A stretch of DNA of 64,000 nucleotides from an uncultured Acidobacteriota bacterium (GCA_963753035.1 CAVWAW010000010.1:466093-530092); one strand, 5' to 3'. Positions 1 to 64,000 are shown, numbered from the stretch's first letter. Notes: generated by a model not told the origin, from the sequence alone. Made by a program: numbers and translations.

Positions 1-1016
1 GGCCGACATGGCCTGGCTCGCCGATCTGCCGGACATGACGAGCACGAACTCCTCGCCGCCGAACCGACCGAAGTAATCGTCCGATCTAACACTGTCCCGC
101 ACCAGTTTGGCGAGCAGTCGAAGCAAACGATCACCCACCAGGTGCCCGTTTTGATCGTTGTAGTTTTTGAAGTGATCGATGTCGAAGAGGAAGACCGAGA
201 CCTTTTCGCCCTTGTTCCGAGCTTCGAACACGGCTTCGCTGAGTTTGACCAGAAGGGCCGCCTTGTTGAAGATCCCGGTCAGACCGTCAACCTCGGCCGC
301 GATCTCGACGTTGCGATATGCCTCGAGGTTGGTCCAGGTCAGCGCACCCAACCTGGCGATCATCTCCATCATCTCCCGTTCACTGAAATTGTGCCGTTCG
401 GGTCTGGCGATGGCCACGAGCCCGAGGGTTTCGTCACCCGCAGATCATGGGAGCGACGACATCAAAATCGGGCTGGCCGCTGTCCTGGCTGACGCTGTAG
501 CTCAGCGATCCCTCCTCCTCGTAGTCCTTTGCGGACCATCACCCGTTGGCGGGCGGCGGCAACTCCCAGTTGACCCTCTCCGAGGCGAACCTCCATACCG
601 ACCTTCATCTGACGCTGAGCCGTCGAGATCGCGGCGACGATCATGCGGTTCTCGCGATCGGGTTCGGTGATCGTGCTCCTCCTGCGAACCAGAACCACCG
701 CCACTTCGGGTCGGAACATCCGCACCATCGCATTGACGAGTATGGGAGGGATCTGGCGGATCTGGCGTTGGGCGTGGAGTTCCCCGATCAAACTGGAGAA
801 GACCTGGAAGAACTCGGTCTGTCCCTCCAAATCGAGCTCGAGGCGCCGCGTCGACCGTTCGATCGCCCCGTTTCCTGGGTGGATCTTGGCCGGTTGGGGC
901 TGCCCGGATCCGGGCAGCCGCGACCACAGGGCGACGATGATGACGAGCAGCACCGGCACAACCACCAAGAGGATCTTGGCTCCGCTCGGCCAGAGCATGA
1001 GTTCATCGAAGATCAA
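1..1016 (-). CDS. Membrane-anchored GAF-GGDEF diguanylate cyclase (3' end beyond window; frameshifted near 440-520)
   Basis: ORF 462..1016 gives an N-terminal TM and GAF-like region. Manual translation of 1-440 on the minus strand gives DGLTGIFNK...FDIDHFKNYNDQNGHLVGD...RSDDYFGRFGGEEF. Confidence 0.85.
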
Positions 1017-1173
1017 TGCTCACCAGTTTTTCTCGCCCTCCGGCTCGTTGTCCTGACGCGCGGGCCGTCTCAGGCCGATTTCGTCTACACCCGGCAATTG
1101 TACTGCGAATAGCCGTGGCACACAAAACACGGGCGTGATCGCAGTTCTCGGCAATCCCTGAGACCAATACGAT

Positions 1174-1842
1174 TCAGTCGTGATCGACCCGGGCATCGCC
1201 GTCGTCGTAGGTCGTGGCGAAAGTTTCCAGAAACCAAATCAACGCCCCGGCGGCGGCAAGTCCCGTCAGTCTCGAAGCCAGTCCCCTGCTGATGGCGGGG
1301 TACCAGTCGAGAAGATCCGGGAAGCGGAGATAGAAAACCCAGGTCACCACCATGATCGTACTGACCATCGCTCCGATCGCCCCAACCGCCGCCGCCTTCC
1401 GGAGCCTTGCATTGCCTGCGTCCGATCGGGCAAACGCCACGAGAAAGAGCAGAAGCGATCCGACAAGGAAGAGCAGGTTGGCTTGGAGCAACCTCGGTGA
1501 GGAGAGAACAAACGGCCAATCGGGGGCTCGGATCCCCCTGACGGCTGCGACCAGGGACGCCACCGCCAGGGTGAACGACGCCAGCGACGCCACCAACGCG
1601 ACGACTGTCGCGAACCGGAGAAGTCGCTGCCGGATGAACCGGTGGTGGCGAAGAAACGACAGAAAATACAACGGCATCGTCAGATTCGCCACGACCGAGA
1701 TCAACGGGATCAACAGCAACATCCCACCGTGTTCAGCTACATAGTCGGTGCGGAACTGCGGCAACGGTTGCAGCAGAATTCCACGCAGGACAAGCCAGAG
1801 CAGACCGACGACGAAGAACCACGCAGCGCGGGTCGGTTTCAT
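1174..1842 (-). CDS. Hypothetical multi-pass membrane protein
   Basis: About 6 hydrophobic segments; GAGGAGG RBS before MKPTRAAW. Confidence 0.7.
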   Translation of the reverse strand: MKPTRAAWFFVVGLLWLVLRGILLQPLPQFRTDYVAEHGGMLLLIPLISVVANLTMPLYFLSFLRHHRFIRQRLLRFATVVALVASLASFTLAVASLVAAVRGIRAPDWPFVLSSPRLLQANLLFLVGSLLLFLVAFARSDAGNARLRKAAAVGAIGAMVSTIMVVTWVFYLRFPDLLDWYPAISRGLASRLTGLAAAGALIWFLETFATTYDDGDARVDHD

Positions 1843-1920
1843 CAACCCTCCTCGCGAACGGCTTCCCAAAGGCCGGGAGTTCCACCATCAGGATATACCA
1901 GCCTCTGCTACCATTCCCAG

Positions 1921-2535
1921 GTGCCGGACACCCAACGCCAGCAACGTGAGTCGTTCTCCGACTACTACGATCGACCGTACAACGACGCCCTTTTCCGGTG
2001 GATCGACCTCCGCAAGATTGGAATCATCCGCACTACCTTCGCCAATCTGGCGAATGGAGCGGTGTTGCTCGACCTGGGCTGCGGATCGGGCAGGATCATC
2101 TCGAAGGTCAAGCGGCCCGGCGACATCGCATTGGCGGGCGACATCGATCTCAGGCTCCTGAACAACGCGCGAAGCCGTGGGTCACAGCCCCTGGCTGTGG
2201 ATTTCGACACCGACCTACCCCTTGCAGAAGGCGTCATCGACGGCGCATTGATCATCGATGCCCTCGAGCACACCGAGAATCCGAAATCGATCCTCGACGA
2301 GCTTCACCGGGTGCTCGCACCCGGCGGCGTCCTCGTTGTCTTCACTCCTCCGTATGACTCACATACCTGGATCGCCGCCGAGAAGGCGCACAATTTCATC
2401 ACCCGTCGAAGGAGCGACCACATCTCGCCCTTCACCAGGGAATCGCTCACCTTTGCAGTCGGACGACGCTTCACGAACTTCAAGGTCGGCAGGACCAACT
2501 TCGGACTGTCAATGTATGCGGTGGCGGTGAAGTAG
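1921..2535 (+). CDS. Class I SAM-dependent methyltransferase
   Basis: Motifs LLDLGCGSG, DALEH and LHRVLAPGG; GTG start in frame with ORF 1642..2535. Confidence 0.85.
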   Translation: MPDTQRQQRESFSDYYDRPYNDALFRWIDLRKIGIIRTTFANLANGAVLLDLGCGSGRIISKVKRPGDIALAGDIDLRLLNNARSRGSQPLAVDFDTDLPLAEGVIDGALIIDALEHTENPKSILDELHRVLAPGGVLVVFTPPYDSHTWIAAEKAHNFITRRRSDHISPFTRESLTFAVGRRFTNFKVGRTNFGLSMYAVAVK

Positions 2536-2550
2536 AGACGCGCGTCGAGG

Positions 2551-3285
2551 TCAGCGCTTCTTCACTGGCTGCGTCCGCCGCACAACGTGGACCGCCACGT
2601 TGCCGACAAAACGCGGCCATTGGCGCCAGATCTTGATGTGGCTTTCACCGAACCGGCGCGGGTACTCGTGGGTTGGCACGTTGACGACCCGGTAGTTCGC
2701 CAACAGCATTTTCATCACCATTTCCTGCTCGATGGTGTGGATGTTGGCCCTGAGATCGATCGCAATCAGCGCCTCTCTCACCCCGGCGCGGAAACCGTTG
2801 AGGGTATCGGTCAGTCGGACGTGCCACCGCTCGTTGATGGCGACATTCATGGCGATGTTGCCGATGGTTCGGATGAGTTGGCCAAAGGTCATGGACAGCT
2901 CCTCCGATCCGCCCGTAAAACGGCTTCCGACACAGAGATCGGCGGTTCCCTTCAGAACCGGCTCGGCCAGGCGGGGAATATCATCGGGGTCGTGCGACCC
3001 ATCAGCATCCATGAAAACGACCACAGGTTCTGTCACGAGTTCGAGGCTCGCGCGAATCGCCGCGCCCTTGCCCGCTCCCGGATCGGTGTAAACCTCCGCA
3101 CCGGCGCCCCTCGAGATATCGACGGTCTCATCGGTGGAATGTCCGTCCATTACCACGACCCGGGCACTGTGGCCCATCGCGCCGGTCACGGCAGCGCCCA
3201 CCGTCGGCGCCTCGTTCCTCGCCAAGATCACCGTCGCAATCTGGTGTTTTGCTGCGCTGTCCAATCGACAATCCCCCTCCCACAC
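2551..3285 (-). CDS. Glycosyltransferase family 2 (DPM1/polyprenol-phosphate type)
   Basis: ARNEA, MDGHSTD, GKGAA, FMDADGSHDP, GSRF, TDTLNGFR motifs. Confidence 0.9.
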   Translation of the reverse strand: MWEGDCRLDSAAKHQIATVILARNEAPTVGAAVTGAMGHSARVVVMDGHSTDETVDISRGAGAEVYTDPGAGKGAAIRASLELVTEPVVVFMDADGSHDPDDIPRLAEPVLKGTADLCVGSRFTGGSEELSMTFGQLIRTIGNIAMNVAINERWHVRLTDTLNGFRAGVREALIAIDLRANIHTIEQEMVMKMLLANYRVVNVPTHEYPRRFGESHIKIWRQWPRFVGNVAVHVVRRTQPVKKR

Positions 3286-3489
3286 GTCTCCTTTCCCATC
3301 CTACAAGGTCGGAGCCCATTTACCCATTTCGAAGAAACCCATCGACGCGACTCTAGGCACGGCTGTATTGAGACCAGGAATCTGTGATGTCGGACACCGC
3401 CAGCCCTTCCTTCCCCTCATACAATGACCGTCGGCAATCGCAACCGAACCTCAAAGCCCGAAAACAGCGGATCACCACCTGGAGGGGCG

Positions 3490-5212
<1,723 letters not shown>

Positions 5213-5214
5213 TG

Positions 5215-6586
5215 ATGAGAAGACCCACACGACGTGGATTTGTCACCGGTTGCTCGGCAGCCATCGCCGGCATGGCCGGTTCCCGTTTTCCTTCGCTGGC
5301 CTTTGCCGATCCCGACGGCAGCGATCAACGACGAGGTCCTCGTTGTGGTCTTCCTCCGCGGCGGGATGGACGGCCTCAACATGGTCGTTCCCATTTCGGG
5401 CGCCGACCGCGGCCACTACGAGGTCGCCCGCCCGAATATCGCGGTTCCTCTCAGCGGTTCCGACTCAGCCCTCTCCCTGGACGGAGTTTCGGGTTTCCAC
5501 CGGGCGTGTCAACCGCTCCACGAGCTCTATCAGAACGGCCACGTCGCCGTGATCAACGCCACCGGTCTCGATGAGGCGAGCCGGAGCCACTTCGACTCCC
5601 ATGGAGTACATCGAACGCGGAACGCCGGGAGTCAGGACCACCGCGAGCGGCTGGCTCGCCCGGCACTTCTCCAGCGCCCACAATCTGCCTCCCGAGATCA
5701 TCATGCCCTCGGTCTCGGTGGGCAGCCTCCAGGCGACCTCGCTGCTCGGTGATCGCGACACCATCAACATGAGCGACCCCGATTCCTTCAACCTCCAGAT
5801 CGGTCCATGGGAGTGGCGGGACGCCCAGCGAGTCGCTCTGCGGCACATGTACACCGGCGACAACACCTGGCTCCACGCATCGGGTCTCCAGGCCCTCGAT
5901 GCCATGGATATCGTCGAGCTCAACACCAGCGGCAACTACACCCCGAGCAACGGCGCGGTCTATCCATCGGACTCATTCGGCGACGGACTCCAGGTCATCG
6001 CGCAGATGATCAAACTCGACCTCGGCCTCCGCGTTTCGACCCTGGATCTCGGCGGATGGGACACCCACGTCAGTCAGGGCGACAGACGGCGCCGGATATT
6101 TTTCAGGAATCATGGCCACCCTGGCGCAAGGCCTGGCCGCCCTCTACACCGACCTCGACGGCGCCGGCGTCCAACAACTACACCAAGCGCCTGACCATGG
6201 TCGTCCAGAGCGAGTTCGGTCGCCGGCTCATCGAGAACGCCGACAGGGGCACCGATCACGGCCACGGCAACCCCATGATCGTCATCTCCGGAAACGCCAT
6301 CGGCGGCGTCCACGGAGCGTGGCCCGGCATCGGGCCCGGCCAACTCTTCGACAACGCCGATCTCGCGGTGACGACCGACTTCCGACGGGTCCTGTCCGAG
6401 ATTCTCATCCGCCGGATGGGTAACAACCACCTGGGCCACGTCTTCCCGGGGTATTCCAACTACCAGCCCCTGGGCATCGTTGCGGGCACCGACATCCCGC
6501 CCGACTACAGCGCCGGTGGGGACGGCCTCTTCGCCGACAATTTCGAGACCGGAAACACCAACAACTGGACGACATCGACACCATAA
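5215..6586 (+). CDS. DUF1501 family protein with Tat-like signal and C-terminal FADNFETG tail (frameshifted)
   Basis: TRRGFV N-terminus; VVFLRGGMDGLN, SRSHFDS, GGWDTH, SEFGRRL, NADRGTDHGHG and TTDFR motifs; typical partner of DUF1800. Confidence 0.85.
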
Positions 6587-6596
6587 TCGGATCACC

Positions 6597-6632
6597 TCGA
6601 GCCCCTGAAGACGAGCTTCTTCAGGGGCTCGA
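6597..6632 (+). terminator. Stem-loop after the DUF1800/DUF1501 pair
   Basis: tcgagcccctgaag / cttcaggggctcga 14-bp inverted repeat; no strong U-tract. Confidence 0.5.
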
Positions 6633-6692
6633 CGTCCTCTTCAGCATCCCCACGAGATTCGTTCCCGGCGAAATACGATCTATCATGGATGC

Positions 6693-7040
6693 ATGCGCAT
6701 CGATCACTTTCGCTTCGGGAACGTCCGAATCGATGGAGTGGCCTACTCCGAGGACATGATCATCGTCGGCGGAGTTGTCCGCTCACCCTGGTGGCGAACC
6801 GCCGGAAACCACATTTTTGCGCCCGTCGACCTGGCCAACATTATCGAGGCAGGGCCCGAAATCGTCTGCCTCGGCACCGGCGCCATCGGGATGGTGACGG
6901 TCGAGGAGGAGACCATCGCGGCCTTCGAGAGAATCGGAACCGAGGTCGTGGTCGATCGCACCGGGAGAGCGATCGAAGCATTCAACCGCTTCTCAGCCGA
7001 AGGGCGTAATGTAGCGGCCGCACTGCACCTGACCTGTTGA
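6693..7040 (+). CDS. Mth938/DUF498-like protein
   Basis: IDHFRFGNVRIDG, PEIVCLGTG, TGRAIEAFN, AALHLTC. Confidence 0.85.
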   Translation: MRIDHFRFGNVRIDGVAYSEDMIIVGGVVRSPWWRTAGNHIFAPVDLANIIEAGPEIVCLGTGAIGMVTVEEETIAAFERIGTEVVVDRTGRAIEAFNRFSAEGRNVAAALHLTC

Positions 7041-7080
7041 GTTTGACCACGATGGCCGGCGCTTTGGCATAATACGGATC

Positions 7081-7779
7081 ATGAAAACACTCACAATGCT
7101 CTTGGCGTTGACGACAATCGCTGCGACCGCCGGCTTCGCCGACGACCGGCAACCGCTGAGTTACACCTTTGTCGAGGCCGAGTACGCCATCGACAGCTCG
7201 ATCGAGATCTATGGCAACTCGTCGGATTCGGACAACGCCTTCGCCATCGGTGGTTCGTGGCAGATCTCCCGACACTTCGTCCTGTGGGGGCGTTTCAATT
7301 CGGCGAGTTATGACCTTCCCAACTTCGGCGAACACCTCAACATCCAACTCGGAACCCTCGGCGCCATGTACCGCATCCCGATCCGCGAGGGCGAGAATTC
7401 CCCCCTCGACTTCCTCGTCGGCCTGAGTTTCGAATATCAGAACACCGACATCCTCACCCAGCTCGGGGGCGAGACCTTCAGCGATCCGGGGATGGGTTTT
7501 GGCGGCGGATTCAAGGCCGGCATCGCCAAACACTTCGATCTCAGCGCATTCCTCCACTACGCCGACTACGGCGTATTCAGCGAGGGTTATCGCAACTATC
7601 TCGACGGACTCTCTTTCGAACTCGGCGCCGAGCTCTTCCTGAGCCGGCGTTTCAGCCTGACAGCGATCTACCTCACCGGCGAAATCGACTATGTGTACCT
7701 CCCCGGGATGGAACGTCCGGAAGAGGTCGAGGTCGATCGTGATGAGGTTCGGGTCGGGGTGCGGCTCAACTTCAGGTAG
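7081..7779 (+). CDS. Outer-membrane beta-barrel protein
   Basis: Sec signal peptide, LSYTFVEAEY start, amphipathic strands, C-terminal VGVRLNFR. Confidence 0.75.
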   Translation: MKTLTMLLALTTIAATAGFADDRQPLSYTFVEAEYAIDSSIEIYGNSSDSDNAFAIGGSWQISRHFVLWGRFNSASYDLPNFGEHLNIQLGTLGAMYRIPIREGENSPLDFLVGLSFEYQNTDILTQLGGETFSDPGMGFGGGFKAGIAKHFDLSAFLHYADYGVFSEGYRNYLDGLSFELGAELFLSRRFSLTAIYLTGEIDYVYLPGMERPEEVEVDRDEVRVGVRLNFR

Positions 7780-7800
7780 CGTCCGAGGCAGCGTCAGAAG

Positions 7801-8073
7801 CCGACCAGGCCACGCGGAAAACCCCGCCCCATCGGGGTGCCGGGTCCGTTTTTGTGCAGGAGCGACCTCCCGACTACGCCTCGCCTCGCGCACAAAATGC
7901 GGACCGGGCTCCCCCGGGGAGCGCGATGCGGTCTGCTGTCCCGGCTACGAGCCAGGCCGCCGACGCGCCATCGGCGTGGTCGCAGTCCTCCCCGCAACCT
8001 CCGCGCGACCTCGCCGATGGTGCGACGCTGGGTCGTTGGGACGCATTGGCGTCACGGCGACCCAGAAGGCCGG
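7801..8073 (+). repeat. ~270-nt structured repeat, copy A
   Basis: Runs from gcggaaaaccccgccccatcggggtg to cccagaaggccgg; matches the other copies listed. Confidence 0.9.
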
Positions 8074-8136
8074 TGATGAGGGCAGCTACCGCGGCAGCGA
8101 CCGGGACAGAGGCCGCATCCAAATCCGTAAGCGACA

Positions 8137-8312
8137 AAACCAACCCGCATCGGTACACCACCATCGCCGGCGGGACGCCGGCGCTACAAACATCGCAGCG
8201 CCCTTTGTTGCGCTCACGATTCGTGTGCGATAGAACCAACCCGCAACGGCACTCCCCCGGGAGGCGCGCCACATCCTGGTTCTTCCGGCCACGAAGCAGG
8301 CCAGAAGGCCGG
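8137..8312 (+). repeat. GTAG-type REP pair unit fused to a truncated ~270-nt element
   Basis: aaccaacccgcatcggtacaccaccatcgccggcgggacgccggcgctac, followed by ctcccccgggag...gcaggccagaaggccgg. Confidence 0.75.
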
Positions 8313-8394
8313 TGACGATGGCAGAGTCCGGGGCAGCGGCAGGGGCAGGATTCAGCGACCGGGACCGCGGCAGTATCCGACGCCGTGACCGAAA

Positions 8395-8669
8395 CCGACC
8401 AGGCCACGCGGAAAACCCCGCCCCATCGGGGTGCCGGGTACGCCATTGTGCTGGAACCACCATCCCGGCTCCGCCCCGCGCCCCGCACAATGGCGCTACC
8501 GGGCTCCCCCGGGGAGCGCGATGCGGTCTGTTCTTCCGGCTACGAGGCAGGCCGCCGGCGCGCCATCGGCGGGGTCGCAGCCCTTTCAATCAACCCACGC
8601 GCGACCACGCCGATGGTGCGACGCTGGGCCGCCGGGACGCCAAAGCGTCCCAGCGGCCCAGAAGGCCGG
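8395..8669 (+). repeat. ~270-nt structured repeat, copy B
   Basis: Same ends and hairpins as copy A; stem 2 variant tacgccattgtgc/gcacaatggcgcta. Confidence 0.9.
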
Positions 8670-8740
8670 CGATGAGGGCATGGTCTCGGGGCCGCGGCAG
8701 CAACCAGGACAGAGGCCGCATCCGTATCTGTGGGCGATGG

Positions 8741-8850
8741 AACCAACCCGCATCGGTACACCACCATCGCCGGCGGGACGCCGGCGCTACAAACATCGCA
8801 GCGCCCTTTGTAGCGCCCACGTCTCGTGGGACAGGCATCCTGCCTGCCCT
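8741..8850. repeat. GTAG-type REP pair plus gggacaggcatcctgcctgccc hairpin
   Basis: gccggcgggacgccggcgCTAC...GTAGcgcccacgtctcgtggg; same unit as the 23082-23580 array. Confidence 0.8.
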
Positions 8851-8989
8851 TCACTCACCTACCGGCCGAGAAAGCGTCGCCACGAAGTCTGACACCCGCA
8901 GAAGCAACGCATCACCCATTCTCAATTGCGATGGCCTCGCGTCCTTTGCGATCTTTGCGGTGAAACTGCGATGCTGCGATGGCGCGACG

Positions 8990-10616
8990 TTATCTCGGTC
9001 GGTTGGCGACGAGCGCGAGGTCCTTCCGGCTCAACCGCTGCTCGTCGAGCACCGTCAGCCCTCGCGGACATCGGCCGGGACCTCGTCGAGTCTGGTCCGT
9101 TCTCACAATCGCGTAGACCAGGGCCTCCTGACGGAGGTGATCGGGCCAGCACATCGACATCGTCGGTCTCGACCGTGTAGAGCCCATCGGAGTAGAAGGC
9201 GACGGCGATGGGGATGTTGCCCGCGCGCCAGGCCACGACACGGTGACCCTCGGCCCGAGACTCGGCCGTGATCTCTTTGGTCTCGAGAGCGAATGTCCGC
9301 GACGACTTTCGCGGTTCCATGGCCGGGTAGACCAATGCGGTGGCGACGAGATAGAGAACGGCCATTCCAGCTGCGGTGGCCACCACCGAATCCAAGGCCC
9401 GGCCGCGCACCGCGGTGGCAAGAGCCGCCACTCCTGTGACCAGGAGAACCGCTCCAAGCAGATACACCATCCAACCGGGCAGATACTCGACACGGTCGCT
9501 CACGAACGGCACGGCGACTGCGACGAGGCGTAAAGAGCCCACCGACGATGGCCTGCCCGACGGTGACCCATCTTCGATCCGGGGTCGTGGCGTCCTCGAA
9601 CCCCTCCCGCCAGCCGGAGATCCGACCCACCAGAACCGCCATCATGAGCGCGATGGCCGGAAACGCCGGCAGGACGTAGAGATCACGCTTCTCGGTGGAG
9701 ATGGAGAAAAAGACCACGACAAAGACCGCCGCCACGAGGCAAAGTCGCAACCCCTCCGAGTTGCGTCGGTTCCTCCAGGCCACGACCAACGCCCCCGGCA
9801 GCAGCCCCGTCCACGGGAGCAGCGAGAGCGGCAACCGCTCGGCGTAGTACCAGAACGGCTGAACATGGTGCATCCCATGCATCCCCCGCTCGACAAAATG
9901 TTCGCGCAGCGCCCCGATCACCGAGTAGTCGGCAGGCCCCCAGAGCGTCGCCGCCATGGCCCACGCGCCGGTGACGAGAACAAAGACCAACGGTCCGAGC
10001 AGCGGGGCAAAACGTCGCAAGCGAACCGAGATCACGCTCCACCGCCAGAAAGACAATGACGATTCCCAGGGGGAGCAACAGACCCACCGGACCCTTGGCG
10101 AGAACCGCAAGGGCCGCGGCGCACCAGAAGAGCGCCCCGGCCCGCCGGCCGTCGGCATCGCCCGATCGCCAAGTCTGCGAAGGCCGAGAGCGCCACCCAG
10201 ATCAGAAAACACAGCAGCGAGTCGATCTGGGACCAGCGCGCCTTGTCCCAGAACATATAGGTGGTCGCCAGCAGCACCCCGGCGAGCGCGGCGGTCCTCG
10301 GACCGAACCATCGTCGACCCAGGCGCATGACCAGGACCAGGGTCCCAAGGGCGGCGAGTACCGACGGCAATCGAGCGGTGAACTCGGTGACGGCGCCCAG
10401 GGGCAGCGAGAAGATGGCGATCAACCAGAAAAACAGCGGTGGTTTGTGGCTGTTGACGACCCCGTTGACGTGGGTCACCAGCCACTGGCCGTCGACGAGC
10501 ATCTCGCGCGCGCCCTCGCCGAAGAAGGGCTCGTCCGGCGCCCACAGATCGTGCGCGCCGAGAAACCACAGGAAGATCACCGCGGCCAGGACGAGGACCA
10601 GACGTTCGGGCTTCAC
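8990..10616 (-). CDS. ArnT/PMT-like glycosyltransferase family 39 (frameshifted)
   Basis: DLWAPDEPFF, HKPPLFFW, ARLPS, LAKGPVG, HVQPFWYY, LPWT and KRDLYVLPAFP spread over several frames. Confidence 0.85.
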
Positions 10617-10742
10617 ATCGACACCCGGCTGACTGCGAGGGATGAAATTCAATGGTGATGATCATGGTCTGTGAAGTGTAGAACACCCGGTTGCGTGGTC
10701 GTTGATAGAATCCAATCGACACCGAGGAGGGTCCATCACACC

Positions 10743-12807
10743 ATGAGCCGTCAGACAAGGACCGACCCCCGTCGACGGACTCGCAGATCTCATGCGAATC
10801 ACCTTGGGCCACGATGCCTTCAGGCCGCTGCAGGAGGACGTCTGTCGCGCGGTCACCGGTGGCAGCGACGCGCTGCTGGTCATGCCCACCGGCGCCGGAA
10901 AGTCCCTGTGTTACCAGCTTCCCGGGCTCGCCAGGGGCGGCACCACCCTCGTGCTCTCTCCGCTCATCGCCCTCATGGAGGATCAGGTCGAGGCGCTGAA
11001 GCAACGCGGACTCGCAGCCGAGCGGATCCACTCGGGACGCGACCGGCTCGAGTCGCGCGCGGTGTGCAACGCCTATCTCGCCGGTGAACTCGACTTCCTC
11101 TTCGTCGCGCCCGAGCGGCTCGGCGTCCCCGGTTTTCCCGAGATGCTCGCCAAACGCAAACCGGTGCTCATCGCCGTCGACGAGGCCCACTGCATCTCAC
11201 ACTGGGGGCACGACTTCCGGCCCGACTATCGAATGCTCGGGGAGACGGCTGCCGCTGCTGCGTCCGACGCCGGTCATCGCCCTCACCGCCACCGCCACCC
11301 CCATGGTCCAACGCGACATCATCGAGCAACTCGGCATCCCCGACGCCCTCGAATTCATCCACGGCTTCCGGCGAACCAACATCGCGGTCGAGGTGGTGGA
11401 GGCCAGGCCGTCGGCCCGGCCGGCAGTGGTCAAGAAGATCCTGACCGATCCGGCGCGTCGTCCCGCCATCGTCTATGCCCCGACCCGCAAGGAGACCGAG
11501 GCCCTGGCCGCCGAGCTCAGCGGGGCGTTCCCTGCCGCCGCCTACCACGCCGGCATGGCAGCGCCCGGCGGGACCGGGTGCAGCGCAGCTTCCAGGCCGG
11601 CGAAACCGAAGTCATCGTCGCCACCATCGCCTTCGGGATGGGCATCGACAAGGCGGACATCCGCACCGTGATCCACACCGGGCTTCCGGGCAGCCTCGAG
11701 AGCTACTACCAGGAGATCGGCCGCGCCGGACGCGACGGCGAGATGGCTCGGGCGATCCTCCTCTACTCGTGGGCCGATCGTCACACCCACCAGTTCTTTC
11801 TCGATCGCGACTACCCCGAGCCCCGAGTTCTGGCCAGGCTTTTCTCGGCCCTCGATGAGCAGCCACGGCCGTCAGACAGAGATCCGGATGCAGGACGGGG
11901 ATCGAACCGGAGGTCTTCGCCACCGCCCTGGAAAAACTCTGGATTCACCACGGCGCCATCGTCGACCCGAGGAGAACGCGGCCCGCGGCAAGGACGACTG
12001 GCAGAAGCCCTACGAGGCCCAGCGAGCCCACCGCCACGCGCAGATCGAACGGATGATCCGATTCGCCTCCGGCACACGGTTGCCGCATGGTGCGGATGGT
12101 CGAGCACTTCGGTGACCGGAACGATCCCAAGACCCCGTGCGGCATCTGCGATCAGTGCGCGTCCGACGACTGTCTCGCCACCACCTTCCGCGACCCGACG
12201 ACCCGGGAGGTCGAACAACTCTCGGCGATCATCAGTCTGCTCAAGAGCCGTGACGGTGCGACATCCGGTCAGCTCCACAAAGAACTCGGAGTGGGCGGCG
12301 CCGCCGGCCGAGGCGCCTTCGAGGCTCTGCTCAACGGCCTCGCCCGAGCGGGTCTCGTGGAGATGCGGGCCGACTCCTTTGTCAAGGACGGCAGGACGAT
12401 CCGGTTCCAGCGGGTGTTTCTCACCCGAGCGGGCCGGTTGGCCCGAGCCGATGTCGCCGATTCGATCCAGGTGGTCGAGGCGCCGTCACGCCCAACTACG
12501 AAGAAGATGACGGGGCGGGGCAGAACCCGATCGAAGGGGAAGTCGAGCGGGTCCCGCGCCCACCGAGCGGTTCTCGAACCTCGACGGGGATCAGGTGCAG
12601 CTCTTCGAGAAGCTCCGGGAGTGGCGACTGGCCGAGGCTCGCAAGCGCGGCGTACCGGCCTTCCGCATCCTCACGGACCGGGTTCTCACCGCCCTGAGTC
12701 TCGCCCGCCCATCGGATGAGGACGAACTTCTCGAGGTCTCCGGTATCGGCCCGCACACAGCGAAGAAATTCGGCCGCGGAATCCTCGCCGTGATCAACGC
12801 CGGTTGA
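10743..12807 (+). CDS. recQ: RecQ family ATP-dependent DNA helicase with HRDC domain (frameshifted)
   Basis: MPTGAGKSLCYQ, DEAHCISHWGHDFRPDY, ATIAFGMGID, YYQEIGRAGRDG, Zn-type CGICD, HRDC LREWR...GVPAFRIL. Confidence 0.9.
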
Positions 12808-12810
12808 TCG

Positions 12811-15368
12811 TCACCCGCTCGAATCCTGGGCCTCGAGCTTTTTGTTGATCGCATTCATCCGCCGCTCGATTTCGCGTGCTCTGGCTTCGTCGCCCAGGGC
12901 GCGATTGATCTCCATCAGACCATCGAGATCGTCGGCAACATCGGAGGACTCGGGACCGAAGATCCGCTCATCGATGGCGACGACCCGCTCGAGAAGCTGG
13001 CGGGCGGTCTCGAGGTCACCCAGTTCGGCCCTCGCCGTGGCCAGGTGGTAGAGGGTGAAGGATGTGGAGATGTTCTCGACACCGACACCGGCCCGGATGT
13101 CCGCCGCCCGCTGGAGCGCCACCACCGCCGCATCCGGGTCGCCGGTTTGGAGCTGTCATCAGCCCGTAGTTCGTCAGCGCCTGAGCGACGTAGGGATGAT
13201 CCGGCCCGTAGATCGACCTCCTGTACTTCGAGCGAGCGCTCGAAGTACGGCAACGCCTCGTCGAAGCTTCCGGCGTCGGCATGGACGATGGCGAGGTTTC
13301 CCAGCATGCGGGCGACATCCGGGCTGATTCGGACCATAGACCTTCTCGTAGATCCGCAGCGCCTCGAGGTGGTAGTCCTCGGACCCATCTGTCCCCGCTT
13401 TCGAGTTGAGACGCCGAGATTGGTGAGGACATTGGCGGTCTGGTGATGGTCGTCGCCGAAGAGCCGACGCGAAAGCTCGAGGGCTCGATCCAGATCTTGC
13501 CTCGACGCATCGAACTCGCCTCGATTCATGGCCGCCGAGGACCGGTTGTTGTAGAGCGAAATGAGGCGCTCCTCATCCGGCGGGTCCTCGGCGAGAACCA
13601 GATCGAAGGCCCGGCTGTACAGGGCCATGGCGCGGTCGATCTCACCGAGATCGCCAAGCAACCATCCATAGTTGCCCAGGGTGTCGATGAGGCCATCCCG
13701 ACCGGCGTCACCGAGCGCTTCATATCTGGTGATCGTGTCTTCGTAGATTGCGACGGCTCGATTCGGGTCGCCGAGCTTCTCGTTGACCCGAGCAAGTTGG
13801 TGCAGGGTATCGGCGATCTCGATATCACCGTCATCGAGGTGTTCGCGGCGCAGCTCGAGAGCGCCCTCGATCTGGCTGCGAGAGTCGTCGTAAAGCGCGA
13901 GGCTCATGTAGACCTTGCCGAGGGTGTGCATCAGGCGCGCCTGGGTCAGGGGCTCGTCCGCGAGCTCGTCGCGGACCCGAGCCGCGCCCTCGTCCATGAC
14001 TTCACGAGCGGTGATGGTCTCGCCCGACGGTACTCTCCGGGTTCGAACTGTCGAAGATCCCGATGAGAAAGTCCGATGTCCGGGTCGCGGTTTCCGCCTC
14101 CCGCGCGGCTTCCCGTTCGGCGGCTTCGGCACGCCTGAGATTCCGCTGCGAGTCGGCCCAGAGAAGACCCATCGCGATGCCGAAGGCCACCACCAGGACC
14201 AGTGAAAAAGCGGCGAAGGCGAACGGCCACCGATGGCGCGAAACCATCTTGCGAATCTGGTAGACCGCGCTCGGCGGCCTGGCGAGGATCGGCTGCGATT
14301 CGAGAAACCGGTCGACATCATCGCCCAGGGCCGCCGCCGAAGCATAGCGTCGGTCGGGTTCCTTCTCCAGCGCCTTCCCGGCTATGGTCTCGACATCGGG
14401 GTCGAGGCGCGCGGCTGCCGGTCCATGCCCGGCTCATGGGTTCCGGGCGTTCCTCGCAGATCACCCGAATCGCCTCGACAATGGACGCGCGGCCGACGTC
14501 ATACGGCCGCGAGCCCACCACCAGCTCATACAGGATTACACCGAGGGCATAGACATCGGTTCGGACATCGATGGCCTCGGCATCACCGCGAGCCTGCTCG
14601 GGCGACATGTAGGGCAGAGTTCCCTTGATCATCCCGACCTCGGTGAGCATGGAGGCCGCCTGGACATCGGCGTCGGTCACTCTCGCGAGCCCGAAATCGA
14701 GGATCTTGACCACCGGCACCCCCGCCACCGAGGTGTTCGAGGCTCCCTGATGCGGTCGCGGCGTCGTCGGTGACGAGAATGTTCGACGGTTTGAGATCGC
14801 GGTGGATCACGCCGCGCTGGTGGGCGTAGTGGACCGCCTGACTGATGCTCTGAAAAAGGCGCAGCCGCAGCCGGAGTTCGGCTTCGGTCACGAGGGATGG
14901 CCGGCCCGCGAGCCACCGGTCCAGCGTCCGCCCCTGGACCAACTCCATGGCGAAGAAATCGCGGCCGTCTTCGGTGTGACCGGACTCGTAGATCGCCGCG
15001 ATGTTGGGATGCTTGAGTCGACCGAGCGTCTCGACCTCGCGTTGGAACATCTTGGCGTGCAGCGCATCCACCGCGTGGCTCGATCGCATGACCTTGAGCG
15101 CGACCCGCCTCCTCGGCCGTTCCTGCTCCGCCTCGAAGACCACCCCCATCCCACCCTCACCAAGCTTGCCGACAATCTTGTAGTGGCCGATGCTATCGGG
15201 CACACCTGCCGGCCGGTCGTCCGGCACCGGGGTTCCCGATCCGCTCAGAGTCTCGTCGTCTTCGATGGGGCGGGTGGTCACATCGTGTCCTTCGCCTTGG
15301 ATCGACTGGGTTTGCTCCGTCGCCTCCGCACTGTCATTCGGGTCGTCGGGTCGGTCATTCTCGGCCAT
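12811..15368 (-). CDS. Ser/Thr protein kinase with TM segment and TPR repeats (frameshifted)
   Basis: [39 protein letters not shown]; C-terminal TPR_10/12-like repeats ([16 protein letters not shown]). GGAGG RBS before 15368. Confidence 0.9.
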
Positions 15369-15483
15369 GGGTCTCGCCTCCAGATCGCCGGTCGGCGACG
15401 ATTTCACATCTCTTTATTGAGACAACCTCGCAATAGTACACGAAACCCTCTCCCATATGAGATTTGCGCCGTATCATGCATCA

Positions 15484-16698
15484 ATGACAAAGGAACCCAT
15501 GGAAATCCCCGAGAGATCCGTCCTTGCGAAGCGCTGGCTCCTCGATCCCGAGATCGTGTTTCTCAACCACGGATCATTTGGAGCATGCCCGATCAGAGTT
15601 CTCGAGGCTCAATCCGAGCTACGGGCGCGGATCGAGGCCGAACCGGTGCGGTTCTTCATCCGCGAGCTCCCCGATTTGCTCGATGCAGCCCGTTCGAATC
15701 TCGCCGCGTTTCTAAAGACCGACCCGGACGGCCTCGCCTTTGTGAACAACGCCACCACCGGTGTCAATACCGCATTGGCGGCGATCCCGATGCAAAACGG
15801 CGACGAGATCCTCGTCACCGACCACGGCTACCCCGCGTGCCGCAACGCCGCCGAGGTGATGGCTCGAAGGACCGGTTCCCGCCTGGTCGAGGTCCCATTG
15901 GCCTTCCCTCTCACCTCACCGGATGAGGTGATCGAAACGGTAATCGGAGGTCTGTCGCCCCGCACCCGCGTAGCGATCATCGACCATGTCACCAGCCCGA
16001 CAGGTCTGGTCTTCCCGATTGAGGAACTTGTTGCCGAACTCGAGCACCGGAGCGTCACAGTGATTGTTGATGGAGCACACGCACCGGGAATGCTCGATCT
16101 GGATCTGGCGGCGATCGGCGCGCCGTTCTACGCCGGTAACTGCCACAAGTGGTTGTGCGCGCCGAAGGGCGCGGCGTTTCTCCAGGTCAGAGAGGACTGG
16201 CGGGACAGAACCCATCCCCTGGTGACCAGCCACGGCGCCGGGGCTCCCCTCATCGACCGCAGCCGGTTTCGTCTCGAGTTCGACTGGACCGGCACCGGCG
16301 ATCCGACCCCTTGGTTGACGGTGCCCACGGCCATCGAAACCCTCTCGGCGATGGTTCCCGGCGGCTGGTCCGAGATTCGATCGCGGAATCGAGGGCTGGC
16401 GATCGAGGCGCTGAACCATCTCTGCTCGCACCTGGGCATCGAGCCACCGTGTCCCGGCGGAATGATCGGTTCGATGGCGGCCGTTCCCCTTCTCTCTCGT
16501 CCTTCCGGCAAAGCCCTGCCCACGGGAGGCATGGATCCGCTCCAGGAGCGGCTTTTCGGGTCCTTTTCCATCGAAGTCCCGATCACCATTTGGTCGGACC
16601 CTCGACGCCGGGCGGTTCGGTTTTCGGCTCATCTCTACAACACCATCGAGGAGTTCCGCTACCTCGCGGTCGGCTTGGCGGCAGCCCGGCGTGATTGA
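15484..16698 (+). CDS. Aminotransferase class V PLP enzyme (isopenicillin-N epimerase / Egt2-like lyase)
   Basis: FLNHGSFGACP, NATTGVN, DHVTSPTG, VDGAHAPG, GNCHKWLCAPKG. Confidence 0.88.
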   Translation: MTKEPMEIPERSVLAKRWLLDPEIVFLNHGSFGACPIRVLEAQSELRARIEAEPVRFFIRELPDLLDAARSNLAAFLKTDPDGLAFVNNATTGVNTALAAIPMQNGDEILVTDHGYPACRNAAEVMARRTGSRLVEVPLAFPLTSPDEVIETVIGGLSPRTRVAIIDHVTSPTGLVFPIEELVAELEHRSVTVIVDGAHAPGMLDLDLAAIGAPFYAGNCHKWLCAPKGAAFLQVREDWRDRTHPLVTSHGAGAPLIDRSRFRLEFDWTGTGDPTPWLTVPTAIETLSAMVPGGWSEIRSRNRGLAIEALNHLCSHLGIEPPCPGGMIGSMAAVPLLSRPSGKALPTGGMDPLQERLFGSFSIEVPITIWSDPRRRAVRFSAHLYNTIEEFRYLAVGLAAARRD

Positions 16699-18541
16699 CC
16701 GCGCCCCCGCCATTTTGCCGACGGGGTCCGCAGAGCCCGTCCCCGGAAGCGAGTTGTGTCTGAGAGTCCTCCTTGCCGCCACCGTGGTGATTCCGGCGCT
16801 TTTTTACCGAGTCGCCACCTATCACGGTGAAGTGATAGCCATCCTGTATCGCGAGCCCAAGAAGGACGCCATCAGCATTCTCTGCTGGGCTCTGGTCCTC
16901 GGTGTTTTGTTGCTGTTGGGGAGACGGATCGACAGCCGAAAGCTCTCGGCGTTCATCACCGATCCGGGTGTGATCTCGCTGTCGCTCCTGCTTTTCTATC
17001 TCGGTCTCACCCGGCTGTGGGTCATGGTTCCCCAGAACTGGGCCTATGAGATGTCCCAGTACGCGCTGCTTTTCCTGCTACTCCTGGTCCTGCTCGCGTG
17101 GACGACGATCACACCGACGATCCCGAGATTTGTGCGAAACACCCTCATCCTGAGCATCGGCGTGGTCGCCTGTATCGGTGTCATTCAGGGCTTCGTCCCC
17201 GGGATCGCGCCGGCAGCGATCAACCCCTACGGTGAAGTCGGCAACCCATCCTTGATGGGCTACAAGAACCCGGCGGCACTTTCGGTGCTGGGGCAGATCT
17301 TTATCCTGGCCGGCGCCGCGTTCTCGGTCGAGAAGCAACGAGTTGGACTGAGGAGCCTCCTCGGGGTCCTTTTGGTGGTGGAACTCGTCTACCTGGTGAG
17401 TCTGCAGAGCCGGACCGCCGGTTTCTCGCTCTTCATCGGCGCGCTCGTGCTTGCAGTGCTCTGGCCGCTGTCTTCACGTGGATCGGTCGGCCGGACGATG
17501 GCAGTCCTCGCTGTCGGCACCCTGGTCGTTCTCGGTAGTCTCGCGGTCAACCCCGCAGCGATGGACAAAACGAAGTCGGTCGTCCGCCATCTGGGATCAC
17601 CCCGCGCGTATCTCCAATCCGATCGAGGGACGTATCTGATCAACACCCTCAACATGGTGAAGTACAACCCATTCGGAGTCGGTCTCGGCGATTGGCAGAC
17701 CATGTATCCGGTCTATCGAAAGGTGAACCCCGAAACCGCCTTTGATGAGAGATTTCAGGTCCGGCGCGCCCATTCGGACCACGTCCAGATCCTTGGCGAA
17801 GGAGGCTGGCCGGGCCTCGTCCTGTGGTCGGCGTTCCTGATCGTCGTGGTCGCGCGTACCGCCGTCACCGCAGTGCGCCGACAAGACCCGATCGCTGCCT
17901 TTTTGACAGCTCAGCTCGTGGCGATCGTTGCGGCGATGGGCACGGATTTCTTCACGGAGATTCCGTACAACAAGTTCCAGTTCTTTCTCCTGGTCTTTCT
18001 TGCCGTCAGCATCACCCGCCCGATTCAGCCCGCCACCAGACCGGCAAGCACGCTCGGTCGTGGACCCTGGCTGTTCGTCACCGTCGTCGTTGCGGCGGCA
18101 GCGATGGGGAGCATCGCCGCATCGATTCAGACCGAGACGAAGCTCGTCGCATCAGCGACATCGACGTCTCTCTTCCTCGAAGCCGCGGAACTGGAGGGCA
18201 ATCCAGACGTGGCTTCGGTTCTCCTCGTCGACGCGACGACGATCGGCGAGACCTGGACACACCGATACGGCCATTGGAAATCCCTCTTTCGCGACCACCT
18301 CGCACTGGCCCGGACCGCGGCGTTCACCGGACACATTCGACTCGCACGTGAAGAGGCCAAGGAAAGCCTCCGCCTGTATCCGTTCAACTCCCAGGGCCTG
18401 CGCCTCATGACCGAACTCAGCTCTGACCCGGAGGAGGCCGCTCTCTGGGAAATCGCTCTTCGCCACGTCGAGCAGTCACCGGGAATCGGCTTCAGAGTCC
18501 ACCACCCACTTGGTGAAGGCTACTCGGACATGGCACACTGA
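16691..18541 (+). CDS. O-antigen ligase (Wzy_C) family membrane protein
   Basis: About 12 TMs; SRTA, NPFGVGLG, RAHSDHVQILGEGG. Confidence 0.75.
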   Translation: MIDRAPAILPTGSAEPVPGSELCLRVLLAATVVIPALFYRVATYHGEVIAILYREPKKDAISILCWALVLGVLLLLGRRIDSRKLSAFITDPGVISLSLLLFYLGLTRLWVMVPQNWAYEMSQYALLFLLLLVLLAWTTITPTIPRFVRNTLILSIGVVACIGVIQGFVPGIAPAAINPYGEVGNPSLMGYKNPAALSVLGQIFILAGAAFSVEKQRVGLRSLLGVLLVVELVYLVSLQSRTAGFSLFIGALVLAVLWPLSSRGSVGRTMAVLAVGTLVVLGSLAVNPAAMDKTKSVVRHLGSPRAYLQSDRGTYLINTLNMVKYNPFGVGLGDWQTMYPVYRKVNPETAFDERFQVRRAHSDHVQILGEGGWPGLVLWSAFLIVVVARTAVTAVRRQDPIAAFLTAQLVAIVAAMGTDFFTEIPYNKFQFFLLVFLAVSITRPIQPATRPASTLGRGPWLFVTVVVAAAAMGSIAASIQTETKLVASATSTSLFLEAAELEGNPDVASVLLVDATTIGETWTHRYGHWKSLFRDHLALARTAAFTGHIRLAREEAKESLRLYPFNSQGLRLMTELSSDPEEAALWEIALRHVEQSPGIGFRVHHPLGEGYSDMAH

Positions 18542-18609
18542 CACCACTGAAATCGAAACGGCCCGGTTTTTGAGAATCGGACCATGAATATTTGCGGGGA
18601 GTTTCAAGC

Positions 18610-19956
18610 ATGCTTGACGATCCGGGACCACATTCTCGCGACGCGGCGCGCGCACATAAGGGCGGCGGATCACGAATCCGCAAGCTGACCAAGACCCTCG
18701 TCGTGTGTTTGGCTTTCGCGCTCCCAGCTTCGGGGAGCATCCTGATGATGGTCGACGCCATCTTCAACGGTCAGGGCGACGTGCAGGGTCTCCGCGGCGC
18801 GAGCGCAGCGGCGATCAGCAGCGATGGAACCAACGTCTATGTCGTCGGCGCCCTCGACGATGCGGTTGTCGTTTTTGAAAGGGATCCCGAAACCGGCGCG
18901 CTGAATTTTCTGGAATACCACCAGGACGGCGTCGACGGGGTCGAGAACCTGAGAAGTCCATCGGACATCGCCGTGAGCCCCGACGGCCGGCATGTTTACG
19001 TGACCTCCGAGCTCGATGACTCGCTCGGTGTGTTCAGAAGGGTCAGTTTCGGGCGCCTCGGTTTTGTCAGGTCCTACGTGTCATACGTCGATGGCATCTG
19101 GGGTATCGGCGGAGCATCCGCGGTGACGGTCAGCCCCGATGGGACGCTGGTCTTCGTCACCGGGAGGTTCGAGGATTCTCTTGCCGTTTTCAGCCGCAGC
19201 GCAACATCCGACGATCTGGTCCTGAGCGATGTCGAATCCTCGTACTACGGTTCCCCGGGGTTGACCGGAGCCTCCGATGTTGCGGTTTCCCCCGATGGCC
19301 GGCACGTCTATACGACCGGGGAGATCGACGATGCCATCACAATCTTCGCCAAGGACCCGACCCAGGATGCCATCGCCTTCGTGGATTGGCTTCCCAACGG
19401 CGTCAATGGGGTCACCGGCCTCAGCGGGGCCTCGAGCATCACCCTCGACAAAACCGGCGCCTTTGCCTTCGCCACCGGCAGGTGGAGCGACGCCCTGGCG
19501 GTGTTCTCTCGTGAGAGCAGCACCGGCCTGCTCTATCCCGAGACGGTCTACAGCAACAGCCAGGCCGGCATAGAGGGTCTCGCAGGCGCGTCCGACGTCA
19601 CTCTCGATGTCTCCTCGGAACTCGTATGCGTGACCGGCTCCACCGATGATTCCATCGTGCTCTTCCAACGAGCGTCGGATTCACCCGAACTCCGATTCAC
19701 CGAACTGCTGCAGAACGGTACGGGGTTCGTCGAAGGGCTCAACGGCGCGAGTTCGATCGCCGCGAGCAGGGATGGACACCATCTCTATGTGACCGGCGCC
19801 TATGACGATTCCATCGTGACGGTTGCGACCCTGAGCAATCTCTTCTTTGACGGTTTCGAGTCCGGCGATGCCTTCCGCTGGGCGGAGACGATACCCATGC
19901 TCGAGGGGGATGGTCCACCGAGAGAAACTGGTGAACAACCGCTGGTTCAGCAATAG
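18610..19956 (+). CDS. Secreted beta-propeller (lactonase-like) repeat protein with FFDGFESGD motif
   Basis: Signal peptide; seven repeats of GL.GA..V.VSPDG..VY......DA..VF.R. Confidence 0.85.
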   Translation: MLDDPGPHSRDAARAHKGGGSRIRKLTKTLVVCLAFALPASGSILMMVDAIFNGQGDVQGLRGASAAAISSDGTNVYVVGALDDAVVVFERDPETGALNFLEYHQDGVDGVENLRSPSDIAVSPDGRHVYVTSELDDSLGVFRRVSFGRLGFVRSYVSYVDGIWGIGGASAVTVSPDGTLVFVTGRFEDSLAVFSRSATSDDLVLSDVESSYYGSPGLTGASDVAVSPDGRHVYTTGEIDDAITIFAKDPTQDAIAFVDWLPNGVNGVTGLSGASSITLDKTGAFAFATGRWSDALAVFSRESSTGLLYPETVYSNSQAGIEGLAGASDVTLDVSSELVCVTGSTDDSIVLFQRASDSPELRFTELLQNGTGFVEGLNGASSIAASRDGHHLYVTGAYDDSIVTVATLSNLFFDGFESGDAFRWAETIPMLEGDGPPRETGEQPLVQQ

Positions 19957-20081
19957 ACCCTCTCCGTCCGAAAGCCGTTTGCCGGTAGTTCATCCTCAAA
20001 CTGATTTCGGCAATTCCCGCGCACCCCGCTCTGATTCATCGAGGTTGCCGTCCGCGTCGCTCCGTGATTGAATGACTGCGA

Positions 20082-20942
20082 ATGAGCGGCGTCATCGACA
20101 AGATTGCACTCCTCGGCAGAGAGTTCACCATCCAGACCGAGTTGATTCCCGGCGAAGAGGTCAGAATTCGGACACTCGTCTACGATGGCGGACGGCTGGT
20201 GACGAGCCGCGAAATTCCCCTCGACCCGGCGTTGACCACCGACGACCAGATCGAAGCCAAGGTCCGAAACCAACACAAGTTGATCACCGACACCCTGGTC
20301 AAACGCGCAATCGAGCTGCAGGAGAGCAGGAGTGGAGAGGCTGCGCGACCCGCCGCCGCCCCTCCTGCCCCGAAACCGGATCGAGCCGCTCCAACGGGAA
20401 CACCCCGACCCGAGATCGAGCCCGGTTCACGTCTCGAAATCGCCATCGCTCTTCGCAAGACCATCGGCCCATTCGGACTCGCGTTCGCCCACCCGGCGCC
20501 GACAACCGCGTCCGGCTACGACACCGCGCTCGAGGAGGTCGAGGCCGCCATCGACATCATCATGAAGTCGCCGGTCTACGAGCATGTCCGACTCGACGAG
20601 CAGCTCACCATGATTGCCATTCGCGGCCAACTCGCCACCTGGCGCCTGGCCGAAAAGGACCTCACCACGGCGACCGAGATCTGGCCGAGCATCGAGGGTT
20701 TCGCCTACCATCAACAGAAAATCAGCGATCGGCGCGAACTGGTCACCTTTGACCACAAGATGCTGACCTGGTCCATGAGTCAGCTCGGCAAGGGCACCAT
20801 CACGGACGAACTCGTGGACGGTCTCTCGCACCTCGCCGGGCGAGACGCCGAACTCGACGCCTTCCTCGCCAATCCCGAGAGCCTGGATCAAATGGGATTG
20901 CTCGAGATCCTGCTCCGGCTCATCGACCAGACCCTGGCGTAA
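20082..20942 (+). CDS. Hypothetical protein
   Basis: 286-aa ORF with GC-typical codon usage and a Pro/Ala linker between two domains. Confidence 0.75.
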   Translation: MSGVIDKIALLGREFTIQTELIPGEEVRIRTLVYDGGRLVTSREIPLDPALTTDDQIEAKVRNQHKLITDTLVKRAIELQESRSGEAARPAAAPPAPKPDRAAPTGTPRPEIEPGSRLEIAIALRKTIGPFGLAFAHPAPTTASGYDTALEEVEAAIDIIMKSPVYEHVRLDEQLTMIAIRGQLATWRLAEKDLTTATEIWPSIEGFAYHQQKISDRRELVTFDHKMLTWSMSQLGKGTITDELVDGLSHLAGRDAELDAFLANPESLDQMGLLEILLRLIDQTLA

Positions 20943-20972
20943 ACGGTCCGTTTCGGGGTCCCTTGACGAACC

Positions 20973-21401
20973 TCAGTTGACGAGGCCCTCATCGAAATCG
21001 AAACCCGGAAACTCCCCCCATCGGCGACATTCCTCCGGCGGCGGGTACGGACCGAGTGAGATCTGGCTCAGCTTCCCACCGATCACGTCGAACAGGACCG
21101 TCGCGAGCAGCAAACCGTCCTGTTCGATCAGCGCACAGGGTCTCCCCGGTGTGCCCACCGACGCTCCGGGGGTCTCGCCGATCTCGACTCGAACGACCGT
21201 CCCGGCGGATTCAAAGGTCGCGAACTTTGACTTCAGGTAGCCGAGATACCCATCCCGACCCACGAGGTCGTTGACCACCCACCGCGACATCACCCGCACA
21301 TCCTCCGCGAGGATCGGCGCCAACACCGATGGATCGTGGGTGTTGAACGCGCGCGCCCAGGCAAGGGCGGCGTCGCGTTCGGTGAGGGCGAACACGGTCA
21401 T
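20973..21401 (-). CDS. SnoaL/NTF2-like protein
   Basis: WARAFNTHDPSVLAPILAEDV...LVGRDGYLGYL; ATG at 21401. The upstream ORF extension runs into repeats. Confidence 0.65.
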   Translation of the reverse strand: MTVFALTERDAALAWARAFNTHDPSVLAPILAEDVRVMSRWVVNDLVGRDGYLGYLKSKFATFESAGTVVRVEIGETPGASVGTPGRPCALIEQDGLLLATVLFDVIGGKLSQISLGPYPPPEECRRWGEFPGFDFDEGLVN

Positions 21402-21419
21402 GGTCCATTGTCGCCGATC

Positions 21420-23647
21420 TCCCGGCTTCCGTGCCCGTTTCCGTGCCCGTGCCCGTGCCCGCACCAGGACACGCGGAAAACCGCGCCCATCGGGGTGCCG
21501 GGCATGGCTTTGTGCCAGAAGAACCTCACGGCGACGCGTCCCACTCCGCACAAGGTCCATGCCGGGCTCCCCCGGGACGCGCGATGCGGTCAGCTCTTCC
21601 GACTACGAGGTAGGCCGCCGGCGCGTCATCGGCGTGGTCGCAGCCCTCTCAATCAACCCACGCGCGACCACGCCGATGGTGCGACGCTGGGCCACCGGGA
21701 CGCCAATGCGTCACAGCGGCCCAGAAGGCCGGTGATGAGGAACACAGGAACCGCGACCGCATCCGGAGCAGTATCCGTGACCGTGACCGTGACCGCGTCC
21801 CGGCGCGCGATCGTCGACAGCCAGGATGGCTGTCGCTACACCACCCAGAACGGCCCCTGTGTAGCGATAGGCTTCCAGCCTGTCGACGGCAGTGGCAGAA
21901 GCCGACCCGGGCACGCGGAAAACCCCGCCCCATCGGGGTGCCGGGTCCGTTTTTGTGCAGGAGCGACCTCCCGACTACGCCTCGCCTCGCGCACAAAATG
22001 CGGACCGGGCTCCCCCGGGGAGCGCGATGCGGTCTGCTCTACCGGCGACGAGGCAGGCCGCCGGCGCGCCATCGGCGGGGTCGCAGCCCTCCCCGCAACC
22101 CCGCGCGACCACGCCGATGGTGCGACGCTGGGCCGCCGGGACGCCAAAGCGTCACGGCGGCCCAGAAGGCCGGTGCTGTGGGCATGGTCCGGAACAACGG
22201 CAGCGACCGGGACAGGGGCCGTGTCCATATCCGTAAGCGCATAGAACCAACCCGCGTCGGTACACCACCATCGCCGGCGGGACGCCGGCGCGTAGCAAGC
22301 GATCGCAGCGACCCCCTCGTCGGGCGCCGGGTACGCCATTGTGCTGGAACCGCCATCCGGCTCCGCCACCGCGCCCCGCACAATCGGCGCTACCGGGCTC
22401 CCTCGGGTACGCGCGATTGCAGGTCAGATCTTCCGGCTACGAGGCAGGCCGCCGGCGCGCCATCGGCGGGGTCGCAGCCCTTCCACATCAACCTCCGAGC
22501 GACACGCCGATGGTGCGACGCTGGGCCGCTGGGGACGCCAAAGCGTCACGGCGGCCCAGAAGGCCGGTGCTGGAGGAACACAGGAACCGCGACCGCATCC
22601 GGAGCAGTATCCGTGACCGTGACCGTGACCGCGTCCCGGCGCGCGATCGTCGACAGCCAGGATGGCTGTCGCTACACCACCCAGAACGGCCCCTGTGTAG
22701 CGATAGGCTTCCAGCCTGTCGACGGCAGTGGCAGAAGCCGACCCGGGCACGCGGAAAACCCCGCCCCATCGGGGTGCCGGGTCCGTTTTTGTGCAGGAGC
22801 GACCTCCCGACTACGCCTCGCCTCGCGCACAAAATGCGGACCGGGCTCCCCCGGGGAGCGCGATGCGGTCTACTCTACCGGCGACGAGGCAGGCCGCCGG
22901 CGCGCCATCGGCGTGGTCGCAGCCCTTCCAATCAACCCACGCGCGACCACGCCGATGGTGCGACGCTGGGTCGCCGGGACGCCAATGCGTCACGGCGGCC
23001 CAGAAGGCCGGCGCTGTGGGCATGGTCCGGAACAACGGCAGCGACCGGGACAGGGGCCGTATCCGTATCCGTGGGCGATAAAACCAACCCGCATCGGTAC
23101 ACCACCATCGCCGGCGGGACGCCGGCGCTACAAGCATCGCAGCGCTCCTTGTAGCGCCCACGTCTCGTAGGCGATAGAACCAACCCGCATCGGTACACCA
23201 CCATCGCCGGCGGGTACGCTGACGCCAACGACGATGGCAGCTCTCCTTGCACCCCCGACGCGATCCGTGGGCGATGGAACCATACGCCGCAGTCGGTACG
23301 CCACCATCGCCGGCGGGACGCCGGCGCTACGAAGCATCGCAGCGCCTCTTGTAGCGCCCACGTCTCGTGGGCGATGAACGAACCCGCGTCGGTACACCAC
23401 CATCGCCGGCGGGACGCCGGCGCTACAAGCATCGCAGCGCTCCTTGTAGCGCCCACGTCTCGTGGGCGATTGAACCAACCCGCGTCGGTACACCAACATC
23501 GCCGGCGGGACGCCGGCGCTACAACCATCGCAGCGCCCCTTGTAGCGCCCACGTCTCGTGGGCGATGGAACCAACCCGCATCGGCGCTCCCCCGGGACGC
23601 GCGATGAGGTCTGCTCTACCGGCACAGAGGTAGGCCGCCGGCGCGCT
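21420..23647 (+). repeat. 2.2-kb composite non-coding repeat array: ~270-nt copies C (21463-21732), D (21902-22173), E (22311-22567), F (22738-23011), partial (23585-23647), REP pairs and hexamer linkers
   Basis: Direct comparison of copies; a block from about 21730-22230 recurs 836 bp downstream. Confidence 0.9.
23082..23580. repeat. Tandem array of five ~96-bp REP-pair units (BIME/REPIN-like)
   Basis: Unit starts at 23082, 23178, ~23278, 23377, 23473 and 23569. Units carry gccggcgggacgccggcgCTAC and GTAGcgcccacgtctcgtgggcg; unit 2 is degenerate. Confidence 0.85.
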
Positions 23648-23710
23648 ATCTGCGGTTTCTCCGAGCGATGGATCCAGCATCCAGCATCCGGTATCGAGTA
23701 TCCTTCCCCG

Positions 23711-24923
23711 ATGAATCGCGTCACCCAAGTCCTTGCAACGACCAACGAGATCAGCCTCAAGGGCGGCAACCGCAAGTGGTTCGAGCGGAAGTTGACCGAA
23801 AACGTCCGGCGCGCCCTGGCTGACCTCCCCGTCGCCGCGGTCACCCGACCGGCATGGCGGGTCCTCATCAGCTTCTCCAAACCGGTCGACTTCGCCGAAG
23901 CCGCGCGCCGGTTGCATACGGTCTTCGGTCTCGGCGCCATCATGGCCGTGGAGCACGCCGGATTCACCATGGCCGATCTCGAGGCCGCCATCGAACCTCA
24001 GCTCGAAGGTCTCTCACCCGCCACCTTCGCGGTCCGCTGCCTTCGCTCCGACAAGACCTTCCCCATGACGACGCCCGAGATCGAGCGCTCGTTGGGTTCG
24101 TTTGTCCAGGACAAGACCGGCTGGCCGGTCAGGCTGAGTGGTCCCGATCTCACCATTCACGTTCTGGTCGATGAGAACGGGCATCTTCACTTGGACCAAG
24201 AGAGTCCCCGGACCCGGCGGCCTCCCCGTCGGGGTGGGCGGCCGAGCCTGCTGCCTGCTCTCGGGCGGGATCGACTCTCCGGTCGCCGCCTACATGATGA
24301 TGAAGCGTGGGATGCGACTCGATTTCGTCCATTTCCATTCGGTCCCTCGCACCGATCCGGCGAGCCTCGAAAAGGTCCACGATCTGGTGCGGGTTCTCAA
24401 CCGCTACCAGGGTCAAGCTCGACTCGCCATGGTTCCCCTGCTCGAGATTCAGGAACAGATCGCGGCCCGGTGTCCGGCCCCGCTCAGGGTCCTGCTCTAC
24501 CGCCGGTTCATGTTCCGGCTCGCCCAACGGGCGGCGCACCGATTCAACGCCCGCGCGCTGGTCACCGGCGAGAGCCTCGGCCAGGTGGCGTCCCAGACCA
24601 TCGAGAACATGGCGGCCATCGAGGCCGTGACATCGCTTCCGGTGCTCAGACCGCTCATCGGTCTCGACAAACAACAGATCATCAACATCGCCAGGATGGC
24701 CGGTTCATTCGAGCTTTCGATCCTCCCCCACTTCGACTGCTGCTCCTTCCTCATGCCCGAGAACCCCGCCACCAAGTCCTTCGCCGATGAACTCGACGCC
24801 GCCGAGGCGGGACTCGATGTCGACAGCCTGGTCGCCGATGCCATCGAACGAACGGAGATCTTCCGCATCAAAGACGCCGTCGCCTGGGAGGAGATCCCCA
24901 TCCCCGAGGAAGCTGCGGTATGA
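23711..24923 (+). CDS. thiI: tRNA 4-thiouridine synthase ThiI (no rhodanese domain; one frameshift ~24170)
   Basis: EISLKGGNRKWFE, THUMP region, GPGGLPVG, LLSGGIDSPVA, TGESLGQVASQT, RPLIGLDK, DCC. Confidence 0.92.
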
Positions 24924-25552
24924 GCGAGAAAAACCGATCCTCCCGTCGCGACTTTCTCACCTCGTGGTTCGACACCTTCCGCGATGCCTCCAAGGTCGTC
25001 GCCAAGGCCGGGAAACCGGACCCCGCCAAAGTACTTCGACCACCCGGCGCCCTCGCCCCCGACGATGGCTTTCTCGCCGCCTGCACCCGGTGCGGTGACT
25101 GCATTCCGGTCTGTCCGGTCGAGGCCATCATCACGATCGAGGAAGAGGACGGACGAAAGCTGCCCGCCATCAACCCGAACGTCAAACCGTGCCGCCTGTG
25201 CGACGATCTCCCGTGCATCGCCGCGTGTCCCGATGGCGCCCTTGTCGCCCCCGAGGGTGGTCCGGAGCGAGTCCGAATCGGCATCGCCAAGGTCGATCCG
25301 AGGCATTGCATCACCTTCAAAGGCGAACTCTGCACCCGCTGTTACGACGCGTGCCCCTATCCCGACAAAGCACTCATGATGATCGGCTGCCGGCCTCTCG
25401 TCGGATCGGGCGCCTGCACCGGCTGCGGTCTCTGCGAGTTCGCCTGTCCCACCCACCCGAAAGCCATCGTCATCGTGCCCGAGCGCGATCTCGTGCCCGG
25501 GCTCCGGGTTCCGCGGAACGAGTACACGGGTCCGGACAAGTGGATGGGGTAG
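24920..25552 (+). CDS. NapG/MauM/NapF-like 4x[4Fe-4S] ferredoxin-type protein
   Basis: SRRDFL, LRPPGA, CTRCGDCIPVCP, CRLCDDLPCIAACP, C..ELCTRCYDACP, CTGCGLCEFACP. Confidence 0.88.
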   Translation: MSEKNRSSRRDFLTSWFDTFRDASKVVAKAGKPDPAKVLRPPGALAPDDGFLAACTRCGDCIPVCPVEAIITIEEEDGRKLPAINPNVKPCRLCDDLPCIAACPDGALVAPEGGPERVRIGIAKVDPRHCITFKGELCTRCYDACPYPDKALMMIGCRPLVGSGACTGCGLCEFACPTHPKAIVIVPERDLVPGLRVPRNEYTGPDKWMG

Positions 25553-25948
25553 CGGGCCGCCGCTTCGCGCCCGCCCGCTACCCCAATTATGAATTCTCAA
25601 TTATGAATTTTGAATTTCATCGCAGGGCTGCGGAGCGTATGGCGTTCTGACTGACAGAAAGCGCGAAACGTGCTTGACCGTTTCCGTTAGCGGAGCAGCG
25701 TCCGAGGCAGCGGCAGACGCCAGCGACAGGAGCCGGCGTCCGGGGCAGCGCCAGGAATCAGCGTCAGGAAACAGCGACAGCAATCAGGGGCAGTCATCAG
25801 CGATCGATGCGCCCTCCTGGACCCGATGTCCATCGGTCACCTCCGGGTCGTTCAGGAGCGGTGATTAGTCGATGTGAAGTCCGAGCCATGACCTGGCGGT
25901 TGGTCAACCCTACACCGTGAGGCGATTTCTCCGTAGCCTCCATTGCGA

Positions 25949-26320
25949 GCGGAAAACCCCGCCTCAACGGGGTGCCGGGTCCGTTTTTGTGCAGCAACGA
26001 CCTCTCGGCACCGCCTCGCCTCGCGCACAAAATGCGGACCGGGCTCCCCCGGGGAGCGCCATGAGGTCAGCTCTCCCGGCTACGAGGCAGGCCACCGGCG
26101 TACCATCGGCGTGGTCGCAGCCCTCCCAATCAACCCACGAGCGACCACGCCGATGGTGCGACGCTGGGCCGCTGGGACGCATCAGTGTCACAGCGGCCCA
26201 GAAGGCCGGTGCCGAGGGCAGGGTCCGTATCCGCGGGCGATAGAACCAACCCGCATCGTTACACCACCATCGCCGACGGGACGTCGGCGCTACAAGCGTC
26301 ACGGCGGCCCAAAAGGCCGG
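25949..26320 (+). repeat. ~270-nt structured repeat copy H (25949-26209) plus REP unit
   Basis: gcggaaaaccccgcctcaacggggtg...cccagaaggccgg, then gccgacgggacgtcggcgctac. Confidence 0.88.
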
Positions 26321-26346
26321 CGTTGAGGACAGGATCGGGCGTCGCG

Positions 26347-27348
26347 TTAGAGCTGCGTCTCGACCTTGAGCTGGCGGGTCATGAGCTCCTTGAGGGCGTC
26401 TTTGGGGTCGATCTGGCCGGTCAGAATCCGCGCCATGCTCTGGGTGATGGGCATCTCGACCCCGAGCTTGGTGGCGAGTTTGGCGGCTGCCGGAGTCGTC
26501 CTCACGCCTTCGGCGACCTCCCGCATGGAGCCGAGAATCTCGTCGAGAGACTCCCCTCGCCCGAGGCGTTGGCCGACCTGGCGGTTGCGCGACAGGCCTC
26601 CGGTGCAGGTCAGCACGAGGTCGCCCATCCCGGCGAGACCGCGGAAGGTGTCCGGCTCGGCGCCGAGGGCAACTCCAAGGCGGGTGTTCTCGTGCAGACC
26701 GCGGGTCATGAGGGCGGCCTGGGTGTTGGCGCCCAACCCGAGACCATCGATGATCCCGGCGGCGATGGCCACGGTGTTCTTCAAAGCACCGGCCAACTCG
26801 ACACCGATGAGATCACCTCCCGCATAGCACCGGAGGTGGTAGTCCGAGAACTCCTCCTGGAGCCTGCGTGCGAGATCCATGTCCCGGCAGGCGAGGACGG
26901 CGGCCGACGGATCGCCGCGCACGACTTCGATGGCGAAGGTCGGCCCGGACAGACAACAAAACCTCTCCTCGGGGATGCCCAACGCATCCGCCGCCAACTC
27001 ATCCATTCGCCGCAGACTCTCGGTTTCGATTCCCTTGGACGCCGATACCACAACCGTTTCAGGCCGCAGATACGGTGCGAGCCGTTCCATCACCGCGCAA
27101 CTGAATTGGACCGGCACCACCCAGATCCAGACATCGGCGTGAATCGCCGCTGCCTCGAGATCGCTGGTGCTTCTGATCGCAGGGTGGAGTTCGGCATCGG
27201 TGAGGAAGATCGGGTTCCGGTGATCGGCGTTGATTCCTGCGGCAACCTCGGGCTCGAGCGCCCACAGCAGCACATCGTGCCCGCGGCGGGCCATCTGATG
27301 TGCAAGAGCGCAGCCCCAGGAACCGGCACCGAAAACGGTGATCTTCAT
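26347..27348 (-). CDS. gpsA: NAD(P)H-dependent glycerol-3-phosphate dehydrogenase
   Basis: GAGSWG, SASKGIE, LSGPTFA, GALKNTVAIAAG, GLAGMGDLVLTC, SRNR. Confidence 0.95.
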   Translation of the reverse strand: MKITVFGAGSWGCALAHQMARRGHDVLLWALEPEVAAGINADHRNPIFLTDAELHPAIRSTSDLEAAAIHADVWIWVVPVQFSCAVMERLAPYLRPETVVVSASKGIETESLRRMDELAADALGIPEERFCCLSGPTFAIEVVRGDPSAAVLACRDMDLARRLQEEFSDYHLRCYAGGDLIGVELAGALKNTVAIAAGIIDGLGLGANTQAALMTRGLHENTRLGVALGAEPDTFRGLAGMGDLVLTCTGGLSRNRQVGQRLGRGESLDEILGSMREVAEGVRTTPAAAKLATKLGVEMPITQSMARILTGQIDPKDALKELMTRQLKVETQL

Positions 27349-27351
27349 GCA

Positions 27352-27954
27352 CTACCTCCAGAATCCGGGACCGAGACGCTGCTCTTTCCCAGTGACAAGA
27401 TTGCGGATGTTCGAATGGTGTCGAAGGATGATCAGGATGGCCGCCGCAGCAACCGATGCAAGGGTGACCCAGTCGGGGTGATCCAGCAACTGGATGAGAA
27501 CCGGAAAGCTCGCCGTGGCCGTCATGGATGCCAGTGAAACCCACCGGAAGAGCCCCAACATTACGATCCACACTCCGAAAGCCGCTGCCGCGCTCAACGG
27601 GGCGATCACCAGGAAGGCGCCGAACCCGGTTGCCACCCCCTTGCCGCCACGAAAAAGGAGCCACGGCGGGAAGCAGTGGCCAGCAACGACCGCCAACATA
27701 GACGCAGCCAGCCAGGCGCTTTCGGGGTTGAAGATCATCATCGCCCAAACCGCCAGCGAACCCTTGGCAATATCGAGCACGGTGACCGCTACACCGACCT
27801 TCCACCCCGCCGATCGAAGGGCGTTGGTGGCGCCGACGTTGCCCGATCCCTCACGGCGGACATCGCGGCCGGTGACGTAGCGAACGAATATGTAGGCAAA
27901 AGGGATCGAGCCCACGAGGTAGGCAAATCCTACGAGTGCAAGCTCAACCATCAT
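27352..27954 (-). CDS. plsY: Glycerol-3-phosphate acyltransferase PlsY
   Basis: YLVGSIPF, GSGNVGATN, DIAKG, GHCFP..FRGGKGVAT, RHHSNI. Confidence 0.95.
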   Translation of the reverse strand: MMVELALVGFAYLVGSIPFAYIFVRYVTGRDVRREGSGNVGATNALRSAGWKVGVAVTVLDIAKGSLAVWAMMIFNPESAWLAASMLAVVAGHCFPPWLLFRGGKGVATGFGAFLVIAPLSAAAAFGVWIVMLGLFRWVSLASMTATASFPVLIQLLDHPDWVTLASVAAAAILIILRHHSNIRNLVTGKEQRLGPGFWR

Positions 27955-28520
27955 TCCAGCGGAAACCTCTCCAGGGGAGTGTACACCGCACCACCCGGTC
28001 GGAGATCGCTTGAAAAGAGCACAACCTCCCTGCATGTAAACAGATCGAGTTCGAGGCCTCTCCCCCACTCGATGAATCGCTCCACCGCGTTTCGTGGCCA
28101 GGCCCGGTCAAGGCGGGCCTGGGTCAAATGCAGCGACCACTCCCGATTCTCGCGAGGATACCCGGAGGCGACCGCGGCATCCTCCACCGCAGCGGCCACC
28201 GCGGCTCCGCCCGTGGCCTCTCCGCCGATCCAGGCGACCCGCGGCCGGCGCTCCGACGGGAAGAAACCGGCGCCATGAAGGCGAATTGTGACCGCAGACA
28301 TGTTGGCCACCCTTTCGGAGATCTCCTTCTTCAACCGGGTCATCTTCTCCGCCGACGTCTCGCCAAGGAACCTCAGAGTCAGATGCTGACCCTCGGGCCG
28401 GGTCCATCGGGCGCGCGGCAGCTCGGACTTGAAGTTGTGCTGCTCGCGCCTGATCACCTCCCGGATCCGCTCAGGCATCTCCAGCGCAACGAAGGCGCGC
28501 ACCGCGGCACCGTCGCTCAC
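27951..28520 (-). CDS. thpR: RNA 2',3'-cyclic phosphodiesterase (2H family)
   Basis: RAFVAL and two HxT motifs (HLTLRFLG, HLTQAR); directly downstream of cinA. Confidence 0.9.
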   Translation of the reverse strand: MSDGAAVRAFVALEMPERIREVIRREQHNFKSELPRARWTRPEGQHLTLRFLGETSAEKMTRLKKEISERVANMSAVTIRLHGAGFFPSERRPRVAWIGGEATGGAAVAAAVEDAAVASGYPRENREWSLHLTQARLDRAWPRNAVERFIEWGRGLELDLFTCREVVLFSSDLRPGGAVYTPLERFPLE

Positions 28521-29773
28521 GGCGAGTCTGCAGCCATCCGGCGGCGCAGGAGATCGAGGGCGCTGTTGAGGCTCCACTCGCGAACCACCGAGCGATCACC
28601 CGGGAAGACCCGGTGCTCGGCCCAGACGCCTCCGGGTCCGGCAACCGCCCAGTGAACCAGCCCTACCGGCTTGTCCTCGGTTCCTCCGGTCGGTCCGGCA
28701 ATCCCGGTGATCCCGATCCCCCAATCGGCTGCGAGCCGGGTACGGACCCCGGATGCCATGGCGCGCGCCACTTCCTCGGAAACCGCGCCGTGATCCACGA
28801 GCACATCGATTGGAACCCCAAGTTGGTGTTCCTTGACGTCGTTGGAATAGGACACCACACCGCCGACAAAGGCATCCGACGCCCCCGGCACATCGGTCAG
28901 TCGGGCGCTCACCAGACCGCCGGTGCAGCTCTCGGCCGTGGCGAGCGTCTGACCGCGTCGCCGCAGCGCCTCAATGGCGACTTCGGCCAGACCGGTGGCA
29001 TCAACGCCGGCAAGATCGTCGCCGAGAACCTCTTTGAACGCGCGTTCCATGACATCCAGGTGGTTCCGGGCGCTGCCTTCCTCGCCTTCAGCGCTCAAGA
29101 CCAGGCGAACCACGCCGTAGGACGCGAGGATCGACACATTCTCGCGGCCGAATCGATCGTAGAGATGGCGCACGCTCTCCTCGACATCGGATTCAAAAAC
29201 CCCTCCGAGCACCAGAGTTCGCCGGACCCGGACCGCGCCTGGATTCCACAACACGAGTTCGGGCAGAAGATCACGATCGAGCATCTCCTCCATCTCCCAC
29301 GGCGGGCCCGGCAGAACCGCCAACAGCCGGCCGCGCAGATCGATGAGCATGCCGGGAGCGGTGCCGCGGTTGTTGAGGAGCAGCCGGCTTCCTTCGATGA
29401 CCCGGGCCATCGCGGGTGCGTAGACCGGCATCTCGCGGCCGCGAGCGGCATATCGATCGCGGACCCATCGCTCGACCTCGCGGCTCTGGCGAATCGGCCG
29501 ATCGAGGGCCCGGGCGACCCCATCGCGGGTAACGTCATCGGCCGTCGGACCGAGTCCCCCTGTCACCACCACGAGATCATGACTGACGAGGAGATCTCGA
29601 ACGGCCGCCGCGATCCCTTCAACATCATCCCCGATGACCCGTTTCTCATCCACGGCGATCCCATAGCCGGCAAGGGCGCGGGTGATGGTCAACGAATTTC
29701 GATCAAGCTTCTCGTCACCGAGCAGCTCCGAACCGACCGCGAGACAGGCCGCGGTTCTTCGGTCTTTGCTCAT
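28517..29773 (-). CDS. cinA: CinA / nicotinamide mononucleotide deamidase-related protein
   Basis: GSELL, TGGLGPTADD, GTAPG, LPGPP, ATAESCTGG, HGAVSEEVA, ITGIAGP. Confidence 0.93.
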   Translation of the reverse strand: MSKDRRTAACLAVGSELLGDEKLDRNSLTITRALAGYGIAVDEKRVIGDDVEGIAAAVRDLLVSHDLVVVTGGLGPTADDVTRDGVARALDRPIRQSREVERWVRDRYAARGREMPVYAPAMARVIEGSRLLLNNRGTAPGMLIDLRGRLLAVLPGPPWEMEEMLDRDLLPELVLWNPGAVRVRRTLVLGGVFESDVEESVRHLYDRFGRENVSILASYGVVRLVLSAEGEEGSARNHLDVMERAFKEVLGDDLAGVDATGLAEVAIEALRRRGQTLATAESCTGGLVSARLTDVPGASDAFVGGVVSYSNDVKEHQLGVPIDVLVDHGAVSEEVARAMASGVRTRLAADWGIGITGIAGPTGGTEDKPVGLVHWAVAGPGGVWAEHRVFPGDRSVVREWSLNSALDLLRRRMAADSP

Positions 29774-30123
29774 GGGTGCCTCCGGCCGCCATGATACGCG
29801 GGCTTGGGTTAGAGTTAGAAGGTCAGAAGGTCAGACGTGAGAGACCGAGAATGGAAAAGAGGATTATGGTCGATCTCGTCGCGCCCGGACCCTCTCACCT
29901 TCACTCGTTCCGGCTTTCTTTCATACCTGCTCATATTTTCAAGTCTCATTTCCCAAGTCCTGTCTTTCTTGCCTCGCGTTCTGCGAATCCCAGCCCTATC
30001 GTTTACACATCGCTGCGGCAGCGCTATATTCAACGCTGGTACATTCTCTTTAACCGGGGGACCATTGCGATTTCGAAGGTCGTCATCGTCGTGGTGTCAA
30101 TGTTGTTGGAAGGGAGCGAAAGC

Positions 30124-32571
30124 ATGAAGGCGTCCGTTTGGAAACTCACTTTGTTGATCGTCGCCGTGGCGGTCGTCGCGACAGGTCAGACCGCCCAAGT
30201 CAACAACTCGGGCATGGTCGCCGTCAACGATGGTCAAAGCGTCACCACCGACCCGTTGACCGTCACTCGGGATGGTCAAGGCATCTGGTTCATCGAGGGC
30301 GGAACGCTGTACGACGTCTTTGAAGCGATGGGCTACGAGGTTGCCACGGACCGGTTGTGGCAAATGGACATCTTCCGGCGTCAGGGACGCGGACGGCTTT
30401 CCGAGCTTCTGGGTTCGAGCATGATCTCGAGCGACGTTTTTCTTCGCACGATCGACTACTCGGACGACGAATACGCCGCAATGTTCAGCGGACTCTCGGA
30501 GGATGCCCAGACCGTCCTCACCGCTTATACGGCCGGCATCAACCGGCGCATCTCCGAATTCTATGCGGGTAACTGGATGCAGATGCCGTACGAGTACTGG
30601 CTGTTGGGCCTGCAATCGGTGTTGCGGGGTCCCGGACTCCCGGTGCTTCCGGCACCATGGGCACTCAACGATGTAATGGCCACTGTATCGCTGCACCTGC
30701 GCGGATTCGACCCCGAAGGCCAGATCGGTCCGACGGGCCAACTCGACAACGCGGGATTGGTGCAGGCCCTCGGAGCCGCCTACCCAACCGAGTACGGGTT
30801 GATGTTCCAGGACCTGCGTTGGATCAACGACCCTGATGCCCAGACCATGATCCCCTCGGGCGTCAAATCGGCCCCGGCTCAGGCCCTCGATCCGGCACTT
30901 GCACAACAGATCATGGCGTTGCCGAGTTTCTCCGACGTCACCGGGCGGTTGAATTCCCGAACCACCACTTTGATTCGGCAGATGGAGGAACTCAACGCCC
31001 GTGTGAAAATGGGCAGCTACGCATGGGCCATCTCGGGTGACAGGACCGCCACCGGCAACCCGATGCTGTATTCCGGACCGCAGATGGGCTTTTCGACACC
31101 GTCGATCATCCAGGAAGGTTCAATCCGCGGCGGCGGGCTCGAGATTTCCGGGATGGCCTTCCCGGGCACGCCCGGCTTCCCCATCGGTCGCACCCCGCAC
31201 CACGCATGGTCGATGCAGGTCGGTCACGCCCACACCGTTGACTTCTATATCGAAGCTCCCCAGAGCGTCAACATCGTCCGTTTGGAAACCATCAAGGTCT
31301 TCGGCGAAGCAGATGTGGTGATTCCGATCCCCCGGAGCTCGCACGGCCCTGTCGTCGACCCCATGCCCTATGACCCCACCAATCCGCCGGCAATGGCGGT
31401 GGCATGGGCCTACTCACACTGGGAAAAAGAGATTCAAGCGATCGAGACAATGCTTCACCTAGCCCGTGCGGAGAGCATTGCCGAGTTCGACGCTGGAATC
31501 GAGATCTTCCCCGTGAGTCAGCACACGACCTATGCTGACCGCGACGGTAACATCGCGTATTGGATGTCAGGCTATGATCCGATCCGGGCCGCTGGAGTGG
31601 ACCCGAGATTGCCATCCATCGCCGACGGCACCACCGAGTGGACCGGAGAGCGCCGGGCACGGGTTCACGACTCCAACACCGCCCAGGGCTACTACGGCGG
31701 CTGGAACAACAAGTCTCAGGCCGACTACAACAATGCCCCCAATAGCTATGGCTACTATCTCGGGCTCGCCCACCGGGCGTGCGTCATCGATGACTACCTC
31801 TCGACACACGACGAGTTGACCTTCGAGGAGGTGCGCGACCTCGCCCTCAACATCGCCACGACCGACAGCTTCGGCGGCGGCGGCAACACCTGGTCTTTCG
31901 TCGCCGATGCGTTTTCAGCTGCGGTCGCGGCGGATCCAACCGCGGATCGGCAGGCTGCGGTGGACATGCTCCAGGCATGGGACGGTCATTTCGTGGATGG
32001 TGGCCCGGCCGAATGGCGCATGGGAACCGCCCGTGCAGACGCCTGGGTGCTCCAGGATGCGTGGATCAAGGAAGTCCTGCGTTTGACTTTCGAGGATGAG
32101 TTCACGACCGCCGGTCTGGACTACGGCGCTCAAAGAGACTCCGTCAATTTCAATGTTCTTCTTCGCGCCCTTAGCCCGGGCTGTGCGTTGCCATGCTTCT
32201 ACGACTGGTTCCAGGACAAATCGGACTCGGGCAAACCCACCACAGCCGAGGATCTCATCATCCTGGCCCTCGACAACGTGCTCGCCGACATGGGTCTGGG
32301 ACCCTACGGCGCTGAACGGGGCTGGATCACCTACAGCCACCAGGTATTCGGCCAGATGTGGCAAACTCCGTGGTCGGCCAGGTCCACCTACGCCCAGTGT
32401 CTGGAATTCGACATGAACGGACCAGTCCGCATCGAGACCATGTTCCCGCTCGGCGAGTCGGGTTCGGTGCTGCCGGATGCCTACGGGCAGGCGGACATCA
32501 ACCCGCACTTCTTCTCGATGATCCCGGCTTTCGACCCATTCATGCCGCGGCCGTTCCCGCTGTTCGACTGA
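30124..32571 (+). CDS. Penicillin acylase family (Ntn hydrolase), secreted
   Basis: Signal peptide; DRLWQMD, GRLSELLG, beta-chain start SYAWAISGDRTATG, YADRDGNI, WNNK. Confidence 0.9.
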   Translation: MKASVWKLTLLIVAVAVVATGQTAQVNNSGMVAVNDGQSVTTDPLTVTRDGQGIWFIEGGTLYDVFEAMGYEVATDRLWQMDIFRRQGRGRLSELLGSSMISSDVFLRTIDYSDDEYAAMFSGLSEDAQTVLTAYTAGINRRISEFYAGNWMQMPYEYWLLGLQSVLRGPGLPVLPAPWALNDVMATVSLHLRGFDPEGQIGPTGQLDNAGLVQALGAAYPTEYGLMFQDLRWINDPDAQTMIPSGVKSAPAQALDPALAQQIMALPSFSDVTGRLNSRTTTLIRQMEELNARVKMGSYAWAISGDRTATGNPMLYSGPQMGFSTPSIIQEGSIRGGGLEISGMAFPGTPGFPIGRTPHHAWSMQVGHAHTVDFYIEAPQSVNIVRLETIKVFGEADVVIPIPRSSHGPVVDPMPYDPTNPPAMAVAWAYSHWEKEIQAIETMLHLARAESIAEFDAGIEIFPVSQHTTYADRDGNIAYWMSGYDPIRAAGVDPRLPSIADGTTEWTGERRARVHDSNTAQGYYGGWNNKSQADYNNAPNSYGYYLGLAHRACVIDDYLSTHDELTFEEVRDLALNIATTDSFGGGGNTWSFVADAFSAAVAADPTADRQAAVDMLQAWDGHFVDGGPAEWRMGTARADAWVLQDAWIKEVLRLTFEDEFTTAGLDYGAQRDSVNFNVLLRALSPGCALPCFYDWFQDKSDSGKPTTAEDLIILALDNVLADMGLGPYGAERGWITYSHQVFGQMWQTPWSARSTYAQCLEFDMNGPVRIETMFPLGESGSVLPDAYGQADINPHFFSMIPAFDPFMPRPFPLFD

Positions 32572-32588
32572 CAGAACTCTGACACTTC

Positions 32589-32620
32589 AACGGGCCCGCT
32601 CTCATGAGCGGGCCCGTTTT
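32589..32620 (+). terminator. Rho-independent terminator
   Basis: aacgggcccgctc-tcat-gagcgggcccgtttt after the stop codon. Confidence 0.8.
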
Positions 32621-32954
32621 CTATTGTTGCTCGTTGCTCGTTGCTCGTTGCGGTCGCTCGGTCGTTGCGACGAAGTCGTAATCGGTGTCAAACACTTTCC
32701 TGGGGCAACCCCATGACGTTTGTGCGATGAACGAGAAACCAGTGACGAGAAACGAGTAAGCGCACTTCTGGAGGCAATCCCATGGCTTCCACGCGATGAT
32801 CGAGAAACCATCCATCCCCTCGAACCGAGGGTTCCACGCCCGTGATATCTTCAATCAACATTTGCACTGCCCGCCCGAAAACGGCAGAATGCGCGCCGCG
32901 CCCGGACCGCCGGTGTTGATTTGGTGTCGCCGAACCCGGCCCCATGGAGGATCC

Positions 32955-34505
32955 ATGACCATCGAACGCAAGCTCCTCGACCTCGCCAACAAGCGCGAGC
33001 AGGTCCTCGTGGGAGGCGGCGAAAAGCGCATCGCGAAGCAGCACGCTCAGGGCAAGTACACAGCACGGGAGCGGATCGAAAAAATCCTCGACGAGGGCAG
33101 CTTTGTCGAGCTCGACGCCTTTGTCACCCACCGCTGCACCGATTTCGGGATGGACGCCGACCACCCTCTCACCGACGGCGTCATCACCGGTCACGGCACC
33201 ATCGACGGCCGGCGCGTATTCATCTTCTCCCAGGACTTCACCATCTGGGGCGGCTCGCTGTCCAAGGCCTACGCCGAGAAGATCTGCAAGATCATGGATC
33301 TCGCCGTGACCGCCGGCGCACCCATCATCGGTCTCAACGACTCCGGTGGCGCCCGCATCCAGGAGGGCGTTGACGCCCTGGCCGGCTATGCCGACATCTT
33401 CCTCAAGAACGTCCTCGCGTCGGGCCAGGTGCCACAGATTTCGCTCATTCTCGGCCCCTGCGCCGGCGGCGCCGTCTACTCGCCGGCGATCACCGATTTC
33501 GTCATGATGGTCCGCGACACGTCGTATATGTTTCTCACCGGCCCCAAAGTGGTCAAGCAGGTCACCCGCGAAGACGTCACTATCGACCAGCTCGGCGGCG
33601 CCGATGTCCACGCCAGCCGGAGCGGGGTCGCCCACCTCGTCGCCGGCACCGAGGACGAGGCCTTCGCGACGCTTCGTTCTCTCTTCGCCTACCTGCCCCA
33701 AAATCACCTCGAACGACCCCCCGATGCGGCCACCGCTGATCCCCCTGACCGGGAAGACGCCGATCTCAACTTCCTGCTTCCCGACAACGCAAACCTTCCC
33801 TACGACGTGCGAGAGGTGATCACGCGGGTGGTGGATGACGGCGGCTTCCTCGAGATCCAGCCCGATTTTGCACCCAACCTCGTTGTCGGCTTTGCCCGCT
33901 TCAATGGGAGATCCGCCGGCATCGTCGCCAACCAACCTCAGGCGCTCGCCGGTGTGCTCGACAACAACGCCTCGATCAAGGGTGCGCGGTTTGTCCGTTT
34001 CTGCGACGCGTTCAACATTCCGTTGGTCACGCTCGAGGATGTTCCGGGATTCATGCCCGGTACCACCCAGGAGTATGGCGGCATCATCCGCAACGGCGCC
34101 AAGCTGCTTTTCGCTTTCGCCGAAGCGACGGTGCCGAAGATAACGGTGGTCCTGCGCAAGGCCTATGGCGGTGCCTACTGCGTCATGAGCTCCAAGCACA
34201 TCCGGTCGGATATCAATCTCGCCTGGCCCACCGCCGAAATCGCCGTCATGGGCCCCGACGGGGCCATCGAGATTATCTACCGGGCCGAACTCGACGAGGC
34301 CGATGACCGGGCTGCGAAGGCCGAGGAACTCAAACAGCAGTATCGCGATCTCTTCGCCAACCCCTACACCGCTGCGCGAAAGGGGTATATCGACGACGTG
34401 ATCGTTCCCGCCCAGACCCGGTCGCATATCATCAACGCCCTGGAGATGTTGGCCGACAAACGGCAGTCGAACCCGGCCGTCAAGCACTCCAACATTCCCC
34501 TCTAG
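32955..34505 (+). CDS. Acyl-CoA carboxyltransferase (methylmalonyl-CoA decarboxylase alpha / PccB family)
   Basis: [54 protein letters not shown]. Confidence 0.92.
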
Positions 34506-34517
34506 GAAGAGCAGAGC

Positions 34518-34802
34518 ATGGACCTCTCCGACGCACTCACCATCACCGGTCTCGGTATGGCGGTGGTCTTCAGCGGGCTCCTGCTGACCGCGGGTCTGAT
34601 CGTCGCGCTCGGTCGCATCGATCAGATCTTCAACCCCCCGCCGACCACGGATGAGGCACCGAGACCCGCGACCTCGCCGGAGGCGGCCGTCGGCCCACCC
34701 GTCAATCCGGAAATCCTGTCCGTCATCACCACCGTCCTCGAGATCGAACGCCGACTCAACCGCATCGGCCGCAGCAGCACCAGGGAGACCGCCGATGAGT
34801 GA
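34518..34802 (+). CDS. OadG-family (gamma/delta) decarboxylase subunit
   Basis: ITGLGMAVVFSGLLL single TM followed by a Pro/Ala linker; operon context. Confidence 0.8.
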   Translation: MDLSDALTITGLGMAVVFSGLLLTAGLIVALGRIDQIFNPPPTTDEAPRPATSPEAAVGPPVNPEILSVITTVLEIERRLNRIGRSSTRETADE

Positions 34803-35247
34803 CTACATCTTGAAAATCGGTGACCGCGAGTATCGCGCCCGGGTCCGTGAAATCACCTCCGATCGGGCGACCATCGTGGTCGACGACACCACCTACGATG
34901 TCGATCTCGTCGAGATCGGTCGCCGCCCGGCATCGCCATCCATCCAGCGACCGACGACACCCGCGGCTGCCGCGGCTCCGCCGAAGGCCGTCACCCGGCC
35001 GGCCGACGAGACGCACGGTGCGGTGGCTGCTCCCTTGCCCGGTCTTATCCTCAGGCTCCAGACCAAGGAGGGGGATGTCGTTCAGGCGGGTCAGCCGTTG
35101 CTGGTGATGGAGGCCATGAAGATGGAAAACGTGGTGACCGCTCCGCACCACGGCACCGTGCGCAAGATCTTCGTCGCCGAAGGAGCCACCGTCGGCGAGG
35201 GCGACCCACTGGTCGAGATCGCACGGCCGAAAATGACGACTCTCTAG
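34795..35247 (+). CDS. Biotin carboxyl carrier subunit
   Basis: APLPG...EAMKMEN biotinylation motif. Confidence 0.92.
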   Translation: MSDYILKIGDREYRARVREITSDRATIVVDDTTYDVDLVEIGRRPASPSIQRPTTPAAAAAPPKAVTRPADETHGAVAAPLPGLILRLQTKEGDVVQAGQPLLVMEAMKMENVVTAPHHGTVRKIFVAEGATVGEGDPLVEIARPKMTTL

Positions 35248-35255
35248 GCTTCCCC

Positions 35256-37007
35256 ATGACCACGAAACGCTTCTCCCTGCTTGTATTGTTGCTCGTCGGT
35301 TGGTTGCTCATGGTCTCGGCGCCCCTCCCCGCCGCGGCCGGTCCCGACTTCGAGATCCGATTCACCGACGACTCCTATATCCGCTTGCCCGAAGGCAGCC
35401 GGTCGGGTCTCACCGCGCGGCGACCGGGCGAGGACGGCGCCATTTTGCCGCCGTCGAAAGGCACGCTCCGCAAGTGGAATGACGAGGTCGTCGGTCGATT
35501 CACCGTGATCTTCGCGGGCGAGCTCGACGCCGTGGCGAGAATCGACGAGCTGAGCACCGGAGCCCACCCTTCAGACGCCGACCACGCCGCCGTCGAGAAC
35601 CCCGAGATCGCGTTTCTCACCTTCGAAGAGCTGCCGTCGAATCGTTATTTCGCCATCATGAACGGTTGGACCGACCAGATCGTCGGTCTCGATCCCGGCG
35701 CCAAGGGCGAACTCCTCGATGAAGATGGTCAACGCGGCGCGATCTTTCGAGTGGTCGGCGTGGATGAGTTCGATGGCGTAGGCGCCGTCGCCGAGTACGA
35801 ACCTGGTGTGTTCAACAAGGACCTCCGGGCGGGCCGGCTCCACGGCTATGTGGCGCAGGTGCTTTCCGGCACCGGTTTCGCCAACCTCAGCTGGCTCAAT
35901 CTGGTGATGCTCGGGATCGGTTGCGGTTTCATCTACCTGGGCGTCGCCAAGGAGTACGAACCGTTGCTCCTGGTTCCCATCGGCTTCGGCGTTCTCATCG
36001 GCAATATTCCCTTGCCGCTGCACATCTTCAACGCCATTTCGGTCTACATGATCGACCCCGTCACCCACGAATACGCCTTCAACACGACCACCTCCTCCGT
36101 CATGGGACTCATCTATTTCGGCGTTCGCACCGGGCTCTTTCCCCCGTTGATCTTCCTCGGCATCGGCGCCCTGACCGACTTTTCCGCCCTACTGTCGAAC
36201 CCGCGCTCGGTCTTTCTCGGCGCCGCCGCCCAGGTCGGAATCTTCGTCACCTTTCTCGGCGCCATGCAGCTCGGCTTCTCGCCGGCCAACGCCGCCGCCA
36301 TCGGCATCATCGGCGGCGCCGACGGTCCCACCGCCATCTTTCTGTCATCTCGTCTGGCGCCGTCGCTGATCGGTCCCATCGCCATCGCCGCCTATTCCTA
36401 CATGGCCATGGTGCCGGTCATCCAACCTCCCATCATGAAGCTCCTCACAACCCGTAAAGAACGACTTATCCGCATGAAACCGGGCCGCACGGTCCCGAAA
36501 CGCGACAAGATCCTCTTCCCGATCGCCGGTCTGCTGGTCACGGCCCTCGTGGCGCCGGGCGGACTTCCGTTGCTCGGGATGCTCTTCTTCGGCAACCTCT
36601 TGAAGGAATCGGGGGTCACCGGGCGGCTGTCCAAGACCGCGTCGAGCGCCGTTCTCGACACCGCAACGATTCTGCTCGGGGTCGCCGTCGGGGCCTCCAC
36701 CACCGCCCAGGTCTTTCTCACCGAGCAGTCCATCCTGATCTTTGTCCTCGGGTGCGTCGCCTTCGCCATCGCCACCGCCGGTGGAGTGCTCTTCGCCAAA
36801 CTCATGAATGTCTTTTCAATCAACAAGATCAACCCGCTCATCGGCGCCGCCGGTGTCTCCGCGGTCCCGGATTCGGCGCGTGTCGTCCACCACGTCGGTC
36901 AGGAAGAAGATCCGACCAACTATCTTTTGCAACACGCCCTCGGACCCAACGTCGCCGGCGTCATCGGCTCGGCCATCGCCGCCGGTGTCTTCCTCGGCAT
37001 CTTCTGA
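35256..37007 (+). CDS. oadB: Na+-translocating decarboxylase beta subunit with long N-terminal extension
   Basis: YEPLLLVPIGFG, PPLIFLGIGALTDF, IGIIGGADGPT, AIAAYSYMA, IGAAGVSAVP, GPNVAGVIGS. Confidence 0.92.
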   Translation: MTTKRFSLLVLLLVGWLLMVSAPLPAAAGPDFEIRFTDDSYIRLPEGSRSGLTARRPGEDGAILPPSKGTLRKWNDEVVGRFTVIFAGELDAVARIDELSTGAHPSDADHAAVENPEIAFLTFEELPSNRYFAIMNGWTDQIVGLDPGAKGELLDEDGQRGAIFRVVGVDEFDGVGAVAEYEPGVFNKDLRAGRLHGYVAQVLSGTGFANLSWLNLVMLGIGCGFIYLGVAKEYEPLLLVPIGFGVLIGNIPLPLHIFNAISVYMIDPVTHEYAFNTTTSSVMGLIYFGVRTGLFPPLIFLGIGALTDFSALLSNPRSVFLGAAAQVGIFVTFLGAMQLGFSPANAAAIGIIGGADGPTAIFLSSRLAPSLIGPIAIAAYSYMAMVPVIQPPIMKLLTTRKERLIRMKPGRTVPKRDKILFPIAGLLVTALVAPGGLPLLGMLFFGNLLKESGVTGRLSKTASSAVLDTATILLGVAVGASTTAQVFLTEQSILIFVLGCVAFAIATAGGVLFAKLMNVFSINKINPLIGAAGVSAVPDSARVVHHVGQEEDPTNYLLQHALGPNVAGVIGSAIAAGVFLGIF

Positions 37008-37029
37008 GAATGCAGGACTGGAGCAGAGT

Positions 37030-37950
37030 GTGAACCAGATCATCGCCGCCATCCCCAATATCTGCGAGGGCACCGATTCGGTTTTCATCAACGAGATCAC
37101 CGACCGGCTCAGAGGGATCACCAATCTGATCCTCCTCGATGTCGCCATGGACCACGCCCGCAACCGGACGATCTTTTCATTCACCGGCACCAAGGAGGCG
37201 ATCTTCGAGGGCGGCCTCGCGCTCTACGAGCAGGCCCTCGACCGCATCGACATGCGCCACCACGTCGGCGAGTTCCCGAGGGTCGGCGCCGTCGATGTCT
37301 TCCCCTTCGTTCCCCTGAAGAACGCCACCATGAAGGAGGCCAAGGTCTGGGCGGACGAGTTCGCCGAACTCGTGGCCAAGCGATTCAACCTCCCCGTCTA
37401 CCTCTACGCCGAGTCCGCCCGCTATCGTTACCGGCGCGACATCGACAACATCCGTCAGGGCGAGTACGAGGGCCTCGAGGCCAAGATGCAGGATCAGCGC
37501 TGGAAACCCGATCTGGGACCCGATCGTTTTCCCGCCGCATCGGGAGTCACCATCATCGGCGCCCGTTATCCGCTGCTCAGCTTCAACGTCTTTCTCGGCA
37601 GCCGGGACGAGTCCATCGCCCATGCCGTGGCCCACGAGATCGCCGACACCTCGGGCGGCATCGTCCGCGCCCACGGCGCCCTCGATCCCGCCACCGACCG
37701 AGCGATGTTGTCGGTGGCCATCACCAACTTCAAGGCGTCGCCGCTCTATCGGACCGTGGAGAACATCCGTCTCGAGGCCGCCCGCTACGGTGTCGATATC
37801 CGCCGGATCGAGCTCATCGGTCTGATCCCGGAGCGCGTTCTCATCGAGGCTGCCGAGTACTACCTCAGGATCCACGGTTTCGACCACAAGAACCTGCTCG
37901 AGAAGAACATCCAGCGGCATATCGACAAGAGTTTCACGTTTGGGGAGTAG
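37030..37950 (+). CDS. ftcD: Glutamate formiminotransferase-like protein (divergent active site)
   Basis: IPNICEG, IDMRHHVGEFPRVGAVDVFPFVP, LPVYLY, IRQGEYEGL, PDLGP, GAR. Confidence 0.8.
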   Translation: MNQIIAAIPNICEGTDSVFINEITDRLRGITNLILLDVAMDHARNRTIFSFTGTKEAIFEGGLALYEQALDRIDMRHHVGEFPRVGAVDVFPFVPLKNATMKEAKVWADEFAELVAKRFNLPVYLYAESARYRYRRDIDNIRQGEYEGLEAKMQDQRWKPDLGPDRFPAASGVTIIGARYPLLSFNVFLGSRDESIAHAVAHEIADTSGGIVRAHGALDPATDRAMLSVAITNFKASPLYRTVENIRLEAARYGVDIRRIELIGLIPERVLIEAAEYYLRIHGFDHKNLLEKNIQRHIDKSFTFGE

Positions 37951-37970
37951 GCCCTCTCATCCCGGCAACG

Positions 37971-38044
37971 CGATGGGAGCGGATGCCAGGCACACAACTT
38001 TGTTCGCGGCGAACAAAGGTTGGAGCCAGGCACCGATCCCGCGA
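37971..38044. repeat. ~72-bp palindromic element, copy 1
   Basis: gccaggcac-acaactttgttcgcggcgaacaaaggttg-gagccaggcac; second copy at 39525-39595. Confidence 0.8.
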
Positions 38045-38115
38045 TACCGAATCGCCGCTGGACCGAGGTACAATCTCGCCGCTCAGTAACACATCGACTC
38101 TCCGGAGGATTCTGA

Positions 38116-39639
38116 ATGCCAAACGTCACCCGCACCATGGCCGAGTGGGCCGCATCCGTGAACTACGAGGATCTGCCGGCCGAGGTCGTGACCGAAGCCA
38201 AGCGCTTTCTCATGGACTCCGTGGGTTGCGCCCTGGGCGGCGCCCAGCAGCACGACGTCCACATCGCCCGAGAGGTCCTCGGCGAGTGCGCCGGATCGGG
38301 CGACGCCACGGTGCTCGTCACCGGCGAAAAATGGGATCCGGTCTCGGCATCGTTGCTCAACGCGCTCATGATCCGGGTGATGGACTACAACGACATCTAC
38401 TGGAAACAGGATCCGTCGCACCCGTCGGACATCATCCCGGCCGCCATGGCCGCCGCCGAACGCGGCGGGCCGATCGGGCCGCGATCTCCTGGTCGGCATC
38501 GCGCTGGCCTACGAGTTCGAGCAGCGTCTGTGCGAGGTGAGCTTTCCGGGCGTCCGCGAGATCGGCTGGCACCACGCCACCCTGACCGCCGCCGCCTCGC
38601 CCATCGTCGCCGGCCGGATGCTCGGTCTCACCGCCGAGCAGATCCAGCACGCCATCGGCATCTCGGCCTCGCGCCACTGCACCACGGGATCGGTGACCGC
38701 CGGCAAGCTCACCATGATGAAGAACACCGTCGACCCCATGGCGACCCAGTCCGGGGTCATCGCCGCGCTCCTCGCCGAGAAGGGCTACACCGGGCCCGAG
38801 CACGTCCTCGACGGCAAGGAGGGTTTCAGCCACGTCTTCTCGACCGAGTGGAAGTTCCCGATTCTCACCGACGGTCTCGGTGAGAGCTGGCGGATCCTCC
38901 AGTGCGGAATGAAGTTCTTCCCCACCGAGGCTCTGACCCACGCGCCCATCTCGGCCACCCTGGATCTCGTCAATGGACAACGATCTGGCGGCAGACGAGG
39001 TCGAGACGGTCACCATCTATTCGCTGGCGCGGGCGGCCGACATCCTCGCCGACCCATCCAAATACGATCCCCGCACCAAGGAGACCGCCGACCACTCCCT
39101 GCCCTATGTCATCGCCGCAGCGGTGGCCGACCGGCAGGTGACGCCGCTCCAGTTCACCGACGCCAAGATCATGGACGAGAAGATCCGCGCCCAACTGCCC
39201 AAGGTCAAGGTCATCGCCGACCCCGAGATCGAGGCGGTCTTCCCCGAACTCCAGCGGGTGCGGGTGGTGATCAGAACCACCGACGGCCGCGAGGTCGACA
39301 AGAGAACTCGACTACCCCAAGGGCGATCCTCGCAATCCGCTGACCAACGACGAGATCTCGGGCAAGTTCAAGGCCCTCGCCGAGGGCATCGCCACCGCCG
39401 AAGACGTCGAGCGGATGCAGGCGGCGATCAATCGGACGGAGGAGTTCGACGATGTACGGGAGTTGATGGGACAGTTGACAGTGTGCACCGTGATAGATCA
39501 GATCACGAGAGCTCCGCGGGAAGGCGATGGGACGGGAGCCAGGCACGCAACTTTGTTCGCGGCGAACAAAGTTGGAGCCAGGCACCCAGTCGCGACGGAA
39601 AGGACAGGAGGGCGAAGGAATGCCACAGACGATCACTGA
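38116..39639 (+). CDS. prpD: MmgE/PrpD family protein (frameshifted; 3' end uncertain, ~39495-39639)
   Basis: DSVGCALG, RVMDYND, HPSD, GWHHAT, MKFFPTEALTH, TKETADHSLPY, YPKGDPRNPL. Confidence 0.85.
39525..39595. repeat. ~72-bp palindromic element, copy 2
   Basis: caactttgttcgc-g-gcgaacaaagttg flanked by gccaggcac direct repeats. Confidence 0.8.
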
Positions 39640-41563
39640 GAAGGTAGTTCAGGCGCACGCGGTCGGCTTGCCCGATGGCGCCGAGGTGCTCGCGGGCGAC
39701 ATGGTCACGGTCCGCCCCGCGCATGTGATGACCCACGACAACACCGGGGCGGTGCTGCCAAAGTTCCGCACCATCGGCGCGGAGCACGTGGCGGATCCCC
39801 GGCAGCCGGTCTTCGCCCTCGACCACAACGTCCAGGACCGGACCGAAGCCAACCTCGAGAAGTACGCCAAGATCGAGGCGTTCGCCCGCGAAGAGGGGAT
39901 CGTCTTCCACCCGGCGGGGGCCGGGATCGGCCACCAACTCATGATCGAGAACGGCTTTGTCCACCCTGGCGCACTGGTCGTCGCCTCGGACTCCCACTCC
40001 AATATGTACGGCGCGGTAGGCGCCGTCGGGACCCCGGTCGTGCGCACCGACGCCGCCGCCATCTGGGCGACCGGCGTCTCCTGGTGGCAGGTGCCGCGGT
40101 CGGTCAAGGTCGTGCTCGATGGCAAGCTCCGGGCGGGAGTCACCGGCAAGGATGTCATCATCACCCTCTGCGGGCTCTACAACTCGGGCGAGGTGCTCAA
40201 CGCCGCGGTGGAGTTCCACGGCCCCGGTGTCGCAACTCTGTCCATGGACGACCGGATGACGATCTCCAATATGACCACCGAATGGGGGGCGTTGGTCGGA
40301 TGGTTCGGTTACGACGAGACGACCTCGCACTATCTGCGCGGACGCGCCGCAGTCCTCGAACTCCTCGAGATCGAGGACCGCCTCACCGGTGAAATGATCG
40401 CTGAGTGGGACGCCAACCCGCCGCTTCCGGACGAAGACGCCGCCTACGCCGCCGAGATCGTCCTCGATCTGCGAAAGGTCTCACCCCATGTCGCCGGGCC
40501 CGACAGTGTCAGCGTCATCCGGTCGGTGGCCGATATCGCGGAAGAGAGGCTGCCGATTCAAAAGGCGTATCTTCTGTCGTGCGTCAACTCCCGCCTCGAC
40601 GATCTCGCCGAGGCAGCCGACGTGCTCCGCGGCCGCAGAGTCGCCGATGAGGTCGAGCTCTACGTCGCTGCCGCCTCGGAATCGGTCCAGACCGAGGCCG
40701 AAGCCAAGGGGATCTGGCGGGATCTGATCAAGGCGGGAGCGCGGGCGCTGCCCCCCGGCTGCGGCGCCTGCATCGGTCTCGGGGTCGGGCTGCTCGAGGC
40801 CGGCGAGGTGGGGATCTCGGCGACCAACCGCAACTTCAAGGGGCGGATGGGTTCACGCGACGCCGAGGCCTATCTGGCCAGCCCGAGCGTGGTCGCGGCA
40901 TCGGCGCTGGCCGGGTTCATCACCGGTCCCGACGATTTCGGTTCGTCGCTGCCAAAATACAATTTCACCGATCTCGGCTGGACGCCGCCGGCTCGGGAGG
41001 TAGCCATCCTCGACGGCTTCCCCGAACGCATGGAGGGACGCGTCCTTCTGCTGCCCGTGGATAGCCTCAACACCGATGGAATTTACGGCAAGGACGTCAC
41101 CTACCGCGACGATCTCACCCCCGATCAGATGGCGGGCTACGCCATGGCTAACTACGACCCCGCCTTCCAGGAGGTCGCGGCCGAGGGCGACATACTCGTT
41201 GCCGGACGCAACTTCGGCACCGGCTCCTCGCGCGAGCAGGCCGCCACCGCGCTCAAATACCGTGGCATCCGCATGGTCATCGCGGCGAGCTTCTCCCAGA
41301 CCTATCTCAGGAACGCGTTCAACAACGCCTTTGTCTGCATCGAGTCACCCGCGCTGGCGAAGGCGATCCTCGCCGCATTCGATGCCGAAGCCAAGGCGGG
41401 AACCAAGACGATTCCGGCCGGCGGTCTGGCAGTGGACTTCAAACGGGCAATCGCCACCTGGAACAACGAGGAGTACAAGCTCTCCCCGGTTGGTCCCGCA
41501 GCCCAGGAACTGATCCTCGCCGGAGGGCTCGAGGCGCTGACAAAGGCGCGGCTGAGGGGGTAA
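39620..41563 (+). CDS. Fused aconitase-family hydro-lyase (homoaconitase Lys4/LysF-like)
   Basis: MTHDNT, LDH, GIGHQ, SDSHSNMYG, SCVNSR, PGCGACIGLG, SATNRNFKGRMG; swivel domain NTDGIY and NFGTGSSREQA in the same ORF. Confidence 0.88.
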   Translation: MPQTITEKVVQAHAVGLPDGAEVLAGDMVTVRPAHVMTHDNTGAVLPKFRTIGAEHVADPRQPVFALDHNVQDRTEANLEKYAKIEAFAREEGIVFHPAGAGIGHQLMIENGFVHPGALVVASDSHSNMYGAVGAVGTPVVRTDAAAIWATGVSWWQVPRSVKVVLDGKLRAGVTGKDVIITLCGLYNSGEVLNAAVEFHGPGVATLSMDDRMTISNMTTEWGALVGWFGYDETTSHYLRGRAAVLELLEIEDRLTGEMIAEWDANPPLPDEDAAYAAEIVLDLRKVSPHVAGPDSVSVIRSVADIAEERLPIQKAYLLSCVNSRLDDLAEAADVLRGRRVADEVELYVAAASESVQTEAEAKGIWRDLIKAGARALPPGCGACIGLGVGLLEAGEVGISATNRNFKGRMGSRDAEAYLASPSVVAASALAGFITGPDDFGSSLPKYNFTDLGWTPPAREVAILDGFPERMEGRVLLLPVDSLNTDGIYGKDVTYRDDLTPDQMAGYAMANYDPAFQEVAAEGDILVAGRNFGTGSSREQAATALKYRGIRMVIAASFSQTYLRNAFNNAFVCIESPALAKAILAAFDAEAKAGTKTIPAGGLAVDFKRAIATWNNEEYKLSPVGPAAQELILAGGLEALTKARLRG

Positions 41564-41816
41564 TCCCGCCACCTCGGGGTGCCGGGCACGCCATTGTGCC
41601 GGAACGAACCCCCGGCACCGCGACACGCTGCGCACAATGGCGCTGCCGGGCTCCCCCGGGAGGCGCGATCCGGTCTGCTCTCCCGGCTACGAGGCAGGCC
41701 GCCGGCGTGCCATCGGCGTGGTCGCAGCCCTCTCAATCAACCCACGCGCGACCACCCCGATGGTGCGACGCTGGGTCGCCGGGACGCCAATGCGTCCCAG
41801 CGGCCCAGAAGGCCGG
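41564..41816 (+). repeat. ~270-nt structured repeat, copy I (5'-trimmed)
   Basis: Starts at the aconitase stop codon; stem variant cacgccattgtgc/gcacaatggcgctg; ends cccagaaggccgg. Confidence 0.88.
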
Positions 41817-41888
41817 GGCTGTGAACAAAAGACGGGCCGGCCGGCGTGCGTCAAACCGACCGGCCCGGGGGGAGTGAGGAGTAGGGGG

Positions 41889-42224
41889 CTACTCCTCTTG
41901 GAGGATGACCATTTCAACGTCGCGCGGCCCGGCGAAGGTGATCTGGACAGTCACATCGCCATCGAGCATGGACGCATATATCAGTAAGTCGTCTTCGATC
42001 ATGCGCTCGACGGACACGAGGGTCACTTGGTCGATCGAAATCTCGGTCATGCCGCTGCCGAGATCGTCCAGGGTCATCTCGCCGTGTGGCGTGTCCGCGA
42101 CCAGGGCGTCAATCATTGCGTAGATGTCTTCATCGACGATCCCGGCCGCCGCATGGTGGGCAACGGCAACCGCTGCCACGGTGAGAACAAGAAATACAGT
42201 GACGAGAGCAACAAATTTCTTCAC
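41889..42224 (-). CDS. Small acidic secreted hypothetical protein
   Basis: GGAGG RBS, GTG start, Sec signal ending AVA then HH. Confidence 0.7.
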   Translation of the reverse strand: MKKFVALVTVFLVLTVAAVAVAHHAAAGIVDEDIYAMIDALVADTPHGEMTLDDLGSGMTEISIDQVTLVSVERMIEDDLLIYASMLDGDVTVQITFAGPRDVEMVILQEE

Positions 42225-42576
42225 GATGGACCTCCATTTTCCAACCGTTGGAGTGCTCGGAGCGCAGATCCTGATGCAACCGACGCGACAAACCTACGAT
42301 CCGAACGATTGGTTTCTTCCCACCGTTGAGCAAGATCGGGGCCAACCCGCCGCCTGGTGGCGATACCGCCGTTTGTTGGGTCTTTCTTGATTTTGAATCT
42401 CGGACGCGTGTCAGTTCGCCCCAAGGGGTGTGGCGATCCGTCCCCCTCATCTATCACCGCGAAGACGCACGCCGATCATTGGTGTCGAGCAGCTATCGCC
42501 TCTCTCGTGACCTCGGATGCGCAACGCGAATCCGCATCGGCAATGGGCCCGAAGAGACGAACCGGCGCTCTGCGCT

Positions 42577-43485
42577 CTACCAACCCCCTGATGCGCCACC
42601 GCCGCCGAAGCTGCCGCCGCCGCCCGAGAATCCCCCGCCGCCCGAAAATCCGCCACCCCCGCTCCACCCGCCGCCGCCCGACGACGTCCAGGTGGTCCAC
42701 TTGGGATTGGAGGTGCGGAACTCCTTACCCGCCAGGGTGTGCCAGATCAACAGACGCAAGATGGGGAATCCGATCAACCATACCGCGACGATGATCATGG
42801 CCCATTTGGGTCCGAGAACGGCCCCGGGGAAGGCGAAGAAGAACGGCACCAGGAAAAGGTAGAGAAACCAGGCCCCACCGCCCTTGGTGAACAGTGCAGA
42901 AAGAGTGAAGACGCTCATGACGCTGAAGAAAATCACCGCCATGACGAGGAGGGGCATCGCTTCAGAGGAGCCGATGGCTGTGTCAGGCAGCGCCGCCGAT
43001 GCTTCCGGATCACCCCGGACGAGACCGGAGATCATCTCGACTGCCCGCTGCGTCCCGCCCGAAAAATCTCCCTCACGGAAGGCCGGCTTCATGGCGTTGT
43101 CGATGATGCGGCCGCACAGAGCGTCGGGGAGGACGCCCTCGAGCCCGTAACCAACCTCGATGCGGATCTTTCGGTCATCGCGGGCGATGAGGATCAACAC
43201 ACCGTTGTCCCGATCCTCCCGACCGAGCTTCCACGCCTCGACTACCCGTATGGAGTAATCCTCGAGGGGCTGTCCTTCGAGGCTCGGGATGGTGAGCACC
43301 GCGACCTGAGCGCCGTTCTCCTGCTCCAGTCGTTCGGACTCGGCCGCCATCGCAGCGACCGCGGTGGATGAGAAAATCCCCGCAAGATCCATGACCCGAC
43401 CTTCGAGTTTGGGGACCTCCAGCGCGAAGCACGACAGCGCCGCGGCCATGATCACGACACAGACGACAAACCGACGGGCCGTCAT
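42577..43485 (-). CDS. TPM domain (YgcG-like) protein with Gly-rich tail
   Basis: GRVMDLAG, QVAVLTIPSL, DNGVLILIA, RIEVGYGLEG, GGGSFGGGGASGGW. Confidence 0.92.
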   Translation of the reverse strand: MTARRFVVCVVIMAAALSCFALEVPKLEGRVMDLAGIFSSTAVAAMAAESERLEQENGAQVAVLTIPSLEGQPLEDYSIRVVEAWKLGREDRDNGVLILIARDDRKIRIEVGYGLEGVLPDALCGRIIDNAMKPAFREGDFSGGTQRAVEMISGLVRGDPEASAALPDTAIGSSEAMPLLVMAVIFFSVMSVFTLSALFTKGGGAWFLYLFLVPFFFAFPGAVLGPKWAMIIVAVWLIGFPILRLLIWHTLAGKEFRTSNPKWTTWTSSGGGGWSGGGGFSGGGGFSGGGGSFGGGGASGGW

Positions 43486-44142
43486 CGTTGTTGAATCCGA
43501 AGCTCGTTGGGAAGCTCGTCGGTGTCATCCGGACCGAATCTCCAGCCGGTGTTCCGCCAGCAACCGACCGCATTCAGCGATGGCTCCGATGAGAGCCTCG
43601 GCCGGTTTTCGCGCTCGGATGCCTGCGATCACATCTTCGACCACGTGGTCCCACGCCCCCTCGGGCACGGCGCGGTTGATCCCGGCATCCCCCATGACCA
43701 CGACCTGGTGTTCGAAAACGGCGACAAAGATCAGGATTCCGGTCCGATCGCGGGTGGCAAAGACCTCCTCCTCGAGAAAGCAGCGCTCCGCACGTTGACG
43801 CGATCGGAATTCGAGTGTCGAACCGCCGATCGCCCACCGACGAACGCCATCGGAGATCCGGGCCAGCAGGGCCGCGGCCACGGCGCAGACGAGGAGAGGA
43901 AGAACGACCCAAAGCCAGAGAGATCCGCCCCAGAATCCTCCGAGATAGTGCACGGCGACCCCGCCGGCCATTCCGGTCAGCGCGCCGAGAACGGCCGCCT
44001 TCCAGCCGGCCTCGGGGTAGTCATCGCAAACCCCCACTACAAAGGGGACGATCTCGCCCGAAGTGCTGCCTTCTGCGGTCCGAGCCGCCTCGGCGATGGC
44101 GCGCCGATCGGCTTCGGTGAAGAGTGAATCGAGATCCGGCAC
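43482..44142 (-). CDS. TPM domain membrane protein (frameshift near 3' end)
   Basis: AEGSTSGEI, TRDRTGILIF, GDAGIN; the alternative frame gives DDTDELPNELR ending in an ATGA overlap. Confidence 0.88.
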
Positions 44143-44145
44143 GGA

Positions 44146-44733
44146 TCAGAACTCCACCACCGGCGGGGTCTCGGCTCCCTCGACCGACTCGAAGTAGGCC
44201 TTTGGCTCGAACCCGAAGAAGTTGGCGATGAACACCGTCGGGAAGGTCCGCCGGATGGTATTGAAATCGCGCGCCACCTCGTTATAGCGATGCCGTTCGA
44301 CCGCGATCCGGTTCTCGGTGCCCTCGAGTTGGACCTGAAGATCACGAAAAGCCTGGGTCGATTTGATGTCCGGGTAGCGCTCCACCACGACCAGCAACCG
44401 CGAGAGCGCGTTGCTCAGACCGTCCTGGGCGCCCTGGAACTGTTGCATCTGGGCTGCATCGGGAGCGTTTTCGAAATTGACCTGTCCGACCTTGGCGCGG
44501 GCCTCGACGACCGCCGTCAGGGTCTCAGATTCGAATTCAGCGGAGCCCTTGACCGTGGCCACCAGATTGGGGATCAGATCCGCCCGGCGTTGATAGACGT
44601 TTTCGACCTGGCCCCACGCCGAGTCGACGCCTTCTTCCAGCGAGACCAACCGGTTGTATCCGCCGACACCGATCATCGCGACGATCCCAAGGATCACCAA
44701 CAGCACCCCACACCCGATGGCTGCAAATTTCAT
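44146..44733 (-). CDS. lemA: LemA family protein
   Basis: YNRLV, QRRADLIPNLVATVKG, ERYPDIKS, LEGTENRIAVER. Confidence 0.95.
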   Translation of the reverse strand: MKFAAIGCGVLLVILGIVAMIGVGGYNRLVSLEEGVDSAWGQVENVYQRRADLIPNLVATVKGSAEFESETLTAVVEARAKVGQVNFENAPDAAQMQQFQGAQDGLSNALSRLLVVVERYPDIKSTQAFRDLQVQLEGTENRIAVERHRYNEVARDFNTIRRTFPTVFIANFFGFEPKAYFESVEGAETPPVVEF

Positions 44734-44846
44734 TTTCTTCGCCTCCCGTTTCGCGTATCGATGGCGATATTGTAACCGCGCCGCCGAATCTCAGCAGCGG
44801 ACATCTCTGCGTCACCAGAATTTCCACGTTTCCACAAACCCTCAAA

Positions 44847-44875
44847 TTGACACCGGGAGAGATGAGGTTCAGTCT
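44847..44875 (+). promoter_or_regulatory. Possible sigma70 promoter for the cytochrome gene
   Basis: TTGACA at 44847, 17-bp spacer, weak -10 (CAGTCT). Confidence 0.3.
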
Positions 44876-44930
44876 TCGAAACAGGAATCGGTGTTGAGAA
44901 TTTCGCCAACACTGACAGAGGAGGTCCGAC

Positions 44931-46304
44931 ATGAAAAAGCTGTTGTTGGTTTATTCCCTTGGCCGTGGTCGCGGTCGTTGCGTTGGTCGCCCGTGCAGGA
45001 TCCCCAGCAGGTGATGCGGCGCTCGGCACGCAAAGCTACGATGCATTCGAGTCAGATGTGGTTTGCGCCGAGTGCCACGTCGATATCGCCAGACAGCACC
45101 AGCAGGCCATGATGTCTCAGTCGTTCACCCACCACTGGGACGAGATCGAGTATTTCGAACTCGCCCTCCCGCACTCCGAGAAAGGTCGAGAAGGTTGCCG
45201 GCGTCAAGGCCGGCTGCAACGGCTGCCACGCGCCCCTCGCCTTCCTCGCAGGCGATATCCCACCAAAACCACCCGCCGAAGGAACCCGCGCCAACGAAGG
45301 CGTCAGCTGCGCCCTCTGCCACGCCATCACCGGGCACGACGGCGAGGTGCCGTTCAACTTCAATTTCACCGTCGATCCGGCCGCCGGCACCCAGGGAACC
45401 CGCGCCGGGGTCGAGAGCCCGGGCCACGAGATCGTGGTCAATCCCTATATCGGCACCGCCGAGTTCTGCGGCACCTGCCACAACGAGAAGGACCCGTGGG
45501 GACTCTGGGTCAAGGCCACCCATCTCGAGTGGAAAGAGAGCCCCCAGGCGGCGGCCGGCATCGTCTGCCAGGACTGCCACATGCCGCCGGCCGCCGGCAA
45601 TTCGGCGCCCGAGACCGGTGGCGTCGACCACCCCGATATCCGCCAGCACCTCTTCCACGGCGCACACGACACCGGCAAGCTCATGGGCGCCGTCGAGGTG
45701 CGGATCCACCCATCTGAACTCGAGGTCAAACCCGGTCGCGAGATCATCCTCACCGCCACGGTGGTCAACGCCAAGGCCGGCCACATGATCCCGTCGGGTT
45801 CGGCCGAAGAGCGCGTGGTCTGGCTCCACGTCGAAGCCGTGGATGCATCCGGCGCGACCCACCACCTCGCGAGTGGATGCCAAGGGATTCGAAGGCGAGG
45901 AGCTCACCATCGCTTCCGCCGACGCCATGGCCTATCAGGACATCGGCGACATCAAGGGAATCGAAGGGTTCGCCGGGATCAAGCGCGACGGCGACGTCCC
46001 GGCGGGCGACCGGATCTTCCGGCTGCCCTATCTCGACGAGCAGGGCCGGATGACGGTGGCCCAGTGGAACACCGCCGGATTCGGGACCGACTACCGGCTG
46101 GCTCCGCTCGAGGCCAAGAACGAGACCTTCACGTGGACGCTTCCGGAGGATCTGCCGCCGGGAACGGTCACGGTCACCGCCACCGTCTGGTACTCCAAAA
46201 TCGTATCGTCGGTCGCCGAGTACATGGGAGTTCCGGCCGAGGAGGCCGAGCCGATCAAGATGAGCGAACACCAAACGACAGTGGTGGTTGCGAGCAAGGG
46301 CTGA
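44931..46304 (+). CDS. Secreted pentaheme c-type cytochrome (frameshifted)
   Basis: GAGGAGG RBS, signal peptide, CAECH, CNGCH, CALCH, CGTCH, CQDCH, HLFHG, GHMIPSG. Confidence 0.85.
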
Positions 46305-46310
46305 CTCTCT

Positions 46311-46373
46311 TTTTTTTCACGAAACAGGAGCCGTCGGCGCTGCGCGCCGACGGCTCCTGTTTCGTGAAAAAAA
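46311..46373. repeat. Perfect 30-bp inverted repeat with 3-nt loop
   Basis: tttttttcacgaaacaggagccgtcggcgc-tgc-gcgccgacggctcctgtttcgtgaaaaaaa. Confidence 0.9.
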
Positions 46374-46412
46374 CATGCGATACTTTCCGAAGATCGAAAT
46401 CGGAGGCGCGGA

Positions 46413-48359
46413 ATGTGCGGCCTGGTAGGAATCTTCGGCGGTAAGGGCGACCCGACCGAACGTCACGAGATCGTCCGCCGAATGGCCTCAACCCTGATTC
46501 ATCGCGGCCCCGACGGTGAGGGCTACGAGTTCACCGAGGGTTGCGACTTCGGATTCCGCCGGCTCGCCATCATCGATGTCGCCGCCGACTCGCCGCCCTA
46601 CGCCAACGAGGACCGCAGTATCTGGTCCATGGCCAACGCCGAGATCTACAACTCCGGGGAGATCGTGCCCGATCTCGAGGCCCGCGGCCACACCTTCCGC
46701 ACCCACGTCGACACCGAGGTCATCCCCCATCTCTACGAGGAGTACGGCGTCGATCTCGTGGACCACCTCAACGGGATGTTCGCCTTCTGCGTCTGGGACG
46801 AACGCACTAGGACCCTCTTCCTCGGCCGCGACCGGACGGGCGAGAAACCGCTCTATTACTGGTGGAACGACGGTCAACTGGTCTTCGGCTCCGAGCTGCG
46901 CGCCATCCTCGCCCACCCGGACGCGCCGCGCGCGGTCGACCCTGTTGCCCTTCGTCGCTATCTCCTCCACGATTATTTTCCGGCGCCGCTGAGCCCCATC
47001 GCCGGCATCCGCAAACTCCCCGCCGGCCACGTCCTCACCGTCCGTGACGGACAGCTCGCAGTGCGTTGCTACTGGGATCTCGCCGACCACTTCAACCAGC
47101 CCGAGATCGCCTCCATGAGCCCGGCGGCCATCGCGGAAGAGGTCGACCGCCGGATGGCCAAGGCGGTGGAGCGACGACGACGCGCCGATGTGCCCGTCGG
47201 AGTCTTTCTTTCCGGCGGCATCGACTCCTCAGCGGTCCTCGCCCATCTCGCCGACCAGATCGGACCCGGAGTCCCGGCCTTTTCGCTCGGCCACACCGAC
47301 CTCAATTTCGATGAGTCGCGCTTCGCGCGAGAAACCGCACGGTTCTTCAAGGCCGATTTCAACGAGCTGGTCCTCACCGAGGACGACCTCGCCGATGGAC
47401 TGCGCCGGGTCGCGGTGGGTTTTGACGAGCCTCTCGGTGACGCCTCGATCATTCCGACCCATCTGCTCTCCCTCTTTGCGGTTCAAAAGGTCAAGGTCGT
47501 GCTTTCGGGTGAGGGCGCCGATGAACTCTTCGCCGGCTATCCGACCTATATCGGCAACCGGGTCGCCGGCTGGTACCGCAAGATGCCGCCAGTCGTCCGC
47601 CGGTCGCTGATCGCCGGGATCCGCAAGATGCTACCCGTGTCCATGGGGAACGTCAGCCCGGACTATCTCCTGAGCCGGTTCTCGGCCGCAGCCGAACGCG
47701 AACTCGTCGAGCGCCACCACACCTGGTTCGGCAGCCTGCGTCCCGAACGTCACCCCGAGATCCTCTCCGAGCAGGTGATGGCGATGCTGGCAGCCGATGA
47801 CCCGTTCGGTTCGGCCAAGGCGCGAGTGCAAGGGAAGAACCTCCCGGATCCTCTGGCGACACTGCTCTATTCGGATTTCACAATGTACCTCCAGGACGAC
47901 CTTCTGACCAAGGTCGATCGGGCGACCATGCTCGCCTCCCTCGAAGCCCGCACGCCGTTCCTCGATCACGACTTCACCGAGTTTGTCGCCGGCATCCCGT
48001 CCAAGCTCAAGCTCCAGGGGATCACGACCAAGGCGATCCTCAGGCGGGCGGTCAAGAAGCGCCTGCCTCCGGAAGTGCTGAAACGCCGGAAACGCGGCTT
48101 CAACATCCCGTTCTCACGATGGTTGCTGCACGGTCTCGGCGAACAGCTCCGAGAACGATTCTCCGTTGAGAGGGTCCAGACGCGCGGCCTCCTCGACCCC
48201 GCCGGGATGACTCACCTCATCGACGAGCACATGAGCCGCCAGACCGATCACCGCAAACCGCTGTTCTCTCTCCTCGCCCTCGATCTCTGGTGCGACGCCA
48301 CCTATGGTGAAGGCGCTCCGGTGCCAGTCGCGAACGCGCCCAACGAAGGACTCTCCTAA
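46413..48359 (+). CDS. asnB: Asparagine synthase (glutamine-hydrolysing) family amidotransferase
   Basis: N-terminal MCG, HRGPD, RRLAIID, RDRTGEKPLY, LSGGIDSS, LSGEGADELFAGY, LEARTPFLD. Confidence 0.95.
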   Translation: MCGLVGIFGGKGDPTERHEIVRRMASTLIHRGPDGEGYEFTEGCDFGFRRLAIIDVAADSPPYANEDRSIWSMANAEIYNSGEIVPDLEARGHTFRTHVDTEVIPHLYEEYGVDLVDHLNGMFAFCVWDERTRTLFLGRDRTGEKPLYYWWNDGQLVFGSELRAILAHPDAPRAVDPVALRRYLLHDYFPAPLSPIAGIRKLPAGHVLTVRDGQLAVRCYWDLADHFNQPEIASMSPAAIAEEVDRRMAKAVERRRRADVPVGVFLSGGIDSSAVLAHLADQIGPGVPAFSLGHTDLNFDESRFARETARFFKADFNELVLTEDDLADGLRRVAVGFDEPLGDASIIPTHLLSLFAVQKVKVVLSGEGADELFAGYPTYIGNRVAGWYRKMPPVVRRSLIAGIRKMLPVSMGNVSPDYLLSRFSAAAERELVERHHTWFGSLRPERHPEILSEQVMAMLAADDPFGSAKARVQGKNLPDPLATLLYSDFTMYLQDDLLTKVDRATMLASLEARTPFLDHDFTEFVAGIPSKLKLQGITTKAILRRAVKKRLPPEVLKRRKRGFNIPFSRWLLHGLGEQLRERFSVERVQTRGLLDPAGMTHLIDEHMSRQTDHRKPLFSLLALDLWCDATYGEGAPVPVANAPNEGLS

Positions 48360-48364
48360 TCCGC

Positions 48365-50080
48365 ATGATCAGCAACCGACATCCTCCCCTATTGGTTGCA
48401 TGGTCGCTGGTGGTGGTCATCGGTCTCGGTTGGGGACTCGGAAGCTACCCCCTGATAGACCAGGACGAAGGCCGCAACGGCGAGGTCGCCCGCGAGATGG
48501 CTCAGTCCAACGACTATGTACTGCCGCATCTCAACGGACTTCCCTACATCGACAAACCCGTGCTCTCCTTCGCAGCCGCGGCCGCGGTCATGGAGGTCCT
48601 CGGCCCGACCGAGCTCGCCGCGCGGACCGTCCCTTTCCTTTCGGCCTTGGCCACGGCGCTGCTCGTGGGTTGGTTTGGCGGGCGCTGGTACGGCCGTGAG
48701 GCCGGGTGGGTCGCCGGGATCGCCGCCGCCGTGGCGCCATTACCCCTCGCATTCTCCCGGATCGTCATCCTCGACAGCCTTCTCGCGCTTTTCGTGACCT
48801 CGACCCTACTCGCGTTCTATTCCGCGATCGAGGCTCGAGTCGCCGGGCGACCCGACCGTTTCTACACCCTCGTTGCGTGGGCATCCATCGGGTTCGGAGT
48901 CCTGACCAAGGGCCCGGTCGCGCTGGCCGTCCCTCTCATGGTCGCGGCGCCCTACGCACTCTGGCGCCGAGCTTCGTGGTCGGTGTGGAATCCGCTGGGC
49001 CCGCTGCTGATGGCCGCCATCATCGCCCCGTGGGTGTGGTTCATGGAGGATCGTCTTCCCGGCTACCTCGAGTACGTCGCGATCACCGAGACCTGGCAAC
49101 GCGTCAGCAGCGATGAACTCCAACGAACCCAGCCGTGGTGGTACTTCCTCGTCATCGCCGGGGTCGGGTTCTTCCCCTGGTGGCCGTTGGCCCTCGGCCG
49201 CCGTCGTCTGGACGGCGGGATCGACGCCAAGCGGGTGTACAGTTTTATCTGGCTTCTGGTCCCGCTCGTTTTCTTTTCGATCTCACGCTCGAAATTGCCC
49301 CAGTACATCCTGCCGCTCATGCCCGCGGTCGCCCTTTTGTTGGCCTCCCGGTGGGCCCCCGGTTCGAGTTTGCCTCGACGAACAACCATGATCTCTCTCG
49401 CCGGTTGGAGCCTCTTCGGTCTCGCAATGGCGGCCGCCGGAGTCGGCGCTCTCGAGAAGAGCCGGGTTCCCCCGGAGCTGCAGAACGCCCTCCCCGTGCC
49501 GGCATTTCTGATGGCCGCGCTGTGCCTTATTTCGATCATCGGAGCGCTTGTCGCGCTGCGCAAGGGAAACGGCCCAGGGCTCGTCGCCGCGCTGAGCCTA
49601 CCCCTCGTCGCTCTCCCGGTTGTTCTTTTTCCGGTCATCACGGTGCTCGCCGAACTCCGATCGGAACGCGCCCTGGTGACCATGATTCAAACCGAGCTCC
49701 CGGCCGAGACCGAAGTCCTGGGATTGAAGAGCTGGCGTCCTTCGGTCTCGTTCTACCTCCAGAGACCGGTACCGATCCTGAGTACCGATGGGGACGAGCT
49801 TCGAAGCAACTACATTCTCAGAACCTACAGCGAGTGGGCGAATGCCAACGGCTCTCTCCGACCTGCACCGGCAGGAGTCACCGGACTCGATCAGTGCACC
49901 CAACCCACCGTCTATCTCGTCCATTCGCGACGACCCGAAATCCAGCAGGGGCTCGAGAGGGCCGGCCTCGAAAAGATCTGGACCGGCCCCAAGCTCCACG
50001 CTTATTTCTGCGAACCACCGGGCCGGTCGGTCAACGCCATCGAGGAAGTCACGGTCCTACCGGATCAAAACGGGAGTTGA
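48365..50080 (+). CDS. ArnT-like glycosyltransferase family 39
   Basis: DQDEGRN, AREM, DKPVL, LTKGPVAL, QPWWYF, KLPQYILP; many TMs. Confidence 0.88.
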   Translation: MISNRHPPLLVAWSLVVVIGLGWGLGSYPLIDQDEGRNGEVAREMAQSNDYVLPHLNGLPYIDKPVLSFAAAAAVMEVLGPTELAARTVPFLSALATALLVGWFGGRWYGREAGWVAGIAAAVAPLPLAFSRIVILDSLLALFVTSTLLAFYSAIEARVAGRPDRFYTLVAWASIGFGVLTKGPVALAVPLMVAAPYALWRRASWSVWNPLGPLLMAAIIAPWVWFMEDRLPGYLEYVAITETWQRVSSDELQRTQPWWYFLVIAGVGFFPWWPLALGRRRLDGGIDAKRVYSFIWLLVPLVFFSISRSKLPQYILPLMPAVALLLASRWAPGSSLPRRTTMISLAGWSLFGLAMAAAGVGALEKSRVPPELQNALPVPAFLMAALCLISIIGALVALRKGNGPGLVAALSLPLVALPVVLFPVITVLAELRSERALVTMIQTELPAETEVLGLKSWRPSVSFYLQRPVPILSTDGDELRSNYILRTYSEWANANGSLRPAPAGVTGLDQCTQPTVYLVHSRRPEIQQGLERAGLEKIWTGPKLHAYFCEPPGRSVNAIEEVTVLPDQNGS

Positions 50081-50210
50081 ATCAGCGCCGTGGGTTTTCG
50101 GGTCTCGCCTGCACGCCGCCCACCAAACTGAAATTCTATTTCTCCGGACTTTGCGTATTTTCATACACGTCTGTCGAGATTCCGATTTATAATGCGGGGC
50201 GGGGAGTGTC

Positions 50211-52493
50211 ATGAATCCGTCCGACCCTTCAGCTCAACAGGCTGAACTGACGCCGGAAGATCTCAAACGGCGCAGTGATGAGACATCGGTGAGCCGATCG
50301 GCCCCGTCCAACGGGCCGAGGCCGCTACTGAAGTGCCTCATCGTGTCGCACGACGAAGACGTGCGGTCCCTTCTCGATTCCATGCTCAAGGTGAGGCGCC
50401 ACTCGGTGATGACCTTTGATCATCTCGAGATTGACGATGTCGATTGCGTCGAGTTCTCCCCGAATCTGGCGATCATCGATTGGCGGCTGCCCGATGGACT
50501 CGCCCAGGATCTGGTCCAGCAGATCCACAGCGACACGCGATTGGCCTCCACCTGCCAGATCCTGGCAGTGGTCGACTCCTACACCAGCTCCGAAGTCTCG
50601 ACGATTCTCGACAGCGGCGTGTGCGATGTCCTGACCGAACCACTCGAACCGGCCTCGGTCGAGGCGCGGATTCGCGTCCACGAGCACATCGCAGCCGAGT
50701 TTCTCAAGCTGGAGAAGGCCTACGCCGAGCTCCGTCAGAGCCACGAACGCCTCCTCATATCCTGTGGTGGACAGGAGGACGGGCTTTGGGACGTCAATGT
50801 TCGATCCGGTGAACTCACCCTCTCGTCTGAATGGGCCGCTCTCATCGGGCCCGATGTTCCCCGACAGACGAACATCGACAGCTGGCTCGAGTTCGTCGAC
50901 GAAGAAGACCGCGATCGAATCCGCCAACTCATCGAGTCGGCGGCGCGGGGCGAGCTGCAGTCGCTCGAAGAACACTATCGGCTGATCACACACGACGGGA
51001 CTCTCCGCCGCTTCATGATGCGCGGCGAAGCGGTTCGTGATTCAGGTGGCGAGGCCATGCGCCTGGTGTGTCGCCACACCGACGTCACCGACGACGAGAT
51101 CACCTTCGAGGAGCCCCGCACCAACCTCCTGATCGATCCACTCACCCGTCTGGCCAGCAGGACGGTACTGCTCGATCGCCTTCGCCACGCCTTCGCCCGG
51201 GCGTCGCGGATGAAGGACAAGCCCTTCGCGGTGCTCTTCTTCGATATCGACAGGTTCAAGACCGTCAACGACAGTCTCGGCCACCTCGTCGGCGACAAGC
51301 TGCTCATGGCCATTGCCGATCGGGTTCGATCCATCTGCCGACCCAGCGACACCGTCTGTCGGTTCGGCGGCGACGAATTCGTCATCGTCGCCGAGGACGT
51401 CGAGTCGGTCCGGGATGCGACCAGCATCGCCGAACGCCTCCATCAGGAGTTTCAGGTCCCGTTCCAACTCAACGAAACAGAGGCCTATGCCACCGTCAGC
51501 ACCGGGATCGCCATGTGGCATCCGGGCTATGACAAACCGGAGAATCTGCTTCGCGATGCGGACAACGCCATGTACCGGGCCAAGGATCTCGGTCGGAACC
51601 GGTACGCGGTCTTTGATGAAAAAATGCACGCCGAGGTGGTCGCCACCCTCGAGTTGGAGAACGATCTGCGACGCGCCGTGACTCGAAAAGAGTTCCGGCC
51701 TTTCTACCAGCCGATCATTTCCCTCGACAAGGGCAACCTCGTCGGATTCGAGGTCCTCGCACGGTGGGACCACCCGACCCGCGGATTGGTCCTCCCAGGC
51801 GAATTCATTCCGGCATCGGAAGAGATGGGTATCGCGGTCCAGATCGACCGCATTGTCGCAGACATCGCATGCCGTCAGGTCCGGCCGTGGCAGGTCCAAT
51901 ACCGAATGGACCCGCCGATCTCCATCAGCCTCAACATCTCGACCACCCAGTTTCTCCAGCTCGAATTGGTTTCCAGAATCGACCACACCCTCCGCCAGAA
52001 CGGTCTCTACGGCAGGGACATCAAACTGGAGGTCACCGAAAGTGTCCTTATGGAGAACACCGTGCACGCCACGGCCATGCTGGATCAGCTCTCCGCCCTC
52101 GACATCGGGCTGAGCATCGACGACTTCGGAACCGGTTATTCTTCGCTGTCATATCTCAAGCGATTCGAGATCGACTCGCTCAAGATCGACTACTCCTTCG
52201 TGACCAGGATGCTCGATGATGTGGACTCGATGGAAATCGTCCGCACCATCATTGATCTCGGTCGGAATCTCGGCAAGACCACCATCGCCGAGGGTGTGGA
52301 GACCGATGGTCAACTCGAGGCCTTACGCGAGATGGGCTGCGACCAGGTTCAGGGTTTCTACATCGCCCGCCCCATGCCCGCCGAAGATGCCGCCGAACTC
52401 CTCGATCGCATCCATCTGTCGAGGAACCACCTCCAGACCCTCCTGGTGGATCATCTCGTCGATGAACAGAACATCGATCTCGACGAAGACTGA
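50211..52493 (+). CDS. REC-PAS-GGDEF-EAL c-di-GMP signalling protein
   Basis: REC IIDWRLPD; PAS DGLWDVN; RPSD...RFGGDEF; EVLARW, IDDFGTGYSSL, AEGVET. Confidence 0.92.
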   Translation: MNPSDPSAQQAELTPEDLKRRSDETSVSRSAPSNGPRPLLKCLIVSHDEDVRSLLDSMLKVRRHSVMTFDHLEIDDVDCVEFSPNLAIIDWRLPDGLAQDLVQQIHSDTRLASTCQILAVVDSYTSSEVSTILDSGVCDVLTEPLEPASVEARIRVHEHIAAEFLKLEKAYAELRQSHERLLISCGGQEDGLWDVNVRSGELTLSSEWAALIGPDVPRQTNIDSWLEFVDEEDRDRIRQLIESAARGELQSLEEHYRLITHDGTLRRFMMRGEAVRDSGGEAMRLVCRHTDVTDDEITFEEPRTNLLIDPLTRLASRTVLLDRLRHAFARASRMKDKPFAVLFFDIDRFKTVNDSLGHLVGDKLLMAIADRVRSICRPSDTVCRFGGDEFVIVAEDVESVRDATSIAERLHQEFQVPFQLNETEAYATVSTGIAMWHPGYDKPENLLRDADNAMYRAKDLGRNRYAVFDEKMHAEVVATLELENDLRRAVTRKEFRPFYQPIISLDKGNLVGFEVLARWDHPTRGLVLPGEFIPASEEMGIAVQIDRIVADIACRQVRPWQVQYRMDPPISISLNISTTQFLQLELVSRIDHTLRQNGLYGRDIKLEVTESVLMENTVHATAMLDQLSALDIGLSIDDFGTGYSSLSYLKRFEIDSLKIDYSFVTRMLDDVDSMEIVRTIIDLGRNLGKTTIAEGVETDGQLEALREMGCDQVQGFYIARPMPAEDAAELLDRIHLSRNHLQTLLVDHLVDEQNIDLDED

Positions 52494-52831
52494 TCACGAT
52501 TTTCCCCCCCTCACAGTCCAATTCAAAAAGGCGCTATTTCCAAATTCAGCAGACGCGATTTCACACATGCCTGTGTTAAGCTCATGGGCGGCACATTAAA
52601 CGGAGTCATCACGTCTCACCGCCCGGCTCGGGACCGGGGAAGGGATGCGAATTGCGACGAAGCTCGAGCGTCATGAGCGCGACCGCGTCGAAACAGATTC
52701 TGTTGTGTTACCCGACACCCAATTTGAGATTCAATCTTCCCGCTGGAGTCCCCTTCGAGTTGCCGCAAGGTGAACCCGAAGAGCGAAAGTCCGGCGGGTT
52801 ATTTGGTGAACCAACCATAGAGGAGGGGGAG

Positions 52832-54766
52832 ATGAGTCATTTTTCTTCACACCGGCTGAGTACGACAGGGAAATTCATTCTTGTTGCAGCCATCATCGGT
52901 CTTTTTGCCATGCCCGGCGAGGCCATCGATTTGTCCGGTTCTTCCGGCAAGTACACGCTCAACCTCGACGTCACCGTGTCGTACGGTGCCCGGTTCCGCG
53001 TTCAGGACCGCGATATGGCGATCATCAGCCCATTCGAGGGCGGCACCGCCTGGTCGGTCAACGGCGATGACGGTAACCTCAACTTCGACAAGGGGATCGT
53101 CAGCAACACACCCAAGGCCACCGTCGACTTCGGTTTTTCCTACGATCTCGGCTCCAACTACAGCATCGGGTTCTTCACCCGCGCCTCGGCGTTCTACGAC
53201 TTCACCCTGATGGGCGACTGCTGCGAGCGCACCGAGCTCACCGATGACGCCCTCGACTGGGCCGGGAGCCGCACCGAGCTCCTCGACGCCTACTTGTGGT
53301 GGCAGTTCCCCATCGGCGAAATCCGCGTCGGCCGTCAGGTTCTCAACTGGGGTGAAAGCACCTTCATCCAGGGTGGTTTGAGTGTCATCAATCCGGTTGA
53401 CGTCTCCGCTCTGCGGGTCCCGGGCTCCGAACTCCGCGAGGCCTTCCGGCCCGTCGGTATGGTCTGGGCCTCCTTCGACCTGTCCAGCAACGTCTCCGTC
53501 GAGGGTTTCTACGAGTACGAGTGGGATCCCATCGTCATCGACCCGCCGGGAACCTACTTCTCGACCAACGACTTCGCCGGCCCCGGCGGCGAAAACGTCT
53601 TTCTCGCCTTCGCCAGCTTCCCCGACACCGGCGAGCAGCCATTCTTCATGGGGCCGGACCGGGACACCCTGTACCCGTACCCTTTCATGAGCGTTCCCCG
53701 CGGTGACACGCAGGAAGCCAAGGACGGCGGGCAGTACGGTCTGTCGCTGAAGTGGTACCTCCCGAGCCTGGGTGGAACCGAATTCGGCTTCTACTTCATG
53801 AACGTCCACAGCCGGCTGCCGACCATCAACGGTATCACCGGGACCCAGCAGGCTGCCGGACAGGGTCTCGCAGCGGCGCCGGGGATTGCATTGGCGATCT
53901 ACGCAGCCTTGGGTGTGCCTCCCGGAGTCAGCCCCGCGGCTGATGCTGCAGCCGCCCAGGCCGCCCAGGCGGGCGTGACCTCGATCTACGCTCAGTCGGC
54001 CCAGTGGTACACCGCCTATCCCGAAGACATGAAACTCTACGGCTTCAGCTGGAACGCCCAGCTCGGCACCTCGGGTGTCGCCTTCCAGGGTGAGGTTTCC
54101 TACCGTCAGGATGCGCCTTATCAGGCCGACGACGTCGAGGTCCTCTTCGCCGCGTTGTCGCCAATCTCGGCCGGATTGGCTGCCACCAACCAGGTCGCCC
54201 CCGGCGGGCTCGGATTCGAGGAAGAGGTCATCGGCTACCGCCGTCTCGACTCCTCACAGCTCCAGTTCACCTTCACCAAGGTCGTCTCCAACTTCCTCGG
54301 CGCCGATCAGGCCGTTTTTGTCGGCGAGTTCGGTTTCAACAAGATCTGGGACATGCCGTCCAAGGATGTGCTGCGCTTCGATGGCCCGGGCACCTACACC
54401 AGCGGCAACCCGATCCACTCGCTGCCGGGCGGGGCCCACGCGGGCAAACCGTATGAGGAAGCCAAGCACTTTGCCGACGACTTCTCCACCGGCTACCGGC
54501 TCGCCACCCGCTTCGACTATTTCAATGCAATCGGCGCGTGGGGCCTGTCCCCCAGGCTCGCCTGGGCGCATGACCCGTACGGCAATACGCCTGGCCCCGG
54601 CGGGAGCTTTCTCGAGGGTCGGATGGCCCTGACCGTCGGTATCCAGGCCCAGTACCAGAACGCCTGGCAGATCGACCTCAGCTATACCACCTTTATGGGC
54701 GCAAGTCGCTTCAACCTCATCAACGACCGCGATTTCATCGGCGGTTTTGTCAAGTTCTCGTTCTAG
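52832..54766 (+). CDS. DUF1302 family outer-membrane protein
   Basis: NGDDGNLNF, LLDAY, RVGRQVLNWGESTF, GTYFSTND, YPED, DRDFIG..KFSF with C-terminal Phe. Confidence 0.9.
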   Translation: MSHFSSHRLSTTGKFILVAAIIGLFAMPGEAIDLSGSSGKYTLNLDVTVSYGARFRVQDRDMAIISPFEGGTAWSVNGDDGNLNFDKGIVSNTPKATVDFGFSYDLGSNYSIGFFTRASAFYDFTLMGDCCERTELTDDALDWAGSRTELLDAYLWWQFPIGEIRVGRQVLNWGESTFIQGGLSVINPVDVSALRVPGSELREAFRPVGMVWASFDLSSNVSVEGFYEYEWDPIVIDPPGTYFSTNDFAGPGGENVFLAFASFPDTGEQPFFMGPDRDTLYPYPFMSVPRGDTQEAKDGGQYGLSLKWYLPSLGGTEFGFYFMNVHSRLPTINGITGTQQAAGQGLAAAPGIALAIYAALGVPPGVSPAADAAAAQAAQAGVTSIYAQSAQWYTAYPEDMKLYGFSWNAQLGTSGVAFQGEVSYRQDAPYQADDVEVLFAALSPISAGLAATNQVAPGGLGFEEEVIGYRRLDSSQLQFTFTKVVSNFLGADQAVFVGEFGFNKIWDMPSKDVLRFDGPGTYTSGNPIHSLPGGAHAGKPYEEAKHFADDFSTGYRLATRFDYFNAIGAWGLSPRLAWAHDPYGNTPGPGGSFLEGRMALTVGIQAQYQNAWQIDLSYTTFMGASRFNLINDRDFIGGFVKFSF

Positions 54767-54782
54767 GGGAAGGGAGAGAAAA

Positions 54783-56150
54783 ATGCGTATGAATCCGAAA
54801 ATCATCCTCGGCCTCGCACTGGTCTTCGCCGTCTGCTCGACGACCACGTTGTGGGCCGGGCTGTCGCCCGAAGAAATCGCCAAACTCGGCAACGAACTCA
54901 CACCCATGGGCGCCGAGAAGGCCGGCAATGAACTCGGGACCATCCCGGCGTGGACCGGTGGCCTCACCGAATTCCCGGCCGGATACGAACCCGGAAAGCA
55001 CTACGTCGATCCGTACGCCGGCGATGCGGCCATGTTCACCATCACAGCGGCGAACATGTCCAGCTACGCCGACAAGCTCACTCCGGGGCAACAGGCGCTC
55101 CTCAAGGCCTATCCCGATACCTACGAAATGAACGTCTACCCGACTCACCGCAGCGCCGCCTATCCCCAACGGATCTACGACAAGACGATTGAAAACGCCA
55201 AGACCGCGGAGCTCGCTCCGGGCGGCAACGGCATCACCGGCGCCATCAACGGTATCCCCTTCCCGATCCCAAAAAACGGCCAGGAAGTCATCTGGAACCA
55301 CCTGACGCGCTACCGCGCTGACAGCGCCGCCCGGGACATCGGCCAGGCGGCCCCGACCCGCGGCGGAAGCTACACTCTGGTTCAGTTCCACGACGAGTTC
55401 TACATGCAATACAGCATGGAAGGAATGACCGAGGCGGATCTCAACAACCGGATCTTTTTCTTCAAACAGGAAGTGATGGCCCCGGCGCGTCTTGCCGGTG
55501 GCATCCTGCTCGTCGCCGAAACCATGGACCAGGTCAAGGAGCACCGCAACGCGTGGCTCTACAACCCGGGCCAGCGACGGGTGCGCCGCGCGCCCAACGT
55601 GGCCTATGACAACCCGGGGACCGCCGCCGACGCCATGCGCACCTCGGATCAACTCGACATGTACAACGGCGCCATCGATCGCTATGACTGGAAACTCGTA
55701 GGCAAGAAGGAAATCTACGTTCCCTACAACTCCTACAAGCTCCAGGACCCGAGCGTGAAGTTCAGAGAGATCCTGACGCCCCTCCACATCAATCAGGATC
55801 TCGTGCGATACGAGCTGCACCGGGTCTGGGTGGTGGATGCCACTTTAAAAGAGGGCTCCCGCCACATCTACAAGCGCCGCACCTTCTATCTCGACGAGGA
55901 CAGCTGGCAGATCGTGGTCGTCGACTGCTATGACCAACGCGACCAGTTGTGGCGCGTGTCCGAAGGGCACGCAATGAGCTACTACAACGTGCCGGCCCTC
56001 TGGACCTCACTCGAAGTCCACACCGACTTGCAGGCGGGCCGCTACCTGGCCGTCGGCCTCAACAGCGAAAACGCACCGTACCAATTCTTCATCAAACGCT
56101 CGCTCGAGGACTACTCCCCGGCGGCGCTGCGCCGTTCGGGTAAGCGCTGA
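54783..56150 (+). CDS. DUF1329 family periplasmic protein
   Basis: LTPMGAEKAGN..IPAWTGG, PFPIPKNG, AWLYNPGQRRVRRAP, RYELHRVWVV, YLDEDSW. Confidence 0.92.
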   Translation: MRMNPKIILGLALVFAVCSTTTLWAGLSPEEIAKLGNELTPMGAEKAGNELGTIPAWTGGLTEFPAGYEPGKHYVDPYAGDAAMFTITAANMSSYADKLTPGQQALLKAYPDTYEMNVYPTHRSAAYPQRIYDKTIENAKTAELAPGGNGITGAINGIPFPIPKNGQEVIWNHLTRYRADSAARDIGQAAPTRGGSYTLVQFHDEFYMQYSMEGMTEADLNNRIFFFKQEVMAPARLAGGILLVAETMDQVKEHRNAWLYNPGQRRVRRAPNVAYDNPGTAADAMRTSDQLDMYNGAIDRYDWKLVGKKEIYVPYNSYKLQDPSVKFREILTPLHINQDLVRYELHRVWVVDATLKEGSRHIYKRRTFYLDEDSWQIVVVDCYDQRDQLWRVSEGHAMSYYNVPALWTSLEVHTDLQAGRYLAVGLNSENAPYQFFIKRSLEDYSPAALRRSGKR

Positions 56151-56166
56151 TCCATAGATTGAGAGC

Positions 56167-56198
56167 CGAGCGGGCCGGCAACGGCCCGCTCGCTTTTT
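56167..56198 (+). terminator. Intra-operon Rho-independent terminator
   Basis: cgagcgggccg-gcaa-cggcccgctcg-cttttt. Confidence 0.75.
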
Positions 56199-56224
56199 GA
56201 CCACACCATTCTGGAGAGCCAACC

Positions 56225-57265
56225 ATGGACACCATCTCATCGGGCATAGACTCCGCCCGCCGGACCGGGCGTCTTGAAATCGCGCGCTGCGCTGCGAACC
56301 GCTGGGCCCTACTGGTCGCCCTGTTGGTCGTCGCGCTGGCGCAAGGAGCAGGAATCGCGAAAGCCCAGGAAGCCGAACTCGAGGTTTCGGTCATGGCGCC
56401 GCTCGCATCCAAATCGCTCATGCTCGACGCGGTCGTCCTTGCCGACCGTCTGGTGGCGGTCGGCGAACGCGGCCATATCCTGATCTCGTCCGACGATGGC
56501 GCGAGTTGGCGACAGGTCGAGGTTCCCACCCGAGTCATGTTGACCGCCGTCGCCTTTGTCGACAACGAGGTTGGGGTTGCCGTCGGCCACGATTCGGTGA
56601 TCATCCGGACCACCGATGGGGGCGACACCTGGACTCAGGTCTACAGCGCACCCGAAGACGAGGCGCCGTTTTTCGGCGTCTGGTTTGCCGATGCCGACAA
56701 CGGCATCGCGTTCGGTGCCTATGGGAGTCACTTCAGAACAGCCGACGGCGGGCTGACCTGGGACTTCGAACCCATCGGCGAAACCGACTGGCACCTCCAC
56801 GAACTCGCCCGCGCCGACAACGGAAAGCTCTACCTCGCCGCCGAGGCCGGCTATGCCTACCGCTCCGACGATGGTGGCGAGAACTGGCTCGAACTCCCAT
56901 CGCCCTACGAGGGATCGTACTTCGGCGTACTGCCGTTGGACGGTGATGCCGTCCTTATCTACGGTCTCCGAGGACACCTCTTTCGATCGGACGACGCAGG
57001 CGAGAACTGGGAGGAGATCCCGACCGGAACGGTGGCCCTGCTCACCAGCGGCATCCGACTCGATGACGGGACCATCGTCATCGCCGGTCTGGGCGGGGCT
57101 GTCCTGGTCTCGACCGATGAGGGCCACGAATTCAACTTCCACCAGCAGCCCGATCGGCTCGGCATCTCGACCGTGGTCGAGACCACCGACGGCTCGCTGC
57201 TGATGGTCGGAGAGTTCGGAGTCCGAATGGCGACGATCACCGAACTCGCCGCCGCGGCGAAATGA
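56225..57265 (+). CDS. YCF48/BNR-repeat beta-propeller protein
   Basis: AVGERGHIL, repeated S.DGG..W Asp-boxes, PSPYEGSYFG, GLRG. Confidence 0.88.
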   Translation: MDTISSGIDSARRTGRLEIARCAANRWALLVALLVVALAQGAGIAKAQEAELEVSVMAPLASKSLMLDAVVLADRLVAVGERGHILISSDDGASWRQVEVPTRVMLTAVAFVDNEVGVAVGHDSVIIRTTDGGDTWTQVYSAPEDEAPFFGVWFADADNGIAFGAYGSHFRTADGGLTWDFEPIGETDWHLHELARADNGKLYLAAEAGYAYRSDDGGENWLELPSPYEGSYFGVLPLDGDAVLIYGLRGHLFRSDDAGENWEEIPTGTVALLTSGIRLDDGTIVIAGLGGAVLVSTDEGHEFNFHQQPDRLGISTVVETTDGSLLMVGEFGVRMATITELAAAAK

Positions 57266-57278
57266 GGGGGAGACAACC

Positions 57279-59588
57279 ATGAAAGAGATGTTGGACAATC
57301 TGGTCTTCAATCACCGCAAAGCGGTGGTCGTTCTCTTCCTCGTACTCACGATCGTCATGGCCTGGCAGGCTTCTCACCTCAAGATCGATGCCGGCTTCGC
57401 CAAGCTTCTTCCCCTCAAACACCAATATATGCAGACCTTTGTCGAGTACCGCGACGCCTACGGCGGCGCCAACAAAGTCGTCATCGCCATCAAAGCAAAA
57501 GAAGGCGACATCTTCACCCCCGAGTTCTTCGAGATTCTCGCCGAAGTCACCGATGAGGTTTTCTTCATCCCCGGTGTCGACCGAACCCGGGTCATGTCGC
57601 TCTTTACACCCAACGTCCGCTTCACCGAGGTTGTCGAAGACGGCATCGCGGGCGGTAACGTCATCCCCGCCGACTTCGAATCCACCCCCGAGGGTCTCGC
57701 CAGGGTCCGCGAGAATATCCTCAAGTCCAACTACATGGGGCGGCTGGTCGCCAATGATTTCTCCGCCGCCATCATCGTCGCCGAGCTCCTCGATGTGAAT
57801 CCCGACACCGGTGAAAAGCTCGATGTGATCGAAATGGCGTCCCAGTTCGAAGGCATCCGCGAGAAGTACAGCGCCGATCCGAGGGGCGCCGCCTTCGACT
57901 ACCACATCATCGGATTCGCCAAGGTCATCGGCGACATCGCCGCCGGCGCAGCCCGGGTGGTGCTCTTCTTCCTCATCGCCTTCACCATCACTGCGGTTTT
58001 CGTCTATGTCTACTCTCAGAGCTTCAAGATGACGGTCATCGTCGTCGGCTGCTCGTTGATGGCGGTGATCTGGCAACTTGGATTGCTCACTTTCCTCGGC
58101 TTCGGGATCGACCCAATGTCCATCCTGGTGCCGTTTCTGGTCTTCGCCATCGGGGTGAGCCACGGCGTCCAGATGGTCAGCGCCTTCCGCGCCGAGGTCG
58201 CCGAGGGATCGGAAAGTCTGGCGGCCGCCCGCTCGACCTTCCGCCGCCTGCTCGTACCCGGCGGGATCGCGCTGCTGTCCGACACCATCGGCTTCATTAC
58301 CATCATGCTCATCGAAATCCGGATGATCCAGGAAATGGCCATCACCGCAAGCCTCGGTGTCGCCATCATCATCCTCACCGATCTCATCCTGGTGCCGGTA
58401 CTGCTGTCCTATGTCCGTCTCGATGAGACCTACATGGCCAAGATGCTTGATCGCGCCGCCCATCTGGACCGCCTCTGGACCTCGCTGGCCAAGGTAGCGA
58501 CCCCCCGCAACGCGACCGTTATCATCGCCATTGCGGCGGTGCTCTTCATCGCCGGCGGGTGGAAGGCGACCCAGATCAAAATCGGCGACCTCCACGCCGG
58601 GGTCCCCGAACTCAGAGCCACCTCGCAGTACAACATCGACACCGATGTCATCACCAGCAACTTCGCCATCGGCGTGGACGTGATCACGACCATCATCGAG
58701 ACCCACCCCGAAGCCTGCACCGAGTACGAGACCATGACTCTCATTGACGACTTCGAGTGGACGATCCGAAACGTCGATGGGGTCCAGTCGGTCTTCGGCA
58801 TCGGCATGGTGGCGAAAATCATCAACGCCGGCTGGAACGAGGGGTCGCTCAAATGGCGCGAACTGCCGCGCAACCCTTCGACCATGGCCCAGGCGGTGAC
58901 CTACATCGACACCAGCACCGGTCTGCTCAACGGCGAGTGCAGCATCATGCCGGTCTACATCTACACCGTCGACCACAAGGCCGAGACCATCGACCGGGTC
59001 GTGGCCGCGGTCAAAGCGTTCAATGACGAACACGGAACCGAGGACATCAAGTTCCGCCTCGCCACCGGCAACGTCGGTGTCATGGCGGCCACAAACGAGG
59101 CTGTCTCGGAGGCCCAGTTCCCCATCCTCATGTGGGTCTTCGCCGCCATCATTCTGCTCTGTCTCCTCACATTCAGATCCATCAAGGCGACCCTGAGCAT
59201 CGTGATTCCCCTCGCTCTCGTGTCGATTCTCGCCTACGCTCTGATGGCCTACCTCGAGATCGGCCTCAAGACATCGACCCTGCCGGTGGTCGCTCTCGGC
59301 GTCGGCATCGGCGTCGACTACGGAATCTACATCTACAGCCGGTTCAAGAGCTTCCTCGCCGACGGTCTGGACATTCCAACCGCCTATCTCGAGACCCTGA
59401 GAATCACGGGTGTGGGAGTGATCTTCACCGGAATCACCCTGGCCATGGGCGTCGCCACCTGGATCTTCGCGCCCATCAAGTTCCAGGCCGACATGGGCAT
59501 CCTGCTCACCTTCATGTTCCTGCTCAACATGCTAGGGGCCATCGTGCTGCTGCCGGCGCTGGCGTGTTGGATGAAGCCGAAAGGGTGA
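57279..59588 (+). CDS. RND/MMPL family transporter
   Basis: Two 6-TM halves; AIGVSHGVQ, GIGVDYGIY; standard partner of DUF1302/DUF1329. Confidence 0.92.
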   Translation: MKEMLDNLVFNHRKAVVVLFLVLTIVMAWQASHLKIDAGFAKLLPLKHQYMQTFVEYRDAYGGANKVVIAIKAKEGDIFTPEFFEILAEVTDEVFFIPGVDRTRVMSLFTPNVRFTEVVEDGIAGGNVIPADFESTPEGLARVRENILKSNYMGRLVANDFSAAIIVAELLDVNPDTGEKLDVIEMASQFEGIREKYSADPRGAAFDYHIIGFAKVIGDIAAGAARVVLFFLIAFTITAVFVYVYSQSFKMTVIVVGCSLMAVIWQLGLLTFLGFGIDPMSILVPFLVFAIGVSHGVQMVSAFRAEVAEGSESLAAARSTFRRLLVPGGIALLSDTIGFITIMLIEIRMIQEMAITASLGVAIIILTDLILVPVLLSYVRLDETYMAKMLDRAAHLDRLWTSLAKVATPRNATVIIAIAAVLFIAGGWKATQIKIGDLHAGVPELRATSQYNIDTDVITSNFAIGVDVITTIIETHPEACTEYETMTLIDDFEWTIRNVDGVQSVFGIGMVAKIINAGWNEGSLKWRELPRNPSTMAQAVTYIDTSTGLLNGECSIMPVYIYTVDHKAETIDRVVAAVKAFNDEHGTEDIKFRLATGNVGVMAATNEAVSEAQFPILMWVFAAIILLCLLTFRSIKATLSIVIPLALVSILAYALMAYLEIGLKTSTLPVVALGVGIGVDYGIYIYSRFKSFLADGLDIPTAYLETLRITGVGVIFTGITLAMGVATWIFAPIKFQADMGILLTFMFLLNMLGAIVLLPALACWMKPKG

Positions 59589-59645
59589 AAGCAGTTTTGA
59601 GTTCTTAATTTTGAGTTCTTAATTCCATCGCAACATCCAGACCTT

Positions 59646-59672
59646 ACCGGCGGCCTCCGGCCGCCGGTTTTC
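59646..59672 (+). terminator. Rho-independent terminator
   Basis: accggcggcc-tcc-ggccgccggt-tttc. Confidence 0.7.
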
Positions 59673-59827
59673 TGTGCACCGGTGGCGGAAAGACATGACC
59701 GGAACCGGCCCTCTCCGGACTTCACCGCCCGTTGAACCCGGTCTTGAGGATTCCTCGAACCCGATCTGTGTAACGTCCTCGCATCGGATGGGCGACAATA
59801 CGGTGATCAAGTATGTGAGGTGACCCC

Positions 59828-61534
59828 ATGACCACGCTCCGCCGACTCGCCACACGAATCCCTGCCGGACTGCTGAGTCCGGTCCTCGTCATCGCAGCGC
59901 TCACCGGGTGTGCCCCACCGGTTCAATACGATCTGGTCCTGCGCAACGGCACCCTCTACGACGGCACCGGAACGCCCGGCGTCGTGGGAGATCTCGCTAT
60001 CGACGGTGACACCATCGTTGCCATCGGCGATCTCGGACGAGCCAAAGGGATCACCGAAATCGATGTCCAGGGTCTGGCAGTGGCTCCTGGCTTCATCAAC
60101 ATGCTTTCGTGGGCGGGCGTGTCGCTCATCGAGGACGGCCACTCGCAAAGTGATATCCGCCAGGGCGTCACCCTCGAGGTCATGGGCGAGGGCAACTCCA
60201 TGGGCCCCCTCAACCAGGCCATGAAGGAAGAAGCGATCCGCCGCCAGGGCGACATCAAATTCGACATCGAATGGACCACGCTGGATGAGTATCTTCGGTT
60301 CCTCGAGGACCGTGGCATTTCCACCAATGTCGCATCATTCATCGGCGCCGCAACCCCCCGCGAGATGGTCATCGGCTATGACGATCGGGACCCCTCCGCG
60401 GAAGAACTCGACGAGATGCGCGCCGTAGTTCGATCGGCCATGGAGGAGGGCGCCATGGGGGTCGCATCGGCGCTCATCTACCCACCCGGGAGCTTCGCCG
60501 AACCCGGCGAACTCCTCTCGTTGGCTCAAGTTGCAGCCGAATACGATGGAATGTACATCTCCCACGTCCGTGGAGAGGGCGCCCACCTCATCGAGGCCAT
60601 CGATGAACTCGTCACCATCGCTCGCGAAACGGGTGTTCGCGCCGAGATCTACCACCTGAAGTCCTCCGGTCAGAAAAACTGGCCGCTCTTCGATGACGCC
60701 GTCGCCCTGATCGAGCAGGCCCGAGCCGAAGGGGTCGAGATCACGGCCGATGTCTACACCTACCCGGCCGGCGCCACCGGGCTCAACGCCAGCATGCCGC
60801 CGTGGGTCCAGGAAGGTGGATTCGACTCCTCCCTCGCGCGCCTCGCCGACCCGACGCTGCGCAAACGCATCGCAAAGGAAATGCTGCAGGAATCTGACAC
60901 CTGGGAGAATATGTACCTCGGCGCGGGCTCACCGGAGAACATCCTGCTCGTTGGCTTCAACACCGAGGAACTCAAACCATACACCGGCAAGACCCTCGCC
61001 GAGGTGGCCGCCATCCGCGGCACCTCGCCCGAAGTCACCGCCATGGACCTCATCGTCGAGGACGGATCGCGGGTCGACACGATCTACTTCAGCCAGTCCG
61101 AGGATGTCCTCCAAAGAGCGGTGGGCCTGCCGTGGGTGAGCTTCTGTTCCGACGAGGCCTCTCCCGCCGCCGAGGGCGTCTTCCTCAAGAGCAACGCCCA
61201 CCCTCGAGCCTATGGCAGCTTTGCCCGCCTCCTCGCCAAGTACGTCCGGGACGAGCAGGTTCTGCCCCTCGAAGAGGCCATCCGCAAACTCACCGGCTTT
61301 CCCGCGGCCAATCTCAGGCTCGATCGCCGGGGTCTCCTGGAGGAGGGCTGTTTTGCCGATGTCGTCGTCTTTGACCCCGACAAAATCCAGGACCACGCCA
61401 CTTTCGTCGAGCCTCACCAGTACGCCACCGGGATGGTTCATGTCTTTGTCAACGGAACACCGGTTATCAATCACGGAGAGCACACCGGCGCGAAGCCAGG
61501 GAGGGTGGTGCGTGGGCCGGGTTGGAGAGGGTAG
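59828..61534 (+). CDS. N-acyl-D-amino-acid deacylase family lipoprotein
   Basis: LTGC lipobox; YDGTG, APGFI, QGVT, SHVRGE, IYHLK, CSD, HPRAYGSF, ADVVVFDP. Confidence 0.88.
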   Translation: MTTLRRLATRIPAGLLSPVLVIAALTGCAPPVQYDLVLRNGTLYDGTGTPGVVGDLAIDGDTIVAIGDLGRAKGITEIDVQGLAVAPGFINMLSWAGVSLIEDGHSQSDIRQGVTLEVMGEGNSMGPLNQAMKEEAIRRQGDIKFDIEWTTLDEYLRFLEDRGISTNVASFIGAATPREMVIGYDDRDPSAEELDEMRAVVRSAMEEGAMGVASALIYPPGSFAEPGELLSLAQVAAEYDGMYISHVRGEGAHLIEAIDELVTIARETGVRAEIYHLKSSGQKNWPLFDDAVALIEQARAEGVEITADVYTYPAGATGLNASMPPWVQEGGFDSSLARLADPTLRKRIAKEMLQESDTWENMYLGAGSPENILLVGFNTEELKPYTGKTLAEVAAIRGTSPEVTAMDLIVEDGSRVDTIYFSQSEDVLQRAVGLPWVSFCSDEASPAAEGVFLKSNAHPRAYGSFARLLAKYVRDEQVLPLEEAIRKLTGFPAANLRLDRRGLLEEGCFADVVVFDPDKIQDHATFVEPHQYATGMVHVFVNGTPVINHGEHTGAKPGRVVRGPGWRG

Positions 61535-61991
61535 GAACGGATGCTGAATTCTGGATGCCGAATTCTGGATGCCACCAAGAGTAGCCTCTTAGCCCGCGAC
61601 TGATCACAGTAGTAGACGCCGCTAGCTTTGAGTCGTGATCCGTGAATCCTGGGCGAGTATTGTCAGGGAATTGCTGCGTTTCCGGGATCTCGCCACGCCG
61701 TTATCAATTGCCGTCTAGACGAAGTCCCTGGGGCCATCCGGAAAGCGAGGAACTACCTGCAATCAAAGACTCACGACTTGCTCAGCGATGGTGGGGGTGA
61801 TCGAGGAGAGGTGTGAGGCGAATACGACCACTGTTCACCCGGCCCCCGGCCCTTGAAGGACCTCGGCACCCTGCGATGGGTCAAATTGCATCCTTGGCGG
61901 CAACTCTGCGACCTTTGCGGCTCCGCGGATCCATTGTGCCTCCCGGACCAGATCGTCGACGACCGAGGTCGTGGCGCGCGCTGCACCATCG

Positions 61992-62104
61992 GGCACGAGG
62001 CACGGGTACGGGCGCGGGCACGGATGCGGACGCGGACGCTGCGTCGGGAACGGGATCGGGATCGGGATCGGGATCGGGAACGGATGCGGATGCGGACGCG
62101 GGAT
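61992..62104. repeat. Degenerate hexamer tandem repeat (cgggat/cgggca/cggatg)
   Basis: cgggaacgggatcgggatcgggatcgggatcgggaacggatgcggatgcggac. Confidence 0.8.
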
Positions 62105-62138
62105 GAGACTCGCTATACTTTCCACTCGGAGGAAACGA

Positions 62139-62858
62139 ATGGCCACACCGCACATCAACGCCGAACCCGGCGATTTCGCCCCCACCGTCCTCATGCCCGG
62201 CGATCCGCTCCGGGCGAAGTACATCGCCGAGAACTTCTCGAGGACGCACGCCTGGTCTGCGATGTCCGAAATGTCTTCGGCTTCACCGGCGGCTATCGGG
62301 GTCTCGAGATCTCGATCATGGCGCACGGGATGGGGATTCCCTCGGCCTCGATCTATTTCTCCGAGCTCATGGAACACTTCGGTGTCAAACGCATCATGAG
62401 GGTCGGCAGCTGCGGCACGTCCCACCCCGATGTCAAACTCCGCGACATCGTCATCGCCATGGGCGCCTCCACCGATTCCGGGGTCAACCGGACCCGGTTC
62501 ATGGGCCACGACCTCGCCGCCCTCGCGAGCTTCAACCTCGTCCGCCACGCCGTCGATATCGCCGAAGCGCGGGAGTTGCCCGTACCACGTCGGCAACATC
62601 TTCTCCGCCGATCTCTTCTACACCCCGCAGCCCGAGATCTTCGATCTCATGGCGAAGTACCAGATCCTCGGGGTCGAGATGGAGTCGGCCGGGCTCTATC
62701 CCCTCGCGGCCGAGCACGGCGTCGAGGCCCTCGCGGTGTGCACCGTCAGCGACAACATCCGCACCCACGAGGCCATGTCATCGGAAGACCGGCAGACGAG
62801 CTTCAACGACATGATCGAGCTCGCGTTGGAGACCGCGGTCGCCGCCAGCGAGGAATGA
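62139..62858 (+). CDS. deoD: Purine nucleoside phosphorylase DeoD-type (frameshifted)
   Basis: [49 protein letters not shown]. Confidence 0.93.
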
Positions 62859-62884
62859 ACCGCCAGGACGCAAGGATCGCCAAT

Positions 62885-63408
62885 CATCGCAGACATCGCA
62901 TCATCGCAGAAAAAAACGCAGAGGCGCAGAGACGCAGAGATCCATCGCAGGGGTGGGCGCGATTCCTCGGGAGTGGTTCATTTGATCGCGATTCGACGCA
63001 AAGGCGCGAAGGCGCAGAGCATCGCATTCCATCGCGATCGGCCACGGATCGGACCGAGTACCGACTTGAGCTCTTTCGGTCTGATCGTCGCCAACCGGCC
63101 GGTCGGACGCCTACGGCACGACCGCCCGGCCCCCAGTACTTCGAGGATTTCGCACACCAACTGATCGAGAGCGGGACCAAGGCGGAGCCGGCGCGCCGTA
63201 GGCGTGGCGGCCTGTTGATCGGGCCGGCGGGACGAACACTGGTGTTCGGAGCGCCGGCTCGATCAACAGGTGGTGGCGGTCCGACCGTCACCGACTCCGC
63301 CGTGATCTTCGGGTCCGATGTCTGCGATGCCTCTGCGTCTCTGCGCCCCTGCGTCTCTGCGTTGATTTGCGATGGCTTTGCGCCTTTGCGCCTTCGCGCC
63401 TTTGCGTT
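62885..63408. other. Branched palindromic intergenic element flanked by inverted octamer tandem repeats
   Basis: Left cgcagagg/cgcaaagg repeats, right ctctgcg/ctttgcg repeats; internal stems described under findings. Confidence 0.65.
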
Positions 63409-63416
63409 GAAAACCG

Positions 63417-64000
63417 TCAGTCGGCCGTGAGAACCGCTCCCGTCGAGGCACTGGTGACCATCTTCGAGTAGCGCTTGAGCCAGCGGCTCTCGGTCGCTAC
63501 CTCGAACGGCGGCAGCGCATCGAGACGCGCCGCAATCTCCTCATCGCTCAGCGCGACGTCGAGGGTCCGCGCATCGACATCGATGGAGATGACGTCGCCG
63601 GGTTCGAGAGCCGCGATGGGTCCACGGGCGGCCGCTTCGGGGCTGATGTGACCGATGCAGGCGCCCCGGGTCCCCCCGAAAATCGGCCGTCGGTGATGAG
63701 CGCGACGCTCTCACCAAGCCCCATCCCCATGATCGCGCTGGTCGGGCTCAGCATCTCCTGCATCCCGGGTCCGCCCGATGGGCCCTCGTAGCGGATCACC
63801 ACCACCTCACCGGCTGAGACCTCGCCCGCATAGATTCCCCGCAGGGCGTCATCCTGCGACTCGTAGATCCTCGCCGGACCGCTGTGGCGACGCATAACGG
63901 GATCAACCGCGCCGGTCTTCACCACTGATCCTTCGGGGGCCAGGTTTCCGAAGAGCACCGCCAAACCTCCGGTCTTTGAGTGAGGGTGGTCAAAGGAGAG
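63417..64000 (-). CDS. ilvD: Dihydroxy-acid dehydratase, C-terminal part (frameshift ~63675)
   Basis: [58 protein letters not shown]. Confidence 0.93.

What the first reader, a model, noticed from the sequence alone, without database searches (positions are those of the whole stretch)
7801..41816. Family of ~270-nt multi-hairpin elements with covarying stems, all co-oriented: candidate novel structured RNA or ssDNA mobile element
Seen: 8 near-full copies (7801, 8395, 21463, 21902, 22311, 22738, 25949, 41564) and 2 partial copies (~8250, ~23585), all on the + strand and all intergenic. Each has the same ordered hairpins. H1 is accccg/cggggt, H2 a long stem, H3 gctcccc/ggggagc and H4 gcggtctgc/gcaggccgc. 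Then ccgg...ccgg encloses H5 (gccatcggcg.ggtcgc/gcgaccacgccgatggt) and H6 (ctgggccgc..gacgc/gcgtc..gcggcccag). Stems change compensatorily. H2 is tccgtttttgtgc/gcacaaaatgcgga in A/D/F/H, tacgccattgtgc/gcacaatggcgcta in B, catggctttgtgc/gcacaaggtccatg in C and cacgccattgtgc/gcacaatggcgctg in I. H6 is gggtcg/cgaccc in A versus gggccg/cggccc in B/D. Loops vary freely. Recurrent mismatches in H4 and H5 are G-T on the + strand, which suggests that strand is the folded one. No terminal inverted repeats, obvious target duplication or transposase gene were seen. Inference: selection acts on fold rather than sequence, as expected for an ncRNA or for a non-autonomous element moved by a structure-recognising (HUH/RAYT-like) enzyme. 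I do not recognise it as any known family.
Basis: partly seen in the sequence, partly recalled or inferred. Interest (0 to 1): 0.85.

Follow-up and report, generated by a model that had tools for sequence, protein, structure and literature searches.

The report
Structured 270-nt mosaic repeat family
A 270-base, multi-hairpin DNA repeat fills about 1% of this uncultured soil acidobacterium's genome, always between genes and pointing one way relative to DNA replication; it looks like a large, unusual relative of the REP/BIME repeats known from other bacteria, not a recognised RNA gene.

Summary
The window holds 8 full and 2 partial co-oriented copies. The 6.05-Mb genome holds 319 nhmmer hits, 246 of them at least 200 nt. 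All 11 other species of the genus have the element, as do 28 of 77 genomes of the family. Nothing in Rfam matches.

Covariation strongly supports the long stems H2, H4, H5 and H6.

Orientation ignores neighbouring genes but follows the replichore in 101 of 135 single-orientation clusters. The element sits in co-oriented mosaics with GTAG-tagged REPIN-like modules, hexamer microsatellites and Avd-like four-helix-bundle (PF05635) genes. 19 of 24 such genes have a copy just downstream. Its bottom strand carries REP-type GTAG tags and lies on the lagging-strand template.

Best reading (confidence 0.45): a new, large module of a REP/BIME-class, non-autonomous repeat system. It would be maintained through strand-specific folded DNA at replication forks. 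No cognate enzyme was found.

Rivals are a top-strand structured RNA tied to the PF05635 genes, and a host-exapted polar DNA element. No expression data could be obtained.

The parts
7808..8078 (+). Element E, full copy A
   Evidence: R1 match, 277.5 bits, model positions 1-272; lies directly after my gene call 7081-7779 (+)
8110..8200 (+). D5 module: REPIN-like pair of inverted GTAG-tagged hairpins (hairpin-CTAC ... GTAG-hairpin)
   Evidence: the repeat finder family D5; sequence read; GTAGCGCC at 8180-8187 (-)
8246..8310 (+). Partial E: H3/H4 segment joined to the 3' end
   Evidence: seen by eye in the sequence; not listed by nhmmer
8402..8674 (+). Element E, full copy B; its H2 carries GTAGCGCC on the bottom strand
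   Evidence: R1 match, 271.6 bits; GTAGCGCC at 8492-8499 (-)
8713..8803 (+). D5 REPIN-like module
   Evidence: GTAGCGCC at 8783 (-) and 8810 (+)
21467..21737 (+). Element E, full copy C
   Evidence: R1 match, 275.1 bits
21738..21908 (+). D4 spacer module: (CCGTGA)n-like hexamers plus an inverted pair of GTAG-tagged hairpins
   Evidence: the repeat finder D4: 21737-22036 and 22573-22872 are 100% identical; sequence
21909..22178 (+). Element E, full copy D
   Evidence: R1 match, 281.2 bits
22217..22307 (+). D5 REPIN-like module, diverged
   Evidence: 63% identity to the reference copy
22297..22572 (+). Element E, copy with a divergent 5' end
   Evidence: R1 match, 173.8 bits; GTAGCGCC at 22386 (-)
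22573..22744 (+). D4 spacer module, second copy
22745..23016 (+). Element E, full copy F (best match to the model)
   Evidence: R1 match, 298.5 bits; folds
23054..23535 (+). Run of D5 REPIN-like modules with about 96-nt spacing
   Evidence: D5 copies at 23054, 23349 and 23445; eight GTAGCGCC sites in alternating strands at 23124-23549
23584..23658 (+). Partial E (H3-H4 region) fused to the last D5 module
   Evidence: nhmmer hit at C10:489676-489750, HMM positions 94-168; sequence
25796..25942 (+). Gene-deleted remnant of a 'short' PF05635 unit: the 5'-UTR hairpin arm is joined to the last codons of the gene at a shared GAAGTCCGA, then a linker leads into E
   Evidence: sequence compared with the alignment; 5'-UTR nhmmer hit at C10:491898-491977 with no gene and with E 64 nt downstream
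25943..26214 (+). Element E, full copy G; 96.6% identical to the copy at the orthologous site of a related species
   Evidence: R1 match, 290.3 bits; ortholog comparison
26216..26306 (+). D5 REPIN-like module
   Evidence: GTAGCGCC at 26286 (-)
41550..41821 (+). Element E, full copy H, directly after my gene call 39572-41563; the orthologous sites in G001 and G010 are also occupied
   Evidence: R1 match, 247.6 bits

Best explanation
Element E is a roughly 270-nt non-coding, non-autonomous repeat module of a REP/BIME-class mosaic repeat system. The system is specific to one genus, plus a few sister genera, of uncultured Acidobacteriota.

Shown:
- E has about 250 copies per genome and is intergenic.
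- It is conserved as a four-long-hairpin fold, with compensatory changes in H2, H4, H5 and H6.
- It is arranged head-to-tail with GTAG-tagged REPIN-like modules and hexamer microsatellites.
- It is oriented by the direction of replication, not by neighbouring genes.
- Copies persist at orthologous sites across species, and other sites show turnover.

Inferred mechanism: copies are made and kept through one DNA strand that folds when single-stranded at the replication fork. The bottom strand carries GT[AG]G tags next to hairpins and lies on the lagging-strand template. I propose that a Y1/HUH (RAYT-class) enzyme acting in trans recognises it there, as proposed for REP/BIME sequences. Arrays then grow by local duplication. 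Some copies have probably been taken over by the host. The enzyme itself has not been identified.
For: Abundance and dispersal
- 319 nhmmer hits, 246 of them at least 200 nt.
- Only 2 of the 246 have their midpoint inside my gene calls.
- For 169 of 216 copies the most similar copy lies more than 3 kb away. Adjacent copies are nevertheless more alike than average: 88.4% against 80.5%.
- 137 of 144 neighbour spacings under 1.5 kb are same-strand, with a peak at 400-500 nt.

Fold
- 88.1% of cells pair, against 75.2% in shuffles.
- 79 of 90 pairs change on both sides.
- By helix, pairs with changes on both sides are H2 14 of 18, H5 19 of 20 and H6 13 of 14.

Replication polarity
- 196 of 246 copies have the top strand on the C-rich strand.
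- By cluster the count is 101 against 34, with 8 mixed; p = 7e-9.
- GC skew is uniform over contigs of up to 590 kb. It is uncorrelated with gene strand (r = -0.05) and flips sign at dnaA.
- Gene context is unbiased: 47 convergent, 39 divergent, 27 and 33 co-directional loci.

REP context
- The D5 module is a CTAC...GTAG hairpin pair.
- D5 has 262 genomic hits. 172 lie within 400 nt of an E copy, and 167 of those are co-oriented with it.
- GTAGCGCC occurs 14 times in the window against 1.2 expected by chance, and 620 times in the genome.
- The same 8-mer heads H2 on the bottom strand of 61 of 216 E copies, against 5 on the top strand.
- GT[AG]G sits at the bottom-strand foot of H2 in 69 of 216 copies and in the H4 loop in 126 of 216.
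- The subset with GTAG at the H2 foot is oriented 63:6, against 109:38 for the rest.

Y1 enzymes in this genome and in the literature
- The genome has a classical small RAYT flanked by its own GTAG REPIN arrays and other PF01797 genes.
- Passages of PMC6006769 state that canonical REPs carry a 5' GT[AG]G at the hairpin foot, and that Y1 enzymes act on the lagging-strand template.
Against: - None of 9 PF01797 loci has an E copy within 5 kb. Their flanks carry other repeats: GGTGCCAGG-type motifs or GTAGGGGTGGGG REPINs.
- GTAGCGCC is absent from the three Y1 loci searched.
- Canonical IS200-type TnpA (E <= 1e-30) was found in only 4 of the 11 other genus genomes, and not in G000.
- Only 32% of copies carry GT[AG]G at the H2 foot. 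The excess of C[CT]AC on the top strand is partly compositional.
- The four family-consensus G-T wobble pairs are on the top strand, with no consensus A-C pair. The top strand folds slightly better: it is the more stable strand in 132 of 216 copies. That strand is the leading-strand template, the opposite of what a lagging-template ssDNA mechanism predicts.
- No two copies are identical. The highest identity is 98.9% and the median to the nearest copy is 92%. So there is no sign of recent bursts.
- No empty site with sharp ends could be recovered. Ends and target are therefore undefined.
- In 7 of 10 orthologous pairs examined, E is more conserved than both flanking gene ends, reaching 99.2% against 84-91%. 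This fits a host or RNA function at least as well.
- All 15 clustered PF05635 genes have E downstream in the sense orientation.
Confidence: 0.45

Rival explanations
1. E is a structured RNA, with the top strand as sense. It would be transcribed with, or next to, Avd-like four-helix-bundle (PF05635) genes as their 3' partner, for example a protein-binding or stabilising 3' domain or a ribonucleoprotein component. The many solo copies would be dispersed relics or independently working copies.
For: - 15 of 15 clustered PF05635 genes are co-oriented with E. A copy starts 26-29 nt (5 genes) or 256-268 nt (9 genes) after the stop codon; in the fifteenth the nearest copy overlaps the called ORF.
- 19 of 24 PF05635 hits have a co-oriented E 46-559 nt downstream, and none has an opposed one in that range.
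- The same arrangement occurs in relatives whose E is only about 70% identical: L108 (G009), L113 (G004) and others.
- The genes are under purifying selection, with a median dN/dS of 0.22 over 100 pairs.
- There are four consensus G-U pairs on the top strand and none as A-C.
- Unpaired columns are A+C-rich (63%) on the top strand.
- The 3' domain, including the H5 loop, is at least 90% conserved.
- Some orthologous copies are more conserved than the neighbouring genes.
- PF05635 resembles DGR Avd (passage of PMC10053308).
Against: - Orientation is independent of neighbouring genes. 33 loci have both neighbours on the opposite strand.
- No sigma-70-like promoter and no intrinsic terminator were found in 21300-26400, apart from one unrelated promoter-like site on the opposite strand.
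- The top strand is the lagging strand, so transcription would run head-on into replication.
- Only about 20 of about 250 copies have the gene. The 5'-UTR motif of the gene unit occurs without a gene at only 5 places.
- G024 has at least 25 E matches and no PF05635 hit. G006 has at least 25 E matches and 2 PF05635 hits.
- The same PF05635 subfamily is high-copy in genomes without E.
- Without the 4 fixed wobble pairs, G-T against A-C is 37:37 by pair.
Confidence: 0.22
2. E is the cis-acting 3' terminal part of a mobile unit that carries the PF05635 gene, laid out as hexamer tract, structured 5' UTR, gene, then E. It would be analogous to the TIR-bounded 960-bp PF05635 units of genus g3. Solo E copies would be gene-less derivatives of that unit.
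For: - In G056 the same PF05635 subfamily sits in sharply bounded units of about 960 bp. These have roughly 27-bp terminal inverted repeats and AACGTTNAACGT on both sides, in 11 aligned loci of the 13 fetched.
- In the window, 25796-25942 is a unit whose gene was deleted between two GAAGTCCGA repeats, leaving the 5' UTR, a linker and E.
- The hexamer tracts next to E resemble the region upstream of the gene in both genera.
Against: - Only 3 gene-less 5'-UTR remnants with E downstream were found, among 40 5'-UTR hits.
- In the 'long' units the 255-nt spacer is nearly identical among 9 loci, while the E behind it belongs to different H2 subtypes. So gene unit and E are not inherited strictly together.
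- Several genomes have E with few or no PF05635 hits.
- The G056 inverted-repeat motif is not linked to E in G000 (a noisy one-mismatch search).
Confidence: 0.13
3. E is a host-exapted, polar DNA element of chromosome architecture. It would be a multi-site binding platform for nucleoid or replication proteins, kept in one orientation per replichore by selection. Its hairpins would be a side effect of palindromic binding sites.
For: - Replichore-wide polarity.
- Retention at orthologous sites across species at up to 99% identity.
- Genus-wide vertical presence.
- No identifiable mobilising enzyme.
Against: - Palindromic protein sites would keep sequence, not covary. H2 exists in at least four unrelated sequence versions with pairing kept.
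- 25% of clusters are in the 'wrong' orientation.
- In 13 of 20 orthologous-position pairs the orthologous copy is not the best match, which indicates turnover.
- Copy number varies widely, and tandem arrays are typical of selfish repeats.
Confidence: 0.1
4. E is a retro-mobilised element, analogous to a SINE or a DGR RNA. A reverse transcriptase working with the Avd-like protein would copy the RNA, leaving simple-repeat tracts at the junctions.
For: - Avd-like genes are linked to E.
- Hexamer microsatellites flank many copies.
Against: - RVT_1 was found in only 7 of 12 genomes of the genus.
- The G000 hit is sub-threshold and lies at a contig end.
- E-rich genomes G003 (99% complete), G009, G002, G007 and G006 gave no hit.
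- The 5' boundary of E is sharp rather than variably truncated.
Confidence: 0.04

Closest known systems
REP / REPIN / BIME repeats with RAYT (TnpA-REP) transposases
   Same: - High copy number and extragenic position.
- Vertically persistent within a lineage.
- Hairpin-forming.
- Mosaic clusters with other short motifs.
- GT[AG]G tetranucleotide beside hairpins.
- A single-copy Y1 gene flanked by its own REPs exists in this genome.
The definition of these features is taken from passages of PMC6006769 and PMC3733652.
   Different: - E is about 270 nt with four long stems and two multi-helix domains, not a 20-40-nt palindrome.
- Modules are co-oriented head-to-tail, not alternating.
- Only a third of copies carry the tag at the H2 foot.
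- No cognate RAYT was found.
- I found no statement on replichore polarity of REPs in the passages read.
IS200/IS605-derived non-autonomous elements (palindrome-associated elements)
   Same: - No inverted terminal repeats and no target duplication.
- Hairpins recognised as single-stranded DNA.
- Orientation tied to the lagging-strand template (PMC6006769 passages).
   Different: - No TnpA or TnpB gene carries E ends. Canonical TnpA was not found in G000.
- The ends and the target tetranucleotide are not defined.
- The strand with the fixed wobble pairs is the leading-strand template.
Modular structured intergenic repeats such as pneumococcal BOX or enterobacterial ERIC elements
   Same: Repeats of 100-300 nt, modular, strongly folded, intergenic and of unclear mobilisation.
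   Different: - Unrelated sequence.
- Those are described as oriented with transcription units.
- E follows replication and is linked to REPIN-like modules.
PF05635 / TIGR02436 four-helix-bundle genes (23S rRNA intervening-sequence protein; DGR Avd-like)
   Same: - The linked genes match PF05635 (E = 9e-18) and TIGR02436, and PDB entries 2GSC and 2RLD.
- Like the rRNA intervening-sequence ORFs, they sit inside strongly folded non-coding sequence (passage of 10.1101/2024.02.27.582315).
   Different: - Here the genes are not in rRNA.
- There is no reverse transcriptase beside them.
- The partner sequence E also exists about 230 times without the gene.

Membership tests
Canonical REP | Short (20-40 nt) imperfect palindrome | tested here: not met
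   E is 272 model positions with 90 base pairs in 12 helices. Single hairpins of E might qualify; E as a whole does not.
Canonical REP | 5' GT[AG]G at the foot of the hairpin | tested here: inconclusive
   On the bottom strand it is present at the H2 foot in 69 of 216 copies and in the H4 loop in 126 of 216. GTAGCGCC is on the bottom strand of 61 of 216 copies against 5 on the top. Composition bias contributes.
Canonical REP / REPtron | Cognate RAYT gene flanked by the same repeats | tested here: not met
   None of 9 PF01797 loci has E within 5 kb. Their flanks carry other motifs. No GTAGCGCC in L083, L084 or L089. The assembly is 91% complete, so a missed gene is possible.
BIME | Mosaic clusters of REPs, in inverted pairs, with other conserved motifs | tested here: inconclusive
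   E clusters with D5 and D4 modules that each hold an inverted GTAG hairpin pair. The modules as wholes are co-oriented, 167 of 172.
MITE (DDE-type) | Terminal inverted repeats and target-site duplication | tested here: not met
   The ends GCGGAAAACC... and ...GAAGGCCGGTGATG are not inverted copies of each other. No duplication was seen at 21 solo copies. In contrast, the PF05635 units of G056 do have both.
IS200/IS605-type non-autonomous element | Orientation bias with the active strand on the lagging-strand template | tested here: inconclusive
   The bias is strong: 101 against 34 clusters. Which strand is active is unresolved: the GTAG tags are on the lagging-strand template, the fixed G-T pairs on the other strand.
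IS200/IS605-type non-autonomous element | A family TnpA present in the genome whose IS ends match the element | tested here: not met
   No PF01797 match at E <= 1e-30 in G000, and such matches in only 4 of the 11 other genus genomes. No E lies beside any Y1 gene.
Any Rfam 15 RNA family | Match at the gathering score | tested here: not met
   No matches over the whole window. At E <= 1 over 21400-23700 there are 7 matches, all far below their gathering scores.
Retroelement RNA (DGR or retron-like) | Reverse transcriptase gene in the same genomes or loci | tested here: not met
   RVT_1 in 7 of 12 genus genomes. The G000 hit scores 23.8 bits, below the cut-off, at a contig end far from any copy.
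Independent ncRNA gene | Own promoter or terminator, and a transcript | not testable with these tools
   The consensus scan found no promoter-like or terminator-like site in or beside the copies, but it covers only sigma-70-type signals. No transcript data were available.

The most novel reading that the evidence does not exclude
E is the first cis-linked nucleic-acid partner of the orphan Avd-like four-helix-bundle (PF05635, 'rRNA intervening-sequence protein') family. Gene and structured element would form a reverse-transcriptase-less selfish or regulatory ribonucleoprotein (or protein-ssDNA) module. The roughly 230 gene-less copies would be trans-served satellites of about 20 protein-coding masters. 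This would give a testable function to a protein family present at up to 50 or more copies per genome in these bacteria.
Probability: 0.15. Interest if true: 0.8.

Novelty: new variant of a known kind. Interest (0 to 1): 0.55.

Why it matters
If the main reading holds, REP/BIME-type repeat systems would extend to a much larger, multi-domain folded module in a poorly studied phylum. It would also carry an unusually clean replichore polarity. That gives a natural system for asking how single-strand-specific enzymes, or replication itself, shape long-lived intragenomic repeats.

The element makes up about 1% of the genome (246 copies of about 265 nt in 6.05 Mb) and is diagnostic for one genus. 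It therefore matters for assembling, binning and annotating these soil metagenome genomes. Copies turned up on short contigs labelled as other phyla.

The fixed link to Avd-like four-helix-bundle genes is the most unexpected part. It could open that orphan family to experiment.

Tried and rejected
Known RNA family. Rfam gave nothing at the gathering score, and only sub-threshold chance-level matches at E <= 1.

Protein-coding repeat. The copies differ by single-base indels, and my codon-model gene calls avoid them.

RAYT flanked by E. Rejected for the 9 loci examined.

Retroelement. Disfavoured.

Phage or plasmid origin. The invariant 19-mer has no exact match in viral contigs. blastn against the plasmid collection found nothing.

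Empty sites, to define ends and target.
- The two best candidates were examined.
- One was too diverged to align outside the element.
- The other held degraded partial copies.
- So no boundary or target could be called.

G056-type inverted repeat in G000. A one-mismatch search gave 289 mostly random hits and no link to E. It was uninformative.

Expression. The look-up of sequencing runs, kind rna, over window 24900-27400: no RNA holder listed.

Literature.
- Searches were made for PF05635/four-helix-bundle, REPIN/RAYT/lagging strand and Acidobacteria plus REP/MITE/intergenic repeats.
- None of the listed titles or abstract openings, and none of the passages I opened from five papers, describes this element.
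- These three searches do not show that it is unpublished. Supplementary files were not seen.

My first gene finder called spurious ORFs inside the repeats. It was replaced by the finder.

The first wobble count (1248 against 537) overstated strand asymmetry. One search shows that 4 consensus positions drive it.

Full report
OBSERVATION

The repeat is real. The repeat finder recovers the family in the window: D1 with 7 copies of 288 nt, and D3 with 9 copies of a 79-nt core. It also finds two further repeat families, D5 and D4, that lie between the copies.

An alignment of eight copies has 82% mean column identity and long invariant blocks. A covariance model (R1; 272 positions, 90 base pairs) was built from seven window copies. 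It finds eight full-length matches in the window, all on the + strand, at 7808, 8402, 21467, 21909, 22297, 22745, 25943 and 41550.

The two partial copies exist. 23584-23658 is an nhmmer hit. About 8246-8310 is seen by eye.

None of the copies overlaps my codon-usage gene calls. Rfam 15 has no match at gathering scores over the window. At E <= 1 it gives only chance-level matches.

SCALE AND DISTRIBUTION

The window is C10:466093-530092 of a 6.05-Mb, 34-contig genome.

- An HMM of the core gives 319 hits with E < 1e-3.
- 246 hits are at least 200 nt long, about 1% of the genome.
- They lie in 150 intergenic loci. Only 2 have their midpoint inside my gene calls.
- Copies are old and diverse. 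Mean pairwise identity in core columns is 80.5%. The median identity to the nearest copy is 92%, and the maximum is 98.9%.
- They are often in head-to-tail arrays. 137 of 144 spacings under 1.5 kb are same-strand, with a peak at 400-500 nt.
- Adjacent copies are more alike than average (88.4%). Yet for 169 of 216 copies the closest relative is more than 3 kb away. Both local duplication and dispersal have therefore occurred.

BLAST finds the element in 15 of 41 related genomes. The covariance model finds it in 28 of 77 genomes of the family. That includes all 11 other species of the genus, and 7 of 24 genera.

Exact matches to an invariant 19-mer fall mostly on contigs titled 'uncultured Acidobacteriota'. 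A few full copies sit on short contigs labelled as other phyla, which looks like mis-binning. Nothing was found in viral contigs or plasmids.

STRUCTURE

One copy folds with z = -5.1 on the top strand and -2.6 on the bottom strand.

I counted pairs on 54 model-aligned matches (51 distinct) from many species:
- 88.1% of cells pair, against 75.2% in shuffles (0 of 500 shuffles reach it).
- 79 of 90 pairs change on both sides, against 40.5 in shuffles.
- There are 430 compensated cells, against 107 in shuffles and 76-116 when partners are slid.
- The long stems carry this signal. Pairs with changes on both sides are H2 14 of 18, H5 19 of 20 and H6 13 of 14.
- Caveat: this alignment is fitted to the model.

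A long-range pairing of the same bases does somewhat better.

The 3' domain (H5 with its loop, and H6) is at least 90% conserved in sequence. The 5' hairpin H2 is variable with pairing kept.

WHICH STRAND FOLDS

The first count looked clear: G-T 1248 against A-C 537. But four family-consensus G-T pairs account for most of it. Without them the count is 711 against 534, and the per-pair sign test is 37:37.

For the top strand:
- 4 fixed G-T pairs, against 0 fixed A-C pairs.
- A small energy advantage: the top strand is more stable in 132 of 216 copies.
- A+C-rich unpaired columns.

For the bottom strand:
- It carries the REP-type tags. GT[AG]G sits at the foot of H2 in 69 of 216 copies and in the H4 loop in 126 of 216.
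- The 8-mer GTAGCGCC is on the bottom strand of 61 of 216 copies, against 5 on the top.

The question stays open.

ORIENTATION

Orientation is unrelated to neighbouring genes: 47 convergent, 39 divergent, 27 and 33 co-directional loci, and 4 mixed. It follows GC skew.
- 196 of 246 copies have the top strand on the C-rich strand.
- By cluster the count is 101 against 34.

The skew is replichore-scale:
- It is uniform over contigs of up to 590 kb.
- It is uncorrelated with gene strand (r = -0.05).
- It flips from negative to positive at dnaA on C23.
- The 23S rRNA gene lies on the G-rich strand.

So the top strand is the lagging-strand sequence, and the bottom strand is the lagging-strand template. 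Copies with GTAG at the H2 foot are the most polarised, 63:6.

CONTEXT: A MOSAIC

D5 is a pair of inverted GTAG-tagged hairpins, laid out as hairpin-CTAC ... GTAG-hairpin. That is a REPIN-like doublet.
- It has 262 genomic hits.
- 172 lie within 400 nt of an E copy, and 167 of those are co-oriented with it.

D4 holds another such pair plus (CCGTGA)n hexamers. GTAGCGCC occurs 14 times in the window against 1.2 expected by chance.

Passages of PMC6006769 and PMC3733652 define canonical REPs by a 5' GT[AG]G at the hairpin foot. They also describe BIMEs, REPtrons and Y1 enzymes acting on the lagging-strand template.

The genome has a textbook small RAYT flanked on both sides by its own GTAGGGGTGGGG REPIN arrays. 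It also has five Y1 genes of roughly 330 aa (four of 324-332 aa called, a fifth seen only as a 394-aa open frame) and a sixth, shorter one of 171 aa. Five of these (the four called ones and the 171-aa one) were checked and carry inverted GGTGCCAGG-type motifs on their flanks.

None of the 9 Y1 loci has E within 5 kb. Three of them were searched and lack GTAGCGCC.

THE FOUR-HELIX-BUNDLE GENES

Clustering the proteins encoded near copies gave a 15-member family of about 124 aa. It matches PF05635 (23S_rRNA_IVP, E = 9e-18) and TIGR02436, and weakly PDB 2GSC and 2RLD. A review passage relates PF05635 to DGR Avd (PMC10053308).

- All 15 genes are co-oriented with E. A copy starts 26-29 nt (5 genes) or 256-268 nt (9 genes) after the stop; in the remaining one the nearest copy overlaps the called ORF.
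- Of 24 PF05635 hits in the genome, 19 have a co-oriented E 46-559 nt downstream.
- The arrangement recurs in relatives, including species whose E is only about 70% identical.
- The paralogues are under purifying selection, with a median dN/dS of 0.22.

Against a strict gene-element partnership:
- This PF05635 subfamily is high-copy throughout the family, also where E is absent.
- In G056 it rides in roughly 960-bp units with inverted terminal repeats and flanking AACGTTNAACGT.
- G024 and G006 have many E copies but 0 and 2 PF05635 hits.
- In the 'long' units a nearly identical 255-nt spacer is followed by E copies of different H2 subtypes.
- The 5' UTR of the gene unit occurs without the gene at only 5 of 40 hits. 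One of these is in the window at 25796-25942, where the gene was lost between two GAAGTCCGA repeats.

PERSISTENCE

I paired 46 G000 loci with loci of relatives. 39 pairs hold at least one copy on both sides. This figure is biased, because the relatives' loci were fetched for holding E.

Among 20 single-copy pairs at orthologous positions:
- 7 are mutual best matches, at 85-98.5% identity.
- 11 rank 2nd to 239th.
- 2 gave no match at all.

In the 10 best-ranked pairs, E is more conserved than both 300-nt gene flanks in 7. For example, 99.2% against 84.0% and 91.3%, and 98.5% against 85.0% and 87.7%. It is less conserved than at least one flank in 3. So some copies are under strong constraint while other sites turn over.

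INTERPRETATION

The weight of evidence places E in the REP/BIME class of long-lived, non-autonomous, fold-dependent intergenic repeats. It would be a new, much larger module. Its replication polarity points to a single-strand step at the fork (confidence 0.45).

The enzyme is not identified, and the strand evidence conflicts. This keeps three rivals alive:
- a top-strand RNA tied to the Avd-like genes (0.22);
- E as the terminal part of a PF05635-carrying mobile unit (0.13);
- a host-exapted polar DNA element (0.10).

Retro-mobilisation is unlikely (0.04), because reverse transcriptase is missing from 5 of 12 genus genomes. No RNA run could be listed, so expression is untested (see Tried and rejected).

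Noticed in passing
G056 loci L159-L171 (for example L160:1065-2030): The PF05635 four-helix-bundle gene sits in a dispersed unit of about 960 bp (84-98% identical among 13 loci). It has roughly 27-bp imperfect terminal inverted repeats (GGTTCATCCGG...) and AACGTTNAACGT on both sides. This is a TIR-bounded, transposase-less element whose only cargo is this gene. Genomes of the family hold up to 53 or more such genes.
   Followed up: partly
G000 C3:35400-37400 (locus L088): A classical REPtron: a small Y1 (RAYT) ORF flanked on both sides by tandem REPIN doublets with GTAGGGGTGGGG...CCCCACCCC hairpins. That family has 21 genomic hits, none of them near E.
   Followed up: partly
G000 C10:80476-81450, C6:62176-63174, C32:2326-3312, C7:375755-376741, C10:67469-67984: Five Y1_Tnp genes: four of about 330 aa, and one shorter one of 171 aa at C10:67469-67984. 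Each is bracketed by short AT-richer inverted motifs of the GGTGCCAGG / CCTGGCACC type. They resemble the 'TIRYT' group that PMC3733652 reports for Acidobacteria (passage).
   Followed up: partly
G000 loci upstream of 'long' PF05635 units, for example C27:14600-15030; in the window at 21420-21465 and 21775-21800: Long hexanucleotide microsatellites, (CCGTGA)n or (CCGTGG)n, of up to several hundred bases abut the units. On the bottom strand a GGAG-N6-ATG is followed by an open (Ser-Arg)n-type frame through the microsatellite. Unexplained.
   Followed up: no
window 25553-25948: This 394-nt intergenic stretch is 98.7% identical to its ortholog in L055, more than the flanking genes (91-93%). It holds an AT-rich direct repeat (aattatgaatt...), a hexamer tract and the gene-deleted PF05635-unit remnant.
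   Followed up: partly
G000 5' UTRs of PF05635 genes, for example C10:371970-372120 (- strand): A perfect hairpin with a stem of about 26 bp (GTCGATGTGAAGTCCGATTTCAAGGG...CCCTTGAAATCGGACTTCACATCGAC) lies immediately before the ribosome-binding site of each linked four-helix-bundle gene.
   Followed up: no
L046, L052, L026 (public contigs): Full or cut E copies (up to 251.8 bits) lie on short contigs binned as Ilumatobacteraceae, Gammaproteobacteria and Acidimicrobiaceae. These are probably mis-binned acidobacterial contigs.
   Followed up: no
G000 C28:110292-111024: Five tandem copies of a 183-nt unit containing an inverted GGTTCAA/TTGAACC motif. Not examined.
   Followed up: no
G001:C32:53135-53506: A PF05635 copy in another species is 100% identical in protein sequence to G000 C10:371598-371969, although the neighbouring genomes differ by about 10-15% in coding DNA.
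   Followed up: no
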